Source of the DNA: a virus
Length of the DNA: 64,000 nt
Reading direction: 5' to 3' (one strand)
UHGV virus genome: UHGV-0026213
In this document: positions 1-64,000 of the stretch, one piece after another
How the letters are laid out: every line of letters starts with the position of its first letter
Numbering within the stretch: position 1 is the first letter of the stretch
Position numbers and translations under genes: made by a program
The notes under the pieces: generated by a model
The model's database searches: none
Seen by the model: the letters and a program-made list of their open reading frames with translations, nothing else
What the model was told of the DNA's origin: nothing

Positions 1-1
1 A

Positions 2-3000
2 GAAACAGCGAAGCAACAAACTGACACGTTAGCTTCCACAGTTAGCGAGCAAGCGGGAACCGTTGCCACTAAAACTGCCGAGGTTAGCAAAAAACACGCT
101 GAAGTTTTAGCCGCGAAAACGGCCGTAGATACTGTATTACAATCGGTAAATGAGAAAGCTCAAGCTGTCGCCACAAGCGAACAATCGGTGACGGCTGCAG
201 CGGCTGATGTAACTAAGAAAGCAGAAACGGTTACGCAACAGGCCGGACAAGTTCAACAGACGGCTACCGGTGTCGAGAATACTGCGGCTTCAGTTGAGGC
301 CAGTAAGGGCGCAGTGGAGAAGATTGCTGCACAGGTCGCGAAAGATAAAGAAAGTTCAGAAGGCGCAGCAACACGTTCGGAGTCAGCTGCCTTACGTGCG
401 GAGAAAATCGCTGCGCAGGGCTTAATCGACGCCAGTACGACCGGTAAAGGTATCGTTAAACTTAACGATACACTGACTAGCGAATCCGTGACTGAGGCCG
501 CCACACCGTCCACGGTTAAACAGCTGAATGACGAATTACAGTTAAAAGCCAATAAACATTCGCCGAATTTTACGGGTAAACCGTCATCCCCAACACCCCC
601 GAAGGACTCGAACGACACGAGCATCTCCACAACGGCCTGGGTGCGTGACGCGATTGCGGAACTGGTTGGTTCTTCACCCGAGACGTTAAATACCTTAGCG
701 GAATTAGCTGAGGCGTTAGGTAATGACCCTAACTTCGCAACAACGATTACTGGGGAACTTGCGCAGAAACAACCTCTCAGTCCGTTGCTCACCGCCATTG
801 CCGCAGTCACCACAGCGGCAAATAAACTCATGTATTTCACTGGCAGTAATAAAGTCCGATTAACGGATTTTACAGAAACGGCTAGATCCTTGTTAGCGAA
901 AGGGTCAACTGCGGATATCATCAATTTCTTGGGATTAAGAACCACCGTAGATAAAGCGAATGGTGCGCTACAGAAAAACTCTAACGGCGCTGATATCCCA
1001 GATAAAGAAACTTTTGCTCGAAACATCGGCCTATCTCCTGATACCTATCTGCGTTTCCGTGGCGAAATGCCTGTAGATGCTGATATTAACACATTTGCTC
1101 CAGATGCCAATTACACAGGAACGTGGGCTAAGTCGACATCAACCAATGCGTCGATGGCAAAACACTTCCCAGAAGACGGTGCGGTCGGTTATCTGGAAGT
1201 GTATAAAGCCGGTAATTACAGCGGTGCGCAACGTTTTACCTGTCGTAATGGTAACGTGTACAACCGTATGTTGTCAGGTGCGTGGAATGGTGCCAATGGA
1301 CCCTGGTCGCCGTGGAGAATGGTAACTACTGGTGTACGTCCGTTATCTACCTCTATAGACTTGAACTCTCTGGGTGGCGCTGAGCATATGGGTAACTGGC
1401 GAAACTCAAGCAGTTCGCTGGCTGTGTTTAGCAGACATTACCCTGAAGAAGGTGGTGGTGCGCAAGGCGTACTAGAAGTAATGGAAGGTGGTCTTTTCGG
1501 ACGGTTGCAGCGATACACTACGCGTCGTGGTACAATGTATGTTCGTGGTTTGACTGCAACGTGGGATTCATCAAACCCACAATGGGAAGATTGGATTCAG
1601 GTTGGTTATCAGACTGACGGTGCTTTCTTTAAAGCCAATTTTAACGATCTCGTTAAACCGGGACGTTTCAGTGTCACTGGTGAAGCAACTAATGGCCCAC
1701 TTACCGGTTCTTCTGGTGAAACCATATTAGGTGTTTGTGAAGTTACCTTACGCTTAGACGGTACAGGGGTCGAACAGAATTATACTACATACGGTACGGG
1801 TGTAGAAACTAAAGGTCGTAAATTCCAACGTATCCGTACGGGTAACGCTTGGAGCGATTGGCGTGAGGTTTTCACATCGTATTCGCTTCCGCTGGTATTA
1901 GGTATCGGCGGTGAACGTGCGAATGTTGATCCTTTAGACTGGCAAACCTATGACTTTAAACCAGGTGAGTTAATCTGTACGCCGCTTAACACCATGAAAA
2001 ACATTCCTGCGGGAATGGATTGGGGTGTTATTGACGGTAACTTAGTTAGCATTCTGGTTGGTCCATCAGATGGCGCATCCTCAGCCCGGAGTATGTTGGT
2101 TTGGCGTAGTACGGTGTCTACTGCCAACTATCGATTCTTTGCAGTACGTATCGCTGGTGAGAAAGGTAGTCGTACGATTACGCCACGACAGATGCCTGTA
2201 TTGAATGCAGCACACACCTGGGCAGAAAAACAGACCTTTGCAAAAGGGTTAGCAGGCGAGTTAACAGGCAATGCTTCAACCGCAACGAAATTAAAGACCG
2301 CACGTAGAATTGGTGGAGTCGCTTTCGACGGTAGTGGTGATATTAACCTCCCGGGTGTTAACCAACAAGGTAATCAAAACACCACGGGTAATGCCGGTAC
2401 AGCCACTAAACTTCAAACTGCCAGAAATATTAACGGTGTGAGATTCGATGGTTCTGCTGACATCAATATCAACACCTTGGTGGGTCGTGGTCGGGTTACT
2501 GCACTAACCGGTTCAAACAAAGGTACGCCTGGTATTCAGATGTACGAAGTTTACAATAACGGTTATCCGACCGCTTATGGTAACTTGCTGCATTTGGGCG
2601 GTTCTACTGCGCTAGGTGAAGGTGAACTGTTAATCGGTTGGTCGGGCACGAGTGGTGCGCACGCACCCGTTTATATTCGTAGTCGACGCGATACAGCGGA
2701 TGCGCCGTGGTCAGATTGGGCACAAGTTTATACTGCCCGTGATAGTATTCCTGGTGTAAATACCACCGGTAATCAAGATACTACTGGTAACGCTGCTACC
2801 GCGACGAAACTGAAAACTGCTCGCAGAATCGGGGGCGTTACCTTTGACGGTACTGGGGATATCAATTTACCGGGGGTTAACCAGCAAGGTAACCAGAATA
2901 CGACAGGTAATGCAGCAACCGCCACTAAGTTACAAACACCACGTAAGATCGGTGGTGTTAACTTTGACGGTTCGCAAGACATTAGTCTGCCCGGTGTGAA

Positions 3001-4375
3001 CCAAACCGGTAACCAATCGACTACGGGGAATGCTGCGACTGCGACTAAGCTCCAGACTGCGCGAAATATAGGTGGCGTAGCTTTTGATGGTACCAAAGAC
3101 ATCAACTTACCTGGCGTAAACCAAACGGGTAATCAGTCGACCACCGGAAACGCGGCCACGGCAACGAAGTTGCAAACTGCAAGGACCATCAACGGTGTTC
3201 CGTTTGATGGCACTAAAAACATCGAAATAACGGCTGAAAGTTTAAACCTTGGGCAAACTGTAGAATTGGCCGGTGGGTCATTGCAGAAGAAACAGAACGG
3301 TGCCGATATTCCAGATAAAAGGAAATTCTTACGAAATGTTGGTGCCCCGAACACAACAACCATATCTTTTAATGGTGGTGCCGGATGGTTCAAACTGGCA
3401 ACTGTAACGATGCCACAAGCCAGTTCCGTGGTTTACATAAGCCTGATTGGTGGTGCAGGGTTTAACGTTGGTTCCCCGCATCAAGCAGGTATCTCTGAGC
3501 TGGTTCTGCGTGCAGGAAATGGGAATCCAAAAGGTATTACTGGTGCGTTATGGCGACTGACCTCAGTCGGCTTCACTAATTTTGCATGGGTGAATACATC
3601 TGGTGACACTTACGATATTTATGTTGAAATAGGTAATTACGCCACCGGTGTTAATATTCAGTGGGACTACACTAGTAATGCCAACGTAACGATTCACACA
3701 TCGCCAAGTTATACGGCTAATAAACCCGCAGGACTAACAGACGGTACCGTCTATCTGATTTACAGCACACACAACAAACCTAACGCTGGTGACGTCGGTG
3801 CGTTACCGTCAGGGGGCGGTACTATAGGTGGCGATTTAACCGTTAACGGTAAATTGGTCACTAAGTACCCTGATTTTCGAATCGCTTACGGCAACTACGG
3901 CTTTATGTTACGTAACGATGGTGCCAATACCTATTTCTTAGTAACCGACGCCGGACAAGCTGCAACGGGTTCCTGGAACGGACTACGTCCGTTGTATTTT
4001 AATAACGCTAACGGCCAAGTAACCTTTGGTCATAACGTTACTGGCAGCGGTAACGGTTCGTTTAACGACGTACAGATTCGTTCTGACCGTCGTAACAAAC
4101 GTAATCTGGTGAAACTGGATAAAGCTTTGGATCGGTTAGAGTTACTAACCGGTTATTTGTACGAAATTCAGCATCCGGATGACGGTTGGCAAACCTCTGT
4201 AGGTCTAATTGCTCAAGACGCATTAGAAGCGTTACCTGAACTTGTGTCTGAGGATGATGATGCCATTTCAGGCGAAAAACGTTTACGTCTAAACTACAAT
4301 GGCGTTATTGCGCTGTTAGTAGAGGGTATGAAAGCGTTGCGTCAAGAGGTTAACGAAATTAAAGGAAGATCCTAA
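2..4375 (+). CDS. Long tail fibre protein, 5' partial (frame open from window start); coiled-coil N-terminal part, about seven ~34-aa fibre repeats, C-terminal intramolecular chaperone (peptidase S74-like) domain
   Basis: Frame is open from position 2 with no stop before the first listed start at 188. Repeats of the form GNQxTTGNAATATKLxTARxIGGVxFDGxxDI match the phage tail fibre repeat pattern. C-terminus RSDRRNKRNLVKLDKALDRLELLTGYLYEIQ...EGMKALRQEV matches self-cleaving chaperone domains of endosialidase and L-shaped tail fibres. Conserved NGADIPDK(x)F(x)RN(I/V)G motif occurs twice. Confidence 0.85.
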   Translation, partial: ETAKQQTDTLASTVSEQAGTVATKTAEVSKKHAEVLAAKTAVDTVLQSVNEKAQAVATSEQSVTAAAADVTKKAETVTQQAGQVQQTATGVENTAASVEASKGAVEKIAAQVAKDKESSEGAATRSESAALRAEKIAAQGLIDASTTGKGIVKLNDTLTSESVTEAATPSTVKQLNDELQLKANKHSPNFTGKPSSPTPPKDSNDTSISTTAWVRDAIAELVGSSPETLNTLAELAEALGNDPNFATTITGELAQKQPLSPLLTAIAAVTTAANKLMYFTGSNKVRLTDFTETARSLLAKGSTADIINFLGLRTTVDKANGALQKNSNGADIPDKETFARNIGLSPDTYLRFRGEMPVDADINTFAPDANYTGTWAKSTSTNASMAKHFPEDGAVGYLEVYKAGNYSGAQRFTCRNGNVYNRMLSGAWNGANGPWSPWRMVTTGVRPLSTSIDLNSLGGAEHMGNWRNSSSSLAVFSRHYPEEGGGAQGVLEVMEGGLFGRLQRYTTRRGTMYVRGLTATWDSSNPQWEDWIQVGYQTDGAFFKANFNDLVKPGRFSVTGEATNGPLTGSSGETILGVCEVTLRLDGTGVEQNYTTYGTGVETKGRKFQRIRTGNAWSDWREVFTSYSLPLVLGIGGERANVDPLDWQTYDFKPGELICTPLNTMKNIPAGMDWGVIDGNLVSILVGPSDGASSARSMLVWRSTVSTANYRFFAVRIAGEKGSRTITPRQMPVLNAAHTWAEKQTFAKGLAGELTGNASTATKLKTARRIGGVAFDGSGDINLPGVNQQGNQNTTGNAGTATKLQTARNINGVRFDGSADININTLVGRGRVTALTGSNKGTPGIQMYEVYNNGYPTAYGNLLHLGGSTALGEGELLIGWSGTSGAHAPVYIRSRRDTADAPWSDWAQVYTARDSIPGVNTTGNQDTTGNAATATKLKTARRIGGVTFDGTGDINLPGVNQQGNQNTTGNAATATKLQTPRKIGGVNFDGSQDISLPGVNQTGNQSTTGNAATATKLQTARNIGGVAFDGTKDINLPGVNQTGNQSTTGNAATATKLQTARTINGVPFDGTKNIEITAESLNLGQTVELAGGSLQKKQNGADIPDKRKFLRNVGAPNTTTISFNGGAGWFKLATVTMPQASSVVYISLIGGAGFNVGSPHQAGISELVLRAGNGNPKGITGALWRLTSVGFTNFAWVNTSGDTYDIYVEIGNYATGVNIQWDYTSNANVTIHTSPSYTANKPAGLTDGTVYLIYSTHNKPNAGDVGALPSGGGTIGGDLTVNGKLVTKYPDFRIAYGNYGFMLRNDGANTYFLVTDAGQAATGSWNGLRPLYFNNANGQVTFGHNVTGSGNGSFNDVQIRSDRRNKRNLVKLDKALDRLELLTGYLYEIQHPDDGWQTSVGLIAQDALEALPELVSEDDDAISGEKRLRLNYNGVIALLVEGMKALRQEVNEIKGRS
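2270..3240 (+). repeat. Tandem in-frame ~100-120 nt coding repeats (fibre repeat units) inside the tail fibre gene
   Basis: Repeated protein units ...TGNAATATKL(Q/K)TAR.IGGV.FDG..DINLPGVNQ(Q/T)GNQ.T... in the translation; they create the spurious antisense ORFs 2773..3105 and 3133..3393. Confidence 0.8.
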
Positions 4376-5157
4376 TGGCAGTTGTCGGCGTAGGTGGTTG
4401 GATTGGTTCTTCAGCAAAAGCTGAAGCTGGTAACGAATGGATGTCTGGCGCGATGCGCACACTTGGTGTGCCGGTTCCAGGCTGGATGTCGCAATTGGCG
4501 GGAAAATCAAAAGAGGTCCATTATTCTATTGGTGCTAACCATAGCTATAATAAGGATACTCTTATTAACTATTTACGTTCTTTAGGCTCTACTGCTGTCG
4601 TTGTGACCATTACAGGGGATTTAGTGTCTTATAGTAGCGGGGTTCCTTGTTTAGAATTCCCTAGCAATCTTCCAAATTCGTATATTACACTCATCATCAA
4701 TCCTGGGGTTACAGTATACGGCAGAGGAGGCAACGGCGGTTCTAACTCACCAGGCGGTGCAGGTGGAACCGCAATACAGAACGGAATAGGAAACAGACTG
4801 CGTATAACCAACCGTGGCGCTATTGCCGGAGGCGGTGGCGGCGGTGGCGGCGGTAACAGGGGTAGACTAATATTTGGTGGTGGCGGTGGTCGCCCATTCG
4901 GTGCTGGTGGGTCTTCCTCTCATATGAGTTCCGGTGCGGCTGCTGGTACTATTTCCGCTCCTGGTAAAGGATCTGTTGGTGAGGGGTCTCTTAGTGCATA
5001 TACAGGCGGTTCGGGTGGTAATGTCGGTGCTGCTGGAGGAAGATGTAATACTCATGGTAACGGTACAGAATATAACGGCGGAGCAGCTGGTGCAGCTGTT
5101 ACTGGTAATGCGCCAAGATGGGACGCAGTAGGTGCAATATACGGTTCACGTGTTTAA
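4375..5157 (+). CDS. Glycine-rich tail-fibre tip adhesin-like protein (T2/S16 gp38-like, from recalled similarity)
   Basis: Start overlaps the fibre gene stop (TAATG) with AAAGGAAG RBS. N-terminus MAVVGVGGWIGSSA...WMSQLAGKS followed by Gly-rich motifs (GGNGGSNSPGGAGG, G9 run, GGGGGRPFGAGG). Position immediately 3' of a processed fibre gene fits a receptor-binding adhesin. Confidence 0.6.
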   Translation: MAVVGVGGWIGSSAKAEAGNEWMSGAMRTLGVPVPGWMSQLAGKSKEVHYSIGANHSYNKDTLINYLRSLGSTAVVVTITGDLVSYSSGVPCLEFPSNLPNSYITLIINPGVTVYGRGGNGGSNSPGGAGGTAIQNGIGNRLRITNRGAIAGGGGGGGGGNRGRLIFGGGGGRPFGAGGSSSHMSSGAAAGTISAPGKGSVGEGSLSAYTGGSGGNVGAAGGRCNTHGNGTEYNGGAAGAAVTGNAPRWDAVGAIYGSRV

Positions 5158-5173
5158 TTAAAAAAGAGGGTAG

Positions 5174-5677
5174 ATGGGGGTAGCGTCAGGATGGGTCGGT
5201 TCTTCGGCCAAGAACGAAACGGGCGAACAATGGATGAGCGCTGCGGGTAGTAAATTAGGATTGGGTAGACCTTTTATGATGAGCCAAATGGTGGGACGAT
5301 CTATGGGCTGTAAAATTGCAACTGCTGCATATAGCGATTCTTTAGGTAAGAAATGGGGAGCAGTAGGGCCAAGTTGGCCGTTAAACCAGAAAAATCAGGG
5401 GACCATTCAAAACGCGGGTAACTGCGGGGTGGGAACTTTAGTAGGTATTGAGTTACAGTTAACGACGATAGTTGCCAACGCAAAGCCTACTTTAGCGGTT
5501 TACTTACAAGGAGGCAGAGCCTCTAACATTACCGTAAATTTAGGTGGCAACACCTGCGCGCTGACCTATCAGCAGGTTATTAACGGACAGCATTATTACT
5601 GGACTAATAACATCAGCGCTGCGTTCCAAAACGTGATGAAATCGACAGGCGCACTACGTGATTTGAGAATTAGCTAA
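5174..5677 (+). CDS. Paralogue of the adhesin-like protein: shared N-terminal ~45 aa, different C-terminal domain
   Basis: N-terminus MGVASGWVGSSAKNETGEQWMSAAG...MMSQMVGRS aligns with the 4375 protein N-terminus; C-terminal part lacks poly-Gly runs. Confidence 0.5.
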   Translation: MGVASGWVGSSAKNETGEQWMSAAGSKLGLGRPFMMSQMVGRSMGCKIATAAYSDSLGKKWGAVGPSWPLNQKNQGTIQNAGNCGVGTLVGIELQLTTIVANAKPTLAVYLQGGRASNITVNLGGNTCALTYQQVINGQHYYWTNNISAAFQNVMKSTGALRDLRIS

Positions 5678-5711
5678 TTATTTTCAAGTCATAGTGCTTG
5701 AAAACATAATC

Positions 5712-5721
5712 GGGGGGGGGG
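5712..5721. repeat. Intergenic G10 homopolymer followed by TGA
   Basis: cggggggggggtgaaatg read directly; same GGGGGGGGGTGA string as at 6737. Confidence 0.7.
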
Positions 5722-5760
5722 TGAAATGCTTTAGCCAACATTTTATGACTCCCCTAACCG

Positions 5761-6291
5761 TTGGAGGTAAACTTTATGGGGCAATTCACACCAGATTTAT
5801 CATTAACTTCAACTAACATGGTTATATCGCTGATCAACTACGACCTTCAGCTCGATCTGCAAGAAAACGAGGTTGAGTTCAGCAACGTAAATCCTACTGA
5901 AGAAATGAATCGTGATACCACTGCCGTTGTAAAGATTAAGCGTCCTGGAAACAGAACGTTGCAGATCTATTACAACCGTTTAACCGCAGAGCGGTGGTTA
6001 AACCAGCAACCTATTCTGGTAAAAGTAATCGGGGAAGGGTTTACCACACACGATTTAATCGAAGCGATTAACGCAGCTTGTGGCAGTAACTTACAAGCTG
6101 AAGATCTAACAGATAATTCATTTACTGTAGGAAAAGACGCGGTAACGTTGCAGGTATCGCCTAGTTCACTAGGTTATAAAGGTCAATTCTCTGTTCTGGT
6201 TTTCGGTAACGGTGAAGAAGCCGCAGTAACAAAAGACGACGATTTAATCGTTACCGCAGATAATCGTGTATTAACTTTCGGAGATCATTAA
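5761..6291 (+). CDS. Hypothetical protein
   Basis: 176-aa ORF with GGAGG RBS 8 nt upstream of ATG. Confidence 0.55.
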   Translation: MEVNFMGQFTPDLSLTSTNMVISLINYDLQLDLQENEVEFSNVNPTEEMNRDTTAVVKIKRPGNRTLQIYYNRLTAERWLNQQPILVKVIGEGFTTHDLIEAINAACGSNLQAEDLTDNSFTVGKDAVTLQVSPSSLGYKGQFSVLVFGNGEEAAVTKDDDLIVTADNRVLTFGDH

Positions 6292-6305
6292 TGGCTAAAA
6301 CTTAA

Positions 6306-6575
6306 GTGGCGTTGGTATTTTTTACATCGATAACAATCTATCCGCAAATACTCTACTTATCTGAAAGTAACGAATTACTGGACGTTAAATATTACGTTGC
6401 GGATGCTTCCACAAAAGCATCGGTGGTAATGTTGACTATCTTGGTAACAATGTCTAAAGTCCATGGTGTTACTATTGATATCAACAATCTCGATGAAGTC
6501 CCTATTACGGAAGAACAAACCCCGGTTAAATTTATCGTTGGTACTGCCTTATCACAGAACGGCATGTCGCGCTAA
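6306..6575 (+). CDS. Hypothetical small protein (GTG start, weak)
   Basis: 89-aa ORF filling the gap between flanking genes; no strong RBS. Confidence 0.3.
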   Translation: MALVFFTSITIYPQILYLSESNELLDVKYYVADASTKASVVMLTILVTMSKVHGVTIDINNLDEVPITEEQTPVKFIVGTALSQNGMSR

Positions 6576-6610
6576 CCGGAAGAGCATTGGTTTAAAAATT
6601 GGAGGTTACA

Positions 6611-6748
6611 ATGGTTCAACCAATTGGAAAGAAACGTATCCATGAACTCGACAATTTCTCTGGCGATCTCAAAGGTGCGGTAGTTCTCCTTTCTAAGGAA
6701 GAAAAAGAATATAAAATTGATATTGCAGAACTTCAAGGGGGGGGGTGA
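6611..6748 (+). CDS. 45-codon ORF with strong RBS ending in GGG GGG GGG TGA; candidate N-terminal segment of the downstream esterase via frameshift or homopolymer length change
   Basis: GGAGG RBS 5 nt before ATG at 6611; translation MVQPIGKKRIHELDNFSGDLKGAVVLLSKEEKEYKIDIAELQGGG*. The downstream ORF frame is open from 6721 and is reached by a -1 shift or one extra G. Confidence 0.35.
   Translation: MVQPIGKKRIHELDNFSGDLKGAVVLLSKEEKEYKIDIAELQGGG
6737..6745 (+). repeat. G9 homopolymer at the junction between the 45-codon ORF and the esterase ORF
   Basis: cttcaagggggggggtgacg read directly. Confidence 0.7.
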
Positions 6749-8736
6749 CGGAACCGGATTATTACTTCGTGATCCCTATAGCCGGGCAATCTAATGCGAT
6801 GAGTTATGGTGAAGGATTGCCTCTACCAGCGACGTTGGACGCTCCCGATCCGCGGATTAAACAGATGGCACGCCGTACGAAGGTAACGCCTAATGGAGCT
6901 GATTGTAAGTATAACGACGTCATTCCAGCGGATCACTGTCTGCACGACGTGCAAGATATGTCCGTATTCTCGCATCCCAATGCCAATTTGGACAAAGGTG
7001 AATACGGATGTGTGGGTCAAGGTCTACACATCGCGAAGCGTCTTCTCCCGTATATTCCTAGCAACGCTGGTATCTTACTAGTACCCTGCGCACGCGGTGG
7101 TTCTGCTTTTACAGGTGGTGCAGAAGGTACCTTCGATGACGCCACAGGAGCCTCTGCGGCGTCATCGGTATGGGGGGTGGAAAAACCGCTTTATAAAGAT
7201 TTAGTTAGCCGGACCAAAAAAGCTCTGGAGGTTAATCCTAAAAATAAACTCCTGGCTGTAGTGTGGATGCAGGGAGAGTATGATCTGACTAAAGTAGGTT
7301 ACGCACAACAACCAGCGCTATTTAACGCTATGGTAGAGCGTTTCCGAACTGATCTCTCTGACCATCTCCCTCAGATGCCCGAGTACGACACCGCCGAAGT
7401 ACCATGGATCTGCGGGGACACTACCTACTATTGGAAGGAAAAATATCCTGCTCAATATGAAACCATATACGGTAATTATCGTAACAATGAACAAAAAAAT
7501 ATCTTTTTTGTTCCATTCATGTACGACGATAATGGCCAACGTGTACCGACTAATGATCCCACTGACGATCCTGATATCGCCGCTGCTGCTTACTACGGTG
7601 CTGCCTCCCGTAGTAATAAAAACTGGACGTCTGAAACAAGGAATAGCCATTTCAGTTCTTGGGCTCGACGCGGTATTATCTCAGAGAGAATAGCTGCTGA
7701 GATATTATCAAGAACAGCGATTGGTGCAATGCTCATGACGAAGAACGACACTAAAGAGCTCAAAGACAATATGAATGTGGTAAGAAGCTATACCCCATTA
7801 GTAGAGTCTGTGGGTTATAACGGACGTCGTGGAGATGGTTCCCTGAAAGGGCAAGGTTGGAACAATACCATTGATTGTAACGTAACCGTGCAAAAATCTG
7901 AGGATGGAAATGGACATTTCGTCGAATTAAGAAAGGCTGTAAGTAACAAACCTTGGAATGTAACCAGGTCAATGGCAACAGCTGCAGACATGATACGTTA
8001 CGGTGGACGTCTGACCGTTACTTTTAGACTAAAAGGTGATTTAGCAGCAAATCGTTTCGGGTTAGGACTTTATTGGCGTATCTCCGCGTCCGACCTACCT
8101 TCTGGTACTACACTTGCTGACGCTAGTGTGGCTGATACGAACCCGTACCTAATGTCTTTTTTCTTACAGACCGACGCTACGAATCTTTATCTGATGCATC
8201 ATAAAAAGCAGAATGTGCAATTAGGAACTTTCGGTGCGTACGATAATAACTGGCATACGCTTGAAATCATTTATCCGGGTGACAATAAAATCAAAGTCAC
8301 GCCTGTGCTTGACGGCAAGAATGGCACTCCATTTGATCTGGCGAACAGTACAGCTAAGACCAATTTGAACGAATTGGTTCTGACAGATATTACGAAAGTT
8401 ATTGCCTACGATATCGATATTTCGAAGTTTGAGATCTCGGTCAATCGTGATTCTGGTAGTATAGTGTTATCTGAGGAAGATGTATCGTCTTATGTGTATT
8501 TCCCAGCCACCAACCGTGGCGGCCAACTTACTATTCCTGATCTAGAATATAGCGTGGGTAGAAATATTCAGATCGTGGCAAATAAGGCTGGTTCGATCAC
8601 CGTTAAACCGGAAAATTCAAACGTTCTCATCACTCCAAAGAGTGGGACGGAAGGTCTTGCCAAACCCATTGAGACCAATGAAAGTATTACGCTAATGCAA
8701 GTTGGCTCCGATGGTAAAAGCTGGGTAGTTATTTAA
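6745..8736 (+). CDS. SGNH/SASA-like carbohydrate esterase with C-terminal beta-rich domain; candidate virion-associated polysaccharide deacetylase
   Basis: N-terminal VIPIAGQSNAMSYG resembles the GQSNM motif of sialate O-acetylesterase-like SGNH hydrolases. 663 aa; sits in the tail-fibre neighbourhood. Annotated GTG start is the last base of a G9 run. Confidence 0.55.
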   Translation: MTEPDYYFVIPIAGQSNAMSYGEGLPLPATLDAPDPRIKQMARRTKVTPNGADCKYNDVIPADHCLHDVQDMSVFSHPNANLDKGEYGCVGQGLHIAKRLLPYIPSNAGILLVPCARGGSAFTGGAEGTFDDATGASAASSVWGVEKPLYKDLVSRTKKALEVNPKNKLLAVVWMQGEYDLTKVGYAQQPALFNAMVERFRTDLSDHLPQMPEYDTAEVPWICGDTTYYWKEKYPAQYETIYGNYRNNEQKNIFFVPFMYDDNGQRVPTNDPTDDPDIAAAAYYGAASRSNKNWTSETRNSHFSSWARRGIISERIAAEILSRTAIGAMLMTKNDTKELKDNMNVVRSYTPLVESVGYNGRRGDGSLKGQGWNNTIDCNVTVQKSEDGNGHFVELRKAVSNKPWNVTRSMATAADMIRYGGRLTVTFRLKGDLAANRFGLGLYWRISASDLPSGTTLADASVADTNPYLMSFFLQTDATNLYLMHHKKQNVQLGTFGAYDNNWHTLEIIYPGDNKIKVTPVLDGKNGTPFDLANSTAKTNLNELVLTDITKVIAYDIDISKFEISVNRDSGSIVLSEEDVSSYVYFPATNRGGQLTIPDLEYSVGRNIQIVANKAGSITVKPENSNVLITPKSGTEGLAKPIETNESITLMQVGSDGKSWVVI

Positions 8737-8742
8737 TTTAAA

Positions 8743-8785
8743 CCGTAGGATGGACTAAGTCCATCCTACGGTTTTTATATTTTTT
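8743..8785 (+). terminator. Intrinsic terminator
   Basis: ccgtaggatgg-actaagt-ccatcctacgg hairpin followed by tttttatatttttt. Confidence 0.8.
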
Positions 8786-8787
8786 CT

Positions 8788-8812
8788 CAGATATATATTA
8801 CCTAGGAGAGAG
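8788..8812 (+). promoter_or_regulatory. Conserved promoter-like motif, copy 1 (cagatatatattacCtaggAgagag) with downstream palindrome
   Basis: One of four near-identical 25-bp motifs, each in an intergenic region upstream of a plus-strand gene block; followed by inverted repeat gagtgaa...ttcactc. Confidence 0.6.
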
Positions 8813-8859
8813 TGAAATTTACATTCACTCCATTAGTTATAGCCGAAAAGGAGGATTAG

Positions 8860-9711
8860 ATGTCACACCCGTATTATCTCCCGCACATTCTAGCAAATAG
8901 GGACCCTGGTTATTACTACGAACAAACAAAGGGATTTGTTGAACGACTTTATATTCGTGAATTTAATACCGATGAAATGACTGATGGCCAGTATCTAGAG
9001 TATCTAAAAGACCTTTACGCTTTTTCAAAATCGAATAAAGGTGGGTTTGGACGTTACTCGGTCATTAGAGATGATGAATATCGTCATTTAGCTAAGCCTG
9101 TTACGTACCCTATTGTTACACGCGCTTATACATCGGATAGGCAATATAAAGCTGAGCTAAAATTTCCTTTACGGATAGACGGACCTCAAATTAGCGCTAT
9201 AGAAGTAGAAATTCAACCAATTGCTGAAGACTATATTAGAGACTACTTCAAGAAAGCTAAAGACGTACTCGACGAGGGTTTAAGTTACTCTGAAGAAGGT
9301 ACGATTTGTCTTCTCTCGTTGCTCTCGAAGACTTATGTCACGGCAAATTTCCGTGTCTCTGATTCCAGTAACTACAATACACTTACTCCCTCTAAGACAA
9401 AACCGGTTTATTGGGACGATCGGTTAGTCGACAGACAACGCTGGCTTACTATCTTAGATAAAGTAAAATTCGAACCCCCTAAACACACCGAAGACAACTT
9501 TATTTTATTGGACGACTTCGAACCGATCTATATCCCGACACATTTTGAACAAGCCTTACGTCATCGGTTGAAATATGTGTTGGAATTACGGTACGGAAAG
9601 ATAAACGGACTAACCTGTTCTGGTGAATTGGGAGAAGAAGAACGCGAGAAAATAAAAATCGTGTTTGATGAGTTGGTTGAAGATTACATTAAGAAGGAAG
9701 GGCAATTATGA
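8860..9711 (+). CDS. Hypothetical protein
   Basis: 283-aa ORF, AAAAGGAGG RBS. Confidence 0.6.
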   Translation: MSHPYYLPHILANRDPGYYYEQTKGFVERLYIREFNTDEMTDGQYLEYLKDLYAFSKSNKGGFGRYSVIRDDEYRHLAKPVTYPIVTRAYTSDRQYKAELKFPLRIDGPQISAIEVEIQPIAEDYIRDYFKKAKDVLDEGLSYSEEGTICLLSLLSKTYVTANFRVSDSSNYNTLTPSKTKPVYWDDRLVDRQRWLTILDKVKFEPPKHTEDNFILLDDFEPIYIPTHFEQALRHRLKYVLELRYGKINGLTCSGELGEEEREKIKIVFDELVEDYIKKEGQL

Positions 9712-10151
9712 AACCAAATACTACTAATGGCATTATGTTACTTTGTGATTCTGAAACGTTAGCAAACCGTATTCGTGGTTTGATGCAAGTACGTTGGCAG
9801 CAGAAAGTTCTCGTGGATTACGATGCACCGTTTGTTCACGTTAGTTGGTTGCCAGAATCTAGTGATTTCAAAGAAAGTATAACCACGAGAAGAATTAAAG
9901 AATGGTTATCGGCAATCATTAATAAACAGATTACCGTTATCAATTTCCAGTTGTTCGGTACCGCTGAAGAACATGAAATCTTGAAACAGTGTTTAAAAGC
10001 GTTGGGTCTTGCCTTCTCTGTTCGTGGAAGTTGCTACACGGCTTACTTTATCGGTTCACTTGAACTGTTTAAGAATACGCTAATGCTTCAACTAAAAGAC
10101 GACTACAAACTTTTAGATAAAATCGATTTCGAATTCCCAGGCATGATTTAA
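9708..10151 (+). CDS. Hypothetical protein
   Basis: 147-aa ORF, ATGA start/stop overlap with upstream gene. Confidence 0.6.
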   Translation: MKPNTTNGIMLLCDSETLANRIRGLMQVRWQQKVLVDYDAPFVHVSWLPESSDFKESITTRRIKEWLSAIINKQITVINFQLFGTAEEHEILKQCLKALGLAFSVRGSCYTAYFIGSLELFKNTLMLQLKDDYKLLDKIDFEFPGMI

Positions 10152-10197
10152 AGAATCATCGCTTAATCACCCCACCATTTACCTAAAGGAGCATTAA

Positions 10198-10713
10198 ATG
10201 TCAGTAAATATTAACATGAATCTTTATACTAAACGTGAACGTCAGATTCTGGCGAATCAACCCGGTGTTACGACTATCGACGGTAAACCTATTGACCGTT
10301 TAAAAGTTATCGTTGCGCGAAATTGTCATGAACGCGATTGGGACATTACCTACTTCCGTTGTTGTTCGGTCGCAAATGCGCTTACTCAACTCTCTAACTA
10401 CCACTCAGGACCGCTATTAAAAGACTGGGTTTGGTTAGTGCCTAGAACACCCTCAGCAATTGAGTATCCTTCTGGGTTAGTTTATATTCGTCCTGTCGCT
10501 TACCCAGAGCGTCTGAAAGAGTATCTTGAAGTTATCTGGAACCGTCCTCGTAAAGAGCTGGTGACGATTATTAATTTACTGCAGCAGATCGAAATCCCTG
10601 GTGTTTTGAATTTGAAACTCACGTCTCGCGATATTAACCAGGCTTACTGGGAACTAGAGTGGACTGAACCGAAATTCGAAAACAGTAACCGCATTTTCTT
10701 GCATCGGGGGTAA
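10198..10713 (+). CDS. Hypothetical protein
   Basis: 171-aa ORF preceded by the recurrent tttacctaaaggag RBS context. Confidence 0.6.
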   Translation: MSVNINMNLYTKRERQILANQPGVTTIDGKPIDRLKVIVARNCHERDWDITYFRCCSVANALTQLSNYHSGPLLKDWVWLVPRTPSAIEYPSGLVYIRPVAYPERLKEYLEVIWNRPRKELVTIINLLQQIEIPGVLNLKLTSRDINQAYWELEWTEPKFENSNRIFLHRG

Positions 10714-10715
10714 AA

Positions 10716-10997
10716 ATGTTAGATTGGTTGTTGGGATTAATTAACTCACGTCAACAGGAGCTTTATAAAGAAAACGCACGGTTACGGCAGGAACTTAGTA
10801 ACAATCGTCAAACCAAACGACAATTAATTCGGATGGTAAAACAACAGGCGCGTTGTATACGGGATATCGATTATCAGTATCACCGTCTGAATACCTTAGA
10901 CCCAACAACAAAAGCTTTAGGTAGTACGATTGGACACGCACGTAAAGTCAGTCACGATGCGTTAGTTCGAATCGATACAGTAGAAGAGAAACTGTGA
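10716..10997 (+). CDS. Hypothetical small basic coiled-coil protein
   Basis: 93-aa ORF; N-terminal helical basic region (ELYKENARLRQELSNNRQTKRQLIRMVKQQ). Confidence 0.5.
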   Translation: MLDWLLGLINSRQQELYKENARLRQELSNNRQTKRQLIRMVKQQARCIRDIDYQYHRLNTLDPTTKALGSTIGHARKVSHDALVRIDTVEEKL

Positions 10998-11040
10998 TAT
11001 AGCCCCTCTCAGGAAATCCTGAGAGGGGGGAGAAAGAAAG

Positions 11041-11349
11041 ATGCATGGTATTTTGATTATTCTTAAAGCCAAACTATACAAAATTGCCTTTTCTTTGTTT
11101 TACGGCCGTATTGTAGAGGAGGTTGTATCGGAATCCGAACCCCATGAAGAAACAGTGATTCGTTTTGGAAAGGAATACACAGTCATGGTTCGTGATGTTG
11201 TGATAGACGTTTACTCTACCGGGGGAATCTTAAAAGGAAAACCTAAGCGCAGATTGTACGGTAAAAGACTTCCTTACATGAGAGATCATTTAATTCTGGG
11301 CTCGTTACAAGAATTTTTCGATTTAAGAGATAATGCAAGAAGTAAATGA
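11041..11349 (+). CDS. Hypothetical protein, possible distant member of the 11353/11722 family
   Basis: 102-aa ORF; RBS lies inside an upstream 12-bp palindrome. Confidence 0.5.
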   Translation: MHGILIILKAKLYKIAFSLFYGRIVEEVVSESEPHEETVIRFGKEYTVMVRDVVIDVYSTGGILKGKPKRRLYGKRLPYMRDHLILGSLQEFFDLRDNARSK

Positions 11350-11352
11350 AAT

Positions 11353-11718
11353 ATGCTGAACAAAATTAAATATTGGTTAAACGATTCGTTTAAAACCTGG
11401 GCTTGTGGTAAGAATGCCTTAACGGTAGTTAAATCGGGCGATTGGTATACAGAGATTATTACATTAGCAAACGGAGGATTGCAAAACATACAAGTTCGTA
11501 ACGTTGTTGTTAAAATAGGGCGCGAGGGAGGAGCAATCTTCAACTCTGAATACTATCAAGTTTCTGCCCTGGAGTTGAAAAACGGTCCGATTTTATTTAT
11601 CGGTACAGCACAACACCTTTACGATACAGTAGTTAAGTTTAGTGAAAGAGTAAAACGTTTAAATGAATCGCTTAGTAAGTTTATTAAAGAAACTGAACGA
11701 ACTACAGTGGAGATTTAA
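11353..11718 (+). CDS. Hypothetical protein, tandem paralogue A
   Basis: Shares W(A/L)CGK...VVK.GDWYTE(I/V)(I/V)T..NG.L.N...R.V.VK(I/V)GR.GG with the 11722 gene. Confidence 0.6.
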   Translation: MLNKIKYWLNDSFKTWACGKNALTVVKSGDWYTEIITLANGGLQNIQVRNVVVKIGREGGAIFNSEYYQVSALELKNGPILFIGTAQHLYDTVVKFSERVKRLNESLSKFIKETERTTVEI

Positions 11719-11721
11719 AAG

Positions 11722-12108
11722 ATGCGTTTATTTTACTTAAAAAGGCGTTTGTCATTAAAAGCCCAACTGTTTGTTAACGAGAAAGTTAAAAACTGGCTGT
11801 GTGGTAAAAGGGTACAATATGTCGTTAAAGAAGGCGACTGGTATACGGAGGTTGTGACTTCCCCTAACGGTGAACTTATAAACGTTACTATTCGTGACGT
11901 TATGGTTAAGGTTGGTAGGGGAGGCGGTCTGTTATTTGGATCAGAAACTATAAGGGTCGTTGCTAAACAATTGAAAGATGGTCGAGTTATATTCAATGTT
12001 ACCGCCCAGAAATACTACGACAATTTATTCGAGTGTCAACGAGCAATAGACAGAATGACCCGTGAGATGCGAAGAATGCACATTACGGAGATCACTATAG
12101 GAGTTTAA
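11722..12108 (+). CDS. Hypothetical protein, tandem paralogue B
   Basis: See 11353. Confidence 0.6.
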   Translation: MRLFYLKRRLSLKAQLFVNEKVKNWLCGKRVQYVVKEGDWYTEVVTSPNGELINVTIRDVMVKVGRGGGLLFGSETIRVVAKQLKDGRVIFNVTAQKYYDNLFECQRAIDRMTREMRRMHITEITIGV

Positions 12109-12419
12109 TGATGGAAAGTAAAATCACAAACACATCGGTACCTGAGAACATTGTCAACTATATTCTCCGTGGTGGGTTGTTAGAAGACAATAAAGAAACG
12201 TGCGATAAACTCGTTTCTCAACTACTACCTATTCGTTCAGAATACTGCGAAATCGTTATCTTAGGTTCCGAGTATTGCGTACGTTCTTACTGCCGTCGTT
12301 ACGAAGCCTTACGCGTCCCTCGTACGTTAGGTGGCGTGATCTTGCTGATTTCGTCTTTTCAAGACGCTCATGTGCGTGTGGCGACCTGGATTGCCAAAGG
12401 AGGTAACAGTGGTTTTTAA
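12108..12419 (+). CDS. Hypothetical protein
   Basis: 103-aa ORF, ATGA overlap with upstream gene. Confidence 0.5.
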   Translation: MMESKITNTSVPENIVNYILRGGLLEDNKETCDKLVSQLLPIRSEYCEIVILGSEYCVRSYCRRYEALRVPRTLGGVILLISSFQDAHVRVATWIAKGGNSGF

Positions 12420-12717
12420 ATTGCTAGGTTTCGGAAAATGCAAAGCGTGCGCAAAGCACGAAGAATATATCAAGTTATTAGAAGAAACAGTTGAAACGCA
12501 GCAAGAACTTATCTCTGAATACCGTGCGAAAACCGGTTCGGTAGAATATTTGACTGTTCTCGTTTGTGCTATTGCTGAATTGGGTTGTGAGGGGAAATTG
12601 CCTAAAGAGGAGATATTAAAACTATTAAAAGAAAAAACGTCGTTTTACCGTAAAGATATTGAAGACTGTAAACGTGAGATTATAAGAGCGAATTGGGAGA
12701 TTATCAATGAAGCGTGA
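12409..12717 (+). CDS. Hypothetical protein (start moved to GTG at 12409)
   Basis: AAAGGAGG RBS 5 nt upstream of GTG at about 12409; the longer listed ORF from 12370 has no RBS. Confidence 0.45.
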   Translation: MVFKLLGFGKCKACAKHEEYIKLLEETVETQQELISEYRAKTGSVEYLTVLVCAIAELGCEGKLPKEEILKLLKEKTSFYRKDIEDCKREIIRANWEIINEA

Positions 12718-12988
12718 AACGGTTGTATTTCGTAGTAATGGTGATGTGGTTTTGTATCGTGGTAAGAAACGTATTCGTACGTTAGATTATCGCGAAGCAA
12801 AACGTTTCGTTGAAGAGTGTGCGTGGTTAATGCATTACGAAGGGAACTATCGGGCCATCTTAGAAGCACCGCGTTTAGAACGTGCAGTTGCGCAGATGGC
12901 AATAGGTAATCCTAAGAACTGTTACCTGGCACGCAAACCAAAATACCTGCAACGTGTCTCGCTAGGCAGTTTTATTGCGGGATTTTAA
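12707..12988 (+). CDS. Hypothetical protein
   Basis: 93-aa ORF. Confidence 0.5.
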   Translation: MKRETVVFRSNGDVVLYRGKKRIRTLDYREAKRFVEECAWLMHYEGNYRAILEAPRLERAVAQMAIGNPKNCYLARKPKYLQRVSLGSFIAGF

Positions 12989-13000
12989 TAAAAATAATTT

Positions 13001-13025
13001 CAGATATATATTACTTAGGTGAGAG
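13001..13025 (+). promoter_or_regulatory. Conserved promoter-like motif, copy 2 (cagatatatattacttaggtgagag) with downstream palindrome
   Basis: Identical over about 37 bp (aaaaataatttcagatatatattacttaggtgagagt) to the copy at 49407; followed by gagagtacaaaagctctc. Confidence 0.65.
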
Positions 13026-13068
13026 TACAAAAGCTCTCACTTAACGAACCATTTTAGGAGAATATACC

Positions 13069-13335
13069 ATGAACTTCACTAAAGCTGATTATGCTAAAGA
13101 ATTAGTTTCTAAAGAAGATTACAAGTTTACTGTTGAACTAGACTATGTATTAACCGAAGATGAAAAAGATGCGCTGTATAAAGCGTTCCGCAAACACTTC
13201 GGTGCGTTGTTCTTTATGGGTTTCCGTAAAGACTCTATCGATATTGGCTATACTGTCGCAGTACGTACCGATGAGGAAATGTTCAATATGGTGTGCGAAA
13301 TCGTCAGTACCATTACTGCTAAACGTGCGATTTAA
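13069..13335 (+). CDS. Hypothetical protein
   Basis: 88-aa ORF; RBS context aggagaatataccATG identical to that of the 46178 gene. Confidence 0.6.
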   Translation: MNFTKADYAKELVSKEDYKFTVELDYVLTEDEKDALYKAFRKHFGALFFMGFRKDSIDIGYTVAVRTDEEMFNMVCEIVSTITAKRAI

Positions 13336-13358
13336 CTTCAACGTTTAATTACACTACA

Positions 13359-13388
13359 GGGTAAGGGAATCCCTTACCCTATTATTTC
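13359..13388 (+). terminator. Intrinsic terminator
   Basis: gggtaaggg-aat-cccttaccc hairpin followed by T/A-rich tract. Confidence 0.7.
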
Positions 13389-13416
13389 GATATGTAAAAC
13401 TAAAAGGAAAATAAAA

Positions 13417-14193
13417 ATGAAAACTGTTGAGTTTAAAAATAGCAGTCTTTGGGCATACTCGCACATCATTACGAGTTTCCTGAAAAACGTTACTTCGCAC
13501 CTCGCTTATCAGTTTTGTGGAAATGAGCTCACTATCGGCGGTTTTAACGAGGAAGAATTAAAACGTGCAAAAGAGTTCATTGACGATGTTCTTCATGGCG
13601 ACGCGACGTGTTTAGTTGCGAGTTACGTTGCTAAAGACAAAGGAAGATTAAACATCATGGCAATCTTCCGGGCGCTCTCCGAAAAAGTATACGAAGTTGA
13701 GAAGGCTAGTCATGGCGTTTATATTGTTTACTTTAAACGTTCAGCGGAGAAAAACGCTGATAAACTTCTGGAGTATTTCGACTGTAACCCAGGGGAAGGT
13801 ATGGATGTCTATACGCTCGGTTATGATGGGGTACCTCACCGGAATAACCTTATTCGAGTTGACGAACCTTTTTCAGTCAATGATAACTCCACGCCTATAG
13901 AGTTGGTTCTGGTTCACAAAGATCGTTTCGCGCATTACGATTCTGATACTATTCAACGTGTCCTGAACAACGTTAATATACAGTTTTCACAAACCGAGCA
14001 CCTGGTACGTGCTTGTGTTAGGTCTAATGGCACAACATCATTTTTCCTGGAACGTCAAATCATTTGGCAGACTTATCTGGCTTTGATGGAAGAACTCGAT
14101 AGGATCGAACCAGTTCAGGTTGGTACAAATTGCTTATATTGGATAAAAACAAAGGGGTTCAAGAATGAAAACACTCAATTCAGATTTGCGTGA
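13417..14193 (+). CDS. Hypothetical protein
   Basis: 258-aa ORF. Confidence 0.6.
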   Translation: MKTVEFKNSSLWAYSHIITSFLKNVTSHLAYQFCGNELTIGGFNEEELKRAKEFIDDVLHGDATCLVASYVAKDKGRLNIMAIFRALSEKVYEVEKASHGVYIVYFKRSAEKNADKLLEYFDCNPGEGMDVYTLGYDGVPHRNNLIRVDEPFSVNDNSTPIELVLVHKDRFAHYDSDTIQRVLNNVNIQFSQTEHLVRACVRSNGTTSFFLERQIIWQTYLALMEELDRIEPVQVGTNCLYWIKTKGFKNENTQFRFA

Positions 14194-14593
14194 TTATATC
14201 CGTAAGTACCCGGCCAGTATTCCTGTACTGGCTTCACTTACACTTTCAGGTACTGACGTTAACATCTTAACGGTGGAACAGTTCCACGAGATAATAAAAA
14301 CCGCCTATAACTCCATTACCGCAACGTCAGTACGTAAACGTTGCGATTATCCCGATGGTCCTTTCGGTACAGAGATGTTCACAGACTACGCAGTTGCGTT
14401 TCTGTTAGGGCGACACTGCCTCGATAAGCTTAACACTGCTGTAGAAGGGGAAACAGTGACGGAAATAGTCAATGCTTGGCAGCAACGTATTCTTAATGAC
14501 CCTTACTGTCGCCAAGCGTTAAAACGAATGTCCACAACGGCGATTACAAACGACCAACGTGCTTTAGAGTTCTTTAAGCACAACTACAGCTAA
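14165..14593 (+). CDS. Hypothetical protein, paralogue of the 15807 gene
   Basis: N- and C-terminal similarity to 15807 product (L..(D/E)(L/I)R(D/N)Y(I/V)R..P...VL ... Y....E..G..M..D...). Confidence 0.6.
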   Translation: MKTLNSDLRDYIRKYPASIPVLASLTLSGTDVNILTVEQFHEIIKTAYNSITATSVRKRCDYPDGPFGTEMFTDYAVAFLLGRHCLDKLNTAVEGETVTEIVNAWQQRILNDPYCRQALKRMSTTAITNDQRALEFFKHNYS

Positions 14594-14615
14594 TTTACCA
14601 AAAAGGAAAAATGAT

Positions 14616-15737
14616 ATGTTTAATATCGAAATTACCCCGCTCGTTAAAACTGAAATCCGTCCGGTTCCCGAAGCACAATTACTCGATCAGCTTTATCATG
14701 TATTCCTGGATAAAGGTGTACATTTCCGTGTAGAGCAGGTCAACGATGAAAGCATCGTGTTCTACTGGACTCACTGCAACGATTATCTTTGCGACACTAT
14801 TGCGGTGGAAATCGGTGAGTTACTCAACCCGGTAGCCGAGAACGCCAAGGTAAAAGCGACCGAGACAGAGCAACCGAAAGTCGAAGAGCAGCAGTGGTCT
14901 ATAAACAATGAAGACTCGTCATACGTAAATCAATATGATGTTGAAACGATCGAGAAAATTAAAGAGGCATTAAATATCCTCTATCCCGATGCCTTATACA
15001 TTAGTCAAGAATACGACATGTTAGCTTTCAGGATGAAGGAATTCGATCCTAAGATCATGAAAGCTATTCGCATCGTCGTTGCTCTGATCGTCAAAGACGC
15101 CGTTCGACTTATTTCGGTTCGTGATATCGGAAAAGAAGACGCAGATGAAATCATGCGTGGTGCTGTTCACGAACACAAGGGGAAAATTCGTGGGTCTAAT
15201 TATGTTGACGGCACGCTAACTGTGCTTGTTGATAATGATCCTGTCGTTATTAAATGGTTCGAAGAACCGTATTCCTTTACTTACACTGGTCCAGAAGCCG
15301 TAGCGATTAATGATACCTTGACAGCTTTCTATCCTACCAAAGTAGAGACTAAACTCGAGGGCGAAAAACTCACCATTAAATGGAAATGGTGGGACGCTGC
15401 TCTTGACGAAGAAATTAGCAACCTCATTAATGAGATTGTTGACAATCGTCTACGTCTTCTGACAATCACTACTATTGGGAAAGAAGATGCCGATACGTTT
15501 ATGCGTGATATCGCTCGTTGGTTTCCTGAGAAAGTCCGTCAGTGGACTTACACAGACAATATACTTACCATTCTACTCAACTATGAACCCGGTATTATCG
15601 GAAAGTTAAAAACTCATCTGCGTGACTTGGCGGGAGCTCGTTTTCTTAAGAATAATGAGCACTCGATCGACGCGATCTTTAGAGAAATATCATCTGGCAT
15701 AGGCTGCGATTGCCCTGCTTGTCAAAAATTTCGTTAA
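14616..15737 (+). CDS. Hypothetical protein with internal duplication and C-terminal CDCPAC motif
   Basis: Two internal repeats containing (S/T)(V/I)..IGKEDAD.(I/F)MR; 373 aa. Confidence 0.6.
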   Translation: MFNIEITPLVKTEIRPVPEAQLLDQLYHVFLDKGVHFRVEQVNDESIVFYWTHCNDYLCDTIAVEIGELLNPVAENAKVKATETEQPKVEEQQWSINNEDSSYVNQYDVETIEKIKEALNILYPDALYISQEYDMLAFRMKEFDPKIMKAIRIVVALIVKDAVRLISVRDIGKEDADEIMRGAVHEHKGKIRGSNYVDGTLTVLVDNDPVVIKWFEEPYSFTYTGPEAVAINDTLTAFYPTKVETKLEGEKLTIKWKWWDAALDEEISNLINEIVDNRLRLLTITTIGKEDADTFMRDIARWFPEKVRQWTYTDNILTILLNYEPGIIGKLKTHLRDLAGARFLKNNEHSIDAIFREISSGIGCDCPACQKFR

Positions 15738-15756
15738 TTAACTAAAATCGTACAAG

Positions 15757-15784
15757 GGGTGGTAAACCACCCCTCCATTATTGT
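15757..15784 (+). terminator. Hairpin, possible terminator (weak T-tract)
   Basis: ggggtggt-aaa-ccacccc. Confidence 0.4.
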
Positions 15785-15806
15785 AATTACCTAAAGGAGT
15801 ATTAAA

Positions 15807-16238
15807 ATGTTTTTCGTATTAAATGATGAAATCCGTAACTACGTTCGTAACAACCCTATTGCTCTGAGCGTTTTAGTAGGTTTCTGCCGCCCGAATACTG
15901 GCTTCGATTTACTTAAGTTAGAGGAATACAAAGAGATTGTAAACACGGCCTATATGGAGATTTGCAGCTGGGGTAAACGTCCTCGTGAAGAGTATCCCGC
16001 AGGTGAGTTAGGTGACACCATGCATCGTGACCAGAATCTGATGCACGAATTCGTTGAATACACACTGGAAAATCTTAACTATCCACTGCTGGTCGACACT
16101 GTACCAGAAATGGTTGACGAATGGTTAAAACGTCTTTATAGCGATCCTACCGCCAACAAGTTACTGAGCCAGATGTCACAAACTTCTCGTGACACCGACA
16201 CTCGTTCTCTGATGTACTTAGCACATAACGTTCGCTAA
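15807..16238 (+). CDS. Hypothetical protein, paralogue of the 14165 gene
   Basis: See 14165; preceded by ttacctaaaggagtattaaaATG. Confidence 0.6.
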   Translation: MFFVLNDEIRNYVRNNPIALSVLVGFCRPNTGFDLLKLEEYKEIVNTAYMEICSWGKRPREEYPAGELGDTMHRDQNLMHEFVEYTLENLNYPLLVDTVPEMVDEWLKRLYSDPTANKLLSQMSQTSRDTDTRSLMYLAHNVR

Positions 16239-16245
16239 CCTCTCT

Positions 16246-16300
16246 CCGCTATAGGCTTCGGTCTATAGCGGAATTAATTTTCTTTCCCTTTTCTTTTTTT
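16246..16300 (+). terminator. Intrinsic terminator
   Basis: ccgctatag-gcttcggt-ctatagcgg followed by a long T-rich tract. Confidence 0.7.
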
Positions 16301-16405
16301 GTTATTTTGACACTACTTTGCTTACCCTCTACTCGACTATTCCTATGCTGGCTGAGGGATGTAAAACGACCTCTTAAACCTTTTTACTTATTGTGAGTTA
16401 ACGCG

Positions 16406-17254
16406 ATGTCTCTTACGTCAAAACAGAAACTGCTAAAACTCATCAACACTGAAAACAATATTGTTCCACCATTGACCTTCAGTGATGTTGATATCGGCGA
16501 ACCTACTGGTACTGGGGTTGATACCCAGGTGGTTCTGACTTCTAAACTCAAAGGCGATGAGTCTACTACTTTAACCGTGACTTACCATCGTCGTAATTTG
16601 CCCGAATACCTAACAGGTGAGTTGGTATTCGGTAACGACGGTGTTGTAACCGCCGCAGATTTGCTTAATGCAATCAACGCAAAATACGATTTAAATATCC
16701 TGCCGTCGGATATCGTTGATGCGAAAGTTGAAGGCGAAACCCACCAACTTACCGCTAACGAGAAATCCTACGAGTGGTGCGGCGAGGTGACACTTACGCT
16801 ACGCGATCCTATTGATCTGGCTAAACTATTACCTGTTACTCAATTAGAAAACCTGGTAGAGTATCCGTCCACTAAGAAAGGTAACGCTGCGGTTTATTCT
16901 TATCCAATTGACTTCACCGCAGAAAAAGATTACCTCGATCCGATTACCATTAACGACACTGTCGACCTGGCTGAGTTAGCCACTAAACTGGTCAACGTCG
17001 TTGATGAGAAATGGGTAAGCGTACCTAAAAACGCTGCTAATAACCTCTACGGTGCTAAGGTTATCTACGATGGGCCTACCGCAGGTTATGAAGGTGCAAA
17101 CACAAAGTACACGCGTGTGCTGGTACTCGCACTCAGTGGGCTGTGTGCTAACCTGACCGGTAATCTGTTAATCCACTTTAACGGAACCGATCGTCCGAAG
17201 TCGAAGATTGAATTAGCTAAAACTAATTCGGTCTTACCGGGATTCTTAGATTAA
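16406..17254 (+). CDS. Hypothetical protein, member of a four-gene family (16406, 17268, 20409, 21020)
   Basis: Shared N-terminal pattern (L.N......T..DV.(I/F)G.P........T.V.LT...). Confidence 0.6.
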   Translation: MSLTSKQKLLKLINTENNIVPPLTFSDVDIGEPTGTGVDTQVVLTSKLKGDESTTLTVTYHRRNLPEYLTGELVFGNDGVVTAADLLNAINAKYDLNILPSDIVDAKVEGETHQLTANEKSYEWCGEVTLTLRDPIDLAKLLPVTQLENLVEYPSTKKGNAAVYSYPIDFTAEKDYLDPITINDTVDLAELATKLVNVVDEKWVSVPKNAANNLYGAKVIYDGPTAGYEGANTKYTRVLVLALSGLCANLTGNLLIHFNGTDRPKSKIELAKTNSVLPGFLD

Positions 17255-17267
17255 GAGGATTACAGTA

Positions 17268-17744
17268 ATGACCAGTCAAGAAACTATCTTCGACCTTATT
17301 AAAAAGGCTAACCCAGACGCTGAGCTCGACACCGCCAAAGTTACATTGGGTGAGCCCGTCGTAAGTACCGGTGCGTACAACACCGAAGTTACGGTTGCGT
17401 CAATTAAGAATCTCGGTTATGCTAATAAGCAAACGTTCCAGTATAACCGCATCGATGCAGGTTTGTATTTCCTCAACGTATTGCCGAAACTGTTAGTTGA
17501 ATCAGCTACCACAACTGCGGACTTGCTGCCTGTAATCAATGAGCAGTATGGCTTAACCCTTACTGAAGACGACGTATGGGTAGAGCAGGTTGGTGAGTTA
17601 CCGCTGGACGGCAGTGCAATCGAGCACGGCATTTTCTTCCGTCCTGAATGCCTAACCTGGGTCGGTGGTTTTACAGTGCGCGTTGCACGTAAACCGACTG
17701 TTGAAACACCGCCAGCTAAGCCATCACGCGCTAAGAAGAAATAA
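17268..17744 (+). CDS. Hypothetical protein, family member
   Basis: See 16406. Confidence 0.6.
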   Translation: MTSQETIFDLIKKANPDAELDTAKVTLGEPVVSTGAYNTEVTVASIKNLGYANKQTFQYNRIDAGLYFLNVLPKLLVESATTTADLLPVINEQYGLTLTEDDVWVEQVGELPLDGSAIEHGIFFRPECLTWVGGFTVRVARKPTVETPPAKPSRAKKK

Positions 17745-17748
17745 CGAC

Positions 17749-17783
17749 AGGGTGGGGTAATCCCACCCTCTTTTCTTTTTTTG
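17749..17783 (+). terminator. Intrinsic terminator
   Basis: agggtggg-gtaat-cccaccct followed by cttttctttttttg. Confidence 0.8.
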
Positions 17784-17805
17784 TGTAAAAGAGGAGTTAA
17801 ACAAA

Positions 17806-18396
17806 ATGGCCGAACGTTGGACTAAAGAAGGTATTATTGCTTCGAAAACAGATTTAGAAGGCGGGTACGTAAACGACCCTGACGATAAAGGTGGGGAAAC
17901 CTGTCACGGTGTAACACTAACAACTGCACGCGAATACGGGTATAAAGGAAAAATGAAGGATCTGACCCGTGCGCAGGCGTTTGATATTTACGATCGCGGT
18001 TGGTGGAAGAAACTTAAACTCGATGAGATTTTAGCTATTTCACCCTTACTCGCAGACCGGATGTTTGATTTTGCTATTAACTCTGGCCGCGTTAACTGTG
18101 TGAAATCGTTACAACGTATTCTGAACGTTTTAAATAACGAAGGGAAACTTTACGCAGATATTGACACCGACGGTGGCATGGGGCCTAAAACGCTAGGTGC
18201 CCTGAATGCTTATCTGAATTACCGTAAAGGCGAGGGGTTAGGTATCTTAATCTTTGCGTTAATCTCACACCAGGTAACCTACTACACGGAAATCTCCGAA
18301 AAGCGTAAGAAGAATGAAAAATTCGCTTACGGCTGGTACGCACGCGTGTTCAGAGAAATGCCGGATTATGTGGCGAAGGCAGGGTTAGTAAAATGA
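17806..18396 (+). CDS. Endolysin: GH108-type lysozyme domain plus C-terminal PG_binding_3-like domain
   Basis: EGGYVNDPDDKGGETCHGVT matches the GH108 signature motif; C-terminal GGMGPKTLGALN...YGWYARV resembles the peptidoglycan-binding domain paired with GH108. Confidence 0.8.
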   Translation: MAERWTKEGIIASKTDLEGGYVNDPDDKGGETCHGVTLTTAREYGYKGKMKDLTRAQAFDIYDRGWWKKLKLDEILAISPLLADRMFDFAINSGRVNCVKSLQRILNVLNNEGKLYADIDTDGGMGPKTLGALNAYLNYRKGEGLGILIFALISHQVTYYTEISEKRKKNEKFAYGWYARVFREMPDYVAKAGLVK

Positions 18397-18497
18397 ACTG
18401 GTTTGCTAAACTCTTAGCAGTATTGTGGAAAGCGTTAACGTCTGGACGGAAACGTAAAGACGAAAAACGCGGGTACGAATTTTTCTGGTTTCTATAA
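18393..18497 (+). CDS. Small 34-aa amphipathic peptide overlapping the endolysin stop (ATGA)
   Basis: MNWFAKLLAVLWKALTSGRKRKDEKRGYEFFWFL; below the ORF-track length cutoff, found by reading. Confidence 0.3.
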   Translation: MNWFAKLLAVLWKALTSGRKRKDEKRGYEFFWFL

Positions 18498-18503
18498 GGG
18501 AAG

Positions 18504-19178
18504 GTGTGGGTAATGGAGAAGCTTCAATATAAACGTTTAGACAATAAGTGGTTTGTATTAACGGAGGATTACCATTATCCGTTTACGTTACGCGAGATTT
18601 ATCACGACCACGTACACTTAGACCGTGCGGTTTATTTAACCGGTGTATTGCCTGACACACAACTGTGGTTAACGGCACCGAAAGGGTTCGTTACCGATTT
18701 AGCGTCAATTCCTGAACACCTCCAGGGAATTTTCCATCCTGACGGGCCGTGGGCACCTGCGGCTTGCATTCACGACCTACTCTATCAAAAATGCAACACG
18801 GAGCGCAGCTATCCCATGACACCGGGTGGTAACGTTTCGCGCATTATCGATAAAGAGTTCTCTGACTTAACGTTCCTGCGTATTATGCAGTCGTTGGAAA
18901 TCTCGCCTTATATCTGCCAAACATTTTATAAGGCCGTCGTTGAATTCGGCTGGGATTCCTACGTAGATCCTAATGCAAAGCCATCCTACAACACTAACGC
19001 GTTTCGTACGTTAGATTACAATCGAAACTATTTATTCGTTCGCGAGTTTAAGGAACCTGCAATCCCTGACCACGAACGTATTGATATCACCACAGATCAG
19101 CCCGTTAATGTCAAATACCTGAACATTAAACGTGCTTTTCTGTCTGGGAGGGAAGATGTTTCATCCAAATCCGAGTAA
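18504..19178 (+). CDS. DUF1353-like phage protein
   Basis: GFVTDLASIP...HD.LY motif; alternative ATG start at about 18513. Confidence 0.45.
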   Translation: MWVMEKLQYKRLDNKWFVLTEDYHYPFTLREIYHDHVHLDRAVYLTGVLPDTQLWLTAPKGFVTDLASIPEHLQGIFHPDGPWAPAACIHDLLYQKCNTERSYPMTPGGNVSRIIDKEFSDLTFLRIMQSLEISPYICQTFYKAVVEFGWDSYVDPNAKPSYNTNAFRTLDYNRNYLFVREFKEPAIPDHERIDITTDQPVNVKYLNIKRAFLSGREDVSSKSE

Positions 19179-19671
19179 CTTTAAACTCAAAGAGTTAGTA
19201 CCACAGTCTTATATTGCCAAATACGGCGATTCTGCAATTCGGTTTATGAATCCGTTGTTAATGATTTCGCTACAGCAGATTCGTAACCGTTTCGGTAGAA
19301 TGGTCATTAACTCAACCGCCGCGCAACAACGCGGACTAAGAACCTTAGACTTCTTTATTAATCAAGAAAAGCCTAAGGGTGGTAATTATAAACAACGTGC
19401 GTTACAGCTTTACGCCGATTCAGGAAGTCAACATAAATTCGGTAACGCCATTGATGCAACGTTGTTGGATAGCACCGTAAAACAGGTTCACGACTACATC
19501 GCTGCTAACCCTGATGAGTTTCCGTTCATTCACTTTATTGAATGTGACATCAGTTGGTTACACATCGATGTTCGTAACCAGCCTAACATTACTTTCTGGT
19601 CACCGAATCGGGGTACTGTGAAAGTGGTTAAGCAAAAACCAATCGACTGGAGCGCCTTAGTCGAGATTTAA
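19156..19671 (+). CDS. Peptidase M15-like (LAS zinc metallopeptidase) cell-wall hydrolase
   Basis: GGNYK...SGSQHKFGNAIDA fits the S.H..G.A.D zinc-binding motif of M15 peptidases. Start moved to ATG at 19156 with GGGAGGGAAG RBS; the listed ORF begins at 19132. Confidence 0.5.
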   Translation: MFHPNPSNFKLKELVPQSYIAKYGDSAIRFMNPLLMISLQQIRNRFGRMVINSTAAQQRGLRTLDFFINQEKPKGGNYKQRALQLYADSGSQHKFGNAIDATLLDSTVKQVHDYIAANPDEFPFIHFIECDISWLHIDVRNQPNITFWSPNRGTVKVVKQKPIDWSALVEI

Positions 19672-19756
19672 CTATTTCTAAGGCGTTTATACCTTATTTT
19701 GTATAAAGACGCTTAGAATGCGTTTTACGCACGATTTGGCGGTTAAAATGAATATA

Positions 19757-19793
19757 CCCTACTCCTTATCGGGAGTAGGGTAGTTTTTTATTG
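19757..19793. terminator. Terminator between convergent genes
   Basis: ccctactcc-ttatcg-ggagtaggg followed by tagttttttattg. Confidence 0.75.
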
Positions 19794-20270
19794 TTCCGCA
19801 GGATGGAGCATTGTTCCGGTGTCAGGGGCTACACCTTCTTTACAGTGGAAGAAAGTAATGCCTTTACCATCACCCGTTTTATATTCTAAAGTAGAATACG
19901 CAAATGTTGGCGTTTTTGAAAGTAACCCATTTACACGATAGTAACGTTGTCCAGTGATAGGATCGATATTTCCATTAACTTTACCTAATAGATCTTTATA
20001 AAGTTGTGGCGACTCAATCTTACCATTTGGCCAAGTGGCTACCCAGTTAGCACCAGTATCGATTATAGTTACTGAGCCTAACATTAGGTTAGTCGAACTG
20101 ACGACAGGTTTGTAATTTACAAAATCTTGCTCTACACCCATACAGGTGTAAATAACCATGTCGTGTGGTTCCACCGGCACAGTCGAGAATTGACCGTTAG
20201 CGGTGGGTTGTAAAGCACATCCTGCTAATGAAAAAACACCAACCATAGCGATAAGAAAACGTTTTAGCAT
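19788..20270 (-). CDS. Putative lipoprotein
   Basis: Signal peptide plus lipobox (MLKRFLIAMVGVFSLAGC); AAGGTGA RBS before ATG at 20270. Listed ORF extends to 20330 without RBS. Confidence 0.6.
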   Translation of the reverse strand: MLKRFLIAMVGVFSLAGCALQPTANGQFSTVPVEPHDMVIYTCMGVEQDFVNYKPVVSSTNLMLGSVTIIDTGANWVATWPNGKIESPQLYKDLLGKVNGNIDPITGQRYYRVNGLLSKTPTFAYSTLEYKTGDGKGITFFHCKEGVAPDTGTMLHPAEQ

Positions 20271-20408
20271 GTTTTCACCTTTTATAAAAAAGTTAAAAAT
20301 AATAATTTTACAGACGACCCTTACTGCCATCTGTCATAACTATTAAAACCACTTCTATAATCCGAACAATACTATGCAATCCACCCTGCCACACACGAGG
20401 TAAAAACG

Positions 20409-20954
20409 ATGGCTAAAGCTTTCAATCTGCAGCTCATTGAAGCTGTTAAAGCTAAAAACCCTGAAACTGCTTCTAAACTGACCGTAAATGATGTCGATTT
20501 CGGGGCCGTAGAAGCTTACACCCCGGCCGGTAAAAGCGACACCCGTAACACTAAAGTTGTCCTGACAGCGAAGAGCACGAGTGCTAACTTCACCGGTAAT
20601 AAAGAATTTCATTACATCCGTCTGGCGTCCGCTAACCTGATTGGAGCCAAAGCTTACCAGCAAGAAGGTAGCCTCGACCTGGAAAATGACGCTATCGTAA
20701 CCAAACTCAATCAAGAAATGGTTACTAAAGGTTATGTCGATGACGCGTTCGCTGTAGGTGAACTCACTATTGAGAAAACTAATGGCGAGAGCGGTGCTAA
20801 GGTTTACACTATCAAAGTAAATGCTGGGCACATTAAATTCCTACCAGGTACCATTGCCACCTTCACCTATACCAACCCGGTTCCTCCGAAGGTAGCTCTG
20901 AGCGGCCTGGAAGGTGAACTGGATGGTTTCACCGCACCGTCTCCTAAAGAGTAA
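20409..20954 (+). CDS. Hypothetical protein, family member (see 16406); C-terminal LEGELDGFT motif
   Basis: N-terminal family pattern; C-terminus shared with the 21020 product (NGELDGFTS). Confidence 0.6.
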   Translation: MAKAFNLQLIEAVKAKNPETASKLTVNDVDFGAVEAYTPAGKSDTRNTKVVLTAKSTSANFTGNKEFHYIRLASANLIGAKAYQQEGSLDLENDAIVTKLNQEMVTKGYVDDAFAVGELTIEKTNGESGAKVYTIKVNAGHIKFLPGTIATFTYTNPVPPKVALSGLEGELDGFTAPSPKE

Positions 20955-20960
20955 TTAAAT

Positions 20961-20992
20961 CGGGGAGGGGGTAACCTCCCCGATATTTCTTT
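20961..20992 (+). terminator. Intrinsic terminator
   Basis: cggggagg-gggtaa-cctccccg followed by atatttcttt. Confidence 0.6.
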
Positions 20993-21019
20993 AACTCGTA
21001 CTATTAAGGATTTAAGATA

Positions 21020-21550
21020 ATGGCAGCTACTAACCAGATGATGTTGGTCGCGCTTTATAATGCTGCTAACACTGAGCTACCACATCAGATTACTGATAAA
21101 GAAGTGTCCTTTGGTTTGCCTACTGCGCTGGAAGGCGAAGGTAAGAATACCAAAGTTACCATGACTGCACTACCAGGTTCTGAGAATTTCAAAGGCGCAA
21201 TCGAACTGCATTACGATCGTCTGGAACCGGGTGTTGTAGGGCGTATTGAACTAACTGACGATCTGTCTCGTTGGGAAGATCAAAACGAATTGCGCGCATG
21301 GTTACAATATTACATCAATAAAGTTAAACCGAACGATGCTATTCATCCAGCGGACGTTTCTTATTCTACCGAAGACCAGAAAGACGAACATGAAAACGTC
21401 ACTCTGCGTACGGTAACGTGCACCGTTACTGAAAAGAACCTCCGTTATAAACCAGGTGTAATGGCAACTTTCGTAATTACGCCGAAAGTTGTTGATAATC
21501 GTATTGACCTGGCCACCACCAACGGTGAGCTGGACGGCTTTACGTCCTAA
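21020..21550 (+). CDS. Hypothetical protein, family member (see 16406)
   Basis: See 20409. Confidence 0.6.
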   Translation: MAATNQMMLVALYNAANTELPHQITDKEVSFGLPTALEGEGKNTKVTMTALPGSENFKGAIELHYDRLEPGVVGRIELTDDLSRWEDQNELRAWLQYYINKVKPNDAIHPADVSYSTEDQKDEHENVTLRTVTCTVTEKNLRYKPGVMATFVITPKVVDNRIDLATTNGELDGFTS

Positions 21551-21562
21551 GAAAAAATAAAA

Positions 21563-21608
21563 ATACCTACCTCCTATTACGGGAGGTAGGTATACTATTT
21601 TTTTTCGC
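21563..21608. terminator. Bidirectional terminator between convergent transcription units
   Basis: atacctacctcc-tattacg-ggaggtaggtat flanked by an A-run upstream and T9 downstream. Confidence 0.8.
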
Positions 21609-21614
21609 TGTCGA

Positions 21615-22286
21615 TTACAGCCCTTGCTCTAACGCAAACGCTTTAATTGAATCGTAATCACGTGCTTCAGCCCAAGCCCTGACTTCTCTTTTCTGCTCAG
21701 ACATTGCGTGGTGTAGTCTTTGATCACGCTCAACGATTGCTGCCAGCAACGTCTTGCACTGTTCTAACGTAAACGGTTCGATACGGGTGTTGTTAGCCGT
21801 TAACCAATACGCTGGCGCAGTTTCTGACTGGATATAACGACTCAGTGCTACCTGTGACTTCTCATCTGCCTGGAAAGTGAAATCACCTACCTGAATCTCA
21901 GCATAGCGTGCATCCTGATAACGGAATTCCAAAGCGCTTAGAATTTTCTGAACATCAGTAAAGATATACCGCACCGTGGAACGTAAACCTGTACGAATTT
22001 CTTCCAGGTCAATCCCCAACGTGTCGTTAACAAAGTCTTTCGCTTTCTGTAGCGTAAACCGTGCTTCGATTTCAGACATGTCGTAGTTACGCATTTGTTC
22101 CAATGCTTCGCGATCAGACATCCCATCAATCAGCTTATAGTGCAGTAACGCACAAAACCCTGTACGACCGTGATCTTCGCTACCGATTTTCTCCATGTAG
22201 TTACCATGACGGTCAATCGGTAGATCGTGCGCAAAATAACGGCGACGGATTTCTTCTTTCGTTAAGCCTTCACCAGTAGCAGACAT
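21615..22286 (-). CDS. Hypothetical protein, last gene of the radical-SAM/peptide operon
   Basis: 223-aa ORF overlapping the upstream gene by 25 nt. Confidence 0.55.
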   Translation of the reverse strand: MSATGEGLTKEEIRRRYFAHDLPIDRHGNYMEKIGSEDHGRTGFCALLHYKLIDGMSDREALEQMRNYDMSEIEARFTLQKAKDFVNDTLGIDLEEIRTGLRSTVRYIFTDVQKILSALEFRYQDARYAEIQVGDFTFQADEKSQVALSRYIQSETAPAYWLTANNTRIEPFTLEQCKTLLAAIVERDQRLHHAMSEQKREVRAWAEARDYDSIKAFALEQGL

Positions 22287-22834
22287 TCATCGTCTCCTTT
22301 AATCAACCCTAATTCGATTAACAGTTCAAAATCGATATGACGGAATCTTGTGTCGAAGTCAGATTCCCAATCGATACGGATACCCTGGCATTCTTCTGGC
22401 GTTAGCTCAGGAAAAATCACGCTATTAAATTTCTCCCGCTCATCGTAAAACCCATCAATCGGTGAGTTCGGGTTACGTGTTGCGAAGATAGTAATGCCTG
22501 GGAAGGACAATGCCAACACAGTGATAGATTCTGCGCTGGGTTCGCTTAAAGAGCGGCGTAGAAACGCAATTTTGTGACGTGGGAAATCCAATACCCGCTC
22601 TTCAAACCCTGGATTACGTTTTTCGATTTCCGCGACCGACAGGTCAGTAAGTTCGGTGCAGTACATCGGGATGATCACAGTCACGCCGTGACGAATCAGC
22701 AAGCGTTTTACGTCATCGGTAAAATCTTCACCGTTAATCACCACATAACAACCGAATAGCTTACTGTTTTCCAGAAACTTATCCAGAAGTCGAATTCTAC
22801 GCTTCGTAATATTGTTGATCAGAATTGGTTTCAT
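22262..22834 (-). CDS. Hypothetical protein in the radical-SAM/peptide operon
   Basis: 190-aa ORF overlapping the radical-SAM gene end. Confidence 0.55.
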   Translation of the reverse strand: MKPILINNITKRRIRLLDKFLENSKLFGCYVVINGEDFTDDVKRLLIRHGVTVIIPMYCTELTDLSVAEIEKRNPGFEERVLDFPRHKIAFLRRSLSEPSAESITVLALSFPGITIFATRNPNSPIDGFYDEREKFNSVIFPELTPEECQGIRIDWESDFDTRFRHIDFELLIELGLIKGDDECLLLVKA

Positions 22835-24119
22835 CTTTGGCTTCTCTTAATAATTTTTCCTTTTGGGCGCGTTCACGGACACAGCGTGGACAATAACACA
22901 TACTCGTGTCGTGGAACGCTTTTGCTGACGTCGTACCCATCTTCTGTTTCCAGTATTCCGCCACCATCAGTTTCGCTGTCGTCCAGCCACACTGACGTCG
23001 TTCAGCGTGATACGCTTTACGGTCTTCTAACGTTCCTTCCCCGTTCTCGTAAGAAGCCGCCGCGCAGCTACCACAAGCGTGTTTCATCGGACAACCTAAA
23101 CAGGTCTCTGGGTAGTTGGTATATTGCGTTTGAATCTCTTCTAACAATTTACCGTTGTCCAGACTGACGAATTCCCGACCTACCAACTCAAACACCGCAG
23201 AACGTGACGTTACCGTTGACATAAAGCGGTTACAGCCAAAGATCTTACGGTCAAACCCTAAGCACGTCATGTGCGTTAACGTCCCACAGAACGGACGTAA
23301 ACGTTCTGGGTTCAACCGTACGGTGTCATTATACAGTAACTGGTCACGCCAGTTCGGTTCCCAAATCGTATCGAAATCCAACCCTTCTGGAATGATGTGC
23401 GATAAGATATTACGTGGGTTGGTGTGTAATCCTTTCTCAACCCAATAATCTATCACATCCATCATCTGTAAAGCGATTGACGTCGCCATGCTACGTGGCA
23501 TAACGTCTTCGAAAGTTACGTTTCCAGAAATTGTCCCACCGCCAGTAATGTCAATTAATGACTTCATCCCCGCAGCATAGAACGGCAGCGTTTCTAACGT
23601 AAAGGTTGCTTTTACGCCGAGCTCTGCAATGCCAACCTCTTTTAAGTAGTTATAGCCACGTACTGCGGCTTCGTAAGAACCTTGACGTGTCGTTGTGAAG
23701 ATACGGTATCGATCGTGGGACTCCGGTAAGCCGTCAATCGAAACCCCAACTGAAAGTTTGTCTTTCCAACGTTCTACAATCTCACGGTTCAACGGACGAT
23801 CTAACAGCGTTCCGTTCGTGGAGATACTAAACATAAACGGTCGGTTGTGTTCTTTGCACAACTGCTCAGCGGTTTCAAACGCAGCCAGCAGCAGTTTAGG
23901 CTGCATGAACGGCTCACCACCGATAATGTCGATAATAACTTCAACATTCGGTTCGTTTTTATCACGTTCAAAACAGGCGTGCAAGAAATCAACAATGTCG
24001 GCCGCTTTGTTGTTACGTGGGTACTTACGTTCGTAACAATATTCGCAGTCCAGGTTACACGAAAGGTTGGTTACAATCTGATACGTTAACTGCTTAGGGA
24101 ATTCATTTGCTTGGCTCAT
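22797..24119 (-). CDS. Radical SAM enzyme with SPASM/twitch-like Cys-rich C-terminal domain; candidate peptide maturase
   Basis: CNLDCEYC (CX3CX2C) at residues about 21-28 and IIGGEPFM glycine-rich SAM motif; C-terminal CGTLTHMTC...CLGCPMKHACGSC...CYCPRC cysteine cluster. Confidence 0.8.
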   Translation of the reverse strand: MSQANEFPKQLTYQIVTNLSCNLDCEYCYERKYPRNNKAADIVDFLHACFERDKNEPNVEVIIDIIGGEPFMQPKLLLAAFETAEQLCKEHNRPFMFSISTNGTLLDRPLNREIVERWKDKLSVGVSIDGLPESHDRYRIFTTTRQGSYEAAVRGYNYLKEVGIAELGVKATFTLETLPFYAAGMKSLIDITGGGTISGNVTFEDVMPRSMATSIALQMMDVIDYWVEKGLHTNPRNILSHIIPEGLDFDTIWEPNWRDQLLYNDTVRLNPERLRPFCGTLTHMTCLGFDRKIFGCNRFMSTVTSRSAVFELVGREFVSLDNGKLLEEIQTQYTNYPETCLGCPMKHACGSCAAASYENGEGTLEDRKAYHAERRQCGWTTAKLMVAEYWKQKMGTTSAKAFHDTSMCYCPRCVRERAQKEKLLREAKDETNSDQQYYEA

Positions 24120-25026
24120 TTGCCGCCCCTCTATTACGCCCTGCCATCACCACACGACGAATATATTCGTACGCCTCTACACCGATAGAGAAGGCCAGTT
24201 GGTTACATCCCGATTCCAGAACGTTAGGCGCATTCTGGAGTTGGTGCTCACCGCCGTCTGCATTAATCCAAAGACTTTCGCTGCAAACGTTACACCCTTC
24301 TTCAAACACTTTACTTACCGTAAAGCCGCATTCACGACTATTTACTACATTCAGTCGTTCAATGTTGTCCTGAACCTGATAGTAGCCGTAAATAAAGTTC
24401 ATGACGTGGTCAGGCGATAAAGGTTTTGGCATTTTCGCATCTAAGAGTAACGTCATTGCACGGAAACCGTAATGGTAAATCGCGCTGTGCAGCTGAATAA
24501 TATCTTCGTGCCAGCGTTTGTCCCCTAAACGGTCCCGTGTCAGGACACCCCAAGTCTGGACATTATCCAGCTCGTAGATCGTTTCCAGTGCTTCGTAACA
24601 GCCTTCGTCAATAAAGCGCATAAACGGGCGCTCAGACGACTTAAACCCATCGATGCTAACGTAGACATTGTCAAACTGTTTTAGCAACGGGAGATGCGAT
24701 TTACGCATCTTTAAGCCATTGGTATACAACTGGTGTTTGAGTTCTGGACGAATCACTTTTAATTCGTCAACAAACGCCTCAATTTTACGGGTTGCCAGTA
24801 ATGGCTCACCACCCGTCCACTGAATTTCGGTAATGGTTGGATTAGCTTCCAGCGCTTCCAAAATTCGTTCACGTTGAAACTCTCGCGGAGAATCTTCACG
24901 ATTCATGTAATAGGCTCCACCGCAGAAGCTACAGTCCAGGTTACACTTGGACGTAGCGACTACGGACAATACGGTGGGTTTATCGTATAAACGATTCGAT
25001 AACCTTGGTTCTGCATTGGTTGTCAT
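24103..25026 (-). CDS. Radical SAM enzyme (second, shorter)
   Basis: CNLDCSFCGG CX3CX2C motif and WTGGEPLL; GGAG RBS. Confidence 0.75.
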   Translation of the reverse strand: MTTNAEPRLSNRLYDKPTVLSVVATSKCNLDCSFCGGAYYMNREDSPREFQRERILEALEANPTITEIQWTGGEPLLATRKIEAFVDELKVIRPELKHQLYTNGLKMRKSHLPLLKQFDNVYVSIDGFKSSERPFMRFIDEGCYEALETIYELDNVQTWGVLTRDRLGDKRWHEDIIQLHSAIYHYGFRAMTLLLDAKMPKPLSPDHVMNFIYGYYQVQDNIERLNVVNSRECGFTVSKVFEEGCNVCSESLWINADGGEHQLQNAPNVLESGCNQLAFSIGVEAYEYIRRVVMAGRNRGAANEPSK

Positions 25027-25047
25027 TGCAGGTGACTCCGGTCGTTT

Positions 25048-25947
25048 TTAAATATAATCAATGGCGAACAAAGGATCGTCGTCTACGTTAGCACCAGGGG
25101 TTAACAAGAATGGAGAGTTATACGCTTCCAAAATACGGTTAAGGTCTTTATAACGGACATTTAAACGTTCTAAATCCGCTAACGTTACGTTACGGTCCAA
25201 CACCGCCGACACTGCTGCTTTCTCTTCGTCAGTTAACGTGACTTTCGTCATTAAGAAACTAACGAGTTTTGCCAGATCCGCTTCTGTTGACGGATGCTCG
25301 CCAATACGTGTTTGAATCAAATGCTGCATCCAAGGCTTACGGATGCGTTTTGTGATTTCGTGTTCATCCGTCAGGGCAATCCACACGGAACGTTCACGAT
25401 CCCACACGAACTTATAGCTATACGCCATTAAATCCGCTAAGCAATTAATCCCTAACGCTTCGTACCCTTCAATTTCGATATACGATTCCGTATCGAAATA
25501 GTTCTTCGTTTCTGGTGTTACCAGGGTAAAGAAATACGGGAACGAGCCTAAGTAATCCGGCGACCACCAACGACGGGCAACTGGTTTTGCGCCCATTTCT
25601 TCAAATGGGGTAAAGAACAATTCCATATCTACGGAGTTATTCAAAATCCCGTCACTAAAGAAATATTTACCCGCAACCAGTTTACCACGCAACTCGGAGT
25701 CACCGGTAAAGACCACTACACTTTCTGCCGTCAGATCACGAATCTTAAACGTATTTTCTACACGATAGTTTTTACGATCGGTAAAGAAACGTCCGCGCAC
25801 TTTAGGCCATTCGCCCGGCAACTGAGTCAGCAGACGAACTTCATCTGCTAAGTGTGCACGTACGGAATCAGGGGAAGAAATGTGAAGTGGATGATTGAAA
25901 ATTGTTTTGTACGCTAAATGTAAATCATTCTTCATTGATTGCTCCAT
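25048..25947 (-). CDS. Hypothetical protein between peptide genes and radical-SAM genes
   Basis: 299-aa ORF, no motif recognised; candidate accessory protein by position only. Confidence 0.5.
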   Translation of the reverse strand: MEQSMKNDLHLAYKTIFNHPLHISSPDSVRAHLADEVRLLTQLPGEWPKVRGRFFTDRKNYRVENTFKIRDLTAESVVVFTGDSELRGKLVAGKYFFSDGILNNSVDMELFFTPFEEMGAKPVARRWWSPDYLGSFPYFFTLVTPETKNYFDTESYIEIEGYEALGINCLADLMAYSYKFVWDRERSVWIALTDEHEITKRIRKPWMQHLIQTRIGEHPSTEADLAKLVSFLMTKVTLTDEEKAAVSAVLDRNVTLADLERLNVRYKDLNRILEAYNSPFLLTPGANVDDDPLFAIDYI

Positions 25948-26084
25948 TTATTTCACGGTCAAACGGACATTCAGGGTATAGAACCCACCGCGCCATTGCC
26001 TACCGGTGACTTGAAACTCAGTAGTAAACCCGTACGATTAACTCGGTTATTGCGTAATAGACATACTACCACTGGAGGGCTTAG

Positions 26085-26291
26085 TTACCTTCCCCCCGCA
26101 CCTTTACTACAGCTACCACTGCACGACCAGCTACATCCACCGTTACAGTTATAATGGCTTAAAGGTAAACCGGCAAGGTTGTTGGTTGAAGACACGGTGC
26201 CTTGGTTTGCAATATAGTTGTTTGCGTTAGCGGTCGTAATATACCCTTCCGCTGTTACTAACCGATCACGAAGGTTCTTAAGGCTAATCAC
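26085..26291 (-). CDS. Cys-rich precursor-like peptide C (short core)
   Basis: GGGAGG RBS 4 nt before GTG at about 26291; product (M)ISLKNLRDRLVTAEG...LSHYNCNGGCSWSCSGSCSKGAGGR. Leader and leader-core junction are conserved with peptides A and B. Confidence 0.55.
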   Translation of the reverse strand: MISLKNLRDRLVTAEGYITTANANNYIANQGTVSSTNNLAGLPLSHYNCNGGCSWSCSGSCSKGAGGR

Positions 26292-26293
26292 AA

Positions 26294-26692
26294 TTACCTC
26301 CCAGAACACCCACCAGAACAACTACCTGAGCAGCCTGCAGAACAGTTTCCTACACACGAGTTAGAACAACTCCCCGTACAGCTTCCTGAACAGCCACCAG
26401 AACAGGTATTCGAACATCCACTACAGCCTGCACTACAACCTGATACACAGTTTGCAGAACAGGAAGAACCACAGCCGCCTGATGCGTTCCCCGTACAACC
26501 ACCAGAACAGCTCGAACAGGTCCAGCTACAGCTCCCACCACAGTCATAGTGGTTGCGAGCTTGTCCACCGAATAAGTCTGCGTTGTTCGTCGCTTTCCCA
26601 CGAATATAGTTTTGTACTGCACCCGTATTCTTCAATGCAGTGTTGTCAATGTTATTTAGCCGCGCTTGTAGCGCAGGTAATCCAATTGCCAT
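26294..26692 (-). CDS. Cys-rich precursor-like peptide B (about 50-aa leader plus about 80-aa Cys/Gly/Ser core)
   Basis: Core ...HYDCGGSCSWTCSSCSGGC... with Cys every 3-5 residues (about 24 Cys); leader similar to peptide A. Confidence 0.65.
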   Translation of the reverse strand: MAIGLPALQARLNNIDNTALKNTGAVQNYIRGKATNNADLFGGQARNHYDCGGSCSWTCSSCSGGCTGNASGGCGSSCSANCVSGCSAGCSGCSNTCSGGCSGSCTGSCSNSCVGNCSAGCSGSCSGGCSGR

Positions 26693-26702
26693 TTTTCACC
26701 TC

Positions 26703-27098
26703 TTAGGTTGGGCCAGAACAGCCACCAGAGCAAGCACCAGAACAACCCGTAGAACAACGGCCCGAGCAAGCGCCCCCACAGGTCCCACTGCAACCTGAGC
26801 AGCCACCGGAACACGTTGAACTACATCCAGTACACTGGTTACCGCACGCGGATGAGCAGCTACCTACACACACTGACGTGCAGGTGCCCGAACAACTCGT
26901 ACAGCCATGCGTACAACCGTTTGAGCACGTCCAGCTACAGCTTCCCCCGCAGTCTAACCGACTTGGCGTCCAACCCGAAAAAGTGTCGGCGGCATTATGT
27001 GCTTTCGACGCAACTTGCGGATCAACACGTGGGCCAGTTGCCATTTGGTTCTCTACGTTGGTGATTCGGTCACGTACATTTTTAACACTGATCGCCAT
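26703..27098 (-). CDS. Cys-rich precursor-like peptide A
   Basis: AAGGA RBS then ATG at about 27098; leader MAISVKNVRDRITNVENQ..., core ...RLDCGGSCSWTCSNGCTHGC... with about 25 Cys. Confidence 0.65.
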   Translation of the reverse strand: MAISVKNVRDRITNVENQMATGPRVDPQVASKAHNAADTFSGWTPSRLDCGGSCSWTCSNGCTHGCTSCSGTCTSVCVGSCSSACGNQCTGCSSTCSGGCSGCSGTCGGACSGRCSTGCSGACSGGCSGPT

Positions 27099-27103
27099 CA
27101 CGT

Positions 27104-27156
27104 ATCCTTAAAATAAAAAAGAATGGAGGACTACGCCCATAAGCATAGTTCCTCCT
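27104..27156 (-). terminator. Minus-strand terminator/attenuator between the 401-aa fibre gene and the Cys-rich peptide genes
   Basis: On the minus strand: ggaggaactatg...cgtagtcctcc hairpin followed by attcttttttatttt, about 20 nt before the peptide A start codon. Confidence 0.6.
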
Positions 27157-27165
27157 GTAATAAAG

Positions 27166-28371
27166 TTATTTCGTACCCGCTTCTGCCTGAACGTCATCAC
27201 GGGACGTCAAGTTAGCGTTAACGTGTACTGGAGCCTGAACCACACCACCGTATTTCTTGTGGAGATAGCCTGTGTGTGGGTTATCTGCCGCAATATGGTT
27301 TTGTAGGTTCTGATTCGCCTGACTGATTGCGTTCGTGTTATTCGCAACCTGTTGTTTAAGCGCATCCAGGTTTTGTTGCAGATTATCAATTTTCTGATCG
27401 GACTCATTACCCCGCTGTTCTAACGCAGCAATGCGCTGAATCGCTTGATTGAGTTTGGTGCTCAGATCGTTGATATTTTTCTGTAACTGTAACACTAGCG
27501 AATTTAGGTTCGCCAATGCCAATGCCATTTTCTGGTAGTTTTGGGCAACGATGTTAAGTTGGTCGTTCCACGCTTCCAAAGATTTGACAACAGCATCAAT
27601 ACGTTTTCCTAACGCTTCGTCTGCTTTCTTCAACGCATTAATATCAGTAATGGTTGCATCGATGGCAGACTGCACATCACGGATCAGTGCACGGATCTCC
27701 GTTTCTGTTAACCCGTTAACCTGGTGAATATCCAGATGGTGGACGTTACCCGTGGCGTTAATGTGCGCGTTCAGTGCGTCCAGGAAATCGTTTTTCAGGC
27801 TTTCGAGAATCGCTTTGATGTTCTCAAGCTGTACAGCATCGCCCGCCGTTATCGCATCTTTAATGCCAGCGAGCACTGTAATGATATATTCGAAGCCGTA
27901 AATATCACCGACGTCTTTATACGTCGGTGCCGACGGAAATGTATCAGGAACATTTCGCAAGTCTTTAAAGCCAACAGTTCGATTATCGAGATTCAACTCA
28001 GCAATCGCCTGTTCTATCGCGGGCACGTTTGCCGACTGCGGACCCCCGACTACTTGCGCCGATACCGTGATATCGGTCGGAATCGCGGTGTTCGTTACAA
28101 CAACCGCCATTACTACTTCCCGGTTCTTCGTCAATTTCTCGTAAGCCTGGTGTGCAAAAATCAACTCATAGTCCGTTCCGCGCTCATACGTCGCATCTGG
28201 GCGGTTGGCAACCCGCAAGCGAAACGTATCAGCATAAAACGGTCCATCAGGAAAAGCAAACGCACGGTTAACTTTACCTGTACCTAACGTAACCTGACGC
28301 TCCACGGCGTTAGAGGTTAGGGTTCCCGTTAAATCTAAAGGGTATTGGTATACAATGGAGGCCATGGCCAC
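27166..28371 (-). CDS. Tail fibre-like protein: N-terminal module shared with the three giant fibre genes plus long coiled coil
   Basis: N-terminal FPDGPFY...GTDYEL module; residues about 170-360 are heptad-rich helical sequence. Confidence 0.6.
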   Translation of the reverse strand: MAMASIVYQYPLDLTGTLTSNAVERQVTLGTGKVNRAFAFPDGPFYADTFRLRVANRPDATYERGTDYELIFAHQAYEKLTKNREVVMAVVVTNTAIPTDITVSAQVVGGPQSANVPAIEQAIAELNLDNRTVGFKDLRNVPDTFPSAPTYKDVGDIYGFEYIITVLAGIKDAITAGDAVQLENIKAILESLKNDFLDALNAHINATGNVHHLDIHQVNGLTETEIRALIRDVQSAIDATITDINALKKADEALGKRIDAVVKSLEAWNDQLNIVAQNYQKMALALANLNSLVLQLQKNINDLSTKLNQAIQRIAALEQRGNESDQKIDNLQQNLDALKQQVANNTNAISQANQNLQNHIAADNPHTGYLHKKYGGVVQAPVHVNANLTSRDDVQAEAGTK

Positions 28372-28405
28372 TCTCCTTAATCCGAGACGTCCTTGTCCCG
28401 TGGCG

Positions 28406-31400
28406 TTAAGATGTAAACATAAGATTGAACTGGAGCTTATCGATATCGCGCGTTTGTGCTGGGTTAACCGCGTCGTACGTGGTTGCCACGTAGACCGTTA
28501 ATGTCCCGTCAGCAAACGAAGTTTTCACCGGTGGCGTAGTCCCTGTCTGTCCATCAGTTACAATGACGACAGGTTGAGACGGGAGTTGATGGAACTGACC
28601 CTTAACCGCTTTATACACCAAACCAGATTGCGCTGCTAACTCCGTGTCGGTATAGACGATAAACGGCGTGTCGATATCTGTCTGTTTAATGACAGTGTTC
28701 GTCTCAACGTCAATCAGCTGAACAGCACCGAACTTCGTACGGTAGCTATCGTATTCATTTTTTGGAATGACAAACGTAGCATGTACACGGACTTCTTCGG
28801 CGGGCTTAAATCCGGCGTGTTCTTTTTCCAGATAGCTGTTAGCAGTTAACGTTACTGTCTGTTCAGTCATCGTACCACCAGACTGGTTTAACCCGTAACG
28901 AACTTGGGTTATACCTGTCGGAGCCGCAAGCCTGATTTTTAGTCTACGGTTAGCGGTACCAGGATCGCCTGGCACTCTAACACGCAGACTCATCGCCAGA
29001 TATGCTTTCGCACCGGTAGTCGGTTTCGTATACGCACCCAACCACTTCATATTCGCGGTTGCCGCTTGACTGTTCTCAGAAGCAGTAGCCGCTGCAACGT
29101 TCGCAGCAACCGCTTTCTGCCAGAACTGGTCAGCACAGTTCTCATACGCTACTCTACCGATACTTTTATAACCTGCGTAGGTTTCCTGTATCGGTAGCTT
29201 GGGTCGTGTTGTAACCCCGTTCAACGCATTCCATCTCTGACCATCGACATACCCTGCACCATTGCTCGCAGATGCCGTGGGGGCTTTCAGCGGTTGGTTA
29301 ACCAAGGTTTGGAGTGGACCCGTTTTTCGATCGTACGCCGCTGCAACGTCGTGCTGATCTCTAACGGCAGCGTGTTCTTCTAATTCACGAACCCTGCCTA
29401 GTCGTTTCACTTTATCGATGTTGATAGCAACTATGCGCTTTTTATCGGTTGTGACTGTACCAACAAATAATCGCGAAGTCGTATCAGGCAGCTTTTCCAG
29501 GCCGATCTGATATTGAGCTTTCGAACCTACAAGAGCAGCATGAACATAGAACGTCTGGTTAGCATGGTTTTCTGGGAATTCATTGCTTAAATCCACCGAC
29601 CACGTCGGTAATGTATAGCTATTACTACCGAAATCTAACCTGACCTCTTCCGTCAAGTATAGAATCCAACCTTCCGCGGTTTCCACGCCTGCGATAATAA
29701 CTGCCTGCCCCGCTGTTGAGAATGTGGTATCATTAACGAACTCTTCGACTGTGTATGCGTTACCTGAACAGAAAACGCGGTCAGCTTTAGAGAAAATTCG
29801 TGCCATCTTGTCCCAATTACCCGCACCCATGTAACAACCAGATTCTGGGTTGTGGGCAGGAGCCATCTGACGCAACTGTGACTTACCGGGAACGCGAGTC
29901 CAACCCGACCCTGGGTCGAAGGTGTACTTCGCAGCGTAACCCAAAGCATTTAGGTCCCCGATATTCCGTAATGTCAGCGTATAAGGTAGCCATAGACCGA
30001 AGTTTACACCGTCGGCAGAAGCAAAAATTGGCTGGCCTACACGTCGCGTTTTATTACCCGCTTCTTCCCTCAGAGACTGATTACTTAAGCCGTAATCAAG
30101 GTCTAAGAACCAATCTACCAGCTTAAAGGTTGCAGAGTTAAAACGTAGATAACCGTTTTCTTTAGTCGGACTCACCATGAAATAATAGATGTCGAGAACT
30201 CGACGTCCGTTACTCAAGATTTTCATGCATGAGACTTGTAATAAGTCGAACTCACAAACAGTGTTAATGCCTAGCAACCATAGCGCAAACAACGCGTTGC
30301 CGCTTTGGTGTGCTGCGCTGATGCGCTCGTTCGCGTAACCGTTTGCTTGGCCAGATGGTGCACCATCGACAATCATCCTAATCATTTTCTGGCGATCCGC
30401 TTCCTCTAACGTCAGCCGTTCTGATGACAGGGCAAAGTTACCGTAGATGTTCCGATATGGAAAGGTTTCCGCTTTCGTCAAATACCAACCATTTAACTGA
30501 CCGTGACGCTCCTCTGGAGTCATGCAAGCAGCCATACAGCTTAACTGTTCGTAAAGCGTCGGATCAACTTCTCGACGGTTGTTGTTCGGGCCATAACCGC
30601 CGTATCCCGGAACGTCATAAGGTTTACTTGGGTCAACTTCTACTTCGATCGTATAGCGGTTACGTGGATTGGATAGCCAAACCTTATTCGAACCACCAAT
30701 ACCGACAGGATGAGAAAGACCAATGGTATAGATAGAACCACGACCTTTATCCCAAGCAAATGATCCTTCACCTGAGGTATTGTTCGGGTTATCGTAACGC
30801 AAATAATCAAAAAGCTCTTTGCCTTGCGTCCCTTTAATAGTAACGCTTGGCATCTGGTCCGCATCGTTAATCTGCCAGCAGGAAAGCATCATTCCTGTGC
30901 CGTTGGGTTTAGCATACGTCGCAAAACAACGATTATTTGCTATACCGCCACCCCACTTACGACTGGTTTCTACAGTTGAGCCATCCGCGAACGATAGTCT
31001 GGTAGTATCAACTTTAAGTGGGAATCTCTCGGCACCCTCTAACGTAACTCTGCCCGTTAACGTATCGATTGTGAAACTTGTTGACCATTGACGGAAATTA
31101 ATCGTCGAACCGTCGGCTGCCGCAAACCACACGGTGGGTACATGGTTCACACGAATCACGCTGTCGCGGACCGCACAAGCATGGCTACACTCTGGACCGT
31201 GAACAAAGCTGTGACCGATTGTCCATTTAGCCCGTGCCTCTGGCGGGTAATACGTAAAGAACTGACCAGTCTGCGACTCTTCGGTCTTCTGACCAATTCG
31301 TAAACAGAGGTTATCTCCGAATTGCCCCATTTCTCCGGTTAGGGTTACACGTTCAAATTCTAACTCAGTATTGGTAGTCAAATCGGCTTTACGTAAACGC

Positions 31401-33589
31401 CATGCCGCCACGGCATAAGCAGCGTTATTTACCGTAGAACGAAGAAGATAAACGTGGTCGTCAACTAACACAACATCGTCAGCTTCTGGCCAAGGATTCC
31501 AGGTTTGTTCCACAGTACCGCTGGGGTTGCCATTACGGTATTTAGGCATTGTAACACGACATACCACCGTGTGTTTACTGTGGTCCATTGAACCATTGAA
31601 CAACACCAAATAACGGTTATTGTCAGAACCCAGACAAATAATCGCTTCCTGGCCACCGATCAAAATCGCTTTTAAGGTCACTCCAGGGTATTTACTCATC
31701 CCAACAGGATGGTATTTCACCGAAGTTTGCTGAGGGTTCACAAACGCATTCGACGTATTGATATCAGCATAACCGTAGTAAATCGCCTCTGTACCAGGCA
31801 CACCATTAGAAGCATTACGTAACGAATAAACTTTACCTTGCTGATAACCCACGACACCTTTCTGATAGGACTGGTTCTTTGTAAAGCCTGAATAATTACC
31901 GAGTGCCGGAATGGGTAAGAAGTTTTTGTTACCGAACTTCGCCCCACCGACAGTCCACGCAGGTAAGATGGTATTCAGTTTATCGGAAACCTTCTTGATC
32001 TCTTTTGCGAACAACCACCCTTGACGCGACGTGACAGCTTTGTCGTTCGTGGCATCAATCGCATCCCACAGCTGTAAGATACCATCCACGGTCGCACTAC
32101 CAATCGGGACATTATCCAAATCGGCGGTAGTGTGCGTGTGCTCCTTCACACTTTTATTTTTCAGCACATTCGCTAACGCTTTTGTTACCGGTTTAGCGAT
32201 CGGCATGGTGTTATCCATCTTATCGATACCGAAATCGGTTTTCGTTAAGGTTAACACCATTTTATCGCCCGTCTTAACAAACCCTTTACCGTTAACCGTG
32301 TAGTCATCGTCAACGTACAGGTCCAAGCGGTCTTTTAATTCGGTCACCGCCTTTTGGGAAATAGCAGTGCCTAGTGCTACGGAGGTTGCGATATTCGTAA
32401 TCGAAAACACCCCATAAACCGACTCAGTTGCTGTGGGAATATTCGCGTTCAACGTTAGCGGATTAGACTGCTTCGCTGTACCGTATGGTTTTACGGTGTC
32501 TGATGGTTTGAAATAGGCATTTGCTTCAAGTAACGTTACAGACGTCAGGTACATGTTCACCATTTCTGGTGTAACCAAATACACAGAGTTGTAAACCGGC
32601 GCTAATACATCCTGTTCTGTCCCAGAGTGTACCCAAAGCGTATTCAGTCCCGCACTAAATTCAACCGCCAAACCCGATTCGTTGTTGTCCTGGTCTGCTT
32701 TAATCACCAACGGTTGTGGTGAGGTAATTAACCACTTATCACCACGGATGCTGATAATGTGTCCGCCTGCTGTTTTAAACGTCAGTTCGTTACCGTTCGT
32801 GCTACCCCAACGACCGTAAACGGTACCAAGGGCTTCACCCATTAACTGATCAACGTCTGATTGCTCAATACCCGCCGAACCCATCAGCGTAGCCAATTCG
32901 TCAATCGTCAGTCCAAACGCTTTTGTAGCGTCGACAGCACGTCCCAAAACCGGAAGGGCACCAACATCAGTGGTCGTATACTGGTGTGCGTTAGGATTAA
33001 GGTGGTGTTGGTATAACTCCTCGTCGAAAACCTTTTTACCGTTCTCGTAAATCAGGTTAGTGACTTCGGTAAACGCTGCATCTAACTCTGTTGAACGTTG
33101 AATGATTTTCTTACGGATGTCGTTTAACGCTTTAACAACCTCATCCCTCAGAATAGCTTCTTCTAAGTTAGCAGGAGGATCGATGGGTTGAATAACTGGC
33201 GCATACGCCATTAACTCTGACCAGTCCACGTTACGTGGGTCTTTCAGGTCAGTACGAACTAAGAACTTTCCGATTTCAGATTGTGGTACACGATACTGGC
33301 GTGCTACCCCTAAAATCTCATATTCTATTTCTGTTGCGGTCAGCAACATGAACCCGCCGTAAATCTGATCTTGCTCAGCTTCTGCGAGTTCTTTAAAGTA
33401 ATAGCCTAAATAGTAGTCCAACCCCTCAATCAGAGTACGACGTCCGTTAGGCGCGGTATCGTCGGCTACTGTGAGTTTTAATCCGATACGATAAAAAGGT
33501 CCTTCGGGCGGAATGACCACATTAAATCGGTTAGGGTACGTCGCTGTGCTTAACGTACCGTTAAACTGCGCCGCGTCTTCTCTCGGCAT
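28406..33589 (-). CDS. Giant tail fibre or tailspike-like structural protein (1727 aa)
   Basis: N-terminal PPEGPFY...GLDYYL module shared with neighbours; AGGAG RBS. Confidence 0.65.
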   Translation of the reverse strand: MPREDAAQFNGTLSTATYPNRFNVVIPPEGPFYRIGLKLTVADDTAPNGRRTLIEGLDYYLGYYFKELAEAEQDQIYGGFMLLTATEIEYEILGVARQYRVPQSEIGKFLVRTDLKDPRNVDWSELMAYAPVIQPIDPPANLEEAILRDEVVKALNDIRKKIIQRSTELDAAFTEVTNLIYENGKKVFDEELYQHHLNPNAHQYTTTDVGALPVLGRAVDATKAFGLTIDELATLMGSAGIEQSDVDQLMGEALGTVYGRWGSTNGNELTFKTAGGHIISIRGDKWLITSPQPLVIKADQDNNESGLAVEFSAGLNTLWVHSGTEQDVLAPVYNSVYLVTPEMVNMYLTSVTLLEANAYFKPSDTVKPYGTAKQSNPLTLNANIPTATESVYGVFSITNIATSVALGTAISQKAVTELKDRLDLYVDDDYTVNGKGFVKTGDKMVLTLTKTDFGIDKMDNTMPIAKPVTKALANVLKNKSVKEHTHTTADLDNVPIGSATVDGILQLWDAIDATNDKAVTSRQGWLFAKEIKKVSDKLNTILPAWTVGGAKFGNKNFLPIPALGNYSGFTKNQSYQKGVVGYQQGKVYSLRNASNGVPGTEAIYYGYADINTSNAFVNPQQTSVKYHPVGMSKYPGVTLKAILIGGQEAIICLGSDNNRYLVLFNGSMDHSKHTVVCRVTMPKYRNGNPSGTVEQTWNPWPEADDVVLVDDHVYLLRSTVNNAAYAVAAWRLRKADLTTNTELEFERVTLTGEMGQFGDNLCLRIGQKTEESQTGQFFTYYPPEARAKWTIGHSFVHGPECSHACAVRDSVIRVNHVPTVWFAAADGSTINFRQWSTSFTIDTLTGRVTLEGAERFPLKVDTTRLSFADGSTVETSRKWGGGIANNRCFATYAKPNGTGMMLSCWQINDADQMPSVTIKGTQGKELFDYLRYDNPNNTSGEGSFAWDKGRGSIYTIGLSHPVGIGGSNKVWLSNPRNRYTIEVEVDPSKPYDVPGYGGYGPNNNRREVDPTLYEQLSCMAACMTPEERHGQLNGWYLTKAETFPYRNIYGNFALSSERLTLEEADRQKMIRMIVDGAPSGQANGYANERISAAHQSGNALFALWLLGINTVCEFDLLQVSCMKILSNGRRVLDIYYFMVSPTKENGYLRFNSATFKLVDWFLDLDYGLSNQSLREEAGNKTRRVGQPIFASADGVNFGLWLPYTLTLRNIGDLNALGYAAKYTFDPGSGWTRVPGKSQLRQMAPAHNPESGCYMGAGNWDKMARIFSKADRVFCSGNAYTVEEFVNDTTFSTAGQAVIIAGVETAEGWILYLTEEVRLDFGSNSYTLPTWSVDLSNEFPENHANQTFYVHAALVGSKAQYQIGLEKLPDTTSRLFVGTVTTDKKRIVAINIDKVKRLGRVRELEEHAAVRDQHDVAAAYDRKTGPLQTLVNQPLKAPTASASNGAGYVDGQRWNALNGVTTRPKLPIQETYAGYKSIGRVAYENCADQFWQKAVAANVAAATASENSQAATANMKWLGAYTKPTTGAKAYLAMSLRVRVPGDPGTANRRLKIRLAAPTGITQVRYGLNQSGGTMTEQTVTLTANSYLEKEHAGFKPAEEVRVHATFVIPKNEYDSYRTKFGAVQLIDVETNTVIKQTDIDTPFIVYTDTELAAQSGLVYKAVKGQFHQLPSQPVVIVTDGQTGTTPPVKTSFADGTLTVYVATTYDAVNPAQTRDIDKLQFNLMFTS

Positions 33590-33604
33590 CGTAAAGACTC
33601 CTAC

Positions 33605-33645
33605 TTTTAAATAAAATGGATACCCCTCCCCGTTACAGGGAGGGG
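33605..33645 (-). terminator. Minus-strand terminator between the 1402-aa and 1727-aa genes
   Basis: cccctccc-cgttaca-gggagggg hairpin with T-rich sequence on the minus-strand 3' side; a second hairpin at about 33649-33674. Confidence 0.6.
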
Positions 33646-33683
33646 TTACCTACGGACACACAACTGCCCGTAGGCAGCCTGTC

Positions 33684-36600
33684 CTAAGTACGATCCCCTA
33701 ACTGCTTCCCGTTAAGTTCTCGTTTCAGTACAGCCAAAATCCACTTCCACGCTTTACTCGTGATGTGGTACGGATTGCGTTTCTCCATTAAGAACTGACT
33801 TTCGCCGCTACGGAGTTCGAAGCTCTGCGCATTGAGTTGGTCTTGGCGAACACCGTTCTCGTCAGTGACATCTAACGAACAGGTAAAGTTAAGCTCGTAG
33901 CCTTCAGGATTATTACCCGGTGGTTCTAAGACAATATAAATATCCTGCCCTACACGTAGATCCTTTGGCGTAAGGGTAACTGCTTTACCTGTGTCGGCGC
34001 TGGTCGAAAGCGCAAACGGCACGCTATCAATAGCTGATACATACGCGTCCTTCCCAGCATCGCCGATAATCACCTTACCCGGCCAGTTACACTTCACCGT
34101 TCCTGTCACTTTTGCAATACGGTACTGCTGTTTATCAGTACCTTGTGCAAAGCGTAAAATGAGTTTATGCCGATACCGGTTTGCGGCAGCTTTGGATGTA
34201 CTCCACTCATTGTTCCAGGAGGTATGAAGTTCACCTTTCTTGGCCATCAAAGCACCACGAGACAGCTTACGTGGGAAGAATTGTGCCGGAAGTTGCCCAT
34301 CGTGGGAGATCGCTACACTCCCTTGTCCGGTTGGAAGTGCTATTGTTTCCGTAGGGCAATAATTTAACTCACTCACGTATGATGTAGGATCGATCAATTT
34401 CTGATAGTAATCACCGTCCTTACTGTCCGCTAACCAACCAACGGAAGAGTCCGTATACGATTCAAACAGTGAACGTAAATAGTGATACTTATCGATATCG
34501 ATGTTACCCGTTTTTGGATCGATCAGAGCATGGTTAATAGTGAGGAAACACTTCTCACTCAAACCATTAAACGCCAAACCCACACCGTCACCAGTAAAAT
34601 AGTCTACCAGGTCAAATGGAAGCGTCATTTCTATTTGTCGCAAGTTGATAGTCGTTGAACCAAACTGCGAAAAAGATAGCGCTAAACGAAGTACACGAGT
34701 ATTAACATTATAACGATAACGTATCATCCCACGCGGCGCGTGGTTCGCGGAGATCTTATCACCGTTTGCGCCCCACCCAATTAAATCGAGTATTTCAGCG
34801 TTTGTTACTTCACCGTTAAACAAAACGTCTTTAGTCGTGATTTCAACTGACGTTTCCCTTCCGGCATCCATTAACATCGAACCGTTATTCAACTCGAAGC
34901 TCTTGTGCCAAACTTCTGAAGTCGAGCCAGCACCTACACCCACCTTACAAGTTTTACTAGTAAGGTTAATACGCACATAACGGCGTCCCACTGTACCGCC
35001 CTGCGAGCTTGCACACAAAATAAGATCAGGTGCCGCAGACAGTGCCTTGGTCCCTGCAATGTCATCAACATCGAAAACGAATGAGCCTTCGAACGTTGGT
35101 GCGTTATTTTCCTTCGGGTTAAATGGTGTAAACCAACAATAAGGCATCGCGCCCTCGGTTGAGAAAATCAACTCTAAGTCAGATTTAACATTTAATCCGT
35201 GGGAATAAGAAAAAAGACCGCGACTTAAGGTACAAAGCGTACCACCACTTCCAGCACCTAACAATTTTCGATATATTAAGGCACGGGGTTCTGGGATAGC
35301 ACGGTTTAATAACGGCAACCGTGGGTTATCCGTTAACGTCCAATCTACAGAACTGAGTCCGTGTGCCTTACGAGTGCTAATGTGCTCACTAACCTCGGCA
35401 CTTTTCCCGAAATCAAATGTGGTTTCAAAACTCACGGTTTTATTCGAGTAGGATTCACCACCTGCAACAATATCAACGTAACCGATATAACCGCGCTCAG
35501 GATCGACTGCAATACTCTGAATTGGCTCAGTACGCGAATACAGAGAGCCTGTGAGCATGTTAACGTACAGATAATGACGAATCCCTACGTGTGTTGTAAC
35601 AAACTCTTGGAGAAGCTCTACGTGCGTTTCAGGCCCACTGAAATAAACGGGGTAGTCACCGTCGTAAATTTCGAATTGCACCGCTGCGGATTTAGCCGTG
35701 TCGCTACACTCAGCTTTAACCGCTACGGTGTAGTTTTCAACGTCCGCTGATGTTTCGTACACTGCAACGAGCGGAGACTGGCCTGTGGCTGCCTGGATAC
35801 CGTTAATGTAAACTGTAACCGGGCCACCCCCTGCGGCATAAACCCAAAGCTTCGGCTGGCGTGCCCTTACCCGCGTTTTTGCCAACACAGTAACAACTGA
35901 CTGGTCGCCCATCTGTGAGGCGGTTTTACCTACCGGAACAGATTGGAAACCCATTAGTGGTGGTTCTTCAATACCTGTCCAGTTAATGCCCTTACCAGCG
36001 CTCACTTTCCCCGTAGGCCAGGTCGTCTCAATTTGGTTGTTCGGTGAGAACCAGTTAAACATCGGCGTAGTTTGCAGGTCAATCGAACCTGTAACGGCGC
36101 TATCAGCTTTCGCGCCGTTCAGCAAATAGAAATACTTCAAATCTTGGACGGAGATTGCCGTACCCTGACTATTAAAGCGCCAGTCTGCGCCTTTTACCGC
36201 AGCGAAATCCGTTACCGACCCTTCTTTCGCGTTTGCAATCGCCGCAGCAACCACATCTAAACGCGCCGAAAGTTCTTTTAAGACGTTCGGCACCACTGCA
36301 CGGTTTTCAACCAAACCGTTCTGGTTAGTTGCGTAACGACCGATACCGTAAACGGTTTGCGAGGCTTTATAAATGCCTAGTTCCGACCAATCGTGGTGGT
36401 GACCTGCATCCGCTAAACCACTAAGCGCCGTATTTAACTCGGTAGACAACGGCTTGTCAACGTCTGCGGTGTTATCCGCTTGCCCTAACCCCAGATCAGC
36501 TTTCGTGATTGTCCTGGAGCCGTCATTCATCGGCTTACCGTTAATCATGGTCGTTTTAGCCACATACCCCGATAGGTCAGTTGAGTATGGTGCTAACGAA

Positions 36601-37892
36601 GCCGGTGTTGCAGCAACCCCAGTCGTTTCTGTACCTTTACCTGTTTTAAGTTTAGCGACGCCTTTTTCGGCGGTTGTCGCTTTTGTTGGGTCGATAGTCC
36701 CCACGATAGGGTCGGCGCGAGAACCTTTACCGGTAAAGCTAATCCCATTACGACCTTCAATGTACACCTTCGAGTCATCAGGGTCGCCACCGCCACCAGA
36801 ACCCGCATCTGGATCTTGTTGGTATTCCATCAACGCCGTGGTAGTCAGTAACGGGTTACCGTTCAGGGTGAGTTTGTTCATCCCTAAAGCATCGCCTGTT
36901 GACTCGATGCGTAATGTGTTTTTACCGGCACGCCAGTTGATATAACGTCCTGCACCCGTACCTTCCAGATGCCCTACCGCTAATACCACAGAACCGTTGG
37001 ATTTTAACGTAAAACCATCGTTGGCAAAAATGATTTCGGACTCACCGTTTTTCGAACGGAACTGTGCGCGGTTTCCTGACACCGTACAGTTAAACACGCC
37101 CCGCACTTCCGAAGAAATCCAGTGAGAGATATACGTATCGATAACCGACTGCGGTAAACGAAACGCTTTCAGCTCATCCGTCAGTGCTTTCAACTTTAAC
37201 CCGTACGCCATAAAGGTGTCGGGTGTTTTCAAGTTAACAGGATGCGCGTTAATCTGCGCGGATGTGGTTTCGTGCGGGTTCTTCGCTGCGATATGTGCTG
37301 GGTAATTAAATGCTTCGATTTCTTTACCCAACGCAGTCACTAACGCTTTAACTTCAGCTAATTTGTCTTTAATTAGCTGGTTAGCGTCGTCGGTTTTCAA
37401 TTCAATATCGTGAACTGCCGACGCTAAATATTTTTTGTTCAGCAAATCCGCCCAGGACGTTGCTGCTGGCGTCGCTGGATATAACGATGGTCTACCGTCT
37501 AATAACAGCCAGTCAGCACTGACTGGGTTATTCAAATATTTCACCAGTTCATCGAGAATATCAACAAACGGGTCGTAGAACGTACCGCCGAGCATTTGTC
37601 CTTCAAAGGTTACGATACCCTTGATGGATGGGTTGATAAGGTGTACCCCACAATACACGTTGGCTGCTACCGAGTCATCCAGTTCCGTCAGCTGATATTG
37701 CAGTTCGTAGTCCACCCCACGACTCAGTGGGGTGGTTGAACCTGGTTGTCTGACGACCAAATCTTCAAAGAACGGGCGGTGGTCTAAAATCACCACCCGA
37801 TCGTTGTTGTTCTCTGACCCGATGATACGCTCCTCTAAGAAGTGATTCTCGGCTTTCGTCCCCCGAGGATCGTAAGGATACGCTTTCATCAA
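33684..37892 (-). CDS. Giant tail fibre or tailspike-like structural protein (1402 aa)
   Basis: N-terminal HRPFF...GVDYELQY module. Confidence 0.65.
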   Translation of the reverse strand: MMKAYPYDPRGTKAENHFLEERIIGSENNNDRVVILDHRPFFEDLVVRQPGSTTPLSRGVDYELQYQLTELDDSVAANVYCGVHLINPSIKGIVTFEGQMLGGTFYDPFVDILDELVKYLNNPVSADWLLLDGRPSLYPATPAATSWADLLNKKYLASAVHDIELKTDDANQLIKDKLAEVKALVTALGKEIEAFNYPAHIAAKNPHETTSAQINAHPVNLKTPDTFMAYGLKLKALTDELKAFRLPQSVIDTYISHWISSEVRGVFNCTVSGNRAQFRSKNGESEIIFANDGFTLKSNGSVVLAVGHLEGTGAGRYINWRAGKNTLRIESTGDALGMNKLTLNGNPLLTTTALMEYQQDPDAGSGGGGDPDDSKVYIEGRNGISFTGKGSRADPIVGTIDPTKATTAEKGVAKLKTGKGTETTGVAATPASLAPYSTDLSGYVAKTTMINGKPMNDGSRTITKADLGLGQADNTADVDKPLSTELNTALSGLADAGHHHDWSELGIYKASQTVYGIGRYATNQNGLVENRAVVPNVLKELSARLDVVAAAIANAKEGSVTDFAAVKGADWRFNSQGTAISVQDLKYFYLLNGAKADSAVTGSIDLQTTPMFNWFSPNNQIETTWPTGKVSAGKGINWTGIEEPPLMGFQSVPVGKTASQMGDQSVVTVLAKTRVRARQPKLWVYAAGGGPVTVYINGIQAATGQSPLVAVYETSADVENYTVAVKAECSDTAKSAAVQFEIYDGDYPVYFSGPETHVELLQEFVTTHVGIRHYLYVNMLTGSLYSRTEPIQSIAVDPERGYIGYVDIVAGGESYSNKTVSFETTFDFGKSAEVSEHISTRKAHGLSSVDWTLTDNPRLPLLNRAIPEPRALIYRKLLGAGSGGTLCTLSRGLFSYSHGLNVKSDLELIFSTEGAMPYCWFTPFNPKENNAPTFEGSFVFDVDDIAGTKALSAAPDLILCASSQGGTVGRRYVRINLTSKTCKVGVGAGSTSEVWHKSFELNNGSMLMDAGRETSVEITTKDVLFNGEVTNAEILDLIGWGANGDKISANHAPRGMIRYRYNVNTRVLRLALSFSQFGSTTINLRQIEMTLPFDLVDYFTGDGVGLAFNGLSEKCFLTINHALIDPKTGNIDIDKYHYLRSLFESYTDSSVGWLADSKDGDYYQKLIDPTSYVSELNYCPTETIALPTGQGSVAISHDGQLPAQFFPRKLSRGALMAKKGELHTSWNNEWSTSKAAANRYRHKLILRFAQGTDKQQYRIAKVTGTVKCNWPGKVIIGDAGKDAYVSAIDSVPFALSTSADTGKAVTLTPKDLRVGQDIYIVLEPPGNNPEGYELNFTCSLDVTDENGVRQDQLNAQSFELRSGESQFLMEKRNPYHITSKAWKWILAVLKRELNGKQLGDRT

Positions 37893-37902
37893 AAAATTCT
37901 CC

Positions 37903-40900
37903 TTAATCGCGAATGATTACCGCCTGCACTTTATTGTTGGTGTCGATAAACGACATTACGCGCTCCTTGTTAAGATAAGGAGGTATCGGTAACGCAGCGT
38001 AATCCACCAGGTTGTTATTAAATTCAGTTGCCACTAACGCATTAAGCGTTTCGGGGTCTGAACTGACACCGGTCAATTCCATAACGCGCACACGATTTAA
38101 TGAGGAATAGTTGCTAATATAGTCTAACAACGTACCATAGACTTTATTCGCGGTTGCGCTATCTGCCGTAGAACGGATGTTGGCACGAACTTCATCCTCA
38201 TAAAGTCCCCCTAAACCGTAGTAAATAGGGGTATACGGATCGTTAACGATAGGTTCGATATTGAACCCTGTTAAACGGTCGGTTAATGGGATTTTCTGCG
38301 TAGTTCCCCCTGCCGCCGTACAACTTACATATTTGTCCGTCGCAGATAAATGCACCGCGACAGTATACGTAGTCCCCGCTAAGGTCAGTCTTGCACTAAA
38401 CGTTATTGCGTTGGTTGCACTACGGTTGTGGGTAAACGATACTTCAGGTTGTAATGAACTCCACGGTGCTGGCGTGACACGTTTCGTTGGTGTGAAACCC
38501 ACCACTACCGATTTCCCGCTACCGAAGTTCAAACCGAACCCTGCGTAACAATATTCACCGTTACTGTCGGTTAAACGATACCCGCGAGTGATAAGTAACG
38601 ACAACCGCATAAACTCGCCGTCGGTGTTTTTCCAACAACCTAAAACAGTTTCTAACACCGTGCCGGTTTTTGCGTTGCTTTCTGTTTCCCAACTGACTCG
38701 CATTCCTGCGTTCTTAAAAGCTGGGAACATGTTGTGGATAAACCCGTGTAGGTTATCGCTTACCCCTTTCGCGTCAAAAATCCACTTGGATGCGAGCTGG
38801 TCGTATTTCACCCCGTCTAAAGCTTTATACTGCCCACCGGCAACATAACGCCAATCTGCTTCACCGCGTACTACTGCCTGGAGTCCAGAAGCCCAGCAAG
38901 GCGCACCTACTGTTAAGTTAGCTAACCCAAGCGCTGCACGTGACGCGGAGCGCTGAATGTGTGCGTTGTCATCGGCTTTATGATCTTTCAGTTCACGGAA
39001 ATCGCCCAACCGTGTGACATTACGCATCTCCGTAACGAACACCTCAGAAATGTCGTTAACACCAATCAACCCTACACGCGTCATGGTATCCGTTTCAGCC
39101 TGACTGTAGCTGTCGTGGACAATATACTTCGCTTTGTTGTCAACAATATCAACAAAAATCCCTGCGTAGATTTCTGTATTCAATTTCGGAAAACGTTCAC
39201 TGACGTTAATCGTCATCAACGGAACGTCGTATGTTTCACCACCGATAAAATACGTTGAAGCTGGAAGCGTGACCAGAATTTTGTCTTTGACCGTAAGGTC
39301 TATTAAGTCGTTACCAGACTCACCAAAACGTATAATGTCAAGACGTGCCTCCGAGTCAACACCGCTGACAGCGCGCTCCAATTTTTCAATCTGGGATGTC
39401 TGCGCCATTACCACACTCCCATCGAGTGCTAAAGTCACATCATCCACATCCAGACCAAATTTAATCAGACCACGTTGCGCTGTGGTTGCGTTCCCTGTAC
39501 CAAAAGCGGTAAACGGGTGTTGGTGAACTTTAGGCGAGTATTTATCTAACTCCGCACGCTGTGCTGTAGAAATCGGTAAATCGGCATCGGGCGTATTCGC
39601 AACATTACCTAAACCAAAGGTAATCTTATCGATAGTAACCGAGCTGGTAAGTTGCATGTCGTTAATGTACGATTTAACTGCAACTAACTTACCGGTGAAC
39701 TCCGCATCGAGTTTTTCAATCAGTGCTGGCGTTGCTGCAAGGTTTTCAGCGGTACCGAACTCATCGGTCAACTGCCAAGCTGCCAGAGCTGTTGTATCGG
39801 TCGCGGTAGGAAGAATAAAGGTCGCTACGAACGGCGAGGCTTTTATCCCGCTACCGGTGATCGTAACCGTTGTTGTCGAACTTGCGTAGAATAAACCTGT
39901 GCCACCTGCGGTATTGCCTGGCAGATACGGGGCTACGGTGGTGGGGTCTAAGAGTTTTTTACCACGCCACAACAATCCTCGGTCATCGGGGTATAGCACA
40001 AGCTGGTTAGTACCTGCTTGGAACGTTACGGGGTTGTTACCCACGTTAACATCAGTTGAACCTTGGCCAATAAACTTGATGGATTTCGGATCAACAACAA
40101 ACTGGGCACCTAAACGTGTCTCGTCAACAACATCCGGTGCTTTCTTAATGGTAACCGTGTTACCTTTGTTTTGCGAACTAATGGTAACGGCGTCGGCAAC
40201 ATTATTGATCAGCGATTTAAAGTGGTGCTGATTCTCTAATGCTTCTAACGCAGCGTCCATGTTATCGAAGTTAATCCGACCGCTATACGTTTTACCGTTT
40301 ACGGTAATAACGACGTCAAACACGTTCCCTGTACGCTTCAGTTGAAAACGTAGCGTAAAATCCCCATCCGGTATTGCCGGATTAGGAGCTTGAGAAATAT
40401 AACGTACCGACGGTAACGGACTCCCGTAACCGTTCAATGTCAGACTGATAGTAAGGGTACCACCCCAGATTTGACCAGTAATCTCTACGAACTTACCGGA
40501 GTTACTACCCGGGTTTTCGTAGAAACGTAAACCAACCCTACCGACCGCTTCATTACCAGACGCTGTTTTACGTCCAGTAACAATAAAGTCAATATCTTGC
40601 AGGTTGGCAGGCACTGCATTAAAGTTAGCAATGAAACCGCTTTTCGCTCCTGTATAACGAAGCGCGCCGTGATATCTGTGACCACTACTAACATAGCTTT
40701 CGCTAAAATAAGGACTCACGTATTTCGACATCGAGACCGGATCAACTTCCGTCGTGAACGAAGTAAAACCCGGAAGTGTGGTAATCGTGCCGTTAACGTT
40801 CTTGCTCGGCGATTCACGAAGCAGTTTTTTCTGTGCGGTTAACGTTGCTTGTGTTGGGTACTTAGCATTAACATAATCCGTTAACTGCTGTTTCGTCTTC

Positions 40901-42225
40901 CCGTAAGCTAACGCGGCATCTGTCGCAATACCATTCAGCTCTAACGCACGGATCGGACCCCACGTATCGGTGTGCGGGTTGTCCTTACGTGTAACGTGTT
41001 CGTGTGCAGGCGCGTTACGATACAGCTGCTCAACTAACTGATGGTATTTGACTATTAACTGGTAAACATCGTTATCGATGTCAGGTTCTGGTGCGCCGGG
41101 TAAAGAACGAATTTGAATATAATCGTTTTCGGCCGCATACCAGTTTAAATTAATGTTCGTTTTAAACTTCAACCATTTAGCAACATCCGTTTTCGAATAC
41201 CCTGCCGAGAACTCATCAGGCGGCGTATCGACATTGAATGTGTAATCCATGGTCTGTTTATTTGTTTTTACTACGATGACGTAAACACCGTTTCCGGGTT
41301 GACGGGTTACACTAAAATCGATATCGTTTTTTAACTCATCGTCAGTTAAACCGTTGATTAACGTATAATCGTAGTTTGTTGAACCGCTACCAATAGCGAC
41401 CGTTAAGACCAGTGAGATTTTGCGCTGTTTTAGCTGCAGCCGTAGAATACTTGCACCGCCGTTAGCATAACAGAGCATCCAATCGATCTGTTCGTTTGGA
41501 TTCAATTTCGTCATGTCTGGCAGAATAGCAGGAATTATGTGTTTCACTGACAGGGCGTAGTCGTTAAAGGTTGCAGTTTTATAACTCAAGCTATAACGAT
41601 GACGGGCAGTGTTGTAGGTGAAGCCACCTTTATTGTCGTATACGGCATACTGCTCGGAAGTGATAACCTTGCTATTAGCACGGTATTCTAAATCCAGGGT
41701 ATTGCGTGCGATGGGGTTAAGCCGACTCACGACTTCCCCTAACGAATCGCCTAATCCAGCAATAGCCTGCATTAATTCCAGTTCACCTTTCCAATTCTCC
41801 CAATCGAACTGAATATCGACCGGCGGAAAGTAAACGTCCCCGATGACGGTGTCCCACTGACACGCAGACGGGTATTTATCTTTATTGAGTTCGCGTTCTG
41901 CGCTAATCTGTTGTTGGGTAGCCTGACCACAACCAACGGCGTGGTAATCTACCGTAAAATTCGATTTGTATTTGTCATTAACAATCCAAATCATCCCGTG
42001 AATGAGATAGGCTGTGCGCAACATACCGGTCTCGTACGGGTGTGTAATAACGTAATCGTCGCCTAAGGTCAGTGTTTTGCCGCCGCTCTTGACCACCAGG
42101 GATGTGGTGAAAAAAGGGGCGTGGGCAGGTACCAACATTCGGTATTTCGTACCAATGACGGCGACCGCTTCACCGGTTATTTTATTCCCCGGTTTTTTGA
42201 AGTGTGGGTCTAAGACGACAGCCAT
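37903..42225 (-). CDS. Giant tail fibre or tailspike-like structural protein (1440 aa)
   Basis: N-terminal HAPFF...GDDYVI module; first gene of the minus-strand structural operon. Confidence 0.65.
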   Translation of the reverse strand: MAVVLDPHFKKPGNKITGEAVAVIGTKYRMLVPAHAPFFTTSLVVKSGGKTLTLGDDYVITHPYETGMLRTAYLIHGMIWIVNDKYKSNFTVDYHAVGCGQATQQQISAERELNKDKYPSACQWDTVIGDVYFPPVDIQFDWENWKGELELMQAIAGLGDSLGEVVSRLNPIARNTLDLEYRANSKVITSEQYAVYDNKGGFTYNTARHRYSLSYKTATFNDYALSVKHIIPAILPDMTKLNPNEQIDWMLCYANGGASILRLQLKQRKISLVLTVAIGSGSTNYDYTLINGLTDDELKNDIDFSVTRQPGNGVYVIVVKTNKQTMDYTFNVDTPPDEFSAGYSKTDVAKWLKFKTNINLNWYAAENDYIQIRSLPGAPEPDIDNDVYQLIVKYHQLVEQLYRNAPAHEHVTRKDNPHTDTWGPIRALELNGIATDAALAYGKTKQQLTDYVNAKYPTQATLTAQKKLLRESPSKNVNGTITTLPGFTSFTTEVDPVSMSKYVSPYFSESYVSSGHRYHGALRYTGAKSGFIANFNAVPANLQDIDFIVTGRKTASGNEAVGRVGLRFYENPGSNSGKFVEITGQIWGGTLTISLTLNGYGSPLPSVRYISQAPNPAIPDGDFTLRFQLKRTGNVFDVVITVNGKTYSGRINFDNMDAALEALENQHHFKSLINNVADAVTISSQNKGNTVTIKKAPDVVDETRLGAQFVVDPKSIKFIGQGSTDVNVGNNPVTFQAGTNQLVLYPDDRGLLWRGKKLLDPTTVAPYLPGNTAGGTGLFYASSTTTVTITGSGIKASPFVATFILPTATDTTALAAWQLTDEFGTAENLAATPALIEKLDAEFTGKLVAVKSYINDMQLTSSVTIDKITFGLGNVANTPDADLPISTAQRAELDKYSPKVHQHPFTAFGTGNATTAQRGLIKFGLDVDDVTLALDGSVVMAQTSQIEKLERAVSGVDSEARLDIIRFGESGNDLIDLTVKDKILVTLPASTYFIGGETYDVPLMTINVSERFPKLNTEIYAGIFVDIVDNKAKYIVHDSYSQAETDTMTRVGLIGVNDISEVFVTEMRNVTRLGDFRELKDHKADDNAHIQRSASRAALGLANLTVGAPCWASGLQAVVRGEADWRYVAGGQYKALDGVKYDQLASKWIFDAKGVSDNLHGFIHNMFPAFKNAGMRVSWETESNAKTGTVLETVLGCWKNTDGEFMRLSLLITRGYRLTDSNGEYCYAGFGLNFGSGKSVVVGFTPTKRVTPAPWSSLQPEVSFTHNRSATNAITFSARLTLAGTTYTVAVHLSATDKYVSCTAAGGTTQKIPLTDRLTGFNIEPIVNDPYTPIYYGLGGLYEDEVRANIRSTADSATANKVYGTLLDYISNYSSLNRVRVMELTGVSSDPETLNALVATEFNNNLVDYAALPIPPYLNKERVMSFIDTNNKVQAVIIRD

Positions 42226-42293
42226 TCTCTACTCCTATAGTCCGTGGGCGTCGAAGTTCATACTATGACTTGAATCTATAGAGGAAAAGAGCT

Positions 42294-43556
42294 GTGACTA
42301 CTGCTTATCAAGTGCGGCCCGACAGCGCTTTTGGCTTCTCTCGAGAGTCCCGTACCTGGGGAGCCATCGATGTCACGCAACCCTTAAATACGTTGTGTTC
42401 AGACTACCACACCTTTGAGATCGGTTTAAGTGCACTTGGTAAAGACTATACGTTAGTCAGCCAATACCATCTTGCCGAGCTACAAAACCGAACAGACACT
42501 TTACAAGATTGGTTAAATGAAAAGGCCGGAAACGTCATCCCCACTCTAAAGGCCGGATTGCCGAAACTCGAATTCAGTTGGGCGCATTACCAATCGATTA
42601 ATGCTGACGTGCCCGTTGAAACGTACCTGTGTCCGCCGGGGTACCACCACAGTCAAGATTTCAGCTTAGACGATGCTGACGACGTTGTCATCGTTTGTGA
42701 GGACAAGTGGAAGGACAAATACCGTAATAGCGTTCTGTACAACATTAACGGTCAGTGGGTACCGCATCAGACGGATACCGTAGGTGTCCGATTACCCGGG
42801 GCCGGTAAAATTGTACGAAGGGCCTGTACGCCAGATATCGGCTGTATGGTTTTTGGTCAGTTAGGGAATGTTAAAACTTACCCCATCGCCAACCTTACCC
42901 TAAACAAGCTCGACACTACACGTGACTATTACTCCACGTTAATGATTTCACTGCCCGAATCTATTACGGGGAAAACGGTGGGTTTCGTCATCGGTGGTCT
43001 GTTACGTTGGTTGCCCCCAGGCGGTTATTTCTCCGACCGTGCGATCATGATTTCTTTACCGAATTTTGATCTTGCGCGGACCGTTCTGGAAACCCGTCGC
43101 TATTACGACTGGGACGCCATCGGTGTAGGGGATTTATCAACGCCTACTAATGTCCAACGTATTCGCAACCCCGAAACATTAAAGGCACTTTTACTCCACG
43201 AGTCTTCGTTTATCTTTACGGTAGATAACCCGTATTTAGAAGAAGAGGTTGTGGGTGTATCGCATAACGCAGTTTGGGGACGTTGTTATCTCAAGGACCC
43301 TAGCGATCCTGATTCTGAAAAACCATTAGGGTACTTAAATAATCGTTTCGGAAAGACGGTGGGCTATTGGCCTACATGGGAGGAGGGTGAGTGGGTATTT
43401 AACACCACGGAGTTCGACAGTCAAAACTACGTCTTTCGTGAAGCCCGGTGGTATAATCAGAAGAAGATTAACGACGCGCAAGCAATCGTCGGTCCATTCG
43501 GTCCCTGGGAAAAAGTGTATTTAGAAATGCATCGCTTTAGAGCACGAAAAAAATAA
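42294..43556 (+). CDS. Hypothetical protein (GTG start), divergent from the fibre operon
   Basis: 420-aa ORF. Confidence 0.55.
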   Translation: MTTAYQVRPDSAFGFSRESRTWGAIDVTQPLNTLCSDYHTFEIGLSALGKDYTLVSQYHLAELQNRTDTLQDWLNEKAGNVIPTLKAGLPKLEFSWAHYQSINADVPVETYLCPPGYHHSQDFSLDDADDVVIVCEDKWKDKYRNSVLYNINGQWVPHQTDTVGVRLPGAGKIVRRACTPDIGCMVFGQLGNVKTYPIANLTLNKLDTTRDYYSTLMISLPESITGKTVGFVIGGLLRWLPPGGYFSDRAIMISLPNFDLARTVLETRRYYDWDAIGVGDLSTPTNVQRIRNPETLKALLLHESSFIFTVDNPYLEEEVVGVSHNAVWGRCYLKDPSDPDSEKPLGYLNNRFGKTVGYWPTWEEGEWVFNTTEFDSQNYVFREARWYNQKKINDAQAIVGPFGPWEKVYLEMHRFRARKK

Positions 43557-43562
43557 AGTAAC

Positions 43563-43605
43563 CTCCTACCCTCTAAGAGGGTAGGAGTAGCACGTTTTTT
43601 TTTTC
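43563..43605. terminator. Bidirectional terminator
   Basis: ctcctaccctc-taa-gagggtaggag flanked by A-run and T10. Confidence 0.8.
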
Positions 43606-43607
43606 GC

Positions 43608-43818
43608 TTAGTCTTTTTTGTAGACAATTGCGTTACCGTGCAGTTTGTTGTTGCCGGAAATACCGATAACTTTGAATGCGTCGCCGCCAATTTTTTCAGC
43701 TTCAGCAGCCAGCTTACCCGTTACATGATCAACGGTGTCGCCGAAAGCGCTAACGTTACCGATTTTCTTAAACTCTTCTGGAATATGCTCAGCAGAAGAG
43801 AACTCTTTAATAGACATA
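43608..43818 (-). CDS. DUF1471 (YdgH/BhsA/McbA)-like small protein without signal peptide
   Basis: GGAGAG RBS then ATG at about 43818; product MSIKEF...IGNVSAFGDTVDHVTGKLAAEAEKIGGDAFKVIGISGNNKLHGNAIVYKKD fits the enterobacterial DUF1471 pattern. Confidence 0.5.
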
Positions 43819-44023
43819 ACAGCTCTCCATTTCAAAAGGAAGGTGGTCTAAGACCGACGTGTGTTACAACCGAAGCATAAGATAGCTCCTCCCCGTAGGG
43901 AGGAGTAGAGTGCGCGAAAAAAGTGGCCTGCTTAACTAAACGATGGGTTTAAGAAAAGTGTTGATAAAAAGCTTTACCAACGTCAGGTCACAATATATAA
44001 ACACAACGTAAGAAAAAGGGGAA

Positions 44024-44989
44024 TTATTGCGGAGGTGATGTCGGACCATGTTTACCTTGGTGAATGTGAACGCTAAAGGTAATACCGGAAATAATGGCAT
44101 CTTTAACCGTAAAGACACCCACACCTTCACCCGTACCACCGTATTTGAAGTTCTTAGCAACTTCCAAATTACCGGTGAACATCGCTTCCTTCCCTTCTTG
44201 TTTAAAGTTCGGCGTTTTAAACGTTGTCGAACTGCCCGCTTCTGTTAACCAGGTTTGTGTTTTAAACGTAACGGAACTCGCTGCTTCCGTATTGCGGACT
44301 TCGCATTTTTCATTAATCGTTTTCGTTTCCAGGTTAATAGAACGCTTTGAATAAATGAACGCATCTTCTTTGTTGATGTTCACTTTTGAAAGCATCGCAT
44401 TCTCAAACCCGAGATCATCTTCAACCGAGTTAATGTAATACTTGTTTCCTTTATGGTCAACGCACTGCCACGTACCGTTTGCATTATCAAACTGAAACAA
44501 CCACGCCGCTTTCTCGCCATTCACCATACTCGTTCTTAGCGTGATATGTTTGTCAATCGTCGAAACGTTCAACACATACGCATTGGACAAGTCATCCGCC
44601 ATTTGGTTTTCAGGGTCAGCCGACCACGCATAAACCGCATCTTCTAATCGCTTAACGTTAGCGAAGTTCAGATCAATCCAAAAATAAATATCGGTTTTCC
44701 CCAAACGTAACAAGATAACGTAATCTTCTCGTTTAACGTCAGGGGAATTAATTCGGTTGGAGTTAAACTTCCACCACTTTGCTGTTATCGTGTTACCCGT
44801 CTTAATGGTTAGGTTATCTGTTGCACCAGATGTTTCGTGCGTCTTTTCAGTTGCTGAAGAAACAGATTGCACCACGGTAGGGTTAGCAAAGTTGGTTTCA
44901 ATTGGTATCACTTTTACCCGATCTGTACCACGGGGTTTGTCTTCCGCGACGATACCAATTGAGAAAAAATCAACACTGGATTTCTCCAT
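44024..44989 (-). CDS. Hypothetical protein (possibly structural)
   Basis: 321-aa ORF. Confidence 0.55.
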   Translation of the reverse strand: MEKSSVDFFSIGIVAEDKPRGTDRVKVIPIETNFANPTVVQSVSSATEKTHETSGATDNLTIKTGNTITAKWWKFNSNRINSPDVKREDYVILLRLGKTDIYFWIDLNFANVKRLEDAVYAWSADPENQMADDLSNAYVLNVSTIDKHITLRTSMVNGEKAAWLFQFDNANGTWQCVDHKGNKYYINSVEDDLGFENAMLSKVNINKEDAFIYSKRSINLETKTINEKCEVRNTEAASSVTFKTQTWLTEAGSSTTFKTPNFKQEGKEAMFTGNLEVAKNFKYGGTGEGVGVFTVKDAIISGITFSVHIHQGKHGPTSPPQ

Positions 44990-45018
44990 CGGGACGTTCC
45001 TTAGATCGGAATTGAATT

Positions 45019-45044
45019 CAGATATATATTACTTAAGTGAATAG
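45019..45044 (+). promoter_or_regulatory. Conserved promoter-like motif, copy 3 (cagatatatattacttaAgtgaatag)
   Basis: Lies in the divergent intergenic region upstream of the 45.1-49.3 kb plus-strand block. Confidence 0.6.
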
Positions 45045-45410
45045 GGGCTGAAGTGCCAGTTCAGCCACTACGGACACGTTTCATTCGAAACGGATTGATT
45101 AAACCATTTGGGGAGACAGATCATGTCTACTAAAAAGAAAGAAAGTCTCAATGAGCTGCTCAAACGGCTTAAAGACTACACTCCATTTAGTACCTTCCGA
45201 TAACAGGTACTAAAATTTTACAGTCTGTCCCTTTATTCTGCTACTCGGGATACCGGTAGGGGGTAGGGGGCATTATGTATACGGATATAAATAGCGGAGG
45301 TATACGGAGTATACCGACATACTCTTCCCAGAGGAACGTAGTGACTTCCTTATACCTCTTTTACAATCCATAATAATAGCCTTCCCTTCATTGGGATTAG
45401 CGAGTAAATC

Positions 45411-46148
45411 ATGAGAGAATTATTAGACGATATCTTTACCAACACCAGTTTAGAACTTTCTTCTACGGTGGTTAACGAACTAATAGGGCAAACCCAACCT
45501 GCTAAGTTAATCGATGTTGGAACAATTAAACCTGAAGATTATCCAGACAGTGACGTTATCGACTGTATGATTGACGAATACGTGATAGGAAGTTACGCCA
45601 ACCGCGTCTTCTTTGTTATTAATACCGAAACCAGTGTCATGTTAATCTATAAGTTGATCAGTGATGCCGAACTTGAAGTTGTGGCTGACCACATTCGTCT
45701 TCTTGCGAACACACCTACTAGTATCGCTGATGTGCTTATTGGGAACGGTTGGGCTTTACCACCACTATTCTCTTACTTCCCTCTGTTTAGAAATGGGATA
45801 GGGTTACTCCGAAATGCAGAAAATCTTCCCGATAACGTCGAGTTATCACTGCTTGGACCCGGCATCGATCTTTGTCCATTAGAAGACGAGGGCACGCTAT
45901 ATGGTTTGCGCATCTATGTTTCTGTGTTAAACGGATACCGCGTTATTGAACTAATTGCATCCGACTTAGCAAAACAGATCCCAGATGTGGAAACGATTTC
46001 TAAAGCCACCCACCTGGTTGAGATTAACTCAGATGATCCCTTATTGAAATATCACGAGAAAATTGATCTTCGTAAAATCGCCACGATGAGAGGGTGGGGT
46101 TGTGCTGAGATTACGAAGGACTATCTGCTGTTAATTAAAACCGCGTAA
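45411..46148 (+). CDS. Hypothetical protein, loosely related to the GW...LLF C-terminal family
   Basis: C-terminus RGWGCAEITKDYLLLIKTA. Confidence 0.55.
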   Translation: MRELLDDIFTNTSLELSSTVVNELIGQTQPAKLIDVGTIKPEDYPDSDVIDCMIDEYVIGSYANRVFFVINTETSVMLIYKLISDAELEVVADHIRLLANTPTSIADVLIGNGWALPPLFSYFPLFRNGIGLLRNAENLPDNVELSLLGPGIDLCPLEDEGTLYGLRIYVSVLNGYRVIELIASDLAKQIPDVETISKATHLVEINSDDPLLKYHEKIDLRKIATMRGWGCAEITKDYLLLIKTA

Positions 46149-46177
46149 TTAAGAAAACCGAAAAAGGAGAATATACC

Positions 46178-46732
46178 ATGTTTCAAACTGAACTGAAAAA
46201 TGAAATTATCCAAACCCTTGAAAAGGGCGTAGGCGAACATTTCTTTGTCCGTCCTTATACCGTACTGACCAATACCATTATTCAGCCTGGTGCGATGATA
46301 GTAGGGGTAAGTGTACAAGCTGTAGAGGAAACCCCGCTGCGTCGTAACATCACACGTAAAACCCATATCCCATTTAAAACAGGTTTTACAGATTACCTTC
46401 AGAGCTTACTGGGGGATAGCGCTTGGAAAACAGGCAGCTTCTTCCACGAAGGGAAGACTTCCACGCTGGTTTATAAAGAGAGCACCAAGTATCTGGTTGA
46501 TTTTCTCTTAGCGCGTCAGTATACTTTCTTTCCAACCCCTACTGACTGCACCCCAGACAACCCAGGTAAGTTATTAAACCAAAGCGAAGCCGAGGCACTC
46601 TTTACAAGACTTCGGAATGAACAGTGCGATGTTGACGACTGGGAAACGTTGATCGCGGTCGCTAAAGCCCACGGTTGGTATACCGTACGTAAAATCGGCC
46701 AGCAGCTGTTGTTCTTAGCTTACCCTGCTTAA
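46178..46732 (+). CDS. Hypothetical protein, GW...QLLF C-terminal family
   Basis: C-terminus AHGWYTVRKIGQQLLFLAYPA. Confidence 0.6.
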   Translation: MFQTELKNEIIQTLEKGVGEHFFVRPYTVLTNTIIQPGAMIVGVSVQAVEETPLRRNITRKTHIPFKTGFTDYLQSLLGDSAWKTGSFFHEGKTSTLVYKESTKYLVDFLLARQYTFFPTPTDCTPDNPGKLLNQSEAEALFTRLRNEQCDVDDWETLIAVAKAHGWYTVRKIGQQLLFLAYPA

Positions 46733-46761
46733 GTAACGAAAAAACCTAAAGGAGAGTAAAA

Positions 46762-47913
46762 ATGCGAAATATTATTTCTAAACCAGGACATGCCAAGATC
46801 CTAAAAGAACTGATGGACAGATGCTATAATCGGACTTGGTCACTACCAAGCTTAACCATCGAATCTTCATTACAACGTGAGTTGTTTGGTTATAACTTGG
46901 GCTGCTGTGTACTTACTGAATACAATGAGATTATCGCACCTGTCGATGTCTGTACTTACGATGAAGAAATTGAAGGTTACAAGTTCGCGGTTTACACAAA
47001 TTGTGGACTAAATTACCGTAAACTCGTTGTTAGGGAAAAGAGTAGCAACCGGAAGATTATGTTTAAGGTCTTCCCAAGTGGTAAAGTCAGTAATTTATGT
47101 CTTCAGCTTGAGAAAGTGCCCTTTCACGGTGCAGCCATTTTAACTAAACCAGAACTCCTGTTATTAAGCGGGTTAATTGGCTTTGAAGTAAAAACCATCA
47201 AAGTTGAGCAGGAACTTACACGAAACGATTTCGGCTCAACTTGGTACGAAAGTTTCTTCCGCTACGAAATGTTAAGTGATAAAGCTATCAAACTCACTTA
47301 CCGTTCTACCGACGATATCGTTTACCACATTTTAATTAGCGGCGAACCCCACCAGATTATTGAAGACGAAGGAGAAAAATCAGTGTGCACCTTAAAAGAT
47401 GAATTAACTGATTTTGTTAACAAAATTGATAACGTGGGTATCAGTGAATTATTGTTCCCGATACAGCATCCAGAGTTGCTTGACGAGAAATCTGAAAACG
47501 TGGTTATGGGTGTGCATTTACTTCCTGACCATCTTGCTATCTACCGTACACTTTCTAAAAATCAACTTAAAGTGTGGTGCCTGTTAAAAGACCTTTTAAC
47601 AGAGGCGGGGTGGTCGTGTAGTGTAGATGTTAACTGTGAAGGAGTTGCGTTCTTCATCACAATAGGCAATCGTAGTTTTTCTGTCGATTTACCTACTCGC
47701 AGCTATTACAATTTCTTCCCGACCGCAGAAGGACGTACTGAAAAAGAACCCGCATTACTGCTCAGTGCTGAGGAGTCCAATGCGTTAATGACGAAACTAA
47801 AAGCGAAAGACGAGAAGCTGGATGCTTTACATCTACCTATAATCGGGAAAGACTACGGTTGGGCTGACGTGCAAAAATACGGCAGCCAACTGTTGTTTGT
47901 TGCCAACATTTAA
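46762..47913 (+). CDS. Hypothetical protein, GW...QLLF C-terminal family
   Basis: C-terminus DYGWADVQKYGSQLLFVANI. Confidence 0.6.
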   Translation: MRNIISKPGHAKILKELMDRCYNRTWSLPSLTIESSLQRELFGYNLGCCVLTEYNEIIAPVDVCTYDEEIEGYKFAVYTNCGLNYRKLVVREKSSNRKIMFKVFPSGKVSNLCLQLEKVPFHGAAILTKPELLLLSGLIGFEVKTIKVEQELTRNDFGSTWYESFFRYEMLSDKAIKLTYRSTDDIVYHILISGEPHQIIEDEGEKSVCTLKDELTDFVNKIDNVGISELLFPIQHPELLDEKSENVVMGVHLLPDHLAIYRTLSKNQLKVWCLLKDLLTEAGWSCSVDVNCEGVAFFITIGNRSFSVDLPTRSYYNFFPTAEGRTEKEPALLLSAEESNALMTKLKAKDEKLDALHLPIIGKDYGWADVQKYGSQLLFVANI

Positions 47914-47980
47914 TAAGTGAAACTACACTTTCTCTAACTGCCGCGCTTTAGTCGCGGCTTTTGTTAAGAAGGAAATAGAA

Positions 47981-48754
47981 ATGAAAGTCCATTTAGACGA
48001 TATCTTTAAAACCGAACCGTATATGATCGAAGGCCCGCTATCATCACTACTATTTGCCGATAGATTAGATCGTACGCTGCAATTACAATCGGTCGAATCT
48101 GCACCCGTTGATGATGTAGAGCGTTACGAGCGCATCAACCATACGCGGGGTGAGTATCGTCGCTATAAGCCAAATTCACTAAGCATCAAGCTCTGGCAAG
48201 TGAGCACAGGTAAAGTATTAACTTATCGCGCTGTTGGTAGTTATTACATTCAACAAGCCAAGGAATGGCTAGAGAAAGTTAAAGAACTGAACTTCGATCT
48301 ACTGAGCAAAAAACTGCGCGATCATAACGCCAGTTTGCCGATACGTAATTATTTCTCCACGATTGAAAATAGTCGTTGTTTCGTTTCTCGTGAATCCACG
48401 ATATTACCTGGGGATGATGTTCAGACGACACTAAAAGATGTGGTTGTGAAGAAAATCTTTCATGAATCTGAACACGTTGGGTTCCGTATCTACTTAACAC
48501 ACAAGAGACCATTTACCGTTATTCACGTTGATACCGCACCCGAAGGCTCAGCGGTTATTCGAGAACTTCCTGATGCTCGAGACCGTTGCCCTAATGAGCC
48601 GCTTTATTTAATGTCAGGAACAAAATCAACCGCGTTGATGTCCCGTTACAGCATGTTAGATGTTGTTGACGCTGCTATGAAACTAGGTTGGAAAGAAGTG
48701 CAGCAACATGGTAAACAATTGCTGTTTATTGCCGATGTAAAACTTAATCAATAG
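47981..48754 (+). CDS. Hypothetical protein, GW...QLLF C-terminal family
   Basis: C-terminus KLGWKEVQQHGKQLLFIADVKLNQ. Confidence 0.6.
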   Translation: MKVHLDDIFKTEPYMIEGPLSSLLFADRLDRTLQLQSVESAPVDDVERYERINHTRGEYRRYKPNSLSIKLWQVSTGKVLTYRAVGSYYIQQAKEWLEKVKELNFDLLSKKLRDHNASLPIRNYFSTIENSRCFVSRESTILPGDDVQTTLKDVVVKKIFHESEHVGFRIYLTHKRPFTVIHVDTAPEGSAVIRELPDARDRCPNEPLYLMSGTKSTALMSRYSMLDVVDAAMKLGWKEVQQHGKQLLFIADVKLNQ

Positions 48755-48766
48755 TGAGGTGGTACC

Positions 48767-49345
48767 GTGTACCGATTAATAGAAATGCGAAAAGACGTTT
48801 GGTTGGAAAACCTCGTCGATGGGGAGCTTGAGGGAATAGAGCTTTCCTTACCAGAAAGAGCGGACACGGTATTGGTCTTTCTGATAAAACAGGCAGCGAA
48901 TGAACCGGTAGGAATCTTCAGCGTGGACTATAAAGACCCACGAGGGATTCATTTACGGAACATTTGCAGTGGTTTAGAAAGCTTACCGGCTAATCCGTTC
49001 TTAAACTACGCAAAACGTAAACTCCAGCCTGGACAACATCTCTGGGTAGTTCTAGCGCCTGATACACGCATTATACGTGACGACCTGACTGCGTTTGTCC
49101 AAGCAACGAAAGTCAGTTTGTACAATCCTAATGCGGATCGTACCGATATGCCGTTTACAATCACCTTAGAAGACGATGGAACGCAAGAGGGTATTGAGGC
49201 AATTACGGAATTAGTAAACTCTTATCCGGTAGCGTCTATTGAGTTAGAAAACCCAAACCGATTACCGTTGGGTGATTTACTCGAATGGATTGAGCTGAAT
49301 ACCGAGTTCCTCATTAACTCCCGGCAGTACCGGTTCGATGTATAA
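48767..49345 (+). CDS. Hypothetical protein (GTG start)
   Basis: 192-aa ORF. Confidence 0.55.
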   Translation: MYRLIEMRKDVWLENLVDGELEGIELSLPERADTVLVFLIKQAANEPVGIFSVDYKDPRGIHLRNICSGLESLPANPFLNYAKRKLQPGQHLWVVLAPDTRIIRDDLTAFVQATKVSLYNPNADRTDMPFTITLEDDGTQEGIEAITELVNSYPVASIELENPNRLPLGDLLEWIELNTEFLINSRQYRFDV

Positions 49346-49349
49346 CATC

Positions 49350-49383
49350 GGTGGGGGTTTACCCCCCACCTTTTATTTTTTTG
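49350..49383 (+). terminator. Intrinsic terminator
   Basis: ggtggggg-ttta-ccccccacc followed by ttttatttttttg. Confidence 0.8.
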
Positions 49384-49406
49384 TTCGTTAATATTAAAAA
49401 TAATTT

Positions 49407-49431
49407 CAGATATATATTACTTAGGTGAGAG
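49407..49431 (+). promoter_or_regulatory. Conserved promoter-like motif, copy 4 (cagatatatattacttaggtgagag)
   Basis: Identical to copy 2 including the upstream A/T block; precedes the secreted-protein gene array. Confidence 0.65.
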
Positions 49432-49476
49432 TTACGATTAACTCTTTATACATTAACGCCATGAAGGAGCAAAACA

Positions 49477-49938
49477 ATGAAAATCTTCACTTCCTTTTTA
49501 ATCGCCCTTTTCGTAATCGGTTTCAATACTGCACACGCCGCTATCAATAACTGGGAACAAATACAAAACCCTGGCCAGGCAGTTTACGAAATTGAAGACA
49601 CCGCCGGAAACGGACTGTCTATCAACTGTGACACAGAAACTGCGAATCGCAAATTTTACGGTCGCATGGTTTGGTATTACGGTGAACCCGTAGGTGCAAC
49701 TAACGCGGAAGATAACACGTTGGATATTGTCGTAAACGGCAAGACCTATAACATCCCTACCGTGGACGGTAGTGACAAAGCAGAACACGCTTGGGTTGCT
49801 TTCGTTAATGCTATCGGTAATGCCAAAACTTTCAGTGTGAGTATCAATGGTAACGACACCGCTAACTTTACCGTAGAAGGCGAACGTCTGTCTGAAACTT
49901 TCTTCCAGAACTGTGGACACACCCGTCCTAACAAATAA
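49477..49938 (+). CDS. Small secreted protein 1 (signal peptide)
   Basis: MKIFTSFLIALFVIGFNTAHA signal peptide; AAGGAG RBS. Confidence 0.6.
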   Translation: MKIFTSFLIALFVIGFNTAHAAINNWEQIQNPGQAVYEIEDTAGNGLSINCDTETANRKFYGRMVWYYGEPVGATNAEDNTLDIVVNGKTYNIPTVDGSDKAEHAWVAFVNAIGNAKTFSVSINGNDTANFTVEGERLSETFFQNCGHTRPNK

Positions 49939-49960
49939 CTATTAGTCTTTTTTAGAGTGC

Positions 49961-50353
49961 GTGAAAATGAATATCAGAACTATACTTTATATCATCATTA
50001 TTTTCTGTGCGGTCGGAATTACTGGCACTTATGCTTTCGGTGATTCGGATGTCCGCTATTACGAACCGGCTCCTGACTCACCGATTATCAACCCGGATGA
50101 GACGCCTGCGTTAATGCGCAGTTTCGGTAAACTGCAAGTTTATCGTTTAGTGCGTGGTGAAACCTGTACGGGTTTACTCATTGCTGACACCCGTGCACAA
50201 GTCTACCAACGTCTAACCGATATCGCCTGCGAACAACCAAAAGTCATGTCGGTTAGTATCCATCCGCTATCAGTTGGTAACTATACCGCTGTGGACTTCT
50301 TTCACAACGCCGAATTAATCGGGCGCGTTACCTTAAATCGTCCTGCCGAATAA
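49961..50353 (+). CDS. Small secreted or membrane-anchored protein 2
   Basis: N-terminal hydrophobic segment ILYIIIIFCAVGITGTYA. Confidence 0.55.
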   Translation: MKMNIRTILYIIIIFCAVGITGTYAFGDSDVRYYEPAPDSPIINPDETPALMRSFGKLQVYRLVRGETCTGLLIADTRAQVYQRLTDIACEQPKVMSVSIHPLSVGNYTAVDFFHNAELIGRVTLNRPAE

Positions 50354-50371
50354 TCTAAAGGAGTAGTTATA

Positions 50372-50857
50372 ATGAAACGTTTACACACATTGATGTTCTT
50401 TCTGGTTTTCTTGTTTATCGGTACCACGCCAACTGTAGATGCGGCCTCCGTAGACGAATTGCTTACCTGCGATGGAAACGCTTGGGAAGGTCAGCCAAAT
50501 GCGTGCCCAAACATCAACGACTTGTACGATACCGATAAGTCGTTTAAAGCCGTTGTTGATAAAACATTAGACCCTGTGGGGCTGGATGGTATGTTCGGCT
50601 CTAAAGGTTACATGGATGGTCCTGGCGGTAACATGTATCCGGTAAACATCAACAACAAAATCTGGATTGAAAGTGGCGGTTGTAAAGCTAACGCTTGTGG
50701 TTGGGAATACATCGTAACGCTATACAACCCACACACCAAGAAACTCGTCGGCTATTACTACAACATCGACCCCGGTTATCTGATTTGGTTCGGTGATATC
50801 GGTGTTGCTGAATTCGCTTACCTGGTTAAGAAGTACGTAGAACAATCTAAATACTAA
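50372..50857 (+). CDS. Small secreted protein 3
   Basis: MKRLHTLMFFLVFLFIGTTPTVDA signal peptide. Confidence 0.6.
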   Translation: MKRLHTLMFFLVFLFIGTTPTVDAASVDELLTCDGNAWEGQPNACPNINDLYDTDKSFKAVVDKTLDPVGLDGMFGSKGYMDGPGGNMYPVNINNKIWIESGGCKANACGWEYIVTLYNPHTKKLVGYYYNIDPGYLIWFGDIGVAEFAYLVKKYVEQSKY

Positions 50858-50868
50858 GGACTTTTATC

Positions 50869-51279
50869 ATGAAAACTATCATTAATACTCTTCTCATTGC
50901 AATTGCTGTTCTGTTCTCTGTCAACGCTACAGCAAAGACAATACAGTTGCCAGACAATATTAAGTACGTCAATAGCACCGATGATTTCTATTGTACGGAA
51001 ATTGACGGCTTGTACTGTCAGGCAAAGAGCCTGTTTAAATACAAAGGTAGCAGATACGTATTCATCGTTGAGCAAGGTGGTGCCTGGTGCTACGACAGCC
51101 CAATGTCCGTACTCAACCTCGAAACGTGGAAGGCTCAGCGTCTCGAATACAACGACAAACGTCTGTGCTCTGGTAATAACAAACCATTCTTCAAAGTCGT
51201 AGATGGTGTGCCAATGGTAGGGATATTAGACACTTCGGAAAAACCTATCGTTGTAGCTATGGATAAACTTAAAATTTAA
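50869..51279 (+). CDS. Small secreted protein 4
   Basis: MKTIINTLLIAIAVLFSVNATA signal peptide. Confidence 0.6.
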   Translation: MKTIINTLLIAIAVLFSVNATAKTIQLPDNIKYVNSTDDFYCTEIDGLYCQAKSLFKYKGSRYVFIVEQGGAWCYDSPMSVLNLETWKAQRLEYNDKRLCSGNNKPFFKVVDGVPMVGILDTSEKPIVVAMDKLKI

Positions 51280-51289
51280 GGAGTAACTC

Positions 51290-51679
51290 ATGCGTCTCGT
51301 CTGCGTTTTAGCATTCTTCTTCTCCCTGAGTGTAGCAGCATCTACTCAAGTTAACGATTTACTGCTAACCCCAAACAACAATACCGATTACCAGTACAAT
51401 CCTCCTGGGTTTGAAGTTTGTGAAGTCGGTGAAACAATCTGCCAAGAAGTCGGCGCAGACGGGCGCTATATTCTGGTAAAAGCTGATGGTGGCACAATGT
51501 GTCCCGCAGGTTATTACTTTCTGCTCGATTCCGTCGCAAGAGAGGTTCTTCCTATCACCACAAAAACGTGCGACCCTACTGTTGTCTTAACTCTCGCTAA
51601 AAGCAAATCTCGCGACCGTTATCTGATTGTTATCGAAGAACGGGGCAAGATGGCTGGTGCTATCGAATTAGATCATTGA
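51290..51679 (+). CDS. Small secreted protein 5
   Basis: MRLVCVLAFFFSLSVAAS signal peptide. Confidence 0.6.
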   Translation: MRLVCVLAFFFSLSVAASTQVNDLLLTPNNNTDYQYNPPGFEVCEVGETICQEVGADGRYILVKADGGTMCPAGYYFLLDSVAREVLPITTKTCDPTVVLTLAKSKSRDRYLIVIEERGKMAGAIELDH

Positions 51680-51689
51680 GTGTAGTCTT

Positions 51690-51718
51690 GGCCCCGATAC
51701 GTTCGGGGTCCTTTTTAC
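51690..51718 (+). terminator. Intrinsic terminator
   Basis: ggccccga-tacgt-tcggggtc followed by ctttttacg. Confidence 0.65.
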
Positions 51719-51745
51719 GACATGTTTACCTAAAGGAGTATTAAA

Positions 51746-52222
51746 ATGCAATTATCTAACGTTTACCAAGCTGCGCAATTTCATCATGACCTGTCGGCTA
51801 AACCTGAACAAATTCGCCACAACTTAACGGTGGCCTGGAAACTGCTGCGTATCGCCGAAGCCTCCCGCCTTAACGATCAGTCGACGATTATCGAGACGGT
51901 GCGCACACTACATCCAGTCGACCTGGAAACAATCTGGACCTTTGATTTAACCCGAATTTATCACCGTCGTTTTAATGCGGCAGTTGATGCAATCCGTCCT
52001 TACTTTCATCACCTGCGAACAACACGCGAAAATGACACCGCACTTGAGTGGGTATTGGTACAAAGCGTATGGAGCGACTACATTTATCTCCTTTCTTTAG
52101 AGACGGGTGAATGTATCGTTGCTAACGAAGTTTTTTCAAGTAACGCAGAAATGTATCGTTCCTTCGCGACGATTAAAGGTGAAACACAACCTATTTTATC
52201 ACTCACGCACTTAGGGCTGTAA
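51746..52222 (+). CDS. Hypothetical protein
   Basis: 158-aa ORF preceded by tttacctaaaggagtattaaaATG. Confidence 0.6.
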   Translation: MQLSNVYQAAQFHHDLSAKPEQIRHNLTVAWKLLRIAEASRLNDQSTIIETVRTLHPVDLETIWTFDLTRIYHRRFNAAVDAIRPYFHHLRTTRENDTALEWVLVQSVWSDYIYLLSLETGECIVANEVFSSNAEMYRSFATIKGETQPILSLTHLGL

Positions 52223-52224
52223 TT

Positions 52225-52258
52225 AGCCCGGCCCCGTTTACTCGGGGCTTCTTTTTTT
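52225..52258 (+). terminator. Intrinsic terminator
   Basis: agcccggccccg-ttta-ctcggggct followed by tctttttttg. Confidence 0.7.
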
Positions 52259-52278
52259 GATCTAAAAGGAAAGACCAG

Positions 52279-52887
52279 ATGAACGAAATTACATTAGTTC
52301 GTTTTCTTGAAGCGATGCAAAATGCAGAGCGCTTTTCACATACGCCTTTATTCATTGACTTAATGGAAGAAGAAGTAGAGGGCTTCCTGGCGTACCCTCG
52401 CTTACGGGAATATTTTAAACGCAAAACACCGACTGCTTACGAAAAGTTGGTTTACGCGCTTGAGAACAGTACAACATTGTTAACGTCACCTTTTAAGGCG
52501 TTGGAGGCTTTAGACCCGGCTGGTACCACAAGTATCCCACAACGTGTTGTGTTCTACTATATCGACCACGATCGAATTAAAGCCGATGTTGTTAACTGGA
52601 TCTCTGAAAACGCAGTTCCTGAAACACGCACTTTTAATCTCTGTCCTGTAGAAGAAGGGTGGAAGGTCGGTAGCCACTATTCTTACCCGTACCAATCCAT
52701 TAAATCGCCGTTTTTATATCCGGTTTATCTGGATGATGTTACACCTGGAAATTGTATCCCGGTAACAAATCTGATCTGTACATTGACAATGGAAGTCTTA
52801 GCCACAAAGGCGGGACAGGTTTGGGTAGAAAACACGAAGAACGTCGATTATTGGACTTCAATGGGTTATCACCTGTACACCAAATAA
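52279..52887 (+). CDS. Hypothetical protein
   Basis: 202-aa ORF. Confidence 0.6.
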   Translation: MNEITLVRFLEAMQNAERFSHTPLFIDLMEEEVEGFLAYPRLREYFKRKTPTAYEKLVYALENSTTLLTSPFKALEALDPAGTTSIPQRVVFYYIDHDRIKADVVNWISENAVPETRTFNLCPVEEGWKVGSHYSYPYQSIKSPFLYPVYLDDVTPGNCIPVTNLICTLTMEVLATKAGQVWVENTKNVDYWTSMGYHLYTK

Positions 52888-52892
52888 CGTTT

Positions 52893-52935
52893 GGGAGAAC
52901 CTTCGGGTTCTCCCTTTCTTTATTTTTTTCTTTTT
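52893..52935 (+). terminator. Intrinsic terminator
   Basis: gggagaacc-ttcg-ggttctccc followed by tttctttatttttttcttttt. Confidence 0.8.
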
Positions 52936-52965
52936 ACACCACACTCCGTCTTTATGGAGGTGGGT

Positions 52966-55470
52966 ATGCTAAAAGTTGAACGCATTATACTCAAAGGTTT
53001 TACGGGGATGGGGTTACATGAAATTGAAACCTTCGATTTCACTATCCAGTCTCCGACAACAATTATCCTGGGTGGGAACGGCTGCGGGAAAACCAGTCTA
53101 CTGTCTGTGTTCTTACCCTTAGCACCGGCTAAAACAGAATTTAGGGACGGCGGTTCTTACACAAACTACTGTTTAGTTGGCGATCAACGCTATCGTTTCA
53201 AAGTTGCTCGTAAAGGCAACTCATTGGTTTGCGATATTGAGAACTTGACTACGGGGGCAAAGATCGTCGAGCAAGGTAATGCGAAAGTCTACAACTCCCG
53301 TGTTGAAGAAATCACAGGTATTACGAAAGAGATTAAAGAATTATTAAATGGTGAGGTGTTGTTAACCGATGCGGGAACTGAATTACGCCGCAAATGGTTT
53401 TACCGTTTAAGTACCTCTGACCTCACTTACGCGTTAGGGTTTTATCAACGTTTACGTAAAAACCTTACTGCCTTAAATGGGGGTATTGAAATCACCAGCC
53501 GTAAAATCGCCGAATTGCGGACGCGTGTTATTGAGAACGAGGAAGAACGGCAGCAGTTGGCGACGAGATTAAAAGGTTTGGAATCGGATTTACGTGAACT
53601 GAACCGAGAAATCGAACAGTTGCCAGGATTAAATCGTGCCGTCACCATCGAAACAATCCAAGCGTTATTAAACAGCTTGGGCCCAACCATCGACGCAATA
53701 TTACAACATCGTGGTGGACTGCCTACTGATGAACAGATACTGGCCGCGCGACAAAACGAAGCGACGGCCCGCGAAGCTGTCGTGTCTACTGAAACAGAGG
53801 TATCGATGTTGAATAAAGACTTGTCGTTATTGATGGATGAGTCGACACGACAGGACTACCTGATGCGGAATCACGAAGGTCTCAAGAATACGCTGGCACG
53901 TTTACGTGAGTTACTTACCAAATGGGACACTGAACATCTCTTTCCGGGTCTATTTAACGATAACGTCAATTTAGACCAACTTCGTGCGGCTACCGACGCG
54001 CGTGTTTGGGGACAACGGTTAGGAACAACGCTGGACGCAATTCATTCGACCGAAAAACTCAATGTTTTGGAAGAACGGCTTCTGGTGATGGATCAAAAAA
54101 CCGCCGGGTTGCGGGATAGACTCCAGCGAGTGGAGAACGTTTTACAGAATTTAAATCACGAACGTAACCACTACTTAGAAACAGCGGAAGTGGATTGTCC
54201 GCAGTGTCGGTTTAAGTTTCGACCAGGCGTTACGCGTTCTTTGCCTGAACTTGAGTCTTCGATTCGTGGACAGCAACAGCAGCGCACGGAACTGCAAACG
54301 CAGTTAGAGACCTTATTACGCGATCGTGTTGAATTAGAATCTGATGTAACTTATATGCGGCAGGTTCGTGAGATTGTACTGACGTATTCAAAGGACCCGG
54401 TATTGAGCATGTTCTTTAAGCGTTTGCAAGAACGTAACGTTTTCACAGAATCACGCGAACAGTTCGGGAGTCTATGCGCAGCGTTTGACAGCGAGTTGTA
54501 CTCTGCTATTGAGTACCATGAAACCCGTCAACGGTTAGTGAAGGCGGAAAAAGAATGGCAGGATGCCGTGGCGACCGTTGGTAACGTCGATGGTGCTTTA
54601 CAACAGAAAATCGCCTTCCAACAGTCACGATTAGGTAAAGCCACAGAAATGCTCTCAATGCGTCGTAGAGAGCACGAACTGGCTAACACGACACTTACCT
54701 ATCTGGTGAATGTTAAACGTGCTGTAGATGATTTCAGTGCGTTATTCGAACGGTTAGAGAGTGATGTTAAGGTTACGTTGACAAATACGGTCGTCGAGGA
54801 ACTCTTACGTGCACGAGAAGGGAAGCTGGATGCTTTTACAACCGCACGCGAACGTTATCGTCAGATGGAAAATGAATTGAATCAGCTCAACAGTTTGGAA
54901 CGCGAACTTGCTGACTTACAAGCCCAGCAGTTCAATAACAAACTGATGATTCAAGCCTTCTCTCCAGAAAAGGGTGTACTTAGAAAGTATTTTTACAACG
55001 CTATCGTTAGAATCACAGAGTTAATGACGCGTTATATCGAACAAGTCTGGACGTACCCCATGCGCGTTATGCCTTGTGACCTCACTGACGGTGATTTGGA
55101 TTATACTTTTCCTGTCCAGCTAAAAACGCATCCTGAGCCTGTTCCTGACGTGCGTAAAGGGTCTAAGGCGCAGCGTGCGATATTTAATCTGATGTTCAGG
55201 CTGACTGCGTACAAAGCGCTGATGTTGCATCAGTTTCCATTGCTTTTGGATGAGCCTTCGGAAGGCATGGATGAGGAGCACCGTAACAACCTGGTCGGCT
55301 TTATTAAAACGTTAGCAAACTCGGGAGAATTTTCTCAACTGTTGGTAGTCTCCCACGAAGCCGAGGTTCATTCTAAACTTAATGAAGCATCGTACTGTGT
55401 CATCGAACCGGAAGGGGTGACATTGCCTGCGGTGTATAACGAAGGAGTAAAAATTGTTTATGCAAACTGA
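52966..55470 (+). CDS. Rad50/SbcC-like SMC-family ATPase with central zinc hook (CPQC)
   Basis: Walker A GGNGCGKTS near the N-terminus, long coiled-coil middle, CPQC in the centre, C-terminal LLLDEPSEGMDEEH Walker B/D-loop. Start set to ATG at 52966 (GGAGG RBS) downstream of the terminator; the listed ORF begins at 52891. Confidence 0.65.
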   Translation: MLKVERIILKGFTGMGLHEIETFDFTIQSPTTIILGGNGCGKTSLLSVFLPLAPAKTEFRDGGSYTNYCLVGDQRYRFKVARKGNSLVCDIENLTTGAKIVEQGNAKVYNSRVEEITGITKEIKELLNGEVLLTDAGTELRRKWFYRLSTSDLTYALGFYQRLRKNLTALNGGIEITSRKIAELRTRVIENEEERQQLATRLKGLESDLRELNREIEQLPGLNRAVTIETIQALLNSLGPTIDAILQHRGGLPTDEQILAARQNEATAREAVVSTETEVSMLNKDLSLLMDESTRQDYLMRNHEGLKNTLARLRELLTKWDTEHLFPGLFNDNVNLDQLRAATDARVWGQRLGTTLDAIHSTEKLNVLEERLLVMDQKTAGLRDRLQRVENVLQNLNHERNHYLETAEVDCPQCRFKFRPGVTRSLPELESSIRGQQQQRTELQTQLETLLRDRVELESDVTYMRQVREIVLTYSKDPVLSMFFKRLQERNVFTESREQFGSLCAAFDSELYSAIEYHETRQRLVKAEKEWQDAVATVGNVDGALQQKIAFQQSRLGKATEMLSMRRREHELANTTLTYLVNVKRAVDDFSALFERLESDVKVTLTNTVVEELLRAREGKLDAFTTARERYRQMENELNQLNSLERELADLQAQQFNNKLMIQAFSPEKGVLRKYFYNAIVRITELMTRYIEQVWTYPMRVMPCDLTDGDLDYTFPVQLKTHPEPVPDVRKGSKAQRAIFNLMFRLTAYKALMLHQFPLLLDEPSEGMDEEHRNNLVGFIKTLANSGEFSQLLVVSHEAEVHSKLNEASYCVIEPEGVTLPAVYNEGVKIVYAN

Positions 55471-55639
55471 TTGGTTCCGTCGTATTGTGGATGCGGCAGG
55501 GTTTGGCTTCATGTCCATTCTAGCGGTTCTTTATGTCATGTTTTGTGTGGTGATGATTTTATGGGTAGTTTCATCTTATCTGATTAAACTATCGTGGGGT
55601 TCAATTTGGCGTCAACGCGAATGCGAATGGCGGAATTAG
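55460..55639 (+). CDS. Small membrane protein
   Basis: Hydrophobic segment GFGFMSILAVLYVMFCVVMILWVVSSYLI; GGAG RBS before ATG at about 55460. Confidence 0.5.
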   Translation: MQTDWFRRIVDAAGFGFMSILAVLYVMFCVVMILWVVSSYLIKLSWGSIWRQRECEWRN

Positions 55640-55649
55640 GAGAGGGAAT

Positions 55650-55748
55650 ATGGTTGTAGGGGTTCTGTTAACACTTGGCTCGTTGTGGTTAATTGGTAAA
55701 GGTTTAAACTTGCTGATTAAACGTCACCGTTGGGCGTTTGAAGATTAA
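55650..55748 (+). CDS. Small membrane peptide (32 aa)
   Basis: MVVGVLLTLGSLWLIGKGLNLLIKRHRWAFED; AGGAGAGGG RBS. Found by reading; below the ORF-track length cutoff. Confidence 0.35.
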   Translation: MVVGVLLTLGSLWLIGKGLNLLIKRHRWAFED

Positions 55749-55805
55749 CCACCCAAATAATCCAGAAGATACCCTCCGGTGTGAGGGTATTGACAGGAGC
55801 AGAAA

Positions 55806-55934
55806 ATGACCACGATAAACGCTACGAATGTAGCGATATCCGCACTATACGACGCGGAACTTTCATGGGGTGGATTGATAATCACCACAGCCATATTAGC
55901 CGCTGCGGCTTTCGTCATCGCGCGTTGGTTTTAA
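55806..55934 (+). CDS. Small membrane peptide (42 aa)
   Basis: MTTINATNVAISALYDAELSWGGLIITTAILAAAAFVIARWF; CAGGAG RBS. Found by reading. Confidence 0.35.
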   Translation: MTTINATNVAISALYDAELSWGGLIITTAILAAAAFVIARWF

Positions 55935-55965
55935 TTTTACTTTTTTGCGTCTCTAAGGTTTGCAA

Positions 55966-56439
55966 ATGGAAATTTATTTGTTGAACGCATCTTCTAAAGT
56001 CGGTGAGCGTCAAGCTGCCGATTTACTCAAACTACACTACCGTTACTTAGACCACCAGGCCACGTTACTGAAAATCAAAATGTCGGTGCCGAAGTTAAAT
56101 GCGCGACAGCTGATCGAAGGTAACTGCATAGTTCTGGTGTATCAGGATGATGTCGCGGTAGGATACTGTAGTTATCGGAATCGTAACGGTTCACTTAAGA
56201 TACGTTCGGTATACGTGCTCCCAGACTATCGTCAACGGGGTGTAATGAAAGAGATTTTCAAAGCAATTGCAGCTATGCGAAATGTAAAGAAGCAAAAGAG
56301 TATTTCATCCGACGCGGCTATCAGGCGGTTTACTCACGCGATCGTGAGTGGGTCGATTTTAGCAAAACATTCTAAAAACAATAAAGCTCTCTTGGCGTAC
56401 CTCACTATGAGTGTGAGAAATTTACGTCAGGAGAGCTAA
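55966..56439 (+). CDS. GNAT-family acetyltransferase-like protein
   Basis: VYVLPDYRQRGVMKEIFKAI resembles GNAT motif A (R/Q-x-x-G-x-G/A). Confidence 0.45.
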   Translation: MEIYLLNASSKVGERQAADLLKLHYRYLDHQATLLKIKMSVPKLNARQLIEGNCIVLVYQDDVAVGYCSYRNRNGSLKIRSVYVLPDYRQRGVMKEIFKAIAAMRNVKKQKSISSDAAIRRFTHAIVSGSILAKHSKNNKALLAYLTMSVRNLRQES

Positions 56440-56441
56440 TT

Positions 56442-56687
56442 ATGTTAAAATCGTGCGGAGTGGGTGGTTTGGATACGAGTATTTGTTGGAAGGAATACGA
56501 ACGTGCGAAAGCGTTCTTACAACATCCCAATGTGGGGACAATAGGTAAGGTCTGTTTCGGCAAACCTTCACTGACGGCCTGTATCCAAGGGGCTTTAGGG
56601 ACGTTGCCACCCGAATCACATTTCGAGCCTGAGGAGAATATGAATGTTCACAGAGAACCCATCAATTTACGGCATACCGTTGAATGA
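56442..56687 (+). CDS. Hypothetical protein
   Basis: 81-aa ORF. Confidence 0.45.
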   Translation: MLKSCGVGGLDTSICWKEYERAKAFLQHPNVGTIGKVCFGKPSLTACIQGALGTLPPESHFEPEENMNVHREPINLRHTVE

Positions 56688-57012
56688 AATTGATATTCTG
56701 CAAATTTGTTATCAGTGTGGCGACTTCGGTAAGACGCAGGTAACGCCGTTAGTTAATCTTTTAGGTTACTTGCCTGAAATCGAGCTACCTTTTGTTAAAC
56801 CTAGCTTAGTTCGTCGCGCATCGTGTCGTGAAGCTTATTTGCTCTGGAAACACAATATTTCAGTAGAGAAGGTCTGGGACCGTATGAACGATCATCAGTT
56901 CCGTGAGCAGGTCGTGCACACGCTTAACTTGGCACTGACTATGCAACGCCTGGGCTTACAACACGAGGGTTTAGAAGCGGCGGTCAAGCAATGGATTACG
57001 AAAAATCGATAA
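56644..57012 (+). CDS. Hypothetical protein
   Basis: 122-aa ORF, GAGGAG RBS. Confidence 0.45.
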   Translation: MFTENPSIYGIPLNEIDILQICYQCGDFGKTQVTPLVNLLGYLPEIELPFVKPSLVRRASCREAYLLWKHNISVEKVWDRMNDHQFREQVVHTLNLALTMQRLGLQHEGLEAAVKQWITKNR

Positions 57013-57036
57013 TGGGTAAAACATATATCGCTATAC

Positions 57037-57597
57037 TTGTCGAGCTATCAATCGGCGGTACACGTTTTAATACTACACATCAACTCCGGGCGTTTCGTTA
57101 TGTTAACGGTACGTAAAGAATCTGAAATTGGTAACGATCTTTTTAATGCGCCCGAAGACTATAAAGTCGTTACCATTAACTGCGTAGGAGCGATGGGACG
57201 TGGCATTGCACTCGCGTGTCGTGAACGCTACCCCAACCTTTATCAAGATTACCGTAAGCGGTGTCGTGAAGACGAAATTAAGATTGGAAGCGTTTACGTT
57301 TACTCTGACGAAAAGTGTATCTTGCTCCCCACGAAAACACATTGGCGTTTAAAATCCCAGGTTTCTTATGTTACTGCGGGCATTACCGCACTAGCGGATT
57401 GTGCTGAGGATCTGGATACCAGCGTTGCTATCCCTCCATTGGGAATGGCAAACGGGTGGTTAGATTCCTGGGAAAGACAAGAAATCTTTTTGTGGCTTTA
57501 CAAAAAACTTGAACCGAGGAGGCAACGCTACACGTTATACTTACCTGTTAAGTTGTATCAAGAAGCAGAGTCATTAATTCCAAACTCTTTTAAATAG
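57037..57597 (+). CDS. Macro-domain-like protein (possible ADP-ribose processing enzyme); start uncertain
   Basis: VVTINCVGAMGRGIALACRERYP resembles the N-x-V-N-x-x-G-x-M-G-x-G-I-A signature of TARG1/DarG-type macro domains. Confidence 0.45.
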   Translation: MSSYQSAVHVLILHINSGRFVMLTVRKESEIGNDLFNAPEDYKVVTINCVGAMGRGIALACRERYPNLYQDYRKRCREDEIKIGSVYVYSDEKCILLPTKTHWRLKSQVSYVTAGITALADCAEDLDTSVAIPPLGMANGWLDSWERQEIFLWLYKKLEPRRQRYTLYLPVKLYQEAESLIPNSFK

Positions 57598-57697
57598 ATA
57601 TTATCATTAGGGCACACAACAAAGGAGTATTAGCTGTCCGCGCCGTCATTTCGTCTTACGGAATACGGAAATGTATAAATCCAACTGGAGAAACAAA

Positions 57698-58396
57698 ATG
57701 TTTCGTATCTTCTTTCTTTTACTGGTAACACTTTTCGCGTTTAACGCACAGGCGTCAACGTCAACGCCACATTCTAAGCATCAGCGTGAGTTTGCACAAA
57801 TCCAACATCGGTTCGAAAAAGTCAGCCCGTTAATTGTGGAAATCTCACGAAAGCAGGGCGTTGATCCCAAGCTGATGATTACGCTGATTTATCGTGAATC
57901 GCGTTTTGATCCCAAGGCTTACAACAAAAGCTCACGAGCACATAGCCTGGTACAGATGCTTCCAAGTACCAAGCGTAATCTGCTAAAGCTTTATGGAAAA
58001 GAATTAGGTCTTAGTCAGAACGCTGATTTGTATAATCCGCGTAATGCTGTTTTGCTGGCTACCGCGTATGTTAAACATCTTGAGAAGGGGTTAACCAAAC
58101 GACTCAAACGCAAGCCCACCATGGCTGAAATTGCGTTAGCTTACCACTGGGGTGAAAGTGGCGCTCACACGCGAATCAAAAGCAAATCTCGAGCAGCACA
58201 ACGAGAAATGGCAGGCTTTATGAAAGACGCCGCGTTCTATAGCGCGAAAATCGATGTGCCTGTTGTTGTGGGCTCGGCCCCACGTCAGCTTGCGTTTGCG
58301 AAGAAAACACCACGTCAGATTCAACTGGCGGAAGTTAGTAGAATTTGGGATACGATAAACACGAGTTTTCCAATCAATAGAGGAGTTACCCTTTGA
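57698..58396 (+). CDS. Secreted lytic transglycosylase (SLT-domain) protein
   Basis: Signal peptide MFRIFFLLLVTLFAFNAQA; ESRFDPKA and SLVQM resemble SLT catalytic-region motifs. Start set to ATG at 57698 (GGAG RBS); the listed ORF begins at 57671. Confidence 0.6.
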   Translation: MFRIFFLLLVTLFAFNAQASTSTPHSKHQREFAQIQHRFEKVSPLIVEISRKQGVDPKLMITLIYRESRFDPKAYNKSSRAHSLVQMLPSTKRNLLKLYGKELGLSQNADLYNPRNAVLLATAYVKHLEKGLTKRLKRKPTMAEIALAYHWGESGAHTRIKSKSRAAQREMAGFMKDAAFYSAKIDVPVVVGSAPRQLAFAKKTPRQIQLAEVSRIWDTINTSFPINRGVTL

Positions 58397-58902
58397 GCAT
58401 CGTAGTAACCGATTGGTATAAAGGCATTACAAAAGCCGCACAATTGACCGCGAAAGACGTTTACAGTATCGTCCGAAGCAGTATCGAAGACGAGATTAAG
58501 TCGGATGAAGAATTCGCTGAGAAACACGAATTTTACGATGCTTTACCCACAGCATTCGGTGATGACGAAGAAGAAGGTTTAGAGTTTGACTGGAACGTCA
58601 ACCTTGCCTTGTTGTGGATTTGTGGTTTACGACCAACGGTAAAAGAAACCGAAGAAGGGAAAGTCTTGCTTTGGAATTTTACCGGGCAGTATAACCGTAA
58701 TTTAGTCTTTAAACAGGCGTATATGGACGCTACTGTAGAACTTCAAAATCTACTGCTTGGTGAAAACACATACTGCCAGCGTAGTTTTCTAACGATTCTG
58801 GAAAAACTTGTGTCGACACACAAGGTCTGGCGTAAAGAAGACGCCCCAGAACACATGTTCATTTTAGAGTACGCTGTCATTCCAAATCAGCCGTTCTTCT
58901 AA
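58393..58902 (+). CDS. Hypothetical protein (TTG start)
   Basis: 169-aa ORF, AGGAG RBS. Confidence 0.5.
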   Translation: MSIVVTDWYKGITKAAQLTAKDVYSIVRSSIEDEIKSDEEFAEKHEFYDALPTAFGDDEEEGLEFDWNVNLALLWICGLRPTVKETEEGKVLLWNFTGQYNRNLVFKQAYMDATVELQNLLLGENTYCQRSFLTILEKLVSTHKVWRKEDAPEHMFILEYAVIPNQPFF

Positions 58903-58907
58903 TCCCT

Positions 58908-58947
58908 ACCCCTTACCCTTTGTGGAGTAAGGGGTACTTTTATTTTC
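58908..58947 (+). terminator. Intrinsic terminator
   Basis: accccttac-cctttgtgga-gtaaggggt followed by acttttattttc. Confidence 0.7.
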
Positions 58948-58968
58948 ATTCCCTAAAGGAGCAGAGTT

Positions 58969-59448
58969 ATGATAAAGTTCATTTGGCGTTATCCAACGCG
59001 TTTTTGGTTTGTGGTACTTGAATTGTTTATGGTCCTTGTGGCGATTACTTTTGTCGAAGCGCCCGCCTCGCAGTTGGCTATTTTCTGCCTTTTCGTGACT
59101 GTCCCTGTATGGGTGATTGCGAAGGCTATTAAGTTCGTCATGGTGTGTTGGGCGAATTATACCTGTCCGTATAAACCTAAACAAATCATGAACTGGCTGA
59201 TGTATATTGAAGAACGTTTACCGGCGCAGCATAAATTACTGGGCTGGTCGTCAATGTTGGATATTGCGCTAGAAACCAATGCAAAGTTTCCCGGTGCGAA
59301 AAACCCTTATTTGTTGATGGCAGTAATTGTTGCACAACAAAAACTGGTAGGTGACCGTTGGTTGCCAGAAGAAGCGAAAGCGTATATCCGTAAACATCCA
59401 AAAGCTTTTTACTCGGTAGGACAATGGCGTAACTTGCCATTATTTTAA
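58969..59448 (+). CDS. Integral membrane protein
   Basis: Two or three hydrophobic helices in the N-terminal 70 aa. Confidence 0.55.
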   Translation: MIKFIWRYPTRFWFVVLELFMVLVAITFVEAPASQLAIFCLFVTVPVWVIAKAIKFVMVCWANYTCPYKPKQIMNWLMYIEERLPAQHKLLGWSSMLDIALETNAKFPGAKNPYLLMAVIVAQQKLVGDRWLPEEAKAYIRKHPKAFYSVGQWRNLPLF

Positions 59449-59501
59449 CTTTTTACATAACCCTTAGTTGATTTGAACAAACCTAAAAGAGGACTATTAA
59501 A

Positions 59502-60434
59502 ATGACTTTTCCATCAGAAGTAATTTACGAACTGGCTAACACACTGCGTCGTCGTTATAACCACCATATACTGCAAACCAGCGTAGACCAAACCGCTGCT
59601 TTTCTGCGTAATCACTTCCTAGGCAGTAATCAGCCTTCAATTACGCAGAAAGAGATTTTCTCTATTGATCGTACCACCAAAATTCTTCCGATTGACGGTG
59701 CAATTGCGGTTCTAAATGGGGATACGTTCAACTTCTCCATGGGAATGCGCCATACATCCGTTACTGTTGACCCAGGCGTAGGGAACGAACTTTCTTTCAT
59801 GCGCAACCCGTATCCTCTCCCGGATAACTGGTTCGTTGTTGTAGAACAAGGGGTGAATCAGTACGAAGTTGTTGCGGCACGCGACGAGTCTTTCTTTGAC
59901 TTGGGGCAGATTTCACGCCGCCTGGAAATTGCTCTCGAACTTCGCCAGGGCAATATCGGATTAAATGGGGGTGTTGTCTACTTCATCCTGAGCAATTGGT
60001 CGCATGTGAGCTACGTCCTGAGAAAAGCTGACGCAACATTCCACGCAACAGAAGTAAGTTACCTCTCCGCTGAGAATGAAGATCAAGACGAAGAAGAAAC
60101 GGTACCTGGCACAGAAGTCGCCGTTTGTGAAAACTACGATGATCTGAAATCTGTGCTCGTTAAGCGTGATGTTTTCGAATCGTTAAACCTGGATTTCCCT
60201 GGTGACGAAAATGAAATATCCGTAGCTGACCTGGTAGAAGCATTGTGTCAGAAAGACCAAGCTAATGAAATCAGTGACGAAGAAGCAGAACTCTTCCAAG
60301 TTCAACAACTCGTCAGCAAGGTTATCGGTGGGCAGGGAATCGTTGACACCCTTATGGCTTTACCGCCGAAGAAACGTACTCAGAAGTACATTCGTGAACT
60401 GGTTCTTGAAAACCTGGGTCAAACCAAAAAGTAA
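59502..60434 (+). CDS. Hypothetical protein, paralogue of the 60496 gene
   Basis: Shared blocks (NWFVVVEQG/GWKILFDCG; GGVVYFILSNW/GDTVYFIFRTW). Confidence 0.6.
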   Translation: MTFPSEVIYELANTLRRRYNHHILQTSVDQTAAFLRNHFLGSNQPSITQKEIFSIDRTTKILPIDGAIAVLNGDTFNFSMGMRHTSVTVDPGVGNELSFMRNPYPLPDNWFVVVEQGVNQYEVVAARDESFFDLGQISRRLEIALELRQGNIGLNGGVVYFILSNWSHVSYVLRKADATFHATEVSYLSAENEDQDEEETVPGTEVAVCENYDDLKSVLVKRDVFESLNLDFPGDENEISVADLVEALCQKDQANEISDEEAELFQVQQLVSKVIGGQGIVDTLMALPPKKRTQKYIRELVLENLGQTKK

Positions 60435-60442
60435 TTTAAATC

Positions 60443-60478
60443 CCCTACTCCTCCGGGAGTAGGGTTAATTCTTTTTCC
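60443..60478 (+). terminator. Intrinsic terminator
   Basis: ccctactcc-tccg-ggagtaggg followed by ttaattctttttcc. Confidence 0.8.
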
Positions 60479-60495
60479 ATCTTAGGAGTATTAAA

Positions 60496-61047
60496 ATGTT
60501 TCCATCGTCTGAATATTTAACTCATCTGGCTTACGGTATTCGTCGTGGTTCTGTTTTCCGCACACGTTTAAAGGATATAAATTTCCTGGCTAATTTCTTA
60601 TTTGATCGTTTGTGGGATGGCGATAGTGTTTACAAAAAGATCACCGTAACGCAACTTTATTCCCTTATAGCAGCATCTGAAATTGTGCCTACAGATATTC
60701 ATCGATTCAAACGACAACATAACGGGGAGGTTACAATCAGCTTTCTTGATCGTTCTCCTATTACCGTTGAAATCGACGATCGTATTGACGCTAATAGTGA
60801 AATGTCTGGTTGGAAGATTCTTTTTGATTGTGGCAATCGTTATGCGGTACTTGGTTCCTCTGATGAGCGCGACTTCCCTTTCGACAAACCCTACTACTAC
60901 CTCAGCGAAGACGATTTCCCGGATAAAGAATCTAACATCTTTTTAAACGGAGACACAGTTTACTTCATTTTTCGTACCTGGAACGATGTTGCTGCTATGA
61001 TTGCTCAAGGCGTCATCGATTACCGTAAACTAGAAGTCGACATTTAA
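60496..61047 (+). CDS. Hypothetical protein, paralogue of the 59502 gene
   Basis: See 59502; preceded by aggagtattaaaATG. Confidence 0.6.
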   Translation: MFPSSEYLTHLAYGIRRGSVFRTRLKDINFLANFLFDRLWDGDSVYKKITVTQLYSLIAASEIVPTDIHRFKRQHNGEVTISFLDRSPITVEIDDRIDANSEMSGWKILFDCGNRYAVLGSSDERDFPFDKPYYYLSEDDFPDKESNIFLNGDTVYFIFRTWNDVAAMIAQGVIDYRKLEVDI

Positions 61048-61056
61048 AATAAAAGC

Positions 61057-61092
61057 TACCCTACTCCCGAAGGAGTAGGGTAATCTTTTTAG
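61057..61092. terminator. Terminator between convergent genes
   Basis: taccctactcc-cgaa-ggagtagggta followed by atctttttag. Confidence 0.75.
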
Positions 61093-61712
61093 TTAACTAA
61101 CCCGTTAGCTTTAAGAATCTCTAACATTTGGTTGTTTAACTCTTTTAATTTTTTGTTTTCTTCTGTCAACGCAGCAACTTTCTCACCTAATGGAATAGAT
61201 TCACGAATTTTATTTTTTCGTGCCGCTTCCATCTGCAAGTGTTGTTCCTCCGTTACCTTCCCCTCATACTCGAGCGTTGTAATTTCAACTTTCGGCTCAA
61301 TCCCCAGTGTATGCGTGAGAATATCTGAAACGTCTTTTGTTATAGACGACACTTTCACGTAATCCGGTACCAGTGCCAAATCTACCACTAACACATTTCG
61401 TTGATACGTGATCCCGGATAAACCTGGGTATGATTCCAGGTAGGTGTCAGGTATATATACAACTTGACCGTCCCGAGATTTAAATGTCAGAATCGACGCA
61501 CTAACATTCGCATCTGCTAAATATTCTTCACGTCCTAGCCCTACTGGCTGGTAATACGAGTTATAAACGTCAATATTCTGACGTACTAAATCTGGGAAGG
61601 TACGTGACGCTTCTACCGTATAAATGACGGTCTCGGCTAAAGTAAATGGTGTTTTTACTTTAAACAGTCCCGTGGTGTTGACCGGTACCTGGAGTGGTAA
61701 ACGCGTAGCCAT
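61089..61712 (-). CDS. Hypothetical protein
   Basis: 207-aa ORF; helical C-terminal tail (EENKKLKELNNQMLEILK). Confidence 0.55.
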   Translation of the reverse strand: MATRLPLQVPVNTTGLFKVKTPFTLAETVIYTVEASRTFPDLVRQNIDVYNSYYQPVGLGREEYLADANVSASILTFKSRDGQVVYIPDTYLESYPGLSGITYQRNVLVVDLALVPDYVKVSSITKDVSDILTHTLGIEPKVEITTLEYEGKVTEEQHLQMEAARKNKIRESIPLGEKVAALTEENKKLKELNNQMLEILKANGLVN

Positions 61713-61715
61713 TCA

Positions 61716-63089
61716 TTACTCCTCGTCTAACTCGGTGTACCATTTCGCTTTCCGAGACAGGATACGATATTCTACGTTGTCGTATTCAAACACCCAGAAG
61801 TAGTTATCAGGGTCGGCCTCATCGACCAGTTTTACAACATCTAAGCTGGTTTGATACGGGTGGTATTCTTCCGCAGCAATAAGTGCCTGGAAGAATAACG
61901 CCAACCATTCGGTCGTTGTTTTCGACATACGCGCAATATCAGGGTTAGTCGTCGCAATTAACGCATAATCCGGGATAGTTTCGTGTAAGGTCGCTTTCCG
62001 TGTATCGTTTTCCGGCCCACTGATTACAACGCAGTTTAATGATTTATAAACTGTTGGTAAGTCAGTTACGTCTGTTGTAGGTTTACTGATCGTTTTAGTA
62101 TTTCTTTCTGCTACCGTCTGGTCTGCCCATTCTCCAAACCGACTGATAGCTTTGACCCAGAAATCATATGGAAGGATGGGGGAATAAAGCGCCGCCACAT
62201 CTTCCTCATTGGGTATCCCACGAATTTTCCATCCAGGGACAATTGTAAATTTCGTGGTAGTGAAAATTTCGGGAAATACTTTTACCCCGATAGGGACAGT
62301 AAAGCTAGAATTAGCGAGAATATGTTCTCGCAACGCTTGCTTTATTTTCGTTGGGTTTTTTCCCGCACGTCCGTAGATAATAACCGACATTGGGACAACT
62401 AGGGTAGACTCGTAGTTTTCTTGATCGTGCCAAGTATAGTAGTTGGTTTGGATAGCGGTATAAGGAAACCCTGCCATTAACTCATTGATTTTCTTATGGT
62501 GTTCGGTAAGGTTAAACCCTTCCATCGCCTTTTCAACGACTGACTTGGTCGACAAAAATGTGTCGATTGGCGAAATCGGCATCTGTACTTCGATTTCGAA
62601 CCCTGTGTAATCTTGATCGAAGTCTTCATCCGAGAACCAAACAATGATCTGATTATCTACATCAGTGTCATCTTGTACTTGATCTGCCGTTACTTCATAT
62701 TTCCAGCTCACCCAACGTGGGAACCAGTTACTGTTCGTCTGTATCATCGCACCAGACTGAACACCAGAAATGGTTGATTGGAATTGGCCTAATAACAGGC
62801 GCTGGAATTCGAGTTCGTCATTTCTCAGATTCCCCAAGATGGCTTGCTGGTAAATCCATTGAGAAACGGTTAGAATATGATCAGAAAATTCGGCTGGTAC
62901 AACAACCGTCTGTTTTTCTCGTTTAGACGTAAAAGTCACCAATTGAACTTGCAGATTGGTTTTAGTAAACGTCTGTTTACTCTTCGCGTACGAGAGTGTC
63001 AAATCCGACAGCTCGCCCACCGGAGCGGTGACGCCGTCCTGATTGTCAAACAGTGCCGGTATCTGAATAAAACCTTGTAAGTCTAACAT
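61716..63089 (-). CDS. Hypothetical protein
   Basis: 457-aa ORF. Confidence 0.55.
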   Translation of the reverse strand: MLDLQGFIQIPALFDNQDGVTAPVGELSDLTLSYAKSKQTFTKTNLQVQLVTFTSKREKQTVVVPAEFSDHILTVSQWIYQQAILGNLRNDELEFQRLLLGQFQSTISGVQSGAMIQTNSNWFPRWVSWKYEVTADQVQDDTDVDNQIIVWFSDEDFDQDYTGFEIEVQMPISPIDTFLSTKSVVEKAMEGFNLTEHHKKINELMAGFPYTAIQTNYYTWHDQENYESTLVVPMSVIIYGRAGKNPTKIKQALREHILANSSFTVPIGVKVFPEIFTTTKFTIVPGWKIRGIPNEEDVAALYSPILPYDFWVKAISRFGEWADQTVAERNTKTISKPTTDVTDLPTVYKSLNCVVISGPENDTRKATLHETIPDYALIATTNPDIARMSKTTTEWLALFFQALIAAEEYHPYQTSLDVVKLVDEADPDNYFWVFEYDNVEYRILSRKAKWYTELDEE

Positions 63090-63114
63090 AATTAAAAATA
63101 CTCCGAGGTGAGCA

Positions 63115-63618
63115 ATGGGTTCATTTTTTAAAGTGCTTCCGTTCTTCCTTCAGATGTTAATGGAAGCATTTAAACCAGGAGAAGGAGAAAACGTATCAAG
63201 AGCAAGCAAGATAATGACTTTAATCATCACGATCTTGTTGTCGTATTCTGGCTTCGTCTCCTACGCCTATGTACAACAGTTTCACGCGCTCGTTGCAGTG
63301 CAGTCTCATGACACGTATATGTCGCAGTCTTACCAAGAGATGAAACAAGATCGAGATAAACTAAAAGAAGATAATGGGAAGTTATACGACAGGCTCTTCG
63401 TTTGCCTCGGCCAGAAACCGCCATATGAAAGCACGTTTAATTCATCGAAAGCGAGCGGTACGGCGAAGGATCTGTCTTCGACAAAACCAGAAACTCCTGT
63501 TAATCCAGCTTCAACACCAGAACAACGTAAAGAGGCTTCGGCGAGACCTGTTGGCAATTTAAATGCGAACAGCTTTCGACAGGAGATCATAAAGACGCTA
63601 ACGTCTTCTAAGGAGTGA
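63115..63618 (+). CDS. Membrane-anchored protein with charged helical region (spanin-like topology, speculative)
   Basis: N-terminal transmembrane segment (IMTLIITILLSYSGFVSYAYV) then QSYQEMKQDRDKLKEDNGKLYDRL. Confidence 0.45.
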   Translation: MGSFFKVLPFFLQMLMEAFKPGEGENVSRASKIMTLIITILLSYSGFVSYAYVQQFHALVAVQSHDTYMSQSYQEMKQDRDKLKEDNGKLYDRLFVCLGQKPPYESTFNSSKASGTAKDLSSTKPETPVNPASTPEQRKEASARPVGNLNANSFRQEIIKTLTSSKE

Positions 63619-63621
63619 TTG

Positions 63622-64000
63622 ATGAAAATGCTGTTATTCATCATGATGGTGTTCGTGGGGTTGGTGAGTAATAGCTACGGCGACGAAGTTAAACGTCCAG
63701 CTTATAGGCCACTGGAACTTCCTCCTACACCGCCAATAATGGTGAATTGGAAAATTGACAATAATGCAATGCGTGAGTATGTTGCGGATGTCAACACCTA
63801 TGCTTACTACGTTTATGTCTACACCCGAAATTTAAACCAACAAGCCGTTAAACGTGGCTGGAGCCCACCAATGCTGGCTCCACTTTGTGAACGTTATGAG
63901 TTACCGAAGTTACATGTTGTACCTGAACGCTTATCTCTTGATGAAAGTTCTTTAACGCCCCAAGAGATTAGCCGTGATTTATCGCGTAAACTCAATAATT
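63622..64000 (+). CDS. Secreted protein, 3' partial (runs off window end)
   Basis: AGGAG RBS, ATG at about 63622, signal peptide MKMLLFIMMVFVGLVSNSYG, proline-rich LELPPTPP segment; no stop before window end. Confidence 0.45.
   Translation, partial: MKMLLFIMMVFVGLVSNSYGDEVKRPAYRPLELPPTPPIMVNWKIDNNAMREYVADVNTYAYYVYVYTRNLNQQAVKRGWSPPMLAPLCERYELPKLHVVPERLSLDESSLTPQEISRDLSRKLNN

Follow-up and report, generated by a model that had tools for sequence, protein, structure and literature searches.

Downstream of a gp37-type distal tail-fibre gene, the jumbo phage genome UHGV-0026213 carries two adjacent genes, ORF1 and ORF2, whose products would, as we consider rather probable from comparative sequence data, compete as interchangeable caps for one fibre tip. 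Two interchangeable tip adhesins had already been proposed in a first-pass annotation, and this proposal gains comparative support from the single tip on each of four long jumbo contigs, the shared mature fibre end, purifying selection and a variable slot ahead of ORF2. Both kinds of adhesin are already known; their pairing and the cassette slot are modestly new. The window analysed is a stretch of 64,000 nucleotides of this genome, in which the following features were located:

1..4375, + strand: gp37-type gene for the distal tail fibre (Pfam and S16 gp37 matches), 5′ end beyond the window
4082..4372, + strand: Peptidase_S74 intramolecular chaperone domain of the fibre (PF13884, 2.3e-10, residues 1299-1353 of the listed ORF)
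4375..5157, + strand: ORF1, T2/S16-type gp38 adhesin of 260 aa (Pfam, phrog and PDB matches)
4828..4854, + strand: G9 run of ORF1 (G152-G160) in mixed GGN codons, the central glycine-rich motif of the polyglycine sandwich
5166..5170, + strand: Shine-Dalgarno-like GAGGG, 3 nt ahead of the ORF2 start codon and kept in related contigs
5174-5677, + strand: ORF2, 167 aa, starting 16 nt past the ORF1 stop
5174..5305, + strand: attachment segment of ORF2 (aa 1-44), a homologue of the N-terminal docking domain of gp38
5306..5677, + strand: C-terminal domain of ORF2 (aa 45-167) and stop codon, beta-rich, the presumed receptor-binding part

Since an upstream in-frame stop is absent, the fibre ORF extends past the left edge of the window. 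The full fibre of 1533 aa is found in contig ERZ27287186:k141_659670, which contains exact copies of both adhesins and a matching series of adjacent gene sizes; a gene of this length is called in loci L007 and L011. Pfam matches of the fibre are Phage_fiber_2, Gp34_trimer and Peptidase_S74, and its C-terminal 146 aa match S16 gp37 (PDB 6F45_A) at 9.4e-15. With a C-terminal S74 domain and a Ser-Asp...Lys start at the predicted cleavage site, the protein groups with the self-cleaving Peptidase_S74 fibres. The predicted cut lies between R (4079-4081) and S (4082-4084) and would leave the mature end ...GNGSFNDVQIR. Across this site, the fibre sequence ...NDVQIR↓SDRRNKRN aligns to ...RDLNVS↓SDRRIKKD of S16 gp37, and the motif R↓SDRRNKRN is kept in nine fibres (that of the window and eight others). 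The earlier description of the tail fibre as self-processing is therefore borne out in kind by the S74 match and the alignment spanning R↓SDRR, with the cut itself predicted. An identical mature end, NGSFNDVQIR, occurs in fibres followed by the short adhesin only (P13374, CMS-2020a SCU-175), and that of CMS-2020a SCU-107, with the long adhesin only, differs in one residue (Q to Y).

The ATG of ORF1 (4375-4377) overlaps the fibre stop codon TAA (4373-4375), forming the TAATG reported initially. ORF1 begins MAVVGVGGWIGSSA and includes WMSQLAGKS; its length of 260 aa and the run of nine glycines were read in the sequence as described. Its resemblance to the T2/S16 gp38 adhesins, suggested at first, is substantiated by a full-length match to Pfam GP38 (PF05268, 2.5e-70, profile positions 1-218 of 218) and by the structure of S16 gp38 (6F45_D, 9e-51), matched over residues 7-258. 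Further matches were obtained to Gp38_N (PF21721, 2.2e-14), phrog_2056 (5.9e-94) and PDB 9V85_A (1.8e-38), and neither ORF has a match in NCBIfam. An attachment domain (aa 1-46) is followed by the beta-helix and polyglycine-II sandwich (aa 47-260) that characterize gp38 of the T2/S16 type. The gene position is likewise that of this type, directly after a gp37-type fibre with a C-terminal chaperone domain, as seen from gene order, TAATG and the S74 domain with its predicted cleavage. Aligned with gp38 of JSE, RB49, FL18, EV240 and CMS-2020a, the G9 run shows no variation; it also aligns to a poly-Gly stretch in S16 gp38, whose helix 3 is given as 151-GGGGGGGG-158 in the CASP13 paper (PMC6851490).

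Residues 110-260 of ORF1 are 88% identical to gp38 of FL18, 81% to EV240 and 87% to RB49; for RB49/JSE, FL18 and EV240 taken together the range is 81-89%, loop segments included. FL18 and EV240 are reported to be OmpA-dependent, and the receptors of RB49 include OmpA (PMC12032242; bioRxiv 10.64898/2026.04.02.716166; PMC9569957). Because the receptor-binding half is this close to gp38 of OmpA-dependent coliphages, OmpA is likely the receptor of ORF1, bound by the polyglycine-sandwich loops. Identity to these coliphage proteins drops to 40-71% in the attachment domain and the initial part of the beta-helix, and ORF1 thus appears as a receptor-binding module on a lineage-specific base.

ORF2 matches Pfam Gp38_N (3.5e-20, residues 1-40) and phrog_1121 'tail fiber adhesin' (5.7e-46). 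Its attachment segment aligns to residues 1-62 of S16 gp38 and contains 20 invariant columns in an alignment of 16 homologues, 19 of them within aa 1-41. The common N-terminus followed by a different C-terminal domain, as originally noted, is recovered here as Gp38_N and a distinct C-domain. The latter is modelled confidently as a beta-rich fold that differs from that of ORF1, and it has no relative among solved structures. For the N-terminal segment pLDDT is <50, a value expected of a segment folding on its partner and uninformative. As a match to PF05268 is absent and the predicted fold is different, ORF2 lies outside the PF05268 family. The location of Gp38_N at residues 1-40, the separate domain that follows at 45-167 and the gene position after the fibre correspond to the RB43-type architecture and support assignment of ORF2 as a putative short gp38-like adhesin. 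An exhaustive search without a profile, queried with the C-domain, gave just five cluster representatives among 1.84 billion at E <=1e-10, among them two fragments and the cluster of the query itself; a further short Gp38_N protein (P0022) matches at 8e-10. Giant LapA and PKD repeat proteins gave multi-stretch matches that look compositional, and these were set aside.

Between ORF1 and ORF2, 21 of 38 N-terminal residues are identical (E 5e-10) and the C-terminal parts are unrelated. Both ORFs score above the 25-bit cut-off for Gp38_N, and by a six-frame profile scan the whole window contains these two copies of the shared segment alone. The term 'paralogous' used in the first-pass annotation consequently holds for the first ~45 residues and fails beyond them. 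The N-terminus of ORF1 is no nearer to ORF2 (55% identity) than to T-even gp38 (42-63%), so that the pair looks like a mosaic acquisition and not a local duplication. In S16, the gp37 base has three pockets that take up three conserved tryptophans of gp38 (PMC6851490). All three are found in ORF1 (W9, W22, W37); the corresponding positions of ORF2 are W7, W20 and M35, with Met in place of the third Trp. The same Met is present in close ORF2 homologues that are the sole adhesins of other phages. Due to this replacement, the affinity of ORF2 for the tip may differ from that of ORF1.

Values of dN/dS were 0.08-0.24 for ORF2 and 0.19-0.29 for ORF1 (three comparisons with dS >=0.07). Judged by these ratios, both genes are functional and are shown to be under purifying selection. 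The two closest ORF1 comparisons gave 0.5-0.7, resting on very few substitutions. Comparison of the window with L021/L022 revealed, for ORF2, a dN of 0.02 in the N-terminal segment and of 0.48 in the C-domain; the allele swap is confined to the C-domain, with an overall dN/dS of 0.2. Within the clade, the C-domain of ORF2 has on this evidence been exchanged as a module.

The window derives from a clade of uncultured jumbo phages (~222-225 kb) of the gut, with E. coli and Salmonella as hosts, that is common in metagenomes and occurs in clinical isolates of both; a human E. coli isolate (strain 98232) carries one member in the form of a circular "plasmid" of 222 kb. ORF2 was found in every clade member examined, and the slot ahead of it varies. 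In a tally that is biased, as many loci were retrieved by exact ORF1 or ORF2 sequence, this slot holds a gp38 of 260-264 aa in 12 distinct loci, a 212-aa gp38 with a 48-aa in-frame deletion in two (L005, L020), and, in one, a third kind of short adhesin (a distinct Gp38_N protein of 175 aa); it is empty in 3-4 loci. The deletion in L005 and L020 removes the central glycine motif. ORF2 is the constant adhesin of the lineage, and the position before it is an exchangeable cassette slot. The locus holds other putative receptor-binding proteins with a common N-terminal module. A scan for sigma-70 promoters and terminators between 3900 and 6900 gave counts not usefully above those of shuffled sequence; promoters of the sigma-70 type are not expected in such phages.

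With one docking segment common to both proteins, either cap probably fits each fibre and the virus probably recognises two receptors. We propose that the fibre would trimerise with the aid of its own C-terminal chaperone domain, which would then cut itself off at R↓SDRR and bare ...GNGSFNDVQIR. On this trimeric end one cap monomer would dock by its short N-terminal attachment segment. The phage would make two caps from the adjacent, co-oriented genes: that of ORF1 would most likely bind OmpA with its polyglycine-sandwich loops, and the beta-rich domain of that of ORF2 would bind a surface structure other than that of ORF1. As a single cap would fill the whole tip, each fibre would bear either ORF1 or ORF2, and virions would have mixed fibres and two receptor options. 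We infer that both caps dock on one tip and occur in virions, and we likewise infer their receptors.

Loss of ORF1 or its 48-aa deletion in several genomes shows that ORF1 is dispensable, and it could contribute little. Alternatively, ORF2 would be the sole working adhesin and ORF1 a recent import of a T-even gp38, little expressed or not incorporated, and in the course of being lost. The universal presence of ORF2 in the clade members examined fits this explanation, as do the absence of ORF1 from L006, L019, L166 and L167, its shortening by 48 residues in L005 and L020, and the syntenic locus of the cultured relatives SPN3US and pEa_SNUABM_29, where a Gp38_N gene is missing. An imported module is also suggested by the identity to coliphage gp38, 81-89% in the receptor-binding half vs 42-63% at the N-terminus. 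However, 12 of the 19 distinct loci in the biased tally have an undamaged ORF1, the gene has kept all three docking tryptophans, its dN/dS against diverged alleles is 0.19-0.29, and the L076 allele is diverged yet intact. Translational coupling to the fibre by TAATG (TAGTG in L009) likewise argues against a passenger, and we consider this explanation unlikely.

The two caps would not compete if ORF2 sat on another fibre or virion site than ORF1, each adhesin belonging to a separate structure. Against such an arrangement, the window contains no second tip of the same gp37 type, and four long jumbo contigs (152-225 kb) matched in an IMG/VR scan have one such fibre-tip locus apiece. In ORF2-only genomes, moreover, ORF2 lies immediately 3′ of the same fibre with the same mature end. 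Several fibre-like proteins in jumbo phages of the group, the further putative receptor-binding proteins at the locus that share an N-terminal module, and the missing third docking Trp of ORF2 leave separate sites a small probability. Marginally less probable still is a role of ORF2 as a fibre assembly factor, that is, a chaperone not retained in the virion: homologous short proteins of PEi20, PEi26 and RB16 are named 'distal long tail fiber assembly catalyst' in GenBank, but this name comes from T4 gp38, which acts in fibre folding and assembly and whose sequence is described as far removed from that of S16 gp38 (PMC6851490), Pfam matches of both ORFs stay within GP38 and Gp38_N when E values as high as 1 are admitted, which places neither in the T4 gp38-type chaperone family, the fibre has its own chaperone domain, the short protein of RB43 has its host-range mutations in the C-domain (PMC3157838), and the C-domain of ORF2 is swapped as a module, as expected for a specificity determinant.

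The two-cap model can be extended to a joint reading with plug-in host range at two levels, co-expressed competing caps and polyG switching, which we offer tentatively and consider somewhat doubtful as a whole. At the first level, several receptor-binding proteins would be joined to the virion by a common ~42-aa N-terminal module. At the second, the tip would take any of several Gp38_N caps, two of them co-expressed and competing. Mixed-tip virions in each burst would then be bet-hedging in protein assembly and not a genetic switch, and polyG tracts at the locus, where a G9/G10 tract lies at 6737-6745, would add on/off switching of another receptor-binding enzyme.

Among the host-range determinants of coliphages, adhesins of the gp38 type are the best understood and the easiest to re-engineer. 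Should one tip take two different natural caps at once, a second small gene could widen the host range with the fibre unaltered, and genome-based receptor prediction would have to count every Gp38_N gene beyond the canonical gp38. The gp37/gp38 module would also have moved as a unit into jumbo, SSU5-like phage-plasmid and short-tailed Stx phage lineages. The phage is common in metagenome assemblies and found in E. coli and Salmonella isolates of clinical origin, which gives its receptors practical relevance.

Among known systems, the gp37-gp38 tip of Salmonella phage S16 (PDB 6F45) shares with the fibre and ORF1 the self-cleaving C-terminal chaperone domain (cleavage predicted here), docking of a gp38 monomer by a three-Trp attachment domain (likewise predicted here), and the beta-helix with polyglycine-II sandwich. 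In contrast, S16 is a T4-like phage with a single gp38, whereas here a jumbo phage of ~224 kb has a second cap gene after ORF1, and ahead of the tip its fibre has a shaft of the Gp34_trimer / Mu-S type. ORF2 resembles the short adhesin of RB43/RB16, in which ~50 first residues homologous to T-even gp38 precede an unrelated domain of ~120 residues, encoded after gp37; in RB43, host-range mutations of the gp38-like adhesin were mapped to the C-domain (Trojet et al. 2011, PMC3157838). ORF2 and RB16 gp38 are 28% identical over 94% of the ORF2 length (E 1e-7). RB43 differs in that only one adhesin gene follows g37, at the gene-38 position, and the C-domain family of ORF2 is small. In RB49, the translation of a small ORF after gp37 showed no resemblance to Gp38_N by eye.

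The Edwardsiella phages PEi20 and PEi26 (Kanagawavirus) likewise have a pair of adjacent Gp38_N genes ('gene 38') after one distal fibre gene, although both copies are of the short type and annotated as assembly catalysts. A limited literature search returned no study of this pair or of two gp38 genes per phage. Full-length homologues with 60-65% identity to ORF2 occur in the Stx phages P13374, phi191 and 75/02 Stx (ORF65 fibre, ORF66 'tail fibre adhesin') and in the SSU5-like phage-plasmid CMS-2020a. These fibres have the identical mature end, NGSFNDVQIR↓SD(K/R)RNKRN; unlike in the window, the adhesin is the sole Gp38_N gene after the fibre. The SSU5-like contig L058 contains a short and a long adhesin with a 202-aa ORF between them. 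In the G-segment of phage Mu, one fibre base is combined with alternative receptor-binding ends, S/U or S′/U′, which widens the host range. Mu switches its tips via DNA inversion, resulting in one type per virion. Unlike in Mu, ORF1 and ORF2 are co-oriented and adjacent, so that one cell probably produces both.

The locus consists of three consecutive genes on the plus strand:

1-4375 (+): gp37-type distal tail-fibre gene with a predicted self-cleaving Peptidase_S74 chaperone domain at the C-terminal end
4375 (+): end of the fibre ORF and start of ORF1 on the same A, a TAATG overlap read from the sequence
4375-5157 (+): ORF1, long gp38 adhesin, 260 aa, several glycine blocks including G152-G160
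5174-5677 (+): ORF2, short gp38-like adhesin, 167 aa, beginning 16 nt past ORF1 with GAGGG shortly upstream

The fibre ORF continues past the left boundary of the window, with no stop there; in contig ERZ27287186:k141_659670, where both adhesins occur unchanged, it encodes 1533 aa. Pairwise comparison of ORF1 and ORF2 revealed 21 identical residues among 38 at the N-terminus (E 5e-10) and no similarity beyond it.

The resemblance of ORF1 to T2/S16-type gp38, proposed in the first-pass annotation, was confirmed by profile searches. Pfam GP38 covers ORF1 across the entire profile (2.5e-70), with additional matches to the N-terminal docking segment Gp38_N (2.2e-14) and to phrog_2056 (5.9e-94). 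Residues 7-258 match the solved S16 gp38 (6F45_D, 9e-51), and the receptor-binding domain of PP01 gp38 (9V85_A) is matched as well. The three tryptophans by which S16 gp38 is anchored in gp37 base pockets (PMC6851490) are all kept in ORF1. The G9 run (G152-G160) corresponds to the polyglycine sandwich's central glycine motif and does not vary when ORF1 is aligned to the gp38 of five coliphages. In every respect that could be tested, ORF1 is a gp38 protein. Its identity to coliphage gp38 proteins is only 42-63% in the attachment domain; across residues 110-260 it amounts to 88% for FL18, 81% for EV240 and 87-89% for RB49/JSE. OmpA dependence was reported for FL18 and EV240, and the receptors of RB49 are OmpA together with some O antigens (PMC12032242; bioRxiv 10.64898/2026.04.02.716166; PMC9569957). 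OmpA is therefore the most likely receptor of ORF1, as judged from sequence similarity.

ORF2 carries a Gp38_N match (3.5e-20), but its profile search against Pfam GP38 gave no match. Residues 1-160 match phrog_1121 'tail fiber adhesin' (5.7e-46). In an AlphaFold2 model built from 16 input sequences, residues 45-167 form a beta-rich domain predicted with confidence (pLDDT about 90), and the N-segment is of low confidence. Short gp38 proteins from Proteus phages are among the best matches in predicted viral structures, as are uncharacterised proteins from uncultured phages and from Vibrio phage VH7D. The C-domain belongs to a small family: of 1.84 billion cluster representatives, five reach E 1e-10, one of them from the query's own cluster and two of them fragments. 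The same architecture, a gp38 attachment segment followed by an unrelated C-domain, is found in RB43, whose adhesin joins a ~50-residue gp38 attachment domain to an unrelated domain of ~120 residues (Trojet et al., PMC3157838). RB16 gp38 is 28% identical across 94% of the ORF2 length. ORF2 lies outside PF05268 and fits the RB43-type class of short adhesins.

Considering both proteins together, we favour, with somewhat better than even confidence, a reading in which each cleaved fibre end would be capped by a single monomer, either ORF1 or ORF2. Mixed fibres would then offer two receptor options, with ORF2 as the adhesin that stays constant and the slot between fibre gene and ORF2 as an exchangeable cassette. 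ORF2 was found in every compared locus of the clade, the ~222-225 kb jumbo phages of E. coli and Salmonella to which the window belongs.

Content of the slot among nineteen distinct clade loci; counts are biased by the manner of locus retrieval
gp38, 260-264 aa: 12 distinct loci
gp38 with in-frame 48-aa deletion, central glycine motif gone: 2 loci (L005, L020)
different Gp38_N protein, 175 aa: 1 locus (L073)
nothing, ORF2 directly after fibre: 3-4 loci (L006, L019, L166, L167)

The main alternative, ORF1 as a dispensable import of little contribution, appears rather unlikely to us; dN/dS is 0.19-0.29 for ORF1 against diverged alleles and 0.08-0.24 for ORF2. The latter has alleles of two classes, 167 and 170 aa long, with a dN between them of 0.02 in the N-segment and 0.48 in the C-domain, a contrast indicating a modular swap. 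The third kind of Gp38_N protein (L073, reverse strand, 9801-10328) starts with MAVVEVPGYIGSSAKEVTGEEMMSAAMEALGVAVPGMMSEMAGLS and carries a new C-domain. The 48-aa deletion is identical in L005 (9346-9984) and L020 (5340-5978) and bounded by the near-repeats GGTGCAGGTGG and GGTGCTGGTGG; the ORF2 alleles of these contigs differ (100% and 92% identity to the window). It is either recurrent or was spread by recombination.

The fibre contains the Pfam domains Gp34_trimer and Peptidase_S74. Its last 146 residues match S16 gp37 (9.4e-15), with ...NDVQIR|SDRRNKRN aligned to ...RDLNVS|SDRRIKKD. Fibres with a short adhesin only behind them (Stx phage P13374, CMS-2020a SCU-175) have exactly the same predicted mature end, NGSFNDVQIR; it is changed in one residue where a long adhesin only (CMS-2020a SCU-107) or both (L058, an SSU5-like phage-plasmid contig) follow. 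No second fibre tip of this kind was found within the 64-kb window, and each of the four long jumbo contigs (152-225 kb) hit by an IMG/VR scan showed just one. That ORF2 caps some other structure is improbable, and less likely than ORF1 being an import. Also behind that alternative, and fainter still, is ORF2 as solely an assembly factor; in RB43 the C-domain of the short adhesin is the site of host-range mutations (PMC3157838).

Downstream of the adhesins, the entire region has the look of a receptor-binding protein hotspot. The gene after the DUF7941 protein (6745-8736; same slot in L004-L017) is hypervariable among clade members: a SASA esterase of 663-708 aa, a 731-aa protein, a 489-aa DUF6645 protein, a 644-aa DUF7941 protein or a 206-aa protein only. 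A ~42-aa N-terminal module (consensus M..P.GKKR.HEL......G...LL.SKEE.EY.L.I) is common to the fibre, the 206-aa protein and esterase-type proteins of 706-731 aa (window 6611-6745; L007 4601-4810; L004 11108-11317; L008 11110-11319). It probably serves several receptor-binding proteins as a shared means of docking to the virion; this would repeat, at the next level up, the design of the common Gp38_N segment.

Only two G runs of at least 8 occur in the window, at 5712-5721 and 6737-6745, with a chance expectation of ~0.2 runs of G9 or longer. The first, a G10 shortly past ORF2 and ~55 nt upstream of the DUF7941 gene, is G9-G11 in relatives and absent in some; a comparable G9-G11 run precedes the fibre gene by ~57 nt in L014, L018, L021, L165 and L166. 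The second, a G9, marks the junction of a 45-aa ORF (6611-6748) and the 663-aa SASA-esterase/DUF6645 ORF (6745-8736). Since L015 and L016 have G10 there and a single 708-aa protein, and L006 a fused 706-aa protein without a G run, one missing G separates the window's enzyme from its N-terminal piece; phase variation, slippage and an assembly error are all possible causes.

Outside the adhesin locus, the window shares ~73% DNA identity, in short stretches only, with Seoulvirus jumbo phages (SPN3US, SPFM, pEa_SNUABM_29). The longest DNA similarity to most cultured relatives lies at 22797-25947 (minus strand), where two adjacent ORFs resemble the radical SAM protein pair of SPFM/SPN3US-type phages. 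No Gp38_N gene was found at the syntenic loci of SPN3US and pEa_SNUABM_29, and the fibre-adhesin module is therefore specific to the clade. Public assemblies contain the exact ORF2 protein in 83 indexed blocks, in many cases on contigs of 221-225 kb, and Salmonella isolate assemblies also include clade members. One member (L168, NZ_CP173450.1) was deposited as a circular 'plasmid' of 221,873 bp from a human urinary E. coli isolate, suggesting a carrier state or pseudolysogeny; PGAP names there are 'tail fiber domain-containing protein', 'receptor-recognizing protein' and 'hypothetical protein'.

The sole Gp38_N gene after the fibre is an ORF2 homologue of 60-65% identity both in Stx phages (P13374 ORF66) and in one SSU5-like phage-plasmid. 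PEi20 and PEi26 also have two Gp38_N genes behind one fibre, but both are short. On the 107-kb contig L058 (6001-8816), a 185-aa short Gp38_N adhesin, a 202-aa ORF and a long gp38 all follow one fibre; the latter is a 296-aa ORF from the first start codon, its Gp38_N segment beginning ~22 residues in. Of two records of the related phage-plasmid CMS-2020a, one has the long adhesin only, the other the short only. A limited literature search turned up nothing on a single fibre with two gp38-type adhesins. Each protein is of a known kind, on which the combination of the two, the cassette slot and the occurrence of the module in a jumbo phage form a modest new variation.

Follow-up and report, generated by a model that had tools for sequence, protein, structure and literature searches.

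A length-polymorphic poly-G tract in the linker of a NanS-like esterase gene of a phiKZ/SPN3US-like jumbo phage

The DNA analysed here (the window, 64,000 nucleotides of virus genome UHGV-0026213) is part of ENA contig ERZ27287186:k141_659670, a 224,967 bp MEGAHIT metagenome assembly that is unpolished, and belongs to a phiKZ/SPN3US-like jumbo phage of about 225 kb. Its relationships are illustrated by an 859-aa protein that shares about 69% identity with its relatives in the Erwinia phages Asesino and phiEaH2 and about 58% with those of the SPN3US group; at the nucleotide level, a megablast search with positions 6300–8800 and 44000–56000 against the phage collection returned no close relative and only matches of about 60 nt. 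The locus lies in a tail-fibre cluster, with a long fibre gene related to gp34/37 followed by two gp38-like adhesin genes, a gene coding for a DUF7941 virion protein, an esterase gene, and a strong terminator. The features of the region are these:

5712..5721, + strand: second poly-G tract (G10), intergenic, 55 nt upstream of the start of the DUF7941 gene (ATG at 5776)
5776..6291, + strand: gene for a DUF7941 virion structural protein of 171 aa, immediately upstream
6292..6610, + strand: about 320 bp found in tract-bearing alleles only, containing a new ribosome binding site and an ORF of 89 aa (6306..6575)
6601..6605, + strand: Shine-Dalgarno sequence GGAGG, followed by 5 nt and the ATG at 6611
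6611..6736, + strand: coding sequence of a 42-aa N-terminal module (MVQPIGKKRIHELD...AELQ) with which each of the alternative cassette genes of this slot begins
6611..6748, + strand: 45-codon ORF (P0135), the out-of-frame G9 product, consisting of the N-terminal module, GGG and TGA
6737..6745, + strand: poly-G tract of Gly linker codons, G9 in the window and G7, G10 or G11 in other assemblies
6745..8736, + strand: 663-codon ORF (P0121), the esterase minus its N-terminal module, with a GTG start overlapping the upstream stop (GTGA)
6748..7710, + strand: predicted NanS (YjhS)-like SGNH/SASA 9-O-acetyl-sialate esterase catalytic domain (residues 45–366 of the fused protein against PDB 3PT5, E = 1e-121)
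7816..8448, + strand: lectin-like C-terminal domain of the NanS-p type, DUF6645 (residues 402–612 of the fused protein against PDB 6YP6, E = 3e-36)
8449..8733, + strand: C-terminal extension of about 95 aa, absent from lambdoid NanS-p
8740..8784, + strand: intrinsic-terminator-like hairpin (16 pairs) and T-run, directly after the esterase stop

All of the elements on which the first-pass annotation was built are present in the sequence, namely the GGAGG, the ATG at 6611, the 45-codon ORF, the G9 run, and the 663-codon ORF beginning at a GTG. The 45-aa product reads MVQPIGKKRIHELDNFSGDLKGAVVLLSKEEKEYKIDIAELQGGG up to its stop, and the ORF ends GGG GGG GGG TGA with the TGA at 6746–6748; the frame of the 663-codon ORF has a TGA at 6718–6720 and is open from 6721, just as that annotation had it. 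Addition of one G to the window tract joins the two ORFs into a 708-aa protein with the junction ELQGGGVTEPDYY, which contains three Gly residues; the junction peptide was previously given with four, and the correct form is ...AELQGGGVTEPDYY. The GTG was also said to have no independent ribosome binding site, and this holds insofar as there is only the G-run, 0–3 nt from the GTG, but not entirely, as the G-run may itself be Shine-Dalgarno-like. Runs of G or C this long are unusual: 0.12–0.14 runs of at least 9 nt are expected by chance in the 64-kb window and two are observed, the G10 at 5712–5721 and the G9 at 6737–6745. The two share the + strand and are separated by 1 kb within the tail-fibre module, and G/C runs elsewhere in the window reach 6 nt at most.

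The product of the 663-codon ORF matches two Pfam domains, SASA (PF03629) and DUF6645 (PF20350, E = 2e-31), and the GQSN motif is conserved. Its closest described relatives are the NanS-p proteins of Stx and lambdoid prophages (e.g. phi24B gp84 and 933W NanS-p), to which it is 61–67% identical over the catalytic region; the catalytic domain is that of E. coli NanS/YjhS (PDB 3PT5), and the lectin-like C-terminal domain that of NanS-p (PDB 6YP6). The catalytic and C-terminal domains thus both point to the NanS/NanS-p family, while the third hallmark, an N-terminal DUF1737 domain, is missing. By homology the substrate could be 9-O-acetyl sialate, or equally O-acetylated O-antigen or capsule. NanS-p and the window gene have a common layout of small N-terminal domain, linker and esterase, but the N-terminal domain of NanS-p is DUF1737 whereas that of the window gene is a different module, and NanS-p is without the C-terminal extension. 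Moreover, the NanS-p genes sit beside stx and lysis genes, whereas the window gene belongs to a tail-fibre cluster in a jumbo phage of lytic type. In phi24B gp84 the N-terminal DUF1737 domain is the part that binds the virion capsid (bioRxiv 10.64898/2026.04.10.717836), and this provides a precedent for an arrangement in which a small N-terminal virion anchor and a linker precede an esterase.

The identity of the 45-aa ORF as a DUF1737 domain was considered and rejected, as Pfam gives no match even at E ≤ 10 and hhalign of the N-terminal module against the DUF1737 profile returns a probability of 0.1%; an apparent tblastn extension of the lambdoid homology into this ORF is an alignment run-on. 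No solved structure matching the module was found, nor any paralogue of it elsewhere in the 64-kb window. The 42-aa module does form the N-terminus of proteins ranging from 98 to 710 aa in length, and those of 154–156 aa align along their whole length with phrog_9017 ('tail fiber protein') and are encoded by SPN3US-like and Erwinia jumbo phages. In genomes with the same gp38-like adhesin, the slot is occupied by a gene for a 206-aa, a 731-aa or a 133-aa protein, or by the esterase; all of the alternative slot genes start with the module, and several then continue with GG or GGG, so that two or three Gly residues are a natural feature of the module/cargo junction. The poly-G tract of the window is at the exact domain boundary, with the NanS (3PT5) alignment beginning at fused residue 45. 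Family annotation and gene position suggest that the module may be a constant adaptor, a tail-attachment domain that would anchor the enzyme to the tail. The esterase gene and the gene after it are both missing from related elements of 222 kb in E. coli 98232 and Enterobacter ludwigii, which shows that loss of the esterase is viable; since the slot also holds other genes in relatives, the esterase is an accessory cassette.

A query with the fused protein identified 706-aa orthologues (P0001–P0003; 88–92% identity, 100% coverage) encoded on contigs up to 226 kb, thereby bearing out the prediction that orthologous genes would be continuous. The junction DNA in these tract-less genes is CTTCAGGGCGTGACGG or CTTCAGGGCACGACGG (CAG GGC GTG/ACG ACG) within one continuous ORF, and the DUF7941 stop is 3 nt from the esterase ATG. 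The corresponding DNA in the window is CTTCAAGGGGGGGGGTGACGG, a net gain of 5 nt, and the in-frame tract lengths are therefore G7 (+3) and G10 (+6). Because it is missing from most orthologues, the tract is recent. An exact-sequence look-up of CAA-Gn-TGACGG...GATTATTAC recovered about 14 other public assemblies with the following tract lengths:

G7: in frame, 707 aa; L026 (ERR10615549) and L027 (ERR10789542)
G9: split, 45 + 663 aa; the window (ERZ27287186), L029 (ERR7738532), L035 (ERR2368357), L036 (ERR2367902) and L037 (ERZ15610544)
G10: in frame, 708 aa; L020, L024, L028, L030, L031 and L032
G11: split, 61 + 663 aa; L023 (ERR14760501)
At least G10: contig ends within the esterase tract; L034

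The in-frame fusions include P0123 (708 aa, junction QGGGV) and P0128 (707 aa, QGGV); both are encoded by other assemblies of the same allele, so the fusion of about 708 aa that the first-pass annotation derived from one extra G does exist, and its suggestion that the esterase is regulated by run length fits the G7/G9/G10/G11 polymorphism. The lengths vary on flanks that are 0–19 SNPs per 4 kb apart, and G9 itself is found on at least four haplotype backgrounds. For example, L024 (G10) and L026 (G7) differ by three SNPs in 4 kb, and within the close group of L023, L024, L026 and L028 the other alignment gaps are all terminal, so that the tract is the sole internal indel. Over 4 kb L029 shows no difference from the window and could be from the same sample; G9 is represented by four to five assemblies. 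We also note that G9 versus G10 is a classic homopolymer miscall, and that some of the contigs with G9 have low coverage (e.g. L037, coverage 2.3).

One explanation for these patterns is technical: the phage would really carry G10 (or G7) in an ordinary continuous gene for a 708-aa protein, and G9 would be a short-read homopolymer artefact from sequencing or assembly. The origin of the window in an unpolished MEGAHIT metagenome contig (k141_659670) is compatible with this, as is the status of G10 as the commonest length with G9 and G11 its neighbours at plus or minus one; one of the G9 contigs (L037) is at only 2.3x coverage, and assemblers evidently struggle at the tracts, where contigs break off (L034, L028 and L029). 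However, G9 is the consensus in four to five assemblies from different projects and on at least four haplotypes, and was called by three assemblers (MEGAHIT, SPAdes and Logan). Furthermore, G7 is present in two samples and differs by 3 nt, which is impossible as a miscall by plus or minus one, and the tract must therefore truly vary. A third point comes from a control, the T10 terminator tract at 43595–43604, which ranges from T8 to T10 among ten assemblies; this reflects real homopolymer polymorphism in the population, and poly-T tracts are called well by short reads. We thus regard a miscall at G9 as improbable, albeit the least improbable of the alternatives to an unstable tract, and infer that the length differences are biological rather than technical.

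Instability is not confined to the esterase tract. The intergenic tract is present as G8, G9, G10, G11 or at least G12 across assemblies, as well as in the interrupted forms G4TG5 and G5AG4, and it is kept as AATC-G~10-TGAAATG in distant relatives. Long homopolymers are generally length-polymorphic in this phage population, and this supports real instability. Two of the contig breaks are at the tracts themselves, L034 ending in the esterase tract and L028 starting in the intergenic tract; these are only suggestive of mixed tract lengths within one population. Because the neutral T10 tract varies too, length variation alone is no proof of a selected switch at the esterase tract.

The same observation bears on a second explanation, that the tract is a non-adaptive hotspot and G9 a loss-of-function allele of a dispensable accessory gene in decay, with no beneficial reversible switch. 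The T10 tract varies to a similar extent, related genomes are without the esterase cassette, and other cassettes replace it at the same slot. The esterase gene is also disrupted elsewhere in other lineages: L051 has an A6-to-A7 change, and in L020 the gene is interrupted part-way. Simple decay of a gene that can be dispensed with would account for this just as well. Constraint is moderate only, with dN/dS values of 0.33–0.51 between the window and four of the loci checked for integrity. Against decay, the 662 post-junction codons have stayed intact both in the window and at each of the seven other loci checked (L003, L006, L007, L023, L024, L026 and L028), including every checkable G9 and G11 genome, and in-frame lengths are over-represented, occurring in 8 of 13 samples where one third would be expected (P = 0.035), although this is a weak excess from small numbers. 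In addition, G9 and G10 are mixed across haplotypes, implying that changes went both ways more than once or that losses recurred, and a coding homopolymer of 7–11 nt persists across diverged backgrounds (L020 and L035 compared with the window). Decay without switching accordingly seems to us an unlikely account, and a somewhat weaker one than miscalling.

A third explanation is programmed recoding, in which G9 is the functional form and either tRNA-Gly slipping by −1 on G GGG GGG at the UGA, or RNA polymerase stuttering on the run, yields a fixed ratio of the 45-aa and 708-aa products. The run formally fits the X XXY YYZ pattern, the stop codon at its end should pause the ribosome, and no stop interrupts the −1 frame from 6721 through the run; some low-level slippage on such a run is probably to be expected in any case, and the phage's own RNA polymerases might also slip there. 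However, the two-frame layout is not conserved, the orthologues having no tract and the same allele being in frame as G7 and G10, and the sequence downstream is the same as in the tract-less relatives. No stimulatory RNA structure is evident when positions 6730–6850 are folded (z = −0.6, with 49 of 200 shuffles folding as well). By analogy with prfB, a Shine-Dalgarno-like element directly abutting a shift site would favour +1 frameshifting, which is unproductive here. The absence of both a conserved two-frame layout and a downstream structure disfavours recoding, and the designed −1 ribosomal slip giving two isoforms, as earlier proposed, finds no support; we consider it very improbable, and an unstable on/off tract the most likely alternative to it.

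On balance, we judge the chances to be slightly better than even that this is a real, unstable, slippage-prone poly-G tract whose length changes by replication slippage, with the window in the OFF (split, untethered) state. The tract would have grown from the GGGCG seen in relatives, within the Gly-linker codons between the N-terminal module and the NanS/NanS-p-type esterase, and replication slippage would then alter its length. At G7 or G10 the gene would specify a single protein of 707 or 708 aa, comprising the module, a GG or GGG linker, and the esterase. At G9 or G11 translation would stop after the module to give a peptide of 45 or 61 aa, and the esterase would either be absent or be made at a low level without the N-terminal module, through re-initiation at the overlapping GTGA. 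Such switching would be expected to affect interaction with the host or its glycans. The locus may be classed with homopolymer-tract ON/OFF variation in phage host-interaction genes, with adaptive switching as a candidate only. A fuller proposal, which we offer tentatively and hold as distinctly less probable than instability itself, is that this is a genuine contingency locus in which the linker tract reversibly sets whether the esterase is tethered to the tail or is untethered or absent, the second poly-G tract in the upstream leader tunes expression of the operon, and mixed virions spread the risk between hosts or mucus glycans that are O-acetylated and those that are not.

Three known systems offer comparisons. 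Sorensen and colleagues reportedly described hypermutable polyG tracts in the receptor-binding-protein genes of Campylobacter Fletchervirus phages in 2021 (Cell Rep 35:109214, as cited in PMC10877375 and PMC10579305). Fletchervirus represents a different phage group with a different host from the Enterobacteriaceae jumbo phage of the window, and its tract is in a fibre protein rather than in an esterase interdomain linker. It is nonetheless the closest in mechanism, with a G tract inside a gene of the host-recognition module, length changes that shift the frame on or off, and mixed phage populations. The window tract occurs in one allele lineage only and is recognized from polymorphism between assemblies rather than from switching or a phenotype. 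The second comparison is with the bacterial contingency loci, e.g. poly-G/C tracts in surface genes of Neisseria, Haemophilus and Campylobacter, in which slipped-strand mispairing at a coding homopolymer of 7–11 nt switches expression ON or OFF by frame; as in the window, there is a second tract in the upstream non-coding region of the same module, but these loci are bacterial, and the likeness of the viral locus is one of sequence. The third is the programmed −1 frameshift of the lambda G/GT type, which resembles the window in having two overlapping tail-module ORFs that a −1 shift on a slippery run connects; the window feature differs in that it is not conserved, has no stimulatory structure, and has common in-frame alleles.

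Full-text searching of the literature brought up no description of a tract like this from an enterobacterial jumbo phage, and to our knowledge virion diversification by poly-G switching is experimentally documented only for Campylobacter phages. For annotation, the 45-aa and 663-aa ORFs are better treated as one gene with a variable tract than as two genes, and the tract length is worth checking in any isolate that goes into host-range studies. Within the tail-fibre cluster, the 42-aa N-terminal module marks a point of cassette exchange, which is useful when SPN3US-like phages are to be engineered with receptor-binding or enzymatic cargo. If the switching is real, then a single jumbo-phage genome with hosts of the Salmonella/E. 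coli type would yield two sorts of virion, one bearing a tail-tethered O-acetyl esterase and the other lacking it, which would be a cheap way to diversify interactions with hosts or mucus, and phage poly-G phase variation would extend beyond the Campylobacter phages and to a mechanism of enzyme tethering.

The slot immediately 3′ of the DUF7941 virion structural protein gene (window 6292–8736) carries different cargo in different genomes, as seen from the eight loci compared (L050–L057), in which it holds a 206-aa gene, a 731-aa gene, a pair of 133- and 348-aa genes, or the esterase. The same 42-aa N-module opens the first cargo gene in every case, and in one of these loci (L055) the DUF7941 gene itself has a 644-aa form. 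Between the DUF7941 gene and the N-module of the window lies an additional segment:

6292–6610, segment of ~320 bp holding an 89-aa ORF (6306–6575)

This segment with its ORF is restricted to the tract-bearing alleles of the esterase, and the predicted 89-aa product shows weak similarity to the C-terminus of phrog_33169 (842 aa; E = 2e-4). Two relatives deposited as plasmids (L048 and L049, see below) retain a vestige of the 3′ end of the ORF. The segment was probably left behind by cassette exchange.

A second poly-G tract is located on the other side of the DUF7941 gene, 55 nt upstream of it:

5708–5728, intergenic AATC-G~10-TGAAATG element, with G10 at 5712–5721

This element is still kept in relatives at 82% DNA identity, with G10 at locus positions 5005–5014 of L048 (E. 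coli 98232 'plasmid', NZ_CP173450.1) and GGAGGGGG at ~4998–5010 of L049 (Enterobacter ludwigii, NZ_CP134650.1). The length of the G-run differs between assemblies, from 8 nt up to 12 nt or more, and the run is paired with a downstream CUCCCC in a predicted RNA hairpin (z = −2.66). The element may act as a leader or in regulation. A terminator T-run was taken as the neutral control for homopolymer variation; it reads T8, T9 or T10 across 10 assemblies of the same phage:

43595–43604, T10 tail of a terminator hairpin, 3′ of a 420-aa gene

The esterase gene has also been broken independently in other lineages, by an A6-to-A7 frameshift in L051 (SRR17035120, locus ~4219–4225) and by a mid-gene break in L020 (CYGL01000001.1, locus 4036–4210). 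Because further ORFs are broken in L020, this may be a low-quality assembly.

Elsewhere in the window, one short stretch has about 90% identity with SPN3US-like and phiEaH2-like phages, with no other nucleotide-level match in the remainder of the surrounding 12 kb; this stretch could represent a tRNA or some other small conserved element:

~49373–49447, conserved stretch of ~60–75 nt with a nucleotide match to phages

The L048 and L049 'plasmids', deposited as circular and ~222 kb in length, are relatives of the jumbo phage; further relatives are present as 156–223-kb contigs in Salmonella enterica isolate assemblies. Together these records suggest a carrier or pseudolysogenic state, and an enterobacterial host range.

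Follow-up and report, generated by a model that had tools for sequence, protein, structure and literature searches.

The window analysed here is a stretch of 64 kb from the virus genome UHGV-0026213, in which a short motif recurs in four places, each time together with a short palindrome. The question raised by this arrangement is what kind of signal the motif is, and what the palindrome adds to it. Judged by its sequence, the source of the window is an uncultured relative of the phages SPN3US and phiEaH2. One of its virion proteins is 84% identical to that of phiEaH2, 78% to that of SPN3US and about 27% to that of phiKZ, and its nearest relatives have 93–96% nucleotide identity.

The motif and its gene blocks

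The motif, TTCAGATATATATTAC-TA-GTGA, is found on the plus strand at positions 8785, 12998, 45016 and 49404. Searching with the 24-mer TTTCAGATATATATTACTTAGGTG recovers these sites with 3, 0, 2 and 0 mismatches respectively, and gives no match in 100 dinucleotide-preserving shuffles, so that the number expected by chance is nil. The four copies of the original prediction are thus confirmed, as is the identity of copies 2 and 4, which extends over 38 nt (about 37 bp had been proposed). The proposed limit of two to three substitutions per copy does not hold for copy 3, which differs from the 25-mer at 4 positions and is missed when 3 are allowed. A relaxed search of the window, with up to 7 mismatches, gave no credible fifth copy. 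The 8-mer TATATTAC alone is seen 6 times against 2.4 expected, which is not significant, and the two additional matches (4681, and 26236 on the minus strand) lack the flanking motif.

Within the repeated unit, all four copies have ATATATTAC unchanged. They also share TTTCAGA and TA-GTGA, with small variants (TCTCAGA, ATTCAGA and GGAGA). A further element at -30, resembling ATTAAAAAT, is found in copies 2 and 4, in a T-rich form in copy 1, and not in copy 3.

The positions of the copies are as had been predicted. Only 6.3% of the window is non-coding, yet all four lie in intergenic gaps (8737–8859, 12989–13068, 44990–45410 and 49346–49476), each ahead of a block of small ORFan genes in the same orientation. 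The features described below are on the plus strand unless stated otherwise. Copy 1 (TCTCAGATATATATTACCTAGGAGA, 8785–8809) has its core TATATTAC at 8794–8801 and a predicted start at about 8806–8809. Just upstream is a strong intrinsic terminator (8740–8774), with a 16-bp stem followed by a T run, which closes the preceding late or structural unit. Downstream is predicted early gene block 1 (8860–12988), with ten small genes of 93–283 aa, mostly without family matches, and just two with SPN3US homologues (gp127 and gp131). Copy 2, which with its A/T-rich -30 element TTAATAAAAATAA spans 12985–13022, has its core at 13007–13014 and a predicted start at about 13019–13022. It precedes predicted early block 2, in which the first gene (88 aa, 13069–13335) is followed by a terminator-like hairpin at 13358–13380, and which runs on to 19671.

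Copy 3 (ATTCAGATATATATTACTTAAGTGA, 45016–45040, core 45025–45032) is divergent from a gp173-like gene on the minus strand (44024–44989). Its predicted early block 3 (45123–49345) consists of a 26-aa ORF (45123–45203), around 200 nt of non-coding sequence and five genes of 184–383 aa. An intrinsic terminator, GGTGGGGG-TTTAC-CCCCCACC followed by a T run (49350–49370), lies just upstream of copy 4, which including its -30 element covers 49391–49428 (core 49413–49420, predicted start about 49425–49428). Predicted early block 4 (49477–52887) has seven genes of 129–202 aa, and terminator-like sites at 51690–51710 and 52230–52249. The proteins encoded downstream of the copies had no Pfam matches, and the few run against PHROGs had none there either.

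Relation to jumbo-phage early promoters

The original prediction pointed to a similar core in the early promoters of phiKZ-like phages. This link proved correct: the phiKZ promoter is given as TATATTAC (PMC7058600, Table 2), and in the first 50 kb of phiKZ this form is present at 7 intergenic plus-strand sites. An extended consensus, TTTRARR-B-TATATTAC-DWHD-GTG, has been given for 201phi2-1, together with consensus sequences for OBP and N1M2 (PMC7058600). The window sequence TTTCAGA-TA-TATATTAC-TTAG-GTG lines up with all three. More generally, according to reviews, an AT-rich motif near -10 precedes early operons in every jumbo phage that encodes an RNA polymerase, and has been confirmed wherever transcripts have been profiled; there are conserved regions at -10, -20 and -30, with the AT-rich core around 10 bp upstream of the mapped start, and the TATATTAC class is validated as early (PMC7598289, PMC11512511). 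The window copies share the features of this class: the AT-rich core, the -20 and -30 elements, a start region containing G, and multiple intergenic, co-oriented copies.

The resemblance to phiKZ, in which the virion RNA polymerase uses 28–32 early promoters per genome, is close. The 8-nt core TATATTAC is identical, there is a purine-rich element beginning TTT some 10 nt upstream and a G/TTG 4–5 nt downstream, the sites are likewise intergenic, co-oriented and placed before small hypothetical genes, and the family has a homologous polymerase. In the phiKZ sites (TTTAAACAG-TATATTAC-TAACTTGA) the spacing from the -20 element to the core is shorter by one base, and the conserved block in the window is longer and far more uniform. 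The predicted early promoters of 201phi2-1, OBP, N1M2 and EL (PMC7058600, PMC11512511) have the same three-part architecture and also a GTG where transcription would start. Between the N1M2 consensus TTTCARRYAKATATTATYWAAGTGWA and the window motif there are about 3 differences, and the core ends in TTAC in the window, phiKZ and 201phi2-1, in contrast to TTAT in the N1M2-type variant.

At the nucleotide level, a 6-kb test piece of the window shares almost nothing but the motif with known phages. When this piece was compared by megablast with 50,697 phage records, the motif was the only match. The alignment of copy 2 with Asesino and phiEaH2 covered 66 bp (87%), and that with SPN3US-like phages 36–39 bp (95–97%). 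An exact-pattern scan of IMG/VR gave 52 matches, found only on 20 jumbo-size contigs or their fragments, with at least 7 sites in the closest relative. In SPN3US, where about 0.2 sites would be expected, there are 12, every one in an intergenic gap on the plus strand. Some have the core variant ATATTAT, and one lies upstream of gp22–gp23 (an RNA polymerase beta subunit gene). Three of these sites are syntenic with window copies; copy 1 corresponds to site 109889, upstream of gp125, and copy 4 to site 165683, upstream of gp180. Copy 3 has no counterpart in SPN3US, and is present in the IMG/VR relative L015 (96% identity). The conserved block, of 23–38 nt, hardly varies among the phages that infect Salmonella, Erwinia, Cronobacter and E. 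coli.

A search for multisubunit RNA polymerase genes, suggested with the original prediction, found none within the 64-kb window. The two closest relatives of the window each have a full-length homologue with 76% identity to SPN3US gp241, which is annotated as an RNA polymerase beta subunit and is reported to be a subunit of the virion polymerase (Thomas et al. 2016). SPN3US has six genes annotated as RNA polymerase beta/beta'. The packaging of the polymerase in the virion is taken from the literature (PMC7598289).

Could the copies instead be strong host sigma70 promoters, from which the host RNA polymerase would drive immediate-early expression? On this reading they would have an AT-rich TATATT at -10, a weak TTAATA at -35 and an UP-like A/T tract, and would give a similar predicted start. 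Read as TTAATA-16-TATATT, copy 2 scores 9/12, as does copy 4, which has the same sequence. No other copy reaches this score, copies 1 and 3 having no -35-like hexamer. The sigma70 class has TTGACA and TATAAT hexamers 16–18 nt apart, in which its conservation is concentrated; in the window copies the invariant CAGA and TAC-TA-GTGA fall outside the hexamers. The window as a whole has no excess of sigma70-like sites (35 against 33.9, and 22 against 33.3), in agreement with the original view that the motif is not sigma70-like. The same type of core is common to phages of Pseudomonas, Salmonella, Erwinia and Klebsiella (PMC7058600), and infection of the phiKZ type is resistant to rifampicin (PMC13282480). 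A scan of 5,426 complete E. coli genomes placed the motif solely on a 222-kb 'plasmid', which is itself a related jumbo phage. A host promoter is thus improbable.

Slightly more improbable still is that the motif serves the second, non-virion polymerase, as a middle or late promoter. This would fit a block 2 gene (16406–17254) that matches a 'virion structural protein' PHROG, and the SPN3US site 72680, which directly follows the major capsid gene. It is at odds with the validation of the TATATTAC class as early. In phages of the phiKZ type, middle promoters carry an AT-rich TACT near -22/-24 and late ones a TATG at the start, and both of these motifs are weak and quite different from the one in the window (PMC7598289).

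By analogy with the phages discussed above, the four repeats are very probably early promoters for a phiKZ-like virion RNA polymerase. The start position, the early timing and the transcription of the blocks are predicted from homology and from the anatomy of the sites. Each promoter would extend over about 38 nt, with the A/T-rich ATTAAAAAT near -30, TTTCAGA near -20 and ATATATTAC near -10, followed by TA-GTGA, which would reach into the start site. By comparison with the Pseudomonas phages phiKZ and 201phi2-1, transcription would start at the G/A of GTGA, or within about 2 nt of it, and enter blocks of small, fast-evolving genes which would be insulated from upstream units by terminators. 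As a promoter, this is a known kind of signal. The modest novelty, specific to the clade, is the hairpin at the predicted transcript start.

The stem-loop at the predicted start

All four promoters are followed by an inverted repeat. After copy 1, GAGTGAA-N7-TTCACTC forms 7 bp (8808–8831, stem 8810–8830). After copy 2, GTGAGAG-N8-CTCTCAC also forms 7 bp (13019–13040) and takes in the GTGA of the motif. Copy 3 is followed by a long imperfect stem-loop (45042–45070) of about 10 bp with one G/A mismatch, and copy 4 by GAGAGTTA-CGAT-TAACTCTT (49427–49446), which has 7 Watson-Crick pairs and one G-U, and scores 54 bits with model R1. The palindromes originally noted are thus real and conserved, though they abut or overlap the 3' end of the motif rather than lying 5–10 nt downstream.

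Taken individually, the hairpins in the window are modest, with folding z-scores of -0.9 to -2.8 (-2.75 for the 52-nt leader of copy 1), and become convincing because they can be compared across phages. The comparison used 50 unique motif instances from 20 jumbo-phage contigs. Perfect stems of at least 5 bp are present at the fixed site in 60% of the 50, against 8.5% and 9.2% in controls. The mean MFE is -5.9 kcal/mol, compared with -2.5 kcal/mol in the control (p about 1e-10, a value that overstates independence, the instances being phylogenetically related). Individual hairpins are weak, at -4 to -10 kcal/mol. The arms belong together: chimeras with swapped arms lose structure, and 0 of 2000 permutations reach the native value. 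In an alignment that was fitted to the structure, the covariation score is 0.299; shuffled versions give 0.125 (0/500), and slid controls no more than 0.052. As an example, the hairpin of copy 3 in L015 is a perfect 11 bp, with a compensatory change from G-C to A-T.

The unit as a whole is retained in syntenic gaps between genes that have diverged to 25–60% amino-acid identity. This stands against the proposal that it is a selfish repeated element, as does its size of only around 40 nt with no flanking repeats. Equally, the hairpin might be a promoter-proximal intrinsic terminator or attenuator, with Ts following many 3' arms, and with a genuine terminator after the hairpin at SPN3US promoter 165683. 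The stems are A/U-rich, unlike the G+C-rich stems of intrinsic terminators, and when Ts pairing with GAGA in the 5' arm are assigned to the stem, a T run (at least 3 T in 4 nt) is left in only 15%; in the window, the genuine terminators are instead upstream of copies 1 and 4. These two proposals are together the least likely of those considered, and very unlikely.

A further comparison is with phage N4. N4 early promoters contain DNA hairpins of 5–7 bp with a 3-nt loop and conserved bases; these hairpins precede the start, and the enzyme that recognises them is a T7-like, single-subunit virion RNA polymerase. The system of the window shares with N4 a virion-packaged polymerase and a short inverted repeat in each predicted early promoter region. 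It differs in the position of the repeat, which is at or after the predicted start, in its loops of 3–11 nt, and in the multisubunit beta/beta' polymerase of its clade, and the N4 type was rejected on all three counts.

A possible role for the stem-loop in early mRNA

The repeat could act in RNA or in DNA. At the DNA level it could belong to the promoter, for instance by being extruded as the strands melt and assisting the sigma-less virion polymerase in opening or clearance, much as the N4 virion RNA polymerase uses DNA hairpins; or it could be an operator, bound by a phage protein that shuts off early transcription. Several observations are in keeping with this. The spacing between the repeat and the -10 core is fixed, and the 5' arm of the repeat overlaps the conserved promoter bases GTGAGAG. 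The sense fold is slightly more stable than the antisense (-5.9 against -5.3, p 0.04), and without the terminal pair there are 11 G-U against 9 A-C in the stems, which is no strand bias; this near equality of the strands leaves room for a DNA-level role. On the other side, promoters within a single genome have different stem sequences, which is evidence against an operator protein that binds a specific sequence, and the loop lengths are unlike those of the N4 promoter hairpins. In phiKZ and in OBP-type phages, the same core serves homologous polymerases and has no general repeat beside it. The 7 phiKZ sites described above show no general downstream stem-loop (-2.7 against -1.8 kcal/mol), and the signal in OBP-type phages is weak (12/38 starting at nt 0–2; -3.5 against -2.7 kcal/mol in the downstream control, p 0.27). 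Because phiKZ promoters work without a general hairpin, it is dispensable for recognition. A DNA-level function is on balance unlikely, though less so than the other alternatives.

In RNA, the closest parallels are stem-loops that stabilise bacterial and phage mRNAs at their 5' ends, such as those of the ompA 5' UTR and the T7 gene 10 leader. Like these, the window type has a short stem-loop with 0–2 unpaired nucleotides at the predicted 5' end, far from the ribosome-binding site, with variable sequence and conserved pairing. The position expected of a stabiliser, within about 0–4 nt of the 5' end, is found relative to the predicted start in 42 of the 50 instances, where the stem starts at nt 0–2 of the predicted RNA, and the pairing covaries. 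The leaders are uniform, at around 50 nt, which leaves the hairpin well away from the ribosome-binding site. The difference is that ompA and T7 gene 10 are single genes, and here the structure would be common to an entire class of promoters throughout a phage clade, at a 5' end that is predicted.

On the basis of these comparisons, we hypothesise that each early transcript folds, right at the predicted +1, into a stem-loop of 6–11 bp whose sequence varies by promoter, and that its main effect would be to shield early mRNAs from 5'-end-dependent decay (RNase E/RppH) before any phage-made protection exists. A virion-polymerase promoter combined with a 5' stabilising stem-loop is probably the best explanation of the unit as a whole. 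Taken separately, the role as an RNA 5' stabiliser, rather than a DNA-level or another RNA role, is tentative, with a chance a little under even.

Somewhat more tentatively again, the +1 stem-loop may be a dedicated 5'-terminal RNA structure on essentially all early transcripts of the SPN3US/Erskinevirus/CR5-like clade. We found no description in the literature of a terminal stem-loop at predicted early transcript starts. If the proposal is true, it would add to the early programme of jumbo phages a post-transcriptional layer that is so far undescribed, in which the stem-loop could block 5'-end-dependent decay, or could tag mRNAs as they leave the early-infection vesicle.

The probable promoter motif and its source phage

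The 24-mer TTTCAGATATATATTACTTAGGTG is found four times on the plus strand of the window, at 8785 (three mismatches), 12998 (none), 45016 (two) and 49404 (none). It is not found in any of 100 dinucleotide-preserving shuffles, which supports the four-copy motif of the original prediction. The limit of two to three substitutions claimed there holds less well, in that copy 3 (45016) differs at four positions from the 25-mer first proposed. The aligned copies share an invariant block, CAGATATATATTAC-TA-G-GA, and their likeness tapers off past about -30 and +12; copies 2 and 4 are identical over 38 bases. The window consensus is ATTAAAAATAATTTCAGATATATATTACYTAGGTGA. All four copies lie within the 6.3% of the window that a greedy gene call leaves as non-coding, and all have the same orientation as the genes 3' of them, so that the proposed intergenic, co-oriented placement is confirmed. 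No further credible copy is found in the window at up to seven mismatches. The 8-mer TATATTAC alone is not significantly enriched over the whole window (six found, 2.4 expected), and its two additional occurrences (4681; 26236, minus strand) are without the motif flanks.

An alternative promoter signal would be provided by sigma70-like sites. Copies 2 and 4 do show a weak sigma70 match (9/12), the other copies scoring below that, but such sites are no commoner in the window than in shuffles (35 against 33.9, and 22 against 33.3). The description of the motif as not sigma70-like is therefore upheld.

The large open reading frames of the window have matches in families characteristic of giant phages, those of phage tail fibres and of 'virion structural protein'. 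The virion protein encoded at 61716-63089 (minus strand) has 84% identity to its relative in phiEaH2 (Erwinia) and 78% to those of SPN3US (Salmonella) relatives, compared with about 27% for phages of the phiKZ/201phi2-1 type, and the gene order parallels SPN3US gp124-gp203. Four tandem genes at 27166-42225 (minus strand; 401, 1727, 1402 and 1440 residues) have hits in overlapping PHROGs annotated 'virion structural protein' (2163, 7449, 8078 and 7557); they are a paralogous family with SPN3US gp167-gp170 as positional counterparts. A megablast search of positions 8000-14000 against the phage collection matched 34 records, and among the matches listed each spans just 36-68 bp, at motif copy 2. 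The source phage is new to this collection at the nucleotide level. Nearest to it are uncultured contigs from IMG/VR, which are 221-225 kb long and share 93-96% identity.

It is worth adding that the complete genome of urinary E. coli strain 98232 includes a circular 'plasmid' of 221,873 bp (p98232-contig_4, NZ_CP173450.1), which is evidently a jumbo-phage genome related to the window phage. With positions 40000-60000 as a 20-kb query, it shows 83% identity over 57%, and the same promoter is present. This points to E. coli as a host of the lineage.

Relation to the early promoters of phiKZ-like phages

Predicted early promoters have been published for phiKZ (TATATTAC), 201phi2-1 (TTAWTAVAA-HYWTTTRARR-BTATATTACDWHDGTG), OBP (...TTTYARRYAKATATTATYWWADTG) and N1M2 (...TTTCARRYAKATATTATYWAAGTGWA) (PMC7058600, Table 2). 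The window consensus has the same architecture as these, and each element is matched. In the first 50 kb of phiKZ, seven TATATTAC sites were read directly; all seven are intergenic, on the plus strand and inside tttaaacagTATATTACtaacttga. The suggested link between the TATATTAC-type core and phiKZ early promoters is thus borne out both by the published core and by the phiKZ genome. A loose phiKZ-type pattern run on IMG/VR was swamped by chance matches on small contigs.

All jumbo phages that encode an RNA polymerase (RNAP) are reported to carry such a motif 5' of presumed early operons; it is AT-rich, about 10 nt long and centred near -10, and it is an early promoter wherever transcripts have been profiled (PMC7598289). 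In 201phi2-1, an AT-rich motif lies about 10 bp 5' of mapped starts, and the -10, -20 and -30 regions are conserved (PMC11512511). Early transcription in the family is carried out by an injected virion polymerase and is insensitive to rifampicin (PMC13282480). The four copies very probably represent this early-promoter class of phiKZ-like phages, and would extend a well-known kind of signal to a phage that is itself undescribed.

The original prediction also called for a check on phage RNA polymerase genes. None was found in a search of the 64-kb window, and the synteny with SPN3US implies that they are located elsewhere in the source genome. SPN3US has six genes annotated as beta or beta' RNAP subunits. 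One of these, gp241 (annotated as a beta subunit), has a full-length homologue at 76% identity in both of the closest IMG/VR relatives. It is reported to be a subunit of the virion RNAP (Thomas et al. 2016). The window gave no matches in scans against Rfam or for tRNAs.

The motif search was then widened, as had been proposed. The complete SPN3US genome contains 12 plus-strand sites at up to six mismatches, compared with 0-1 in shuffles. All 12 lie in intergenic gaps, each 5' of a plus-strand gene: gp5, gp22, gp55, gp66, gp76, gp99, gp101, gp112, gp125, gp135, gp180 and gp249. The gp22 site lies ahead of gp23, which encodes an RNAP beta subunit; this would be expected if the second polymerase is driven by early promoters. 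Copies 1, 2 and 4 are in gaps that in SPN3US hold the sites at 109889, 113982 and 165683, and the proteins beside them have just 25-57% identity to those of SPN3US or are without a homologue there. Copy 3 has no SPN3US counterpart in a genome search at up to six mismatches. The possibility of a selfish repeat was rejected, since the common block is only about 40 nt long and is situated in syntenic gaps.

An exact scan of IMG/VR with the pattern TCAGATATATATTACNTANGNGA gave 52 matches on 20 contigs, all of which are 208-246 kb in length or are pieces of such phages. Among 185,579 species genomes of bacteria and archaea there was a single match, on a 9.7-kb contig (USOK01000042.1) of a human-gut metagenome bin assigned to the uncultured bacterium UMGS1924. 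This contig is probably a mis-binned jumbo-phage fragment.

A hairpin at the predicted transcription start

The inverted repeat noted in the original prediction is present at the motif copies, but not with the proposed spacing of 5-10 nt: it abuts or overlaps the motif. The hairpin was analysed in 50 unique promoter instances, a stem being counted if its 5' arm begins within, or right after, GGTGA. A perfect Watson-Crick stem of at least 5 bp is found in 60% of instances, compared with 8.5% of random positions and 9.2% of shuffled sequences, and one of at least 6 bp in 48%, compared with 2.7%. When 34 nt from the G of GTGA were folded as RNA, the mean minimum free energy (MFE) was -5.9 kcal/mol, against -2.5 both for shuffles (p ~1e-10) and for a control window lying 60 nt further downstream (p ~7e-7). 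The stem starts at nucleotide 0 in 34/50 instances and at nucleotides 0-2 in 42/50.

The arms vary: they include GTGAGAG/CTCTCAC, AGAGTTA/TAACTCT, AGATTA/TAATCT, GAGTGAA/TTCACTC, TGATAGA/TCTATCA, AGCATTGA/TCAATGCT and TAGGGACTGAA/TTCAGTCCCTA. Swapping arms among 34 non-redundant instances weakened the mean MFE from -5.8 to -3.3, and the native value was reached in 0/2000 permutations. A MAFFT alignment was ungapped and left the 3' arms misregistered, and a covariance model was used in its place, trained on nine instances with the same geometry and used to realign 45 sites. In this alignment 86% of pairing cells are paired (shuffles 74%). The native covariation score of 0.299 compares with 0.125 in shuffles (0/500), and drops to 0.007-0.052 with partners slid by 1-3 columns. 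As the structure guided the alignment and the instances have common ancestry, the figures lend support but should not be read as exact. Between copy 3 and a 96%-identical relative there is a G-C to A-T double change inside the long stem.

With the AT-rich core placed at -10, transcription would start on the G/A of GTGA or no more than about 2 nt away from it (near 8808, 13021, 45039 and 49427 for the four copies), which agrees with the tight spacing of the stem base to the core. We propose that the hairpin folds while the RNA is being made, giving the transcript a stem-loop at its 5' end. In the ompA and T7 leaders, blocking of RNase E/RppH decay requires 0-2 unpaired 5' nucleotides before the stem. 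We hypothesise that the stem would likewise block 5'-end-dependent decay of the early mRNAs by RNase E/RppH. The leaders are uniform, GTGA and the start codon being some 50 nt apart, which places the hairpin well away from the ribosome-binding site. The hairpin may act in RNA or in DNA, the strand asymmetry that might separate the two being slight: the stems contain 11 G-U pairs and 9 A-C mismatches (terminal pair excluded), and the sense-strand fold exceeds the antisense in stability by a marginal amount.

A role as a sequence-specific operator is unlikely, given that stem sequences differ inside one genome. Similarly, a promoter hairpin of the N4 type is unlikely, the hairpin position, the variable loops and the polymerase type all being contrary to it. 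A terminator or attenuator was rejected, as a U run follows the defined stem in only 15%.

The hairpin is present at most of the 12 SPN3US sites by eye, including some with the ATATTAT variant. Taken together, the seven phiKZ sites show no such signal (-2.7 against -1.8 kcal/mol), although the promoter of the nuclear-shell gene gp54 has a strong hairpin. In 38 unique IMG/VR promoters of the OBP/N1M2 type the hairpin is weak (-3.5, downstream control -2.7, p 0.27), with the stem starting at nucleotides 0-2 in 12/38; the one member of this set whose contig (L076) has the main motif as well does show a hairpin. Recognition by this polymerase family thus does not need the hairpin, which is a clade-enriched addition to the shared promoter. 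No description of this stem-loop was found in the literature searched, and the 5' hairpin would be a modestly novel feature of the SPN3US/Erwinia-type clade.

At SPN3US 165683-165780, the hairpin is followed about 20 nt on by a genuine terminator (GGCTACC-TTCG-GGTAGCC and a T run), ahead of gp180. The product would be a short RNA or an attenuator, some 55 nt in length. At copy 4, the window carries an extra gene instead.

The predicted early units and their significance

Strong terminators that close the preceding unit lie just 5' of copy 1 (8740-8774) and copy 4 (49350-49370). A sequence family of terminator hairpins, TACCCTACTCC-loop-GGAGTAGGGTA, marks gene-block boundaries on both strands (19755-19782, 60443-60464 and 61057-61082), and a member is also found in Erwinia phage Asesino (~2946-2975), just 5' of its promoter copy. 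It looks like a conserved terminator motif, as reported for phiKZ and 201phi2-1.

No Pfam match was obtained for ten proteins encoded 3' of the promoters, nor any PHROG match for the five of them that were searched. The first protein behind copy 4 (49477-49938) has a signal-peptide-like N-terminus (MKIFTSFLIALFVIGFNTAHA) and no SPN3US homologue, and may be an early exported protein. The leader of copy 3 has a second hairpin (45077-45092), and is followed by a 26-residue open reading frame (to 45203) whose ribosome-binding site is good (MSTKKKESLNELLKRLKDYTPFSTFR). The next gene begins at 45411, after some 200 nt of non-coding sequence. Within this stretch, 45245-45335 is conserved with SPN3US 161470-161550 (ggtagggggtagggggcattatgta...cggaggtatacggagtataccgacat), between a gp173-like gene and the next plus-strand gene. 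Its hairpin reads GGTATAC/GTATACC in the window and GGTATCC/GGATACC in SPN3US, which is a compensatory change. The conserved segment is without an Rfam match, and could represent a small RNA or else a promoter of a different class.

The promoter assignment marks four predicted early transcription units, and thus likely host-takeover genes, in an uncultured relative of E. coli and Salmonella phages. It also supplies a 23-nt search key, which retrieved only jumbo-phage contigs from IMG/VR. The promoter, of about 38 nt, is near-invariant while the neighbouring genes drift to 25-60% amino-acid identity, and this defines the bases to mutate in studying recognition by a virion polymerase that has no sigma factor. 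If the hairpin acts in RNA, it would amount to a simple 5' element, portable between transcripts, that stabilises them, and could help to account for the survival of the first phage mRNAs when no phage proteins exist yet.
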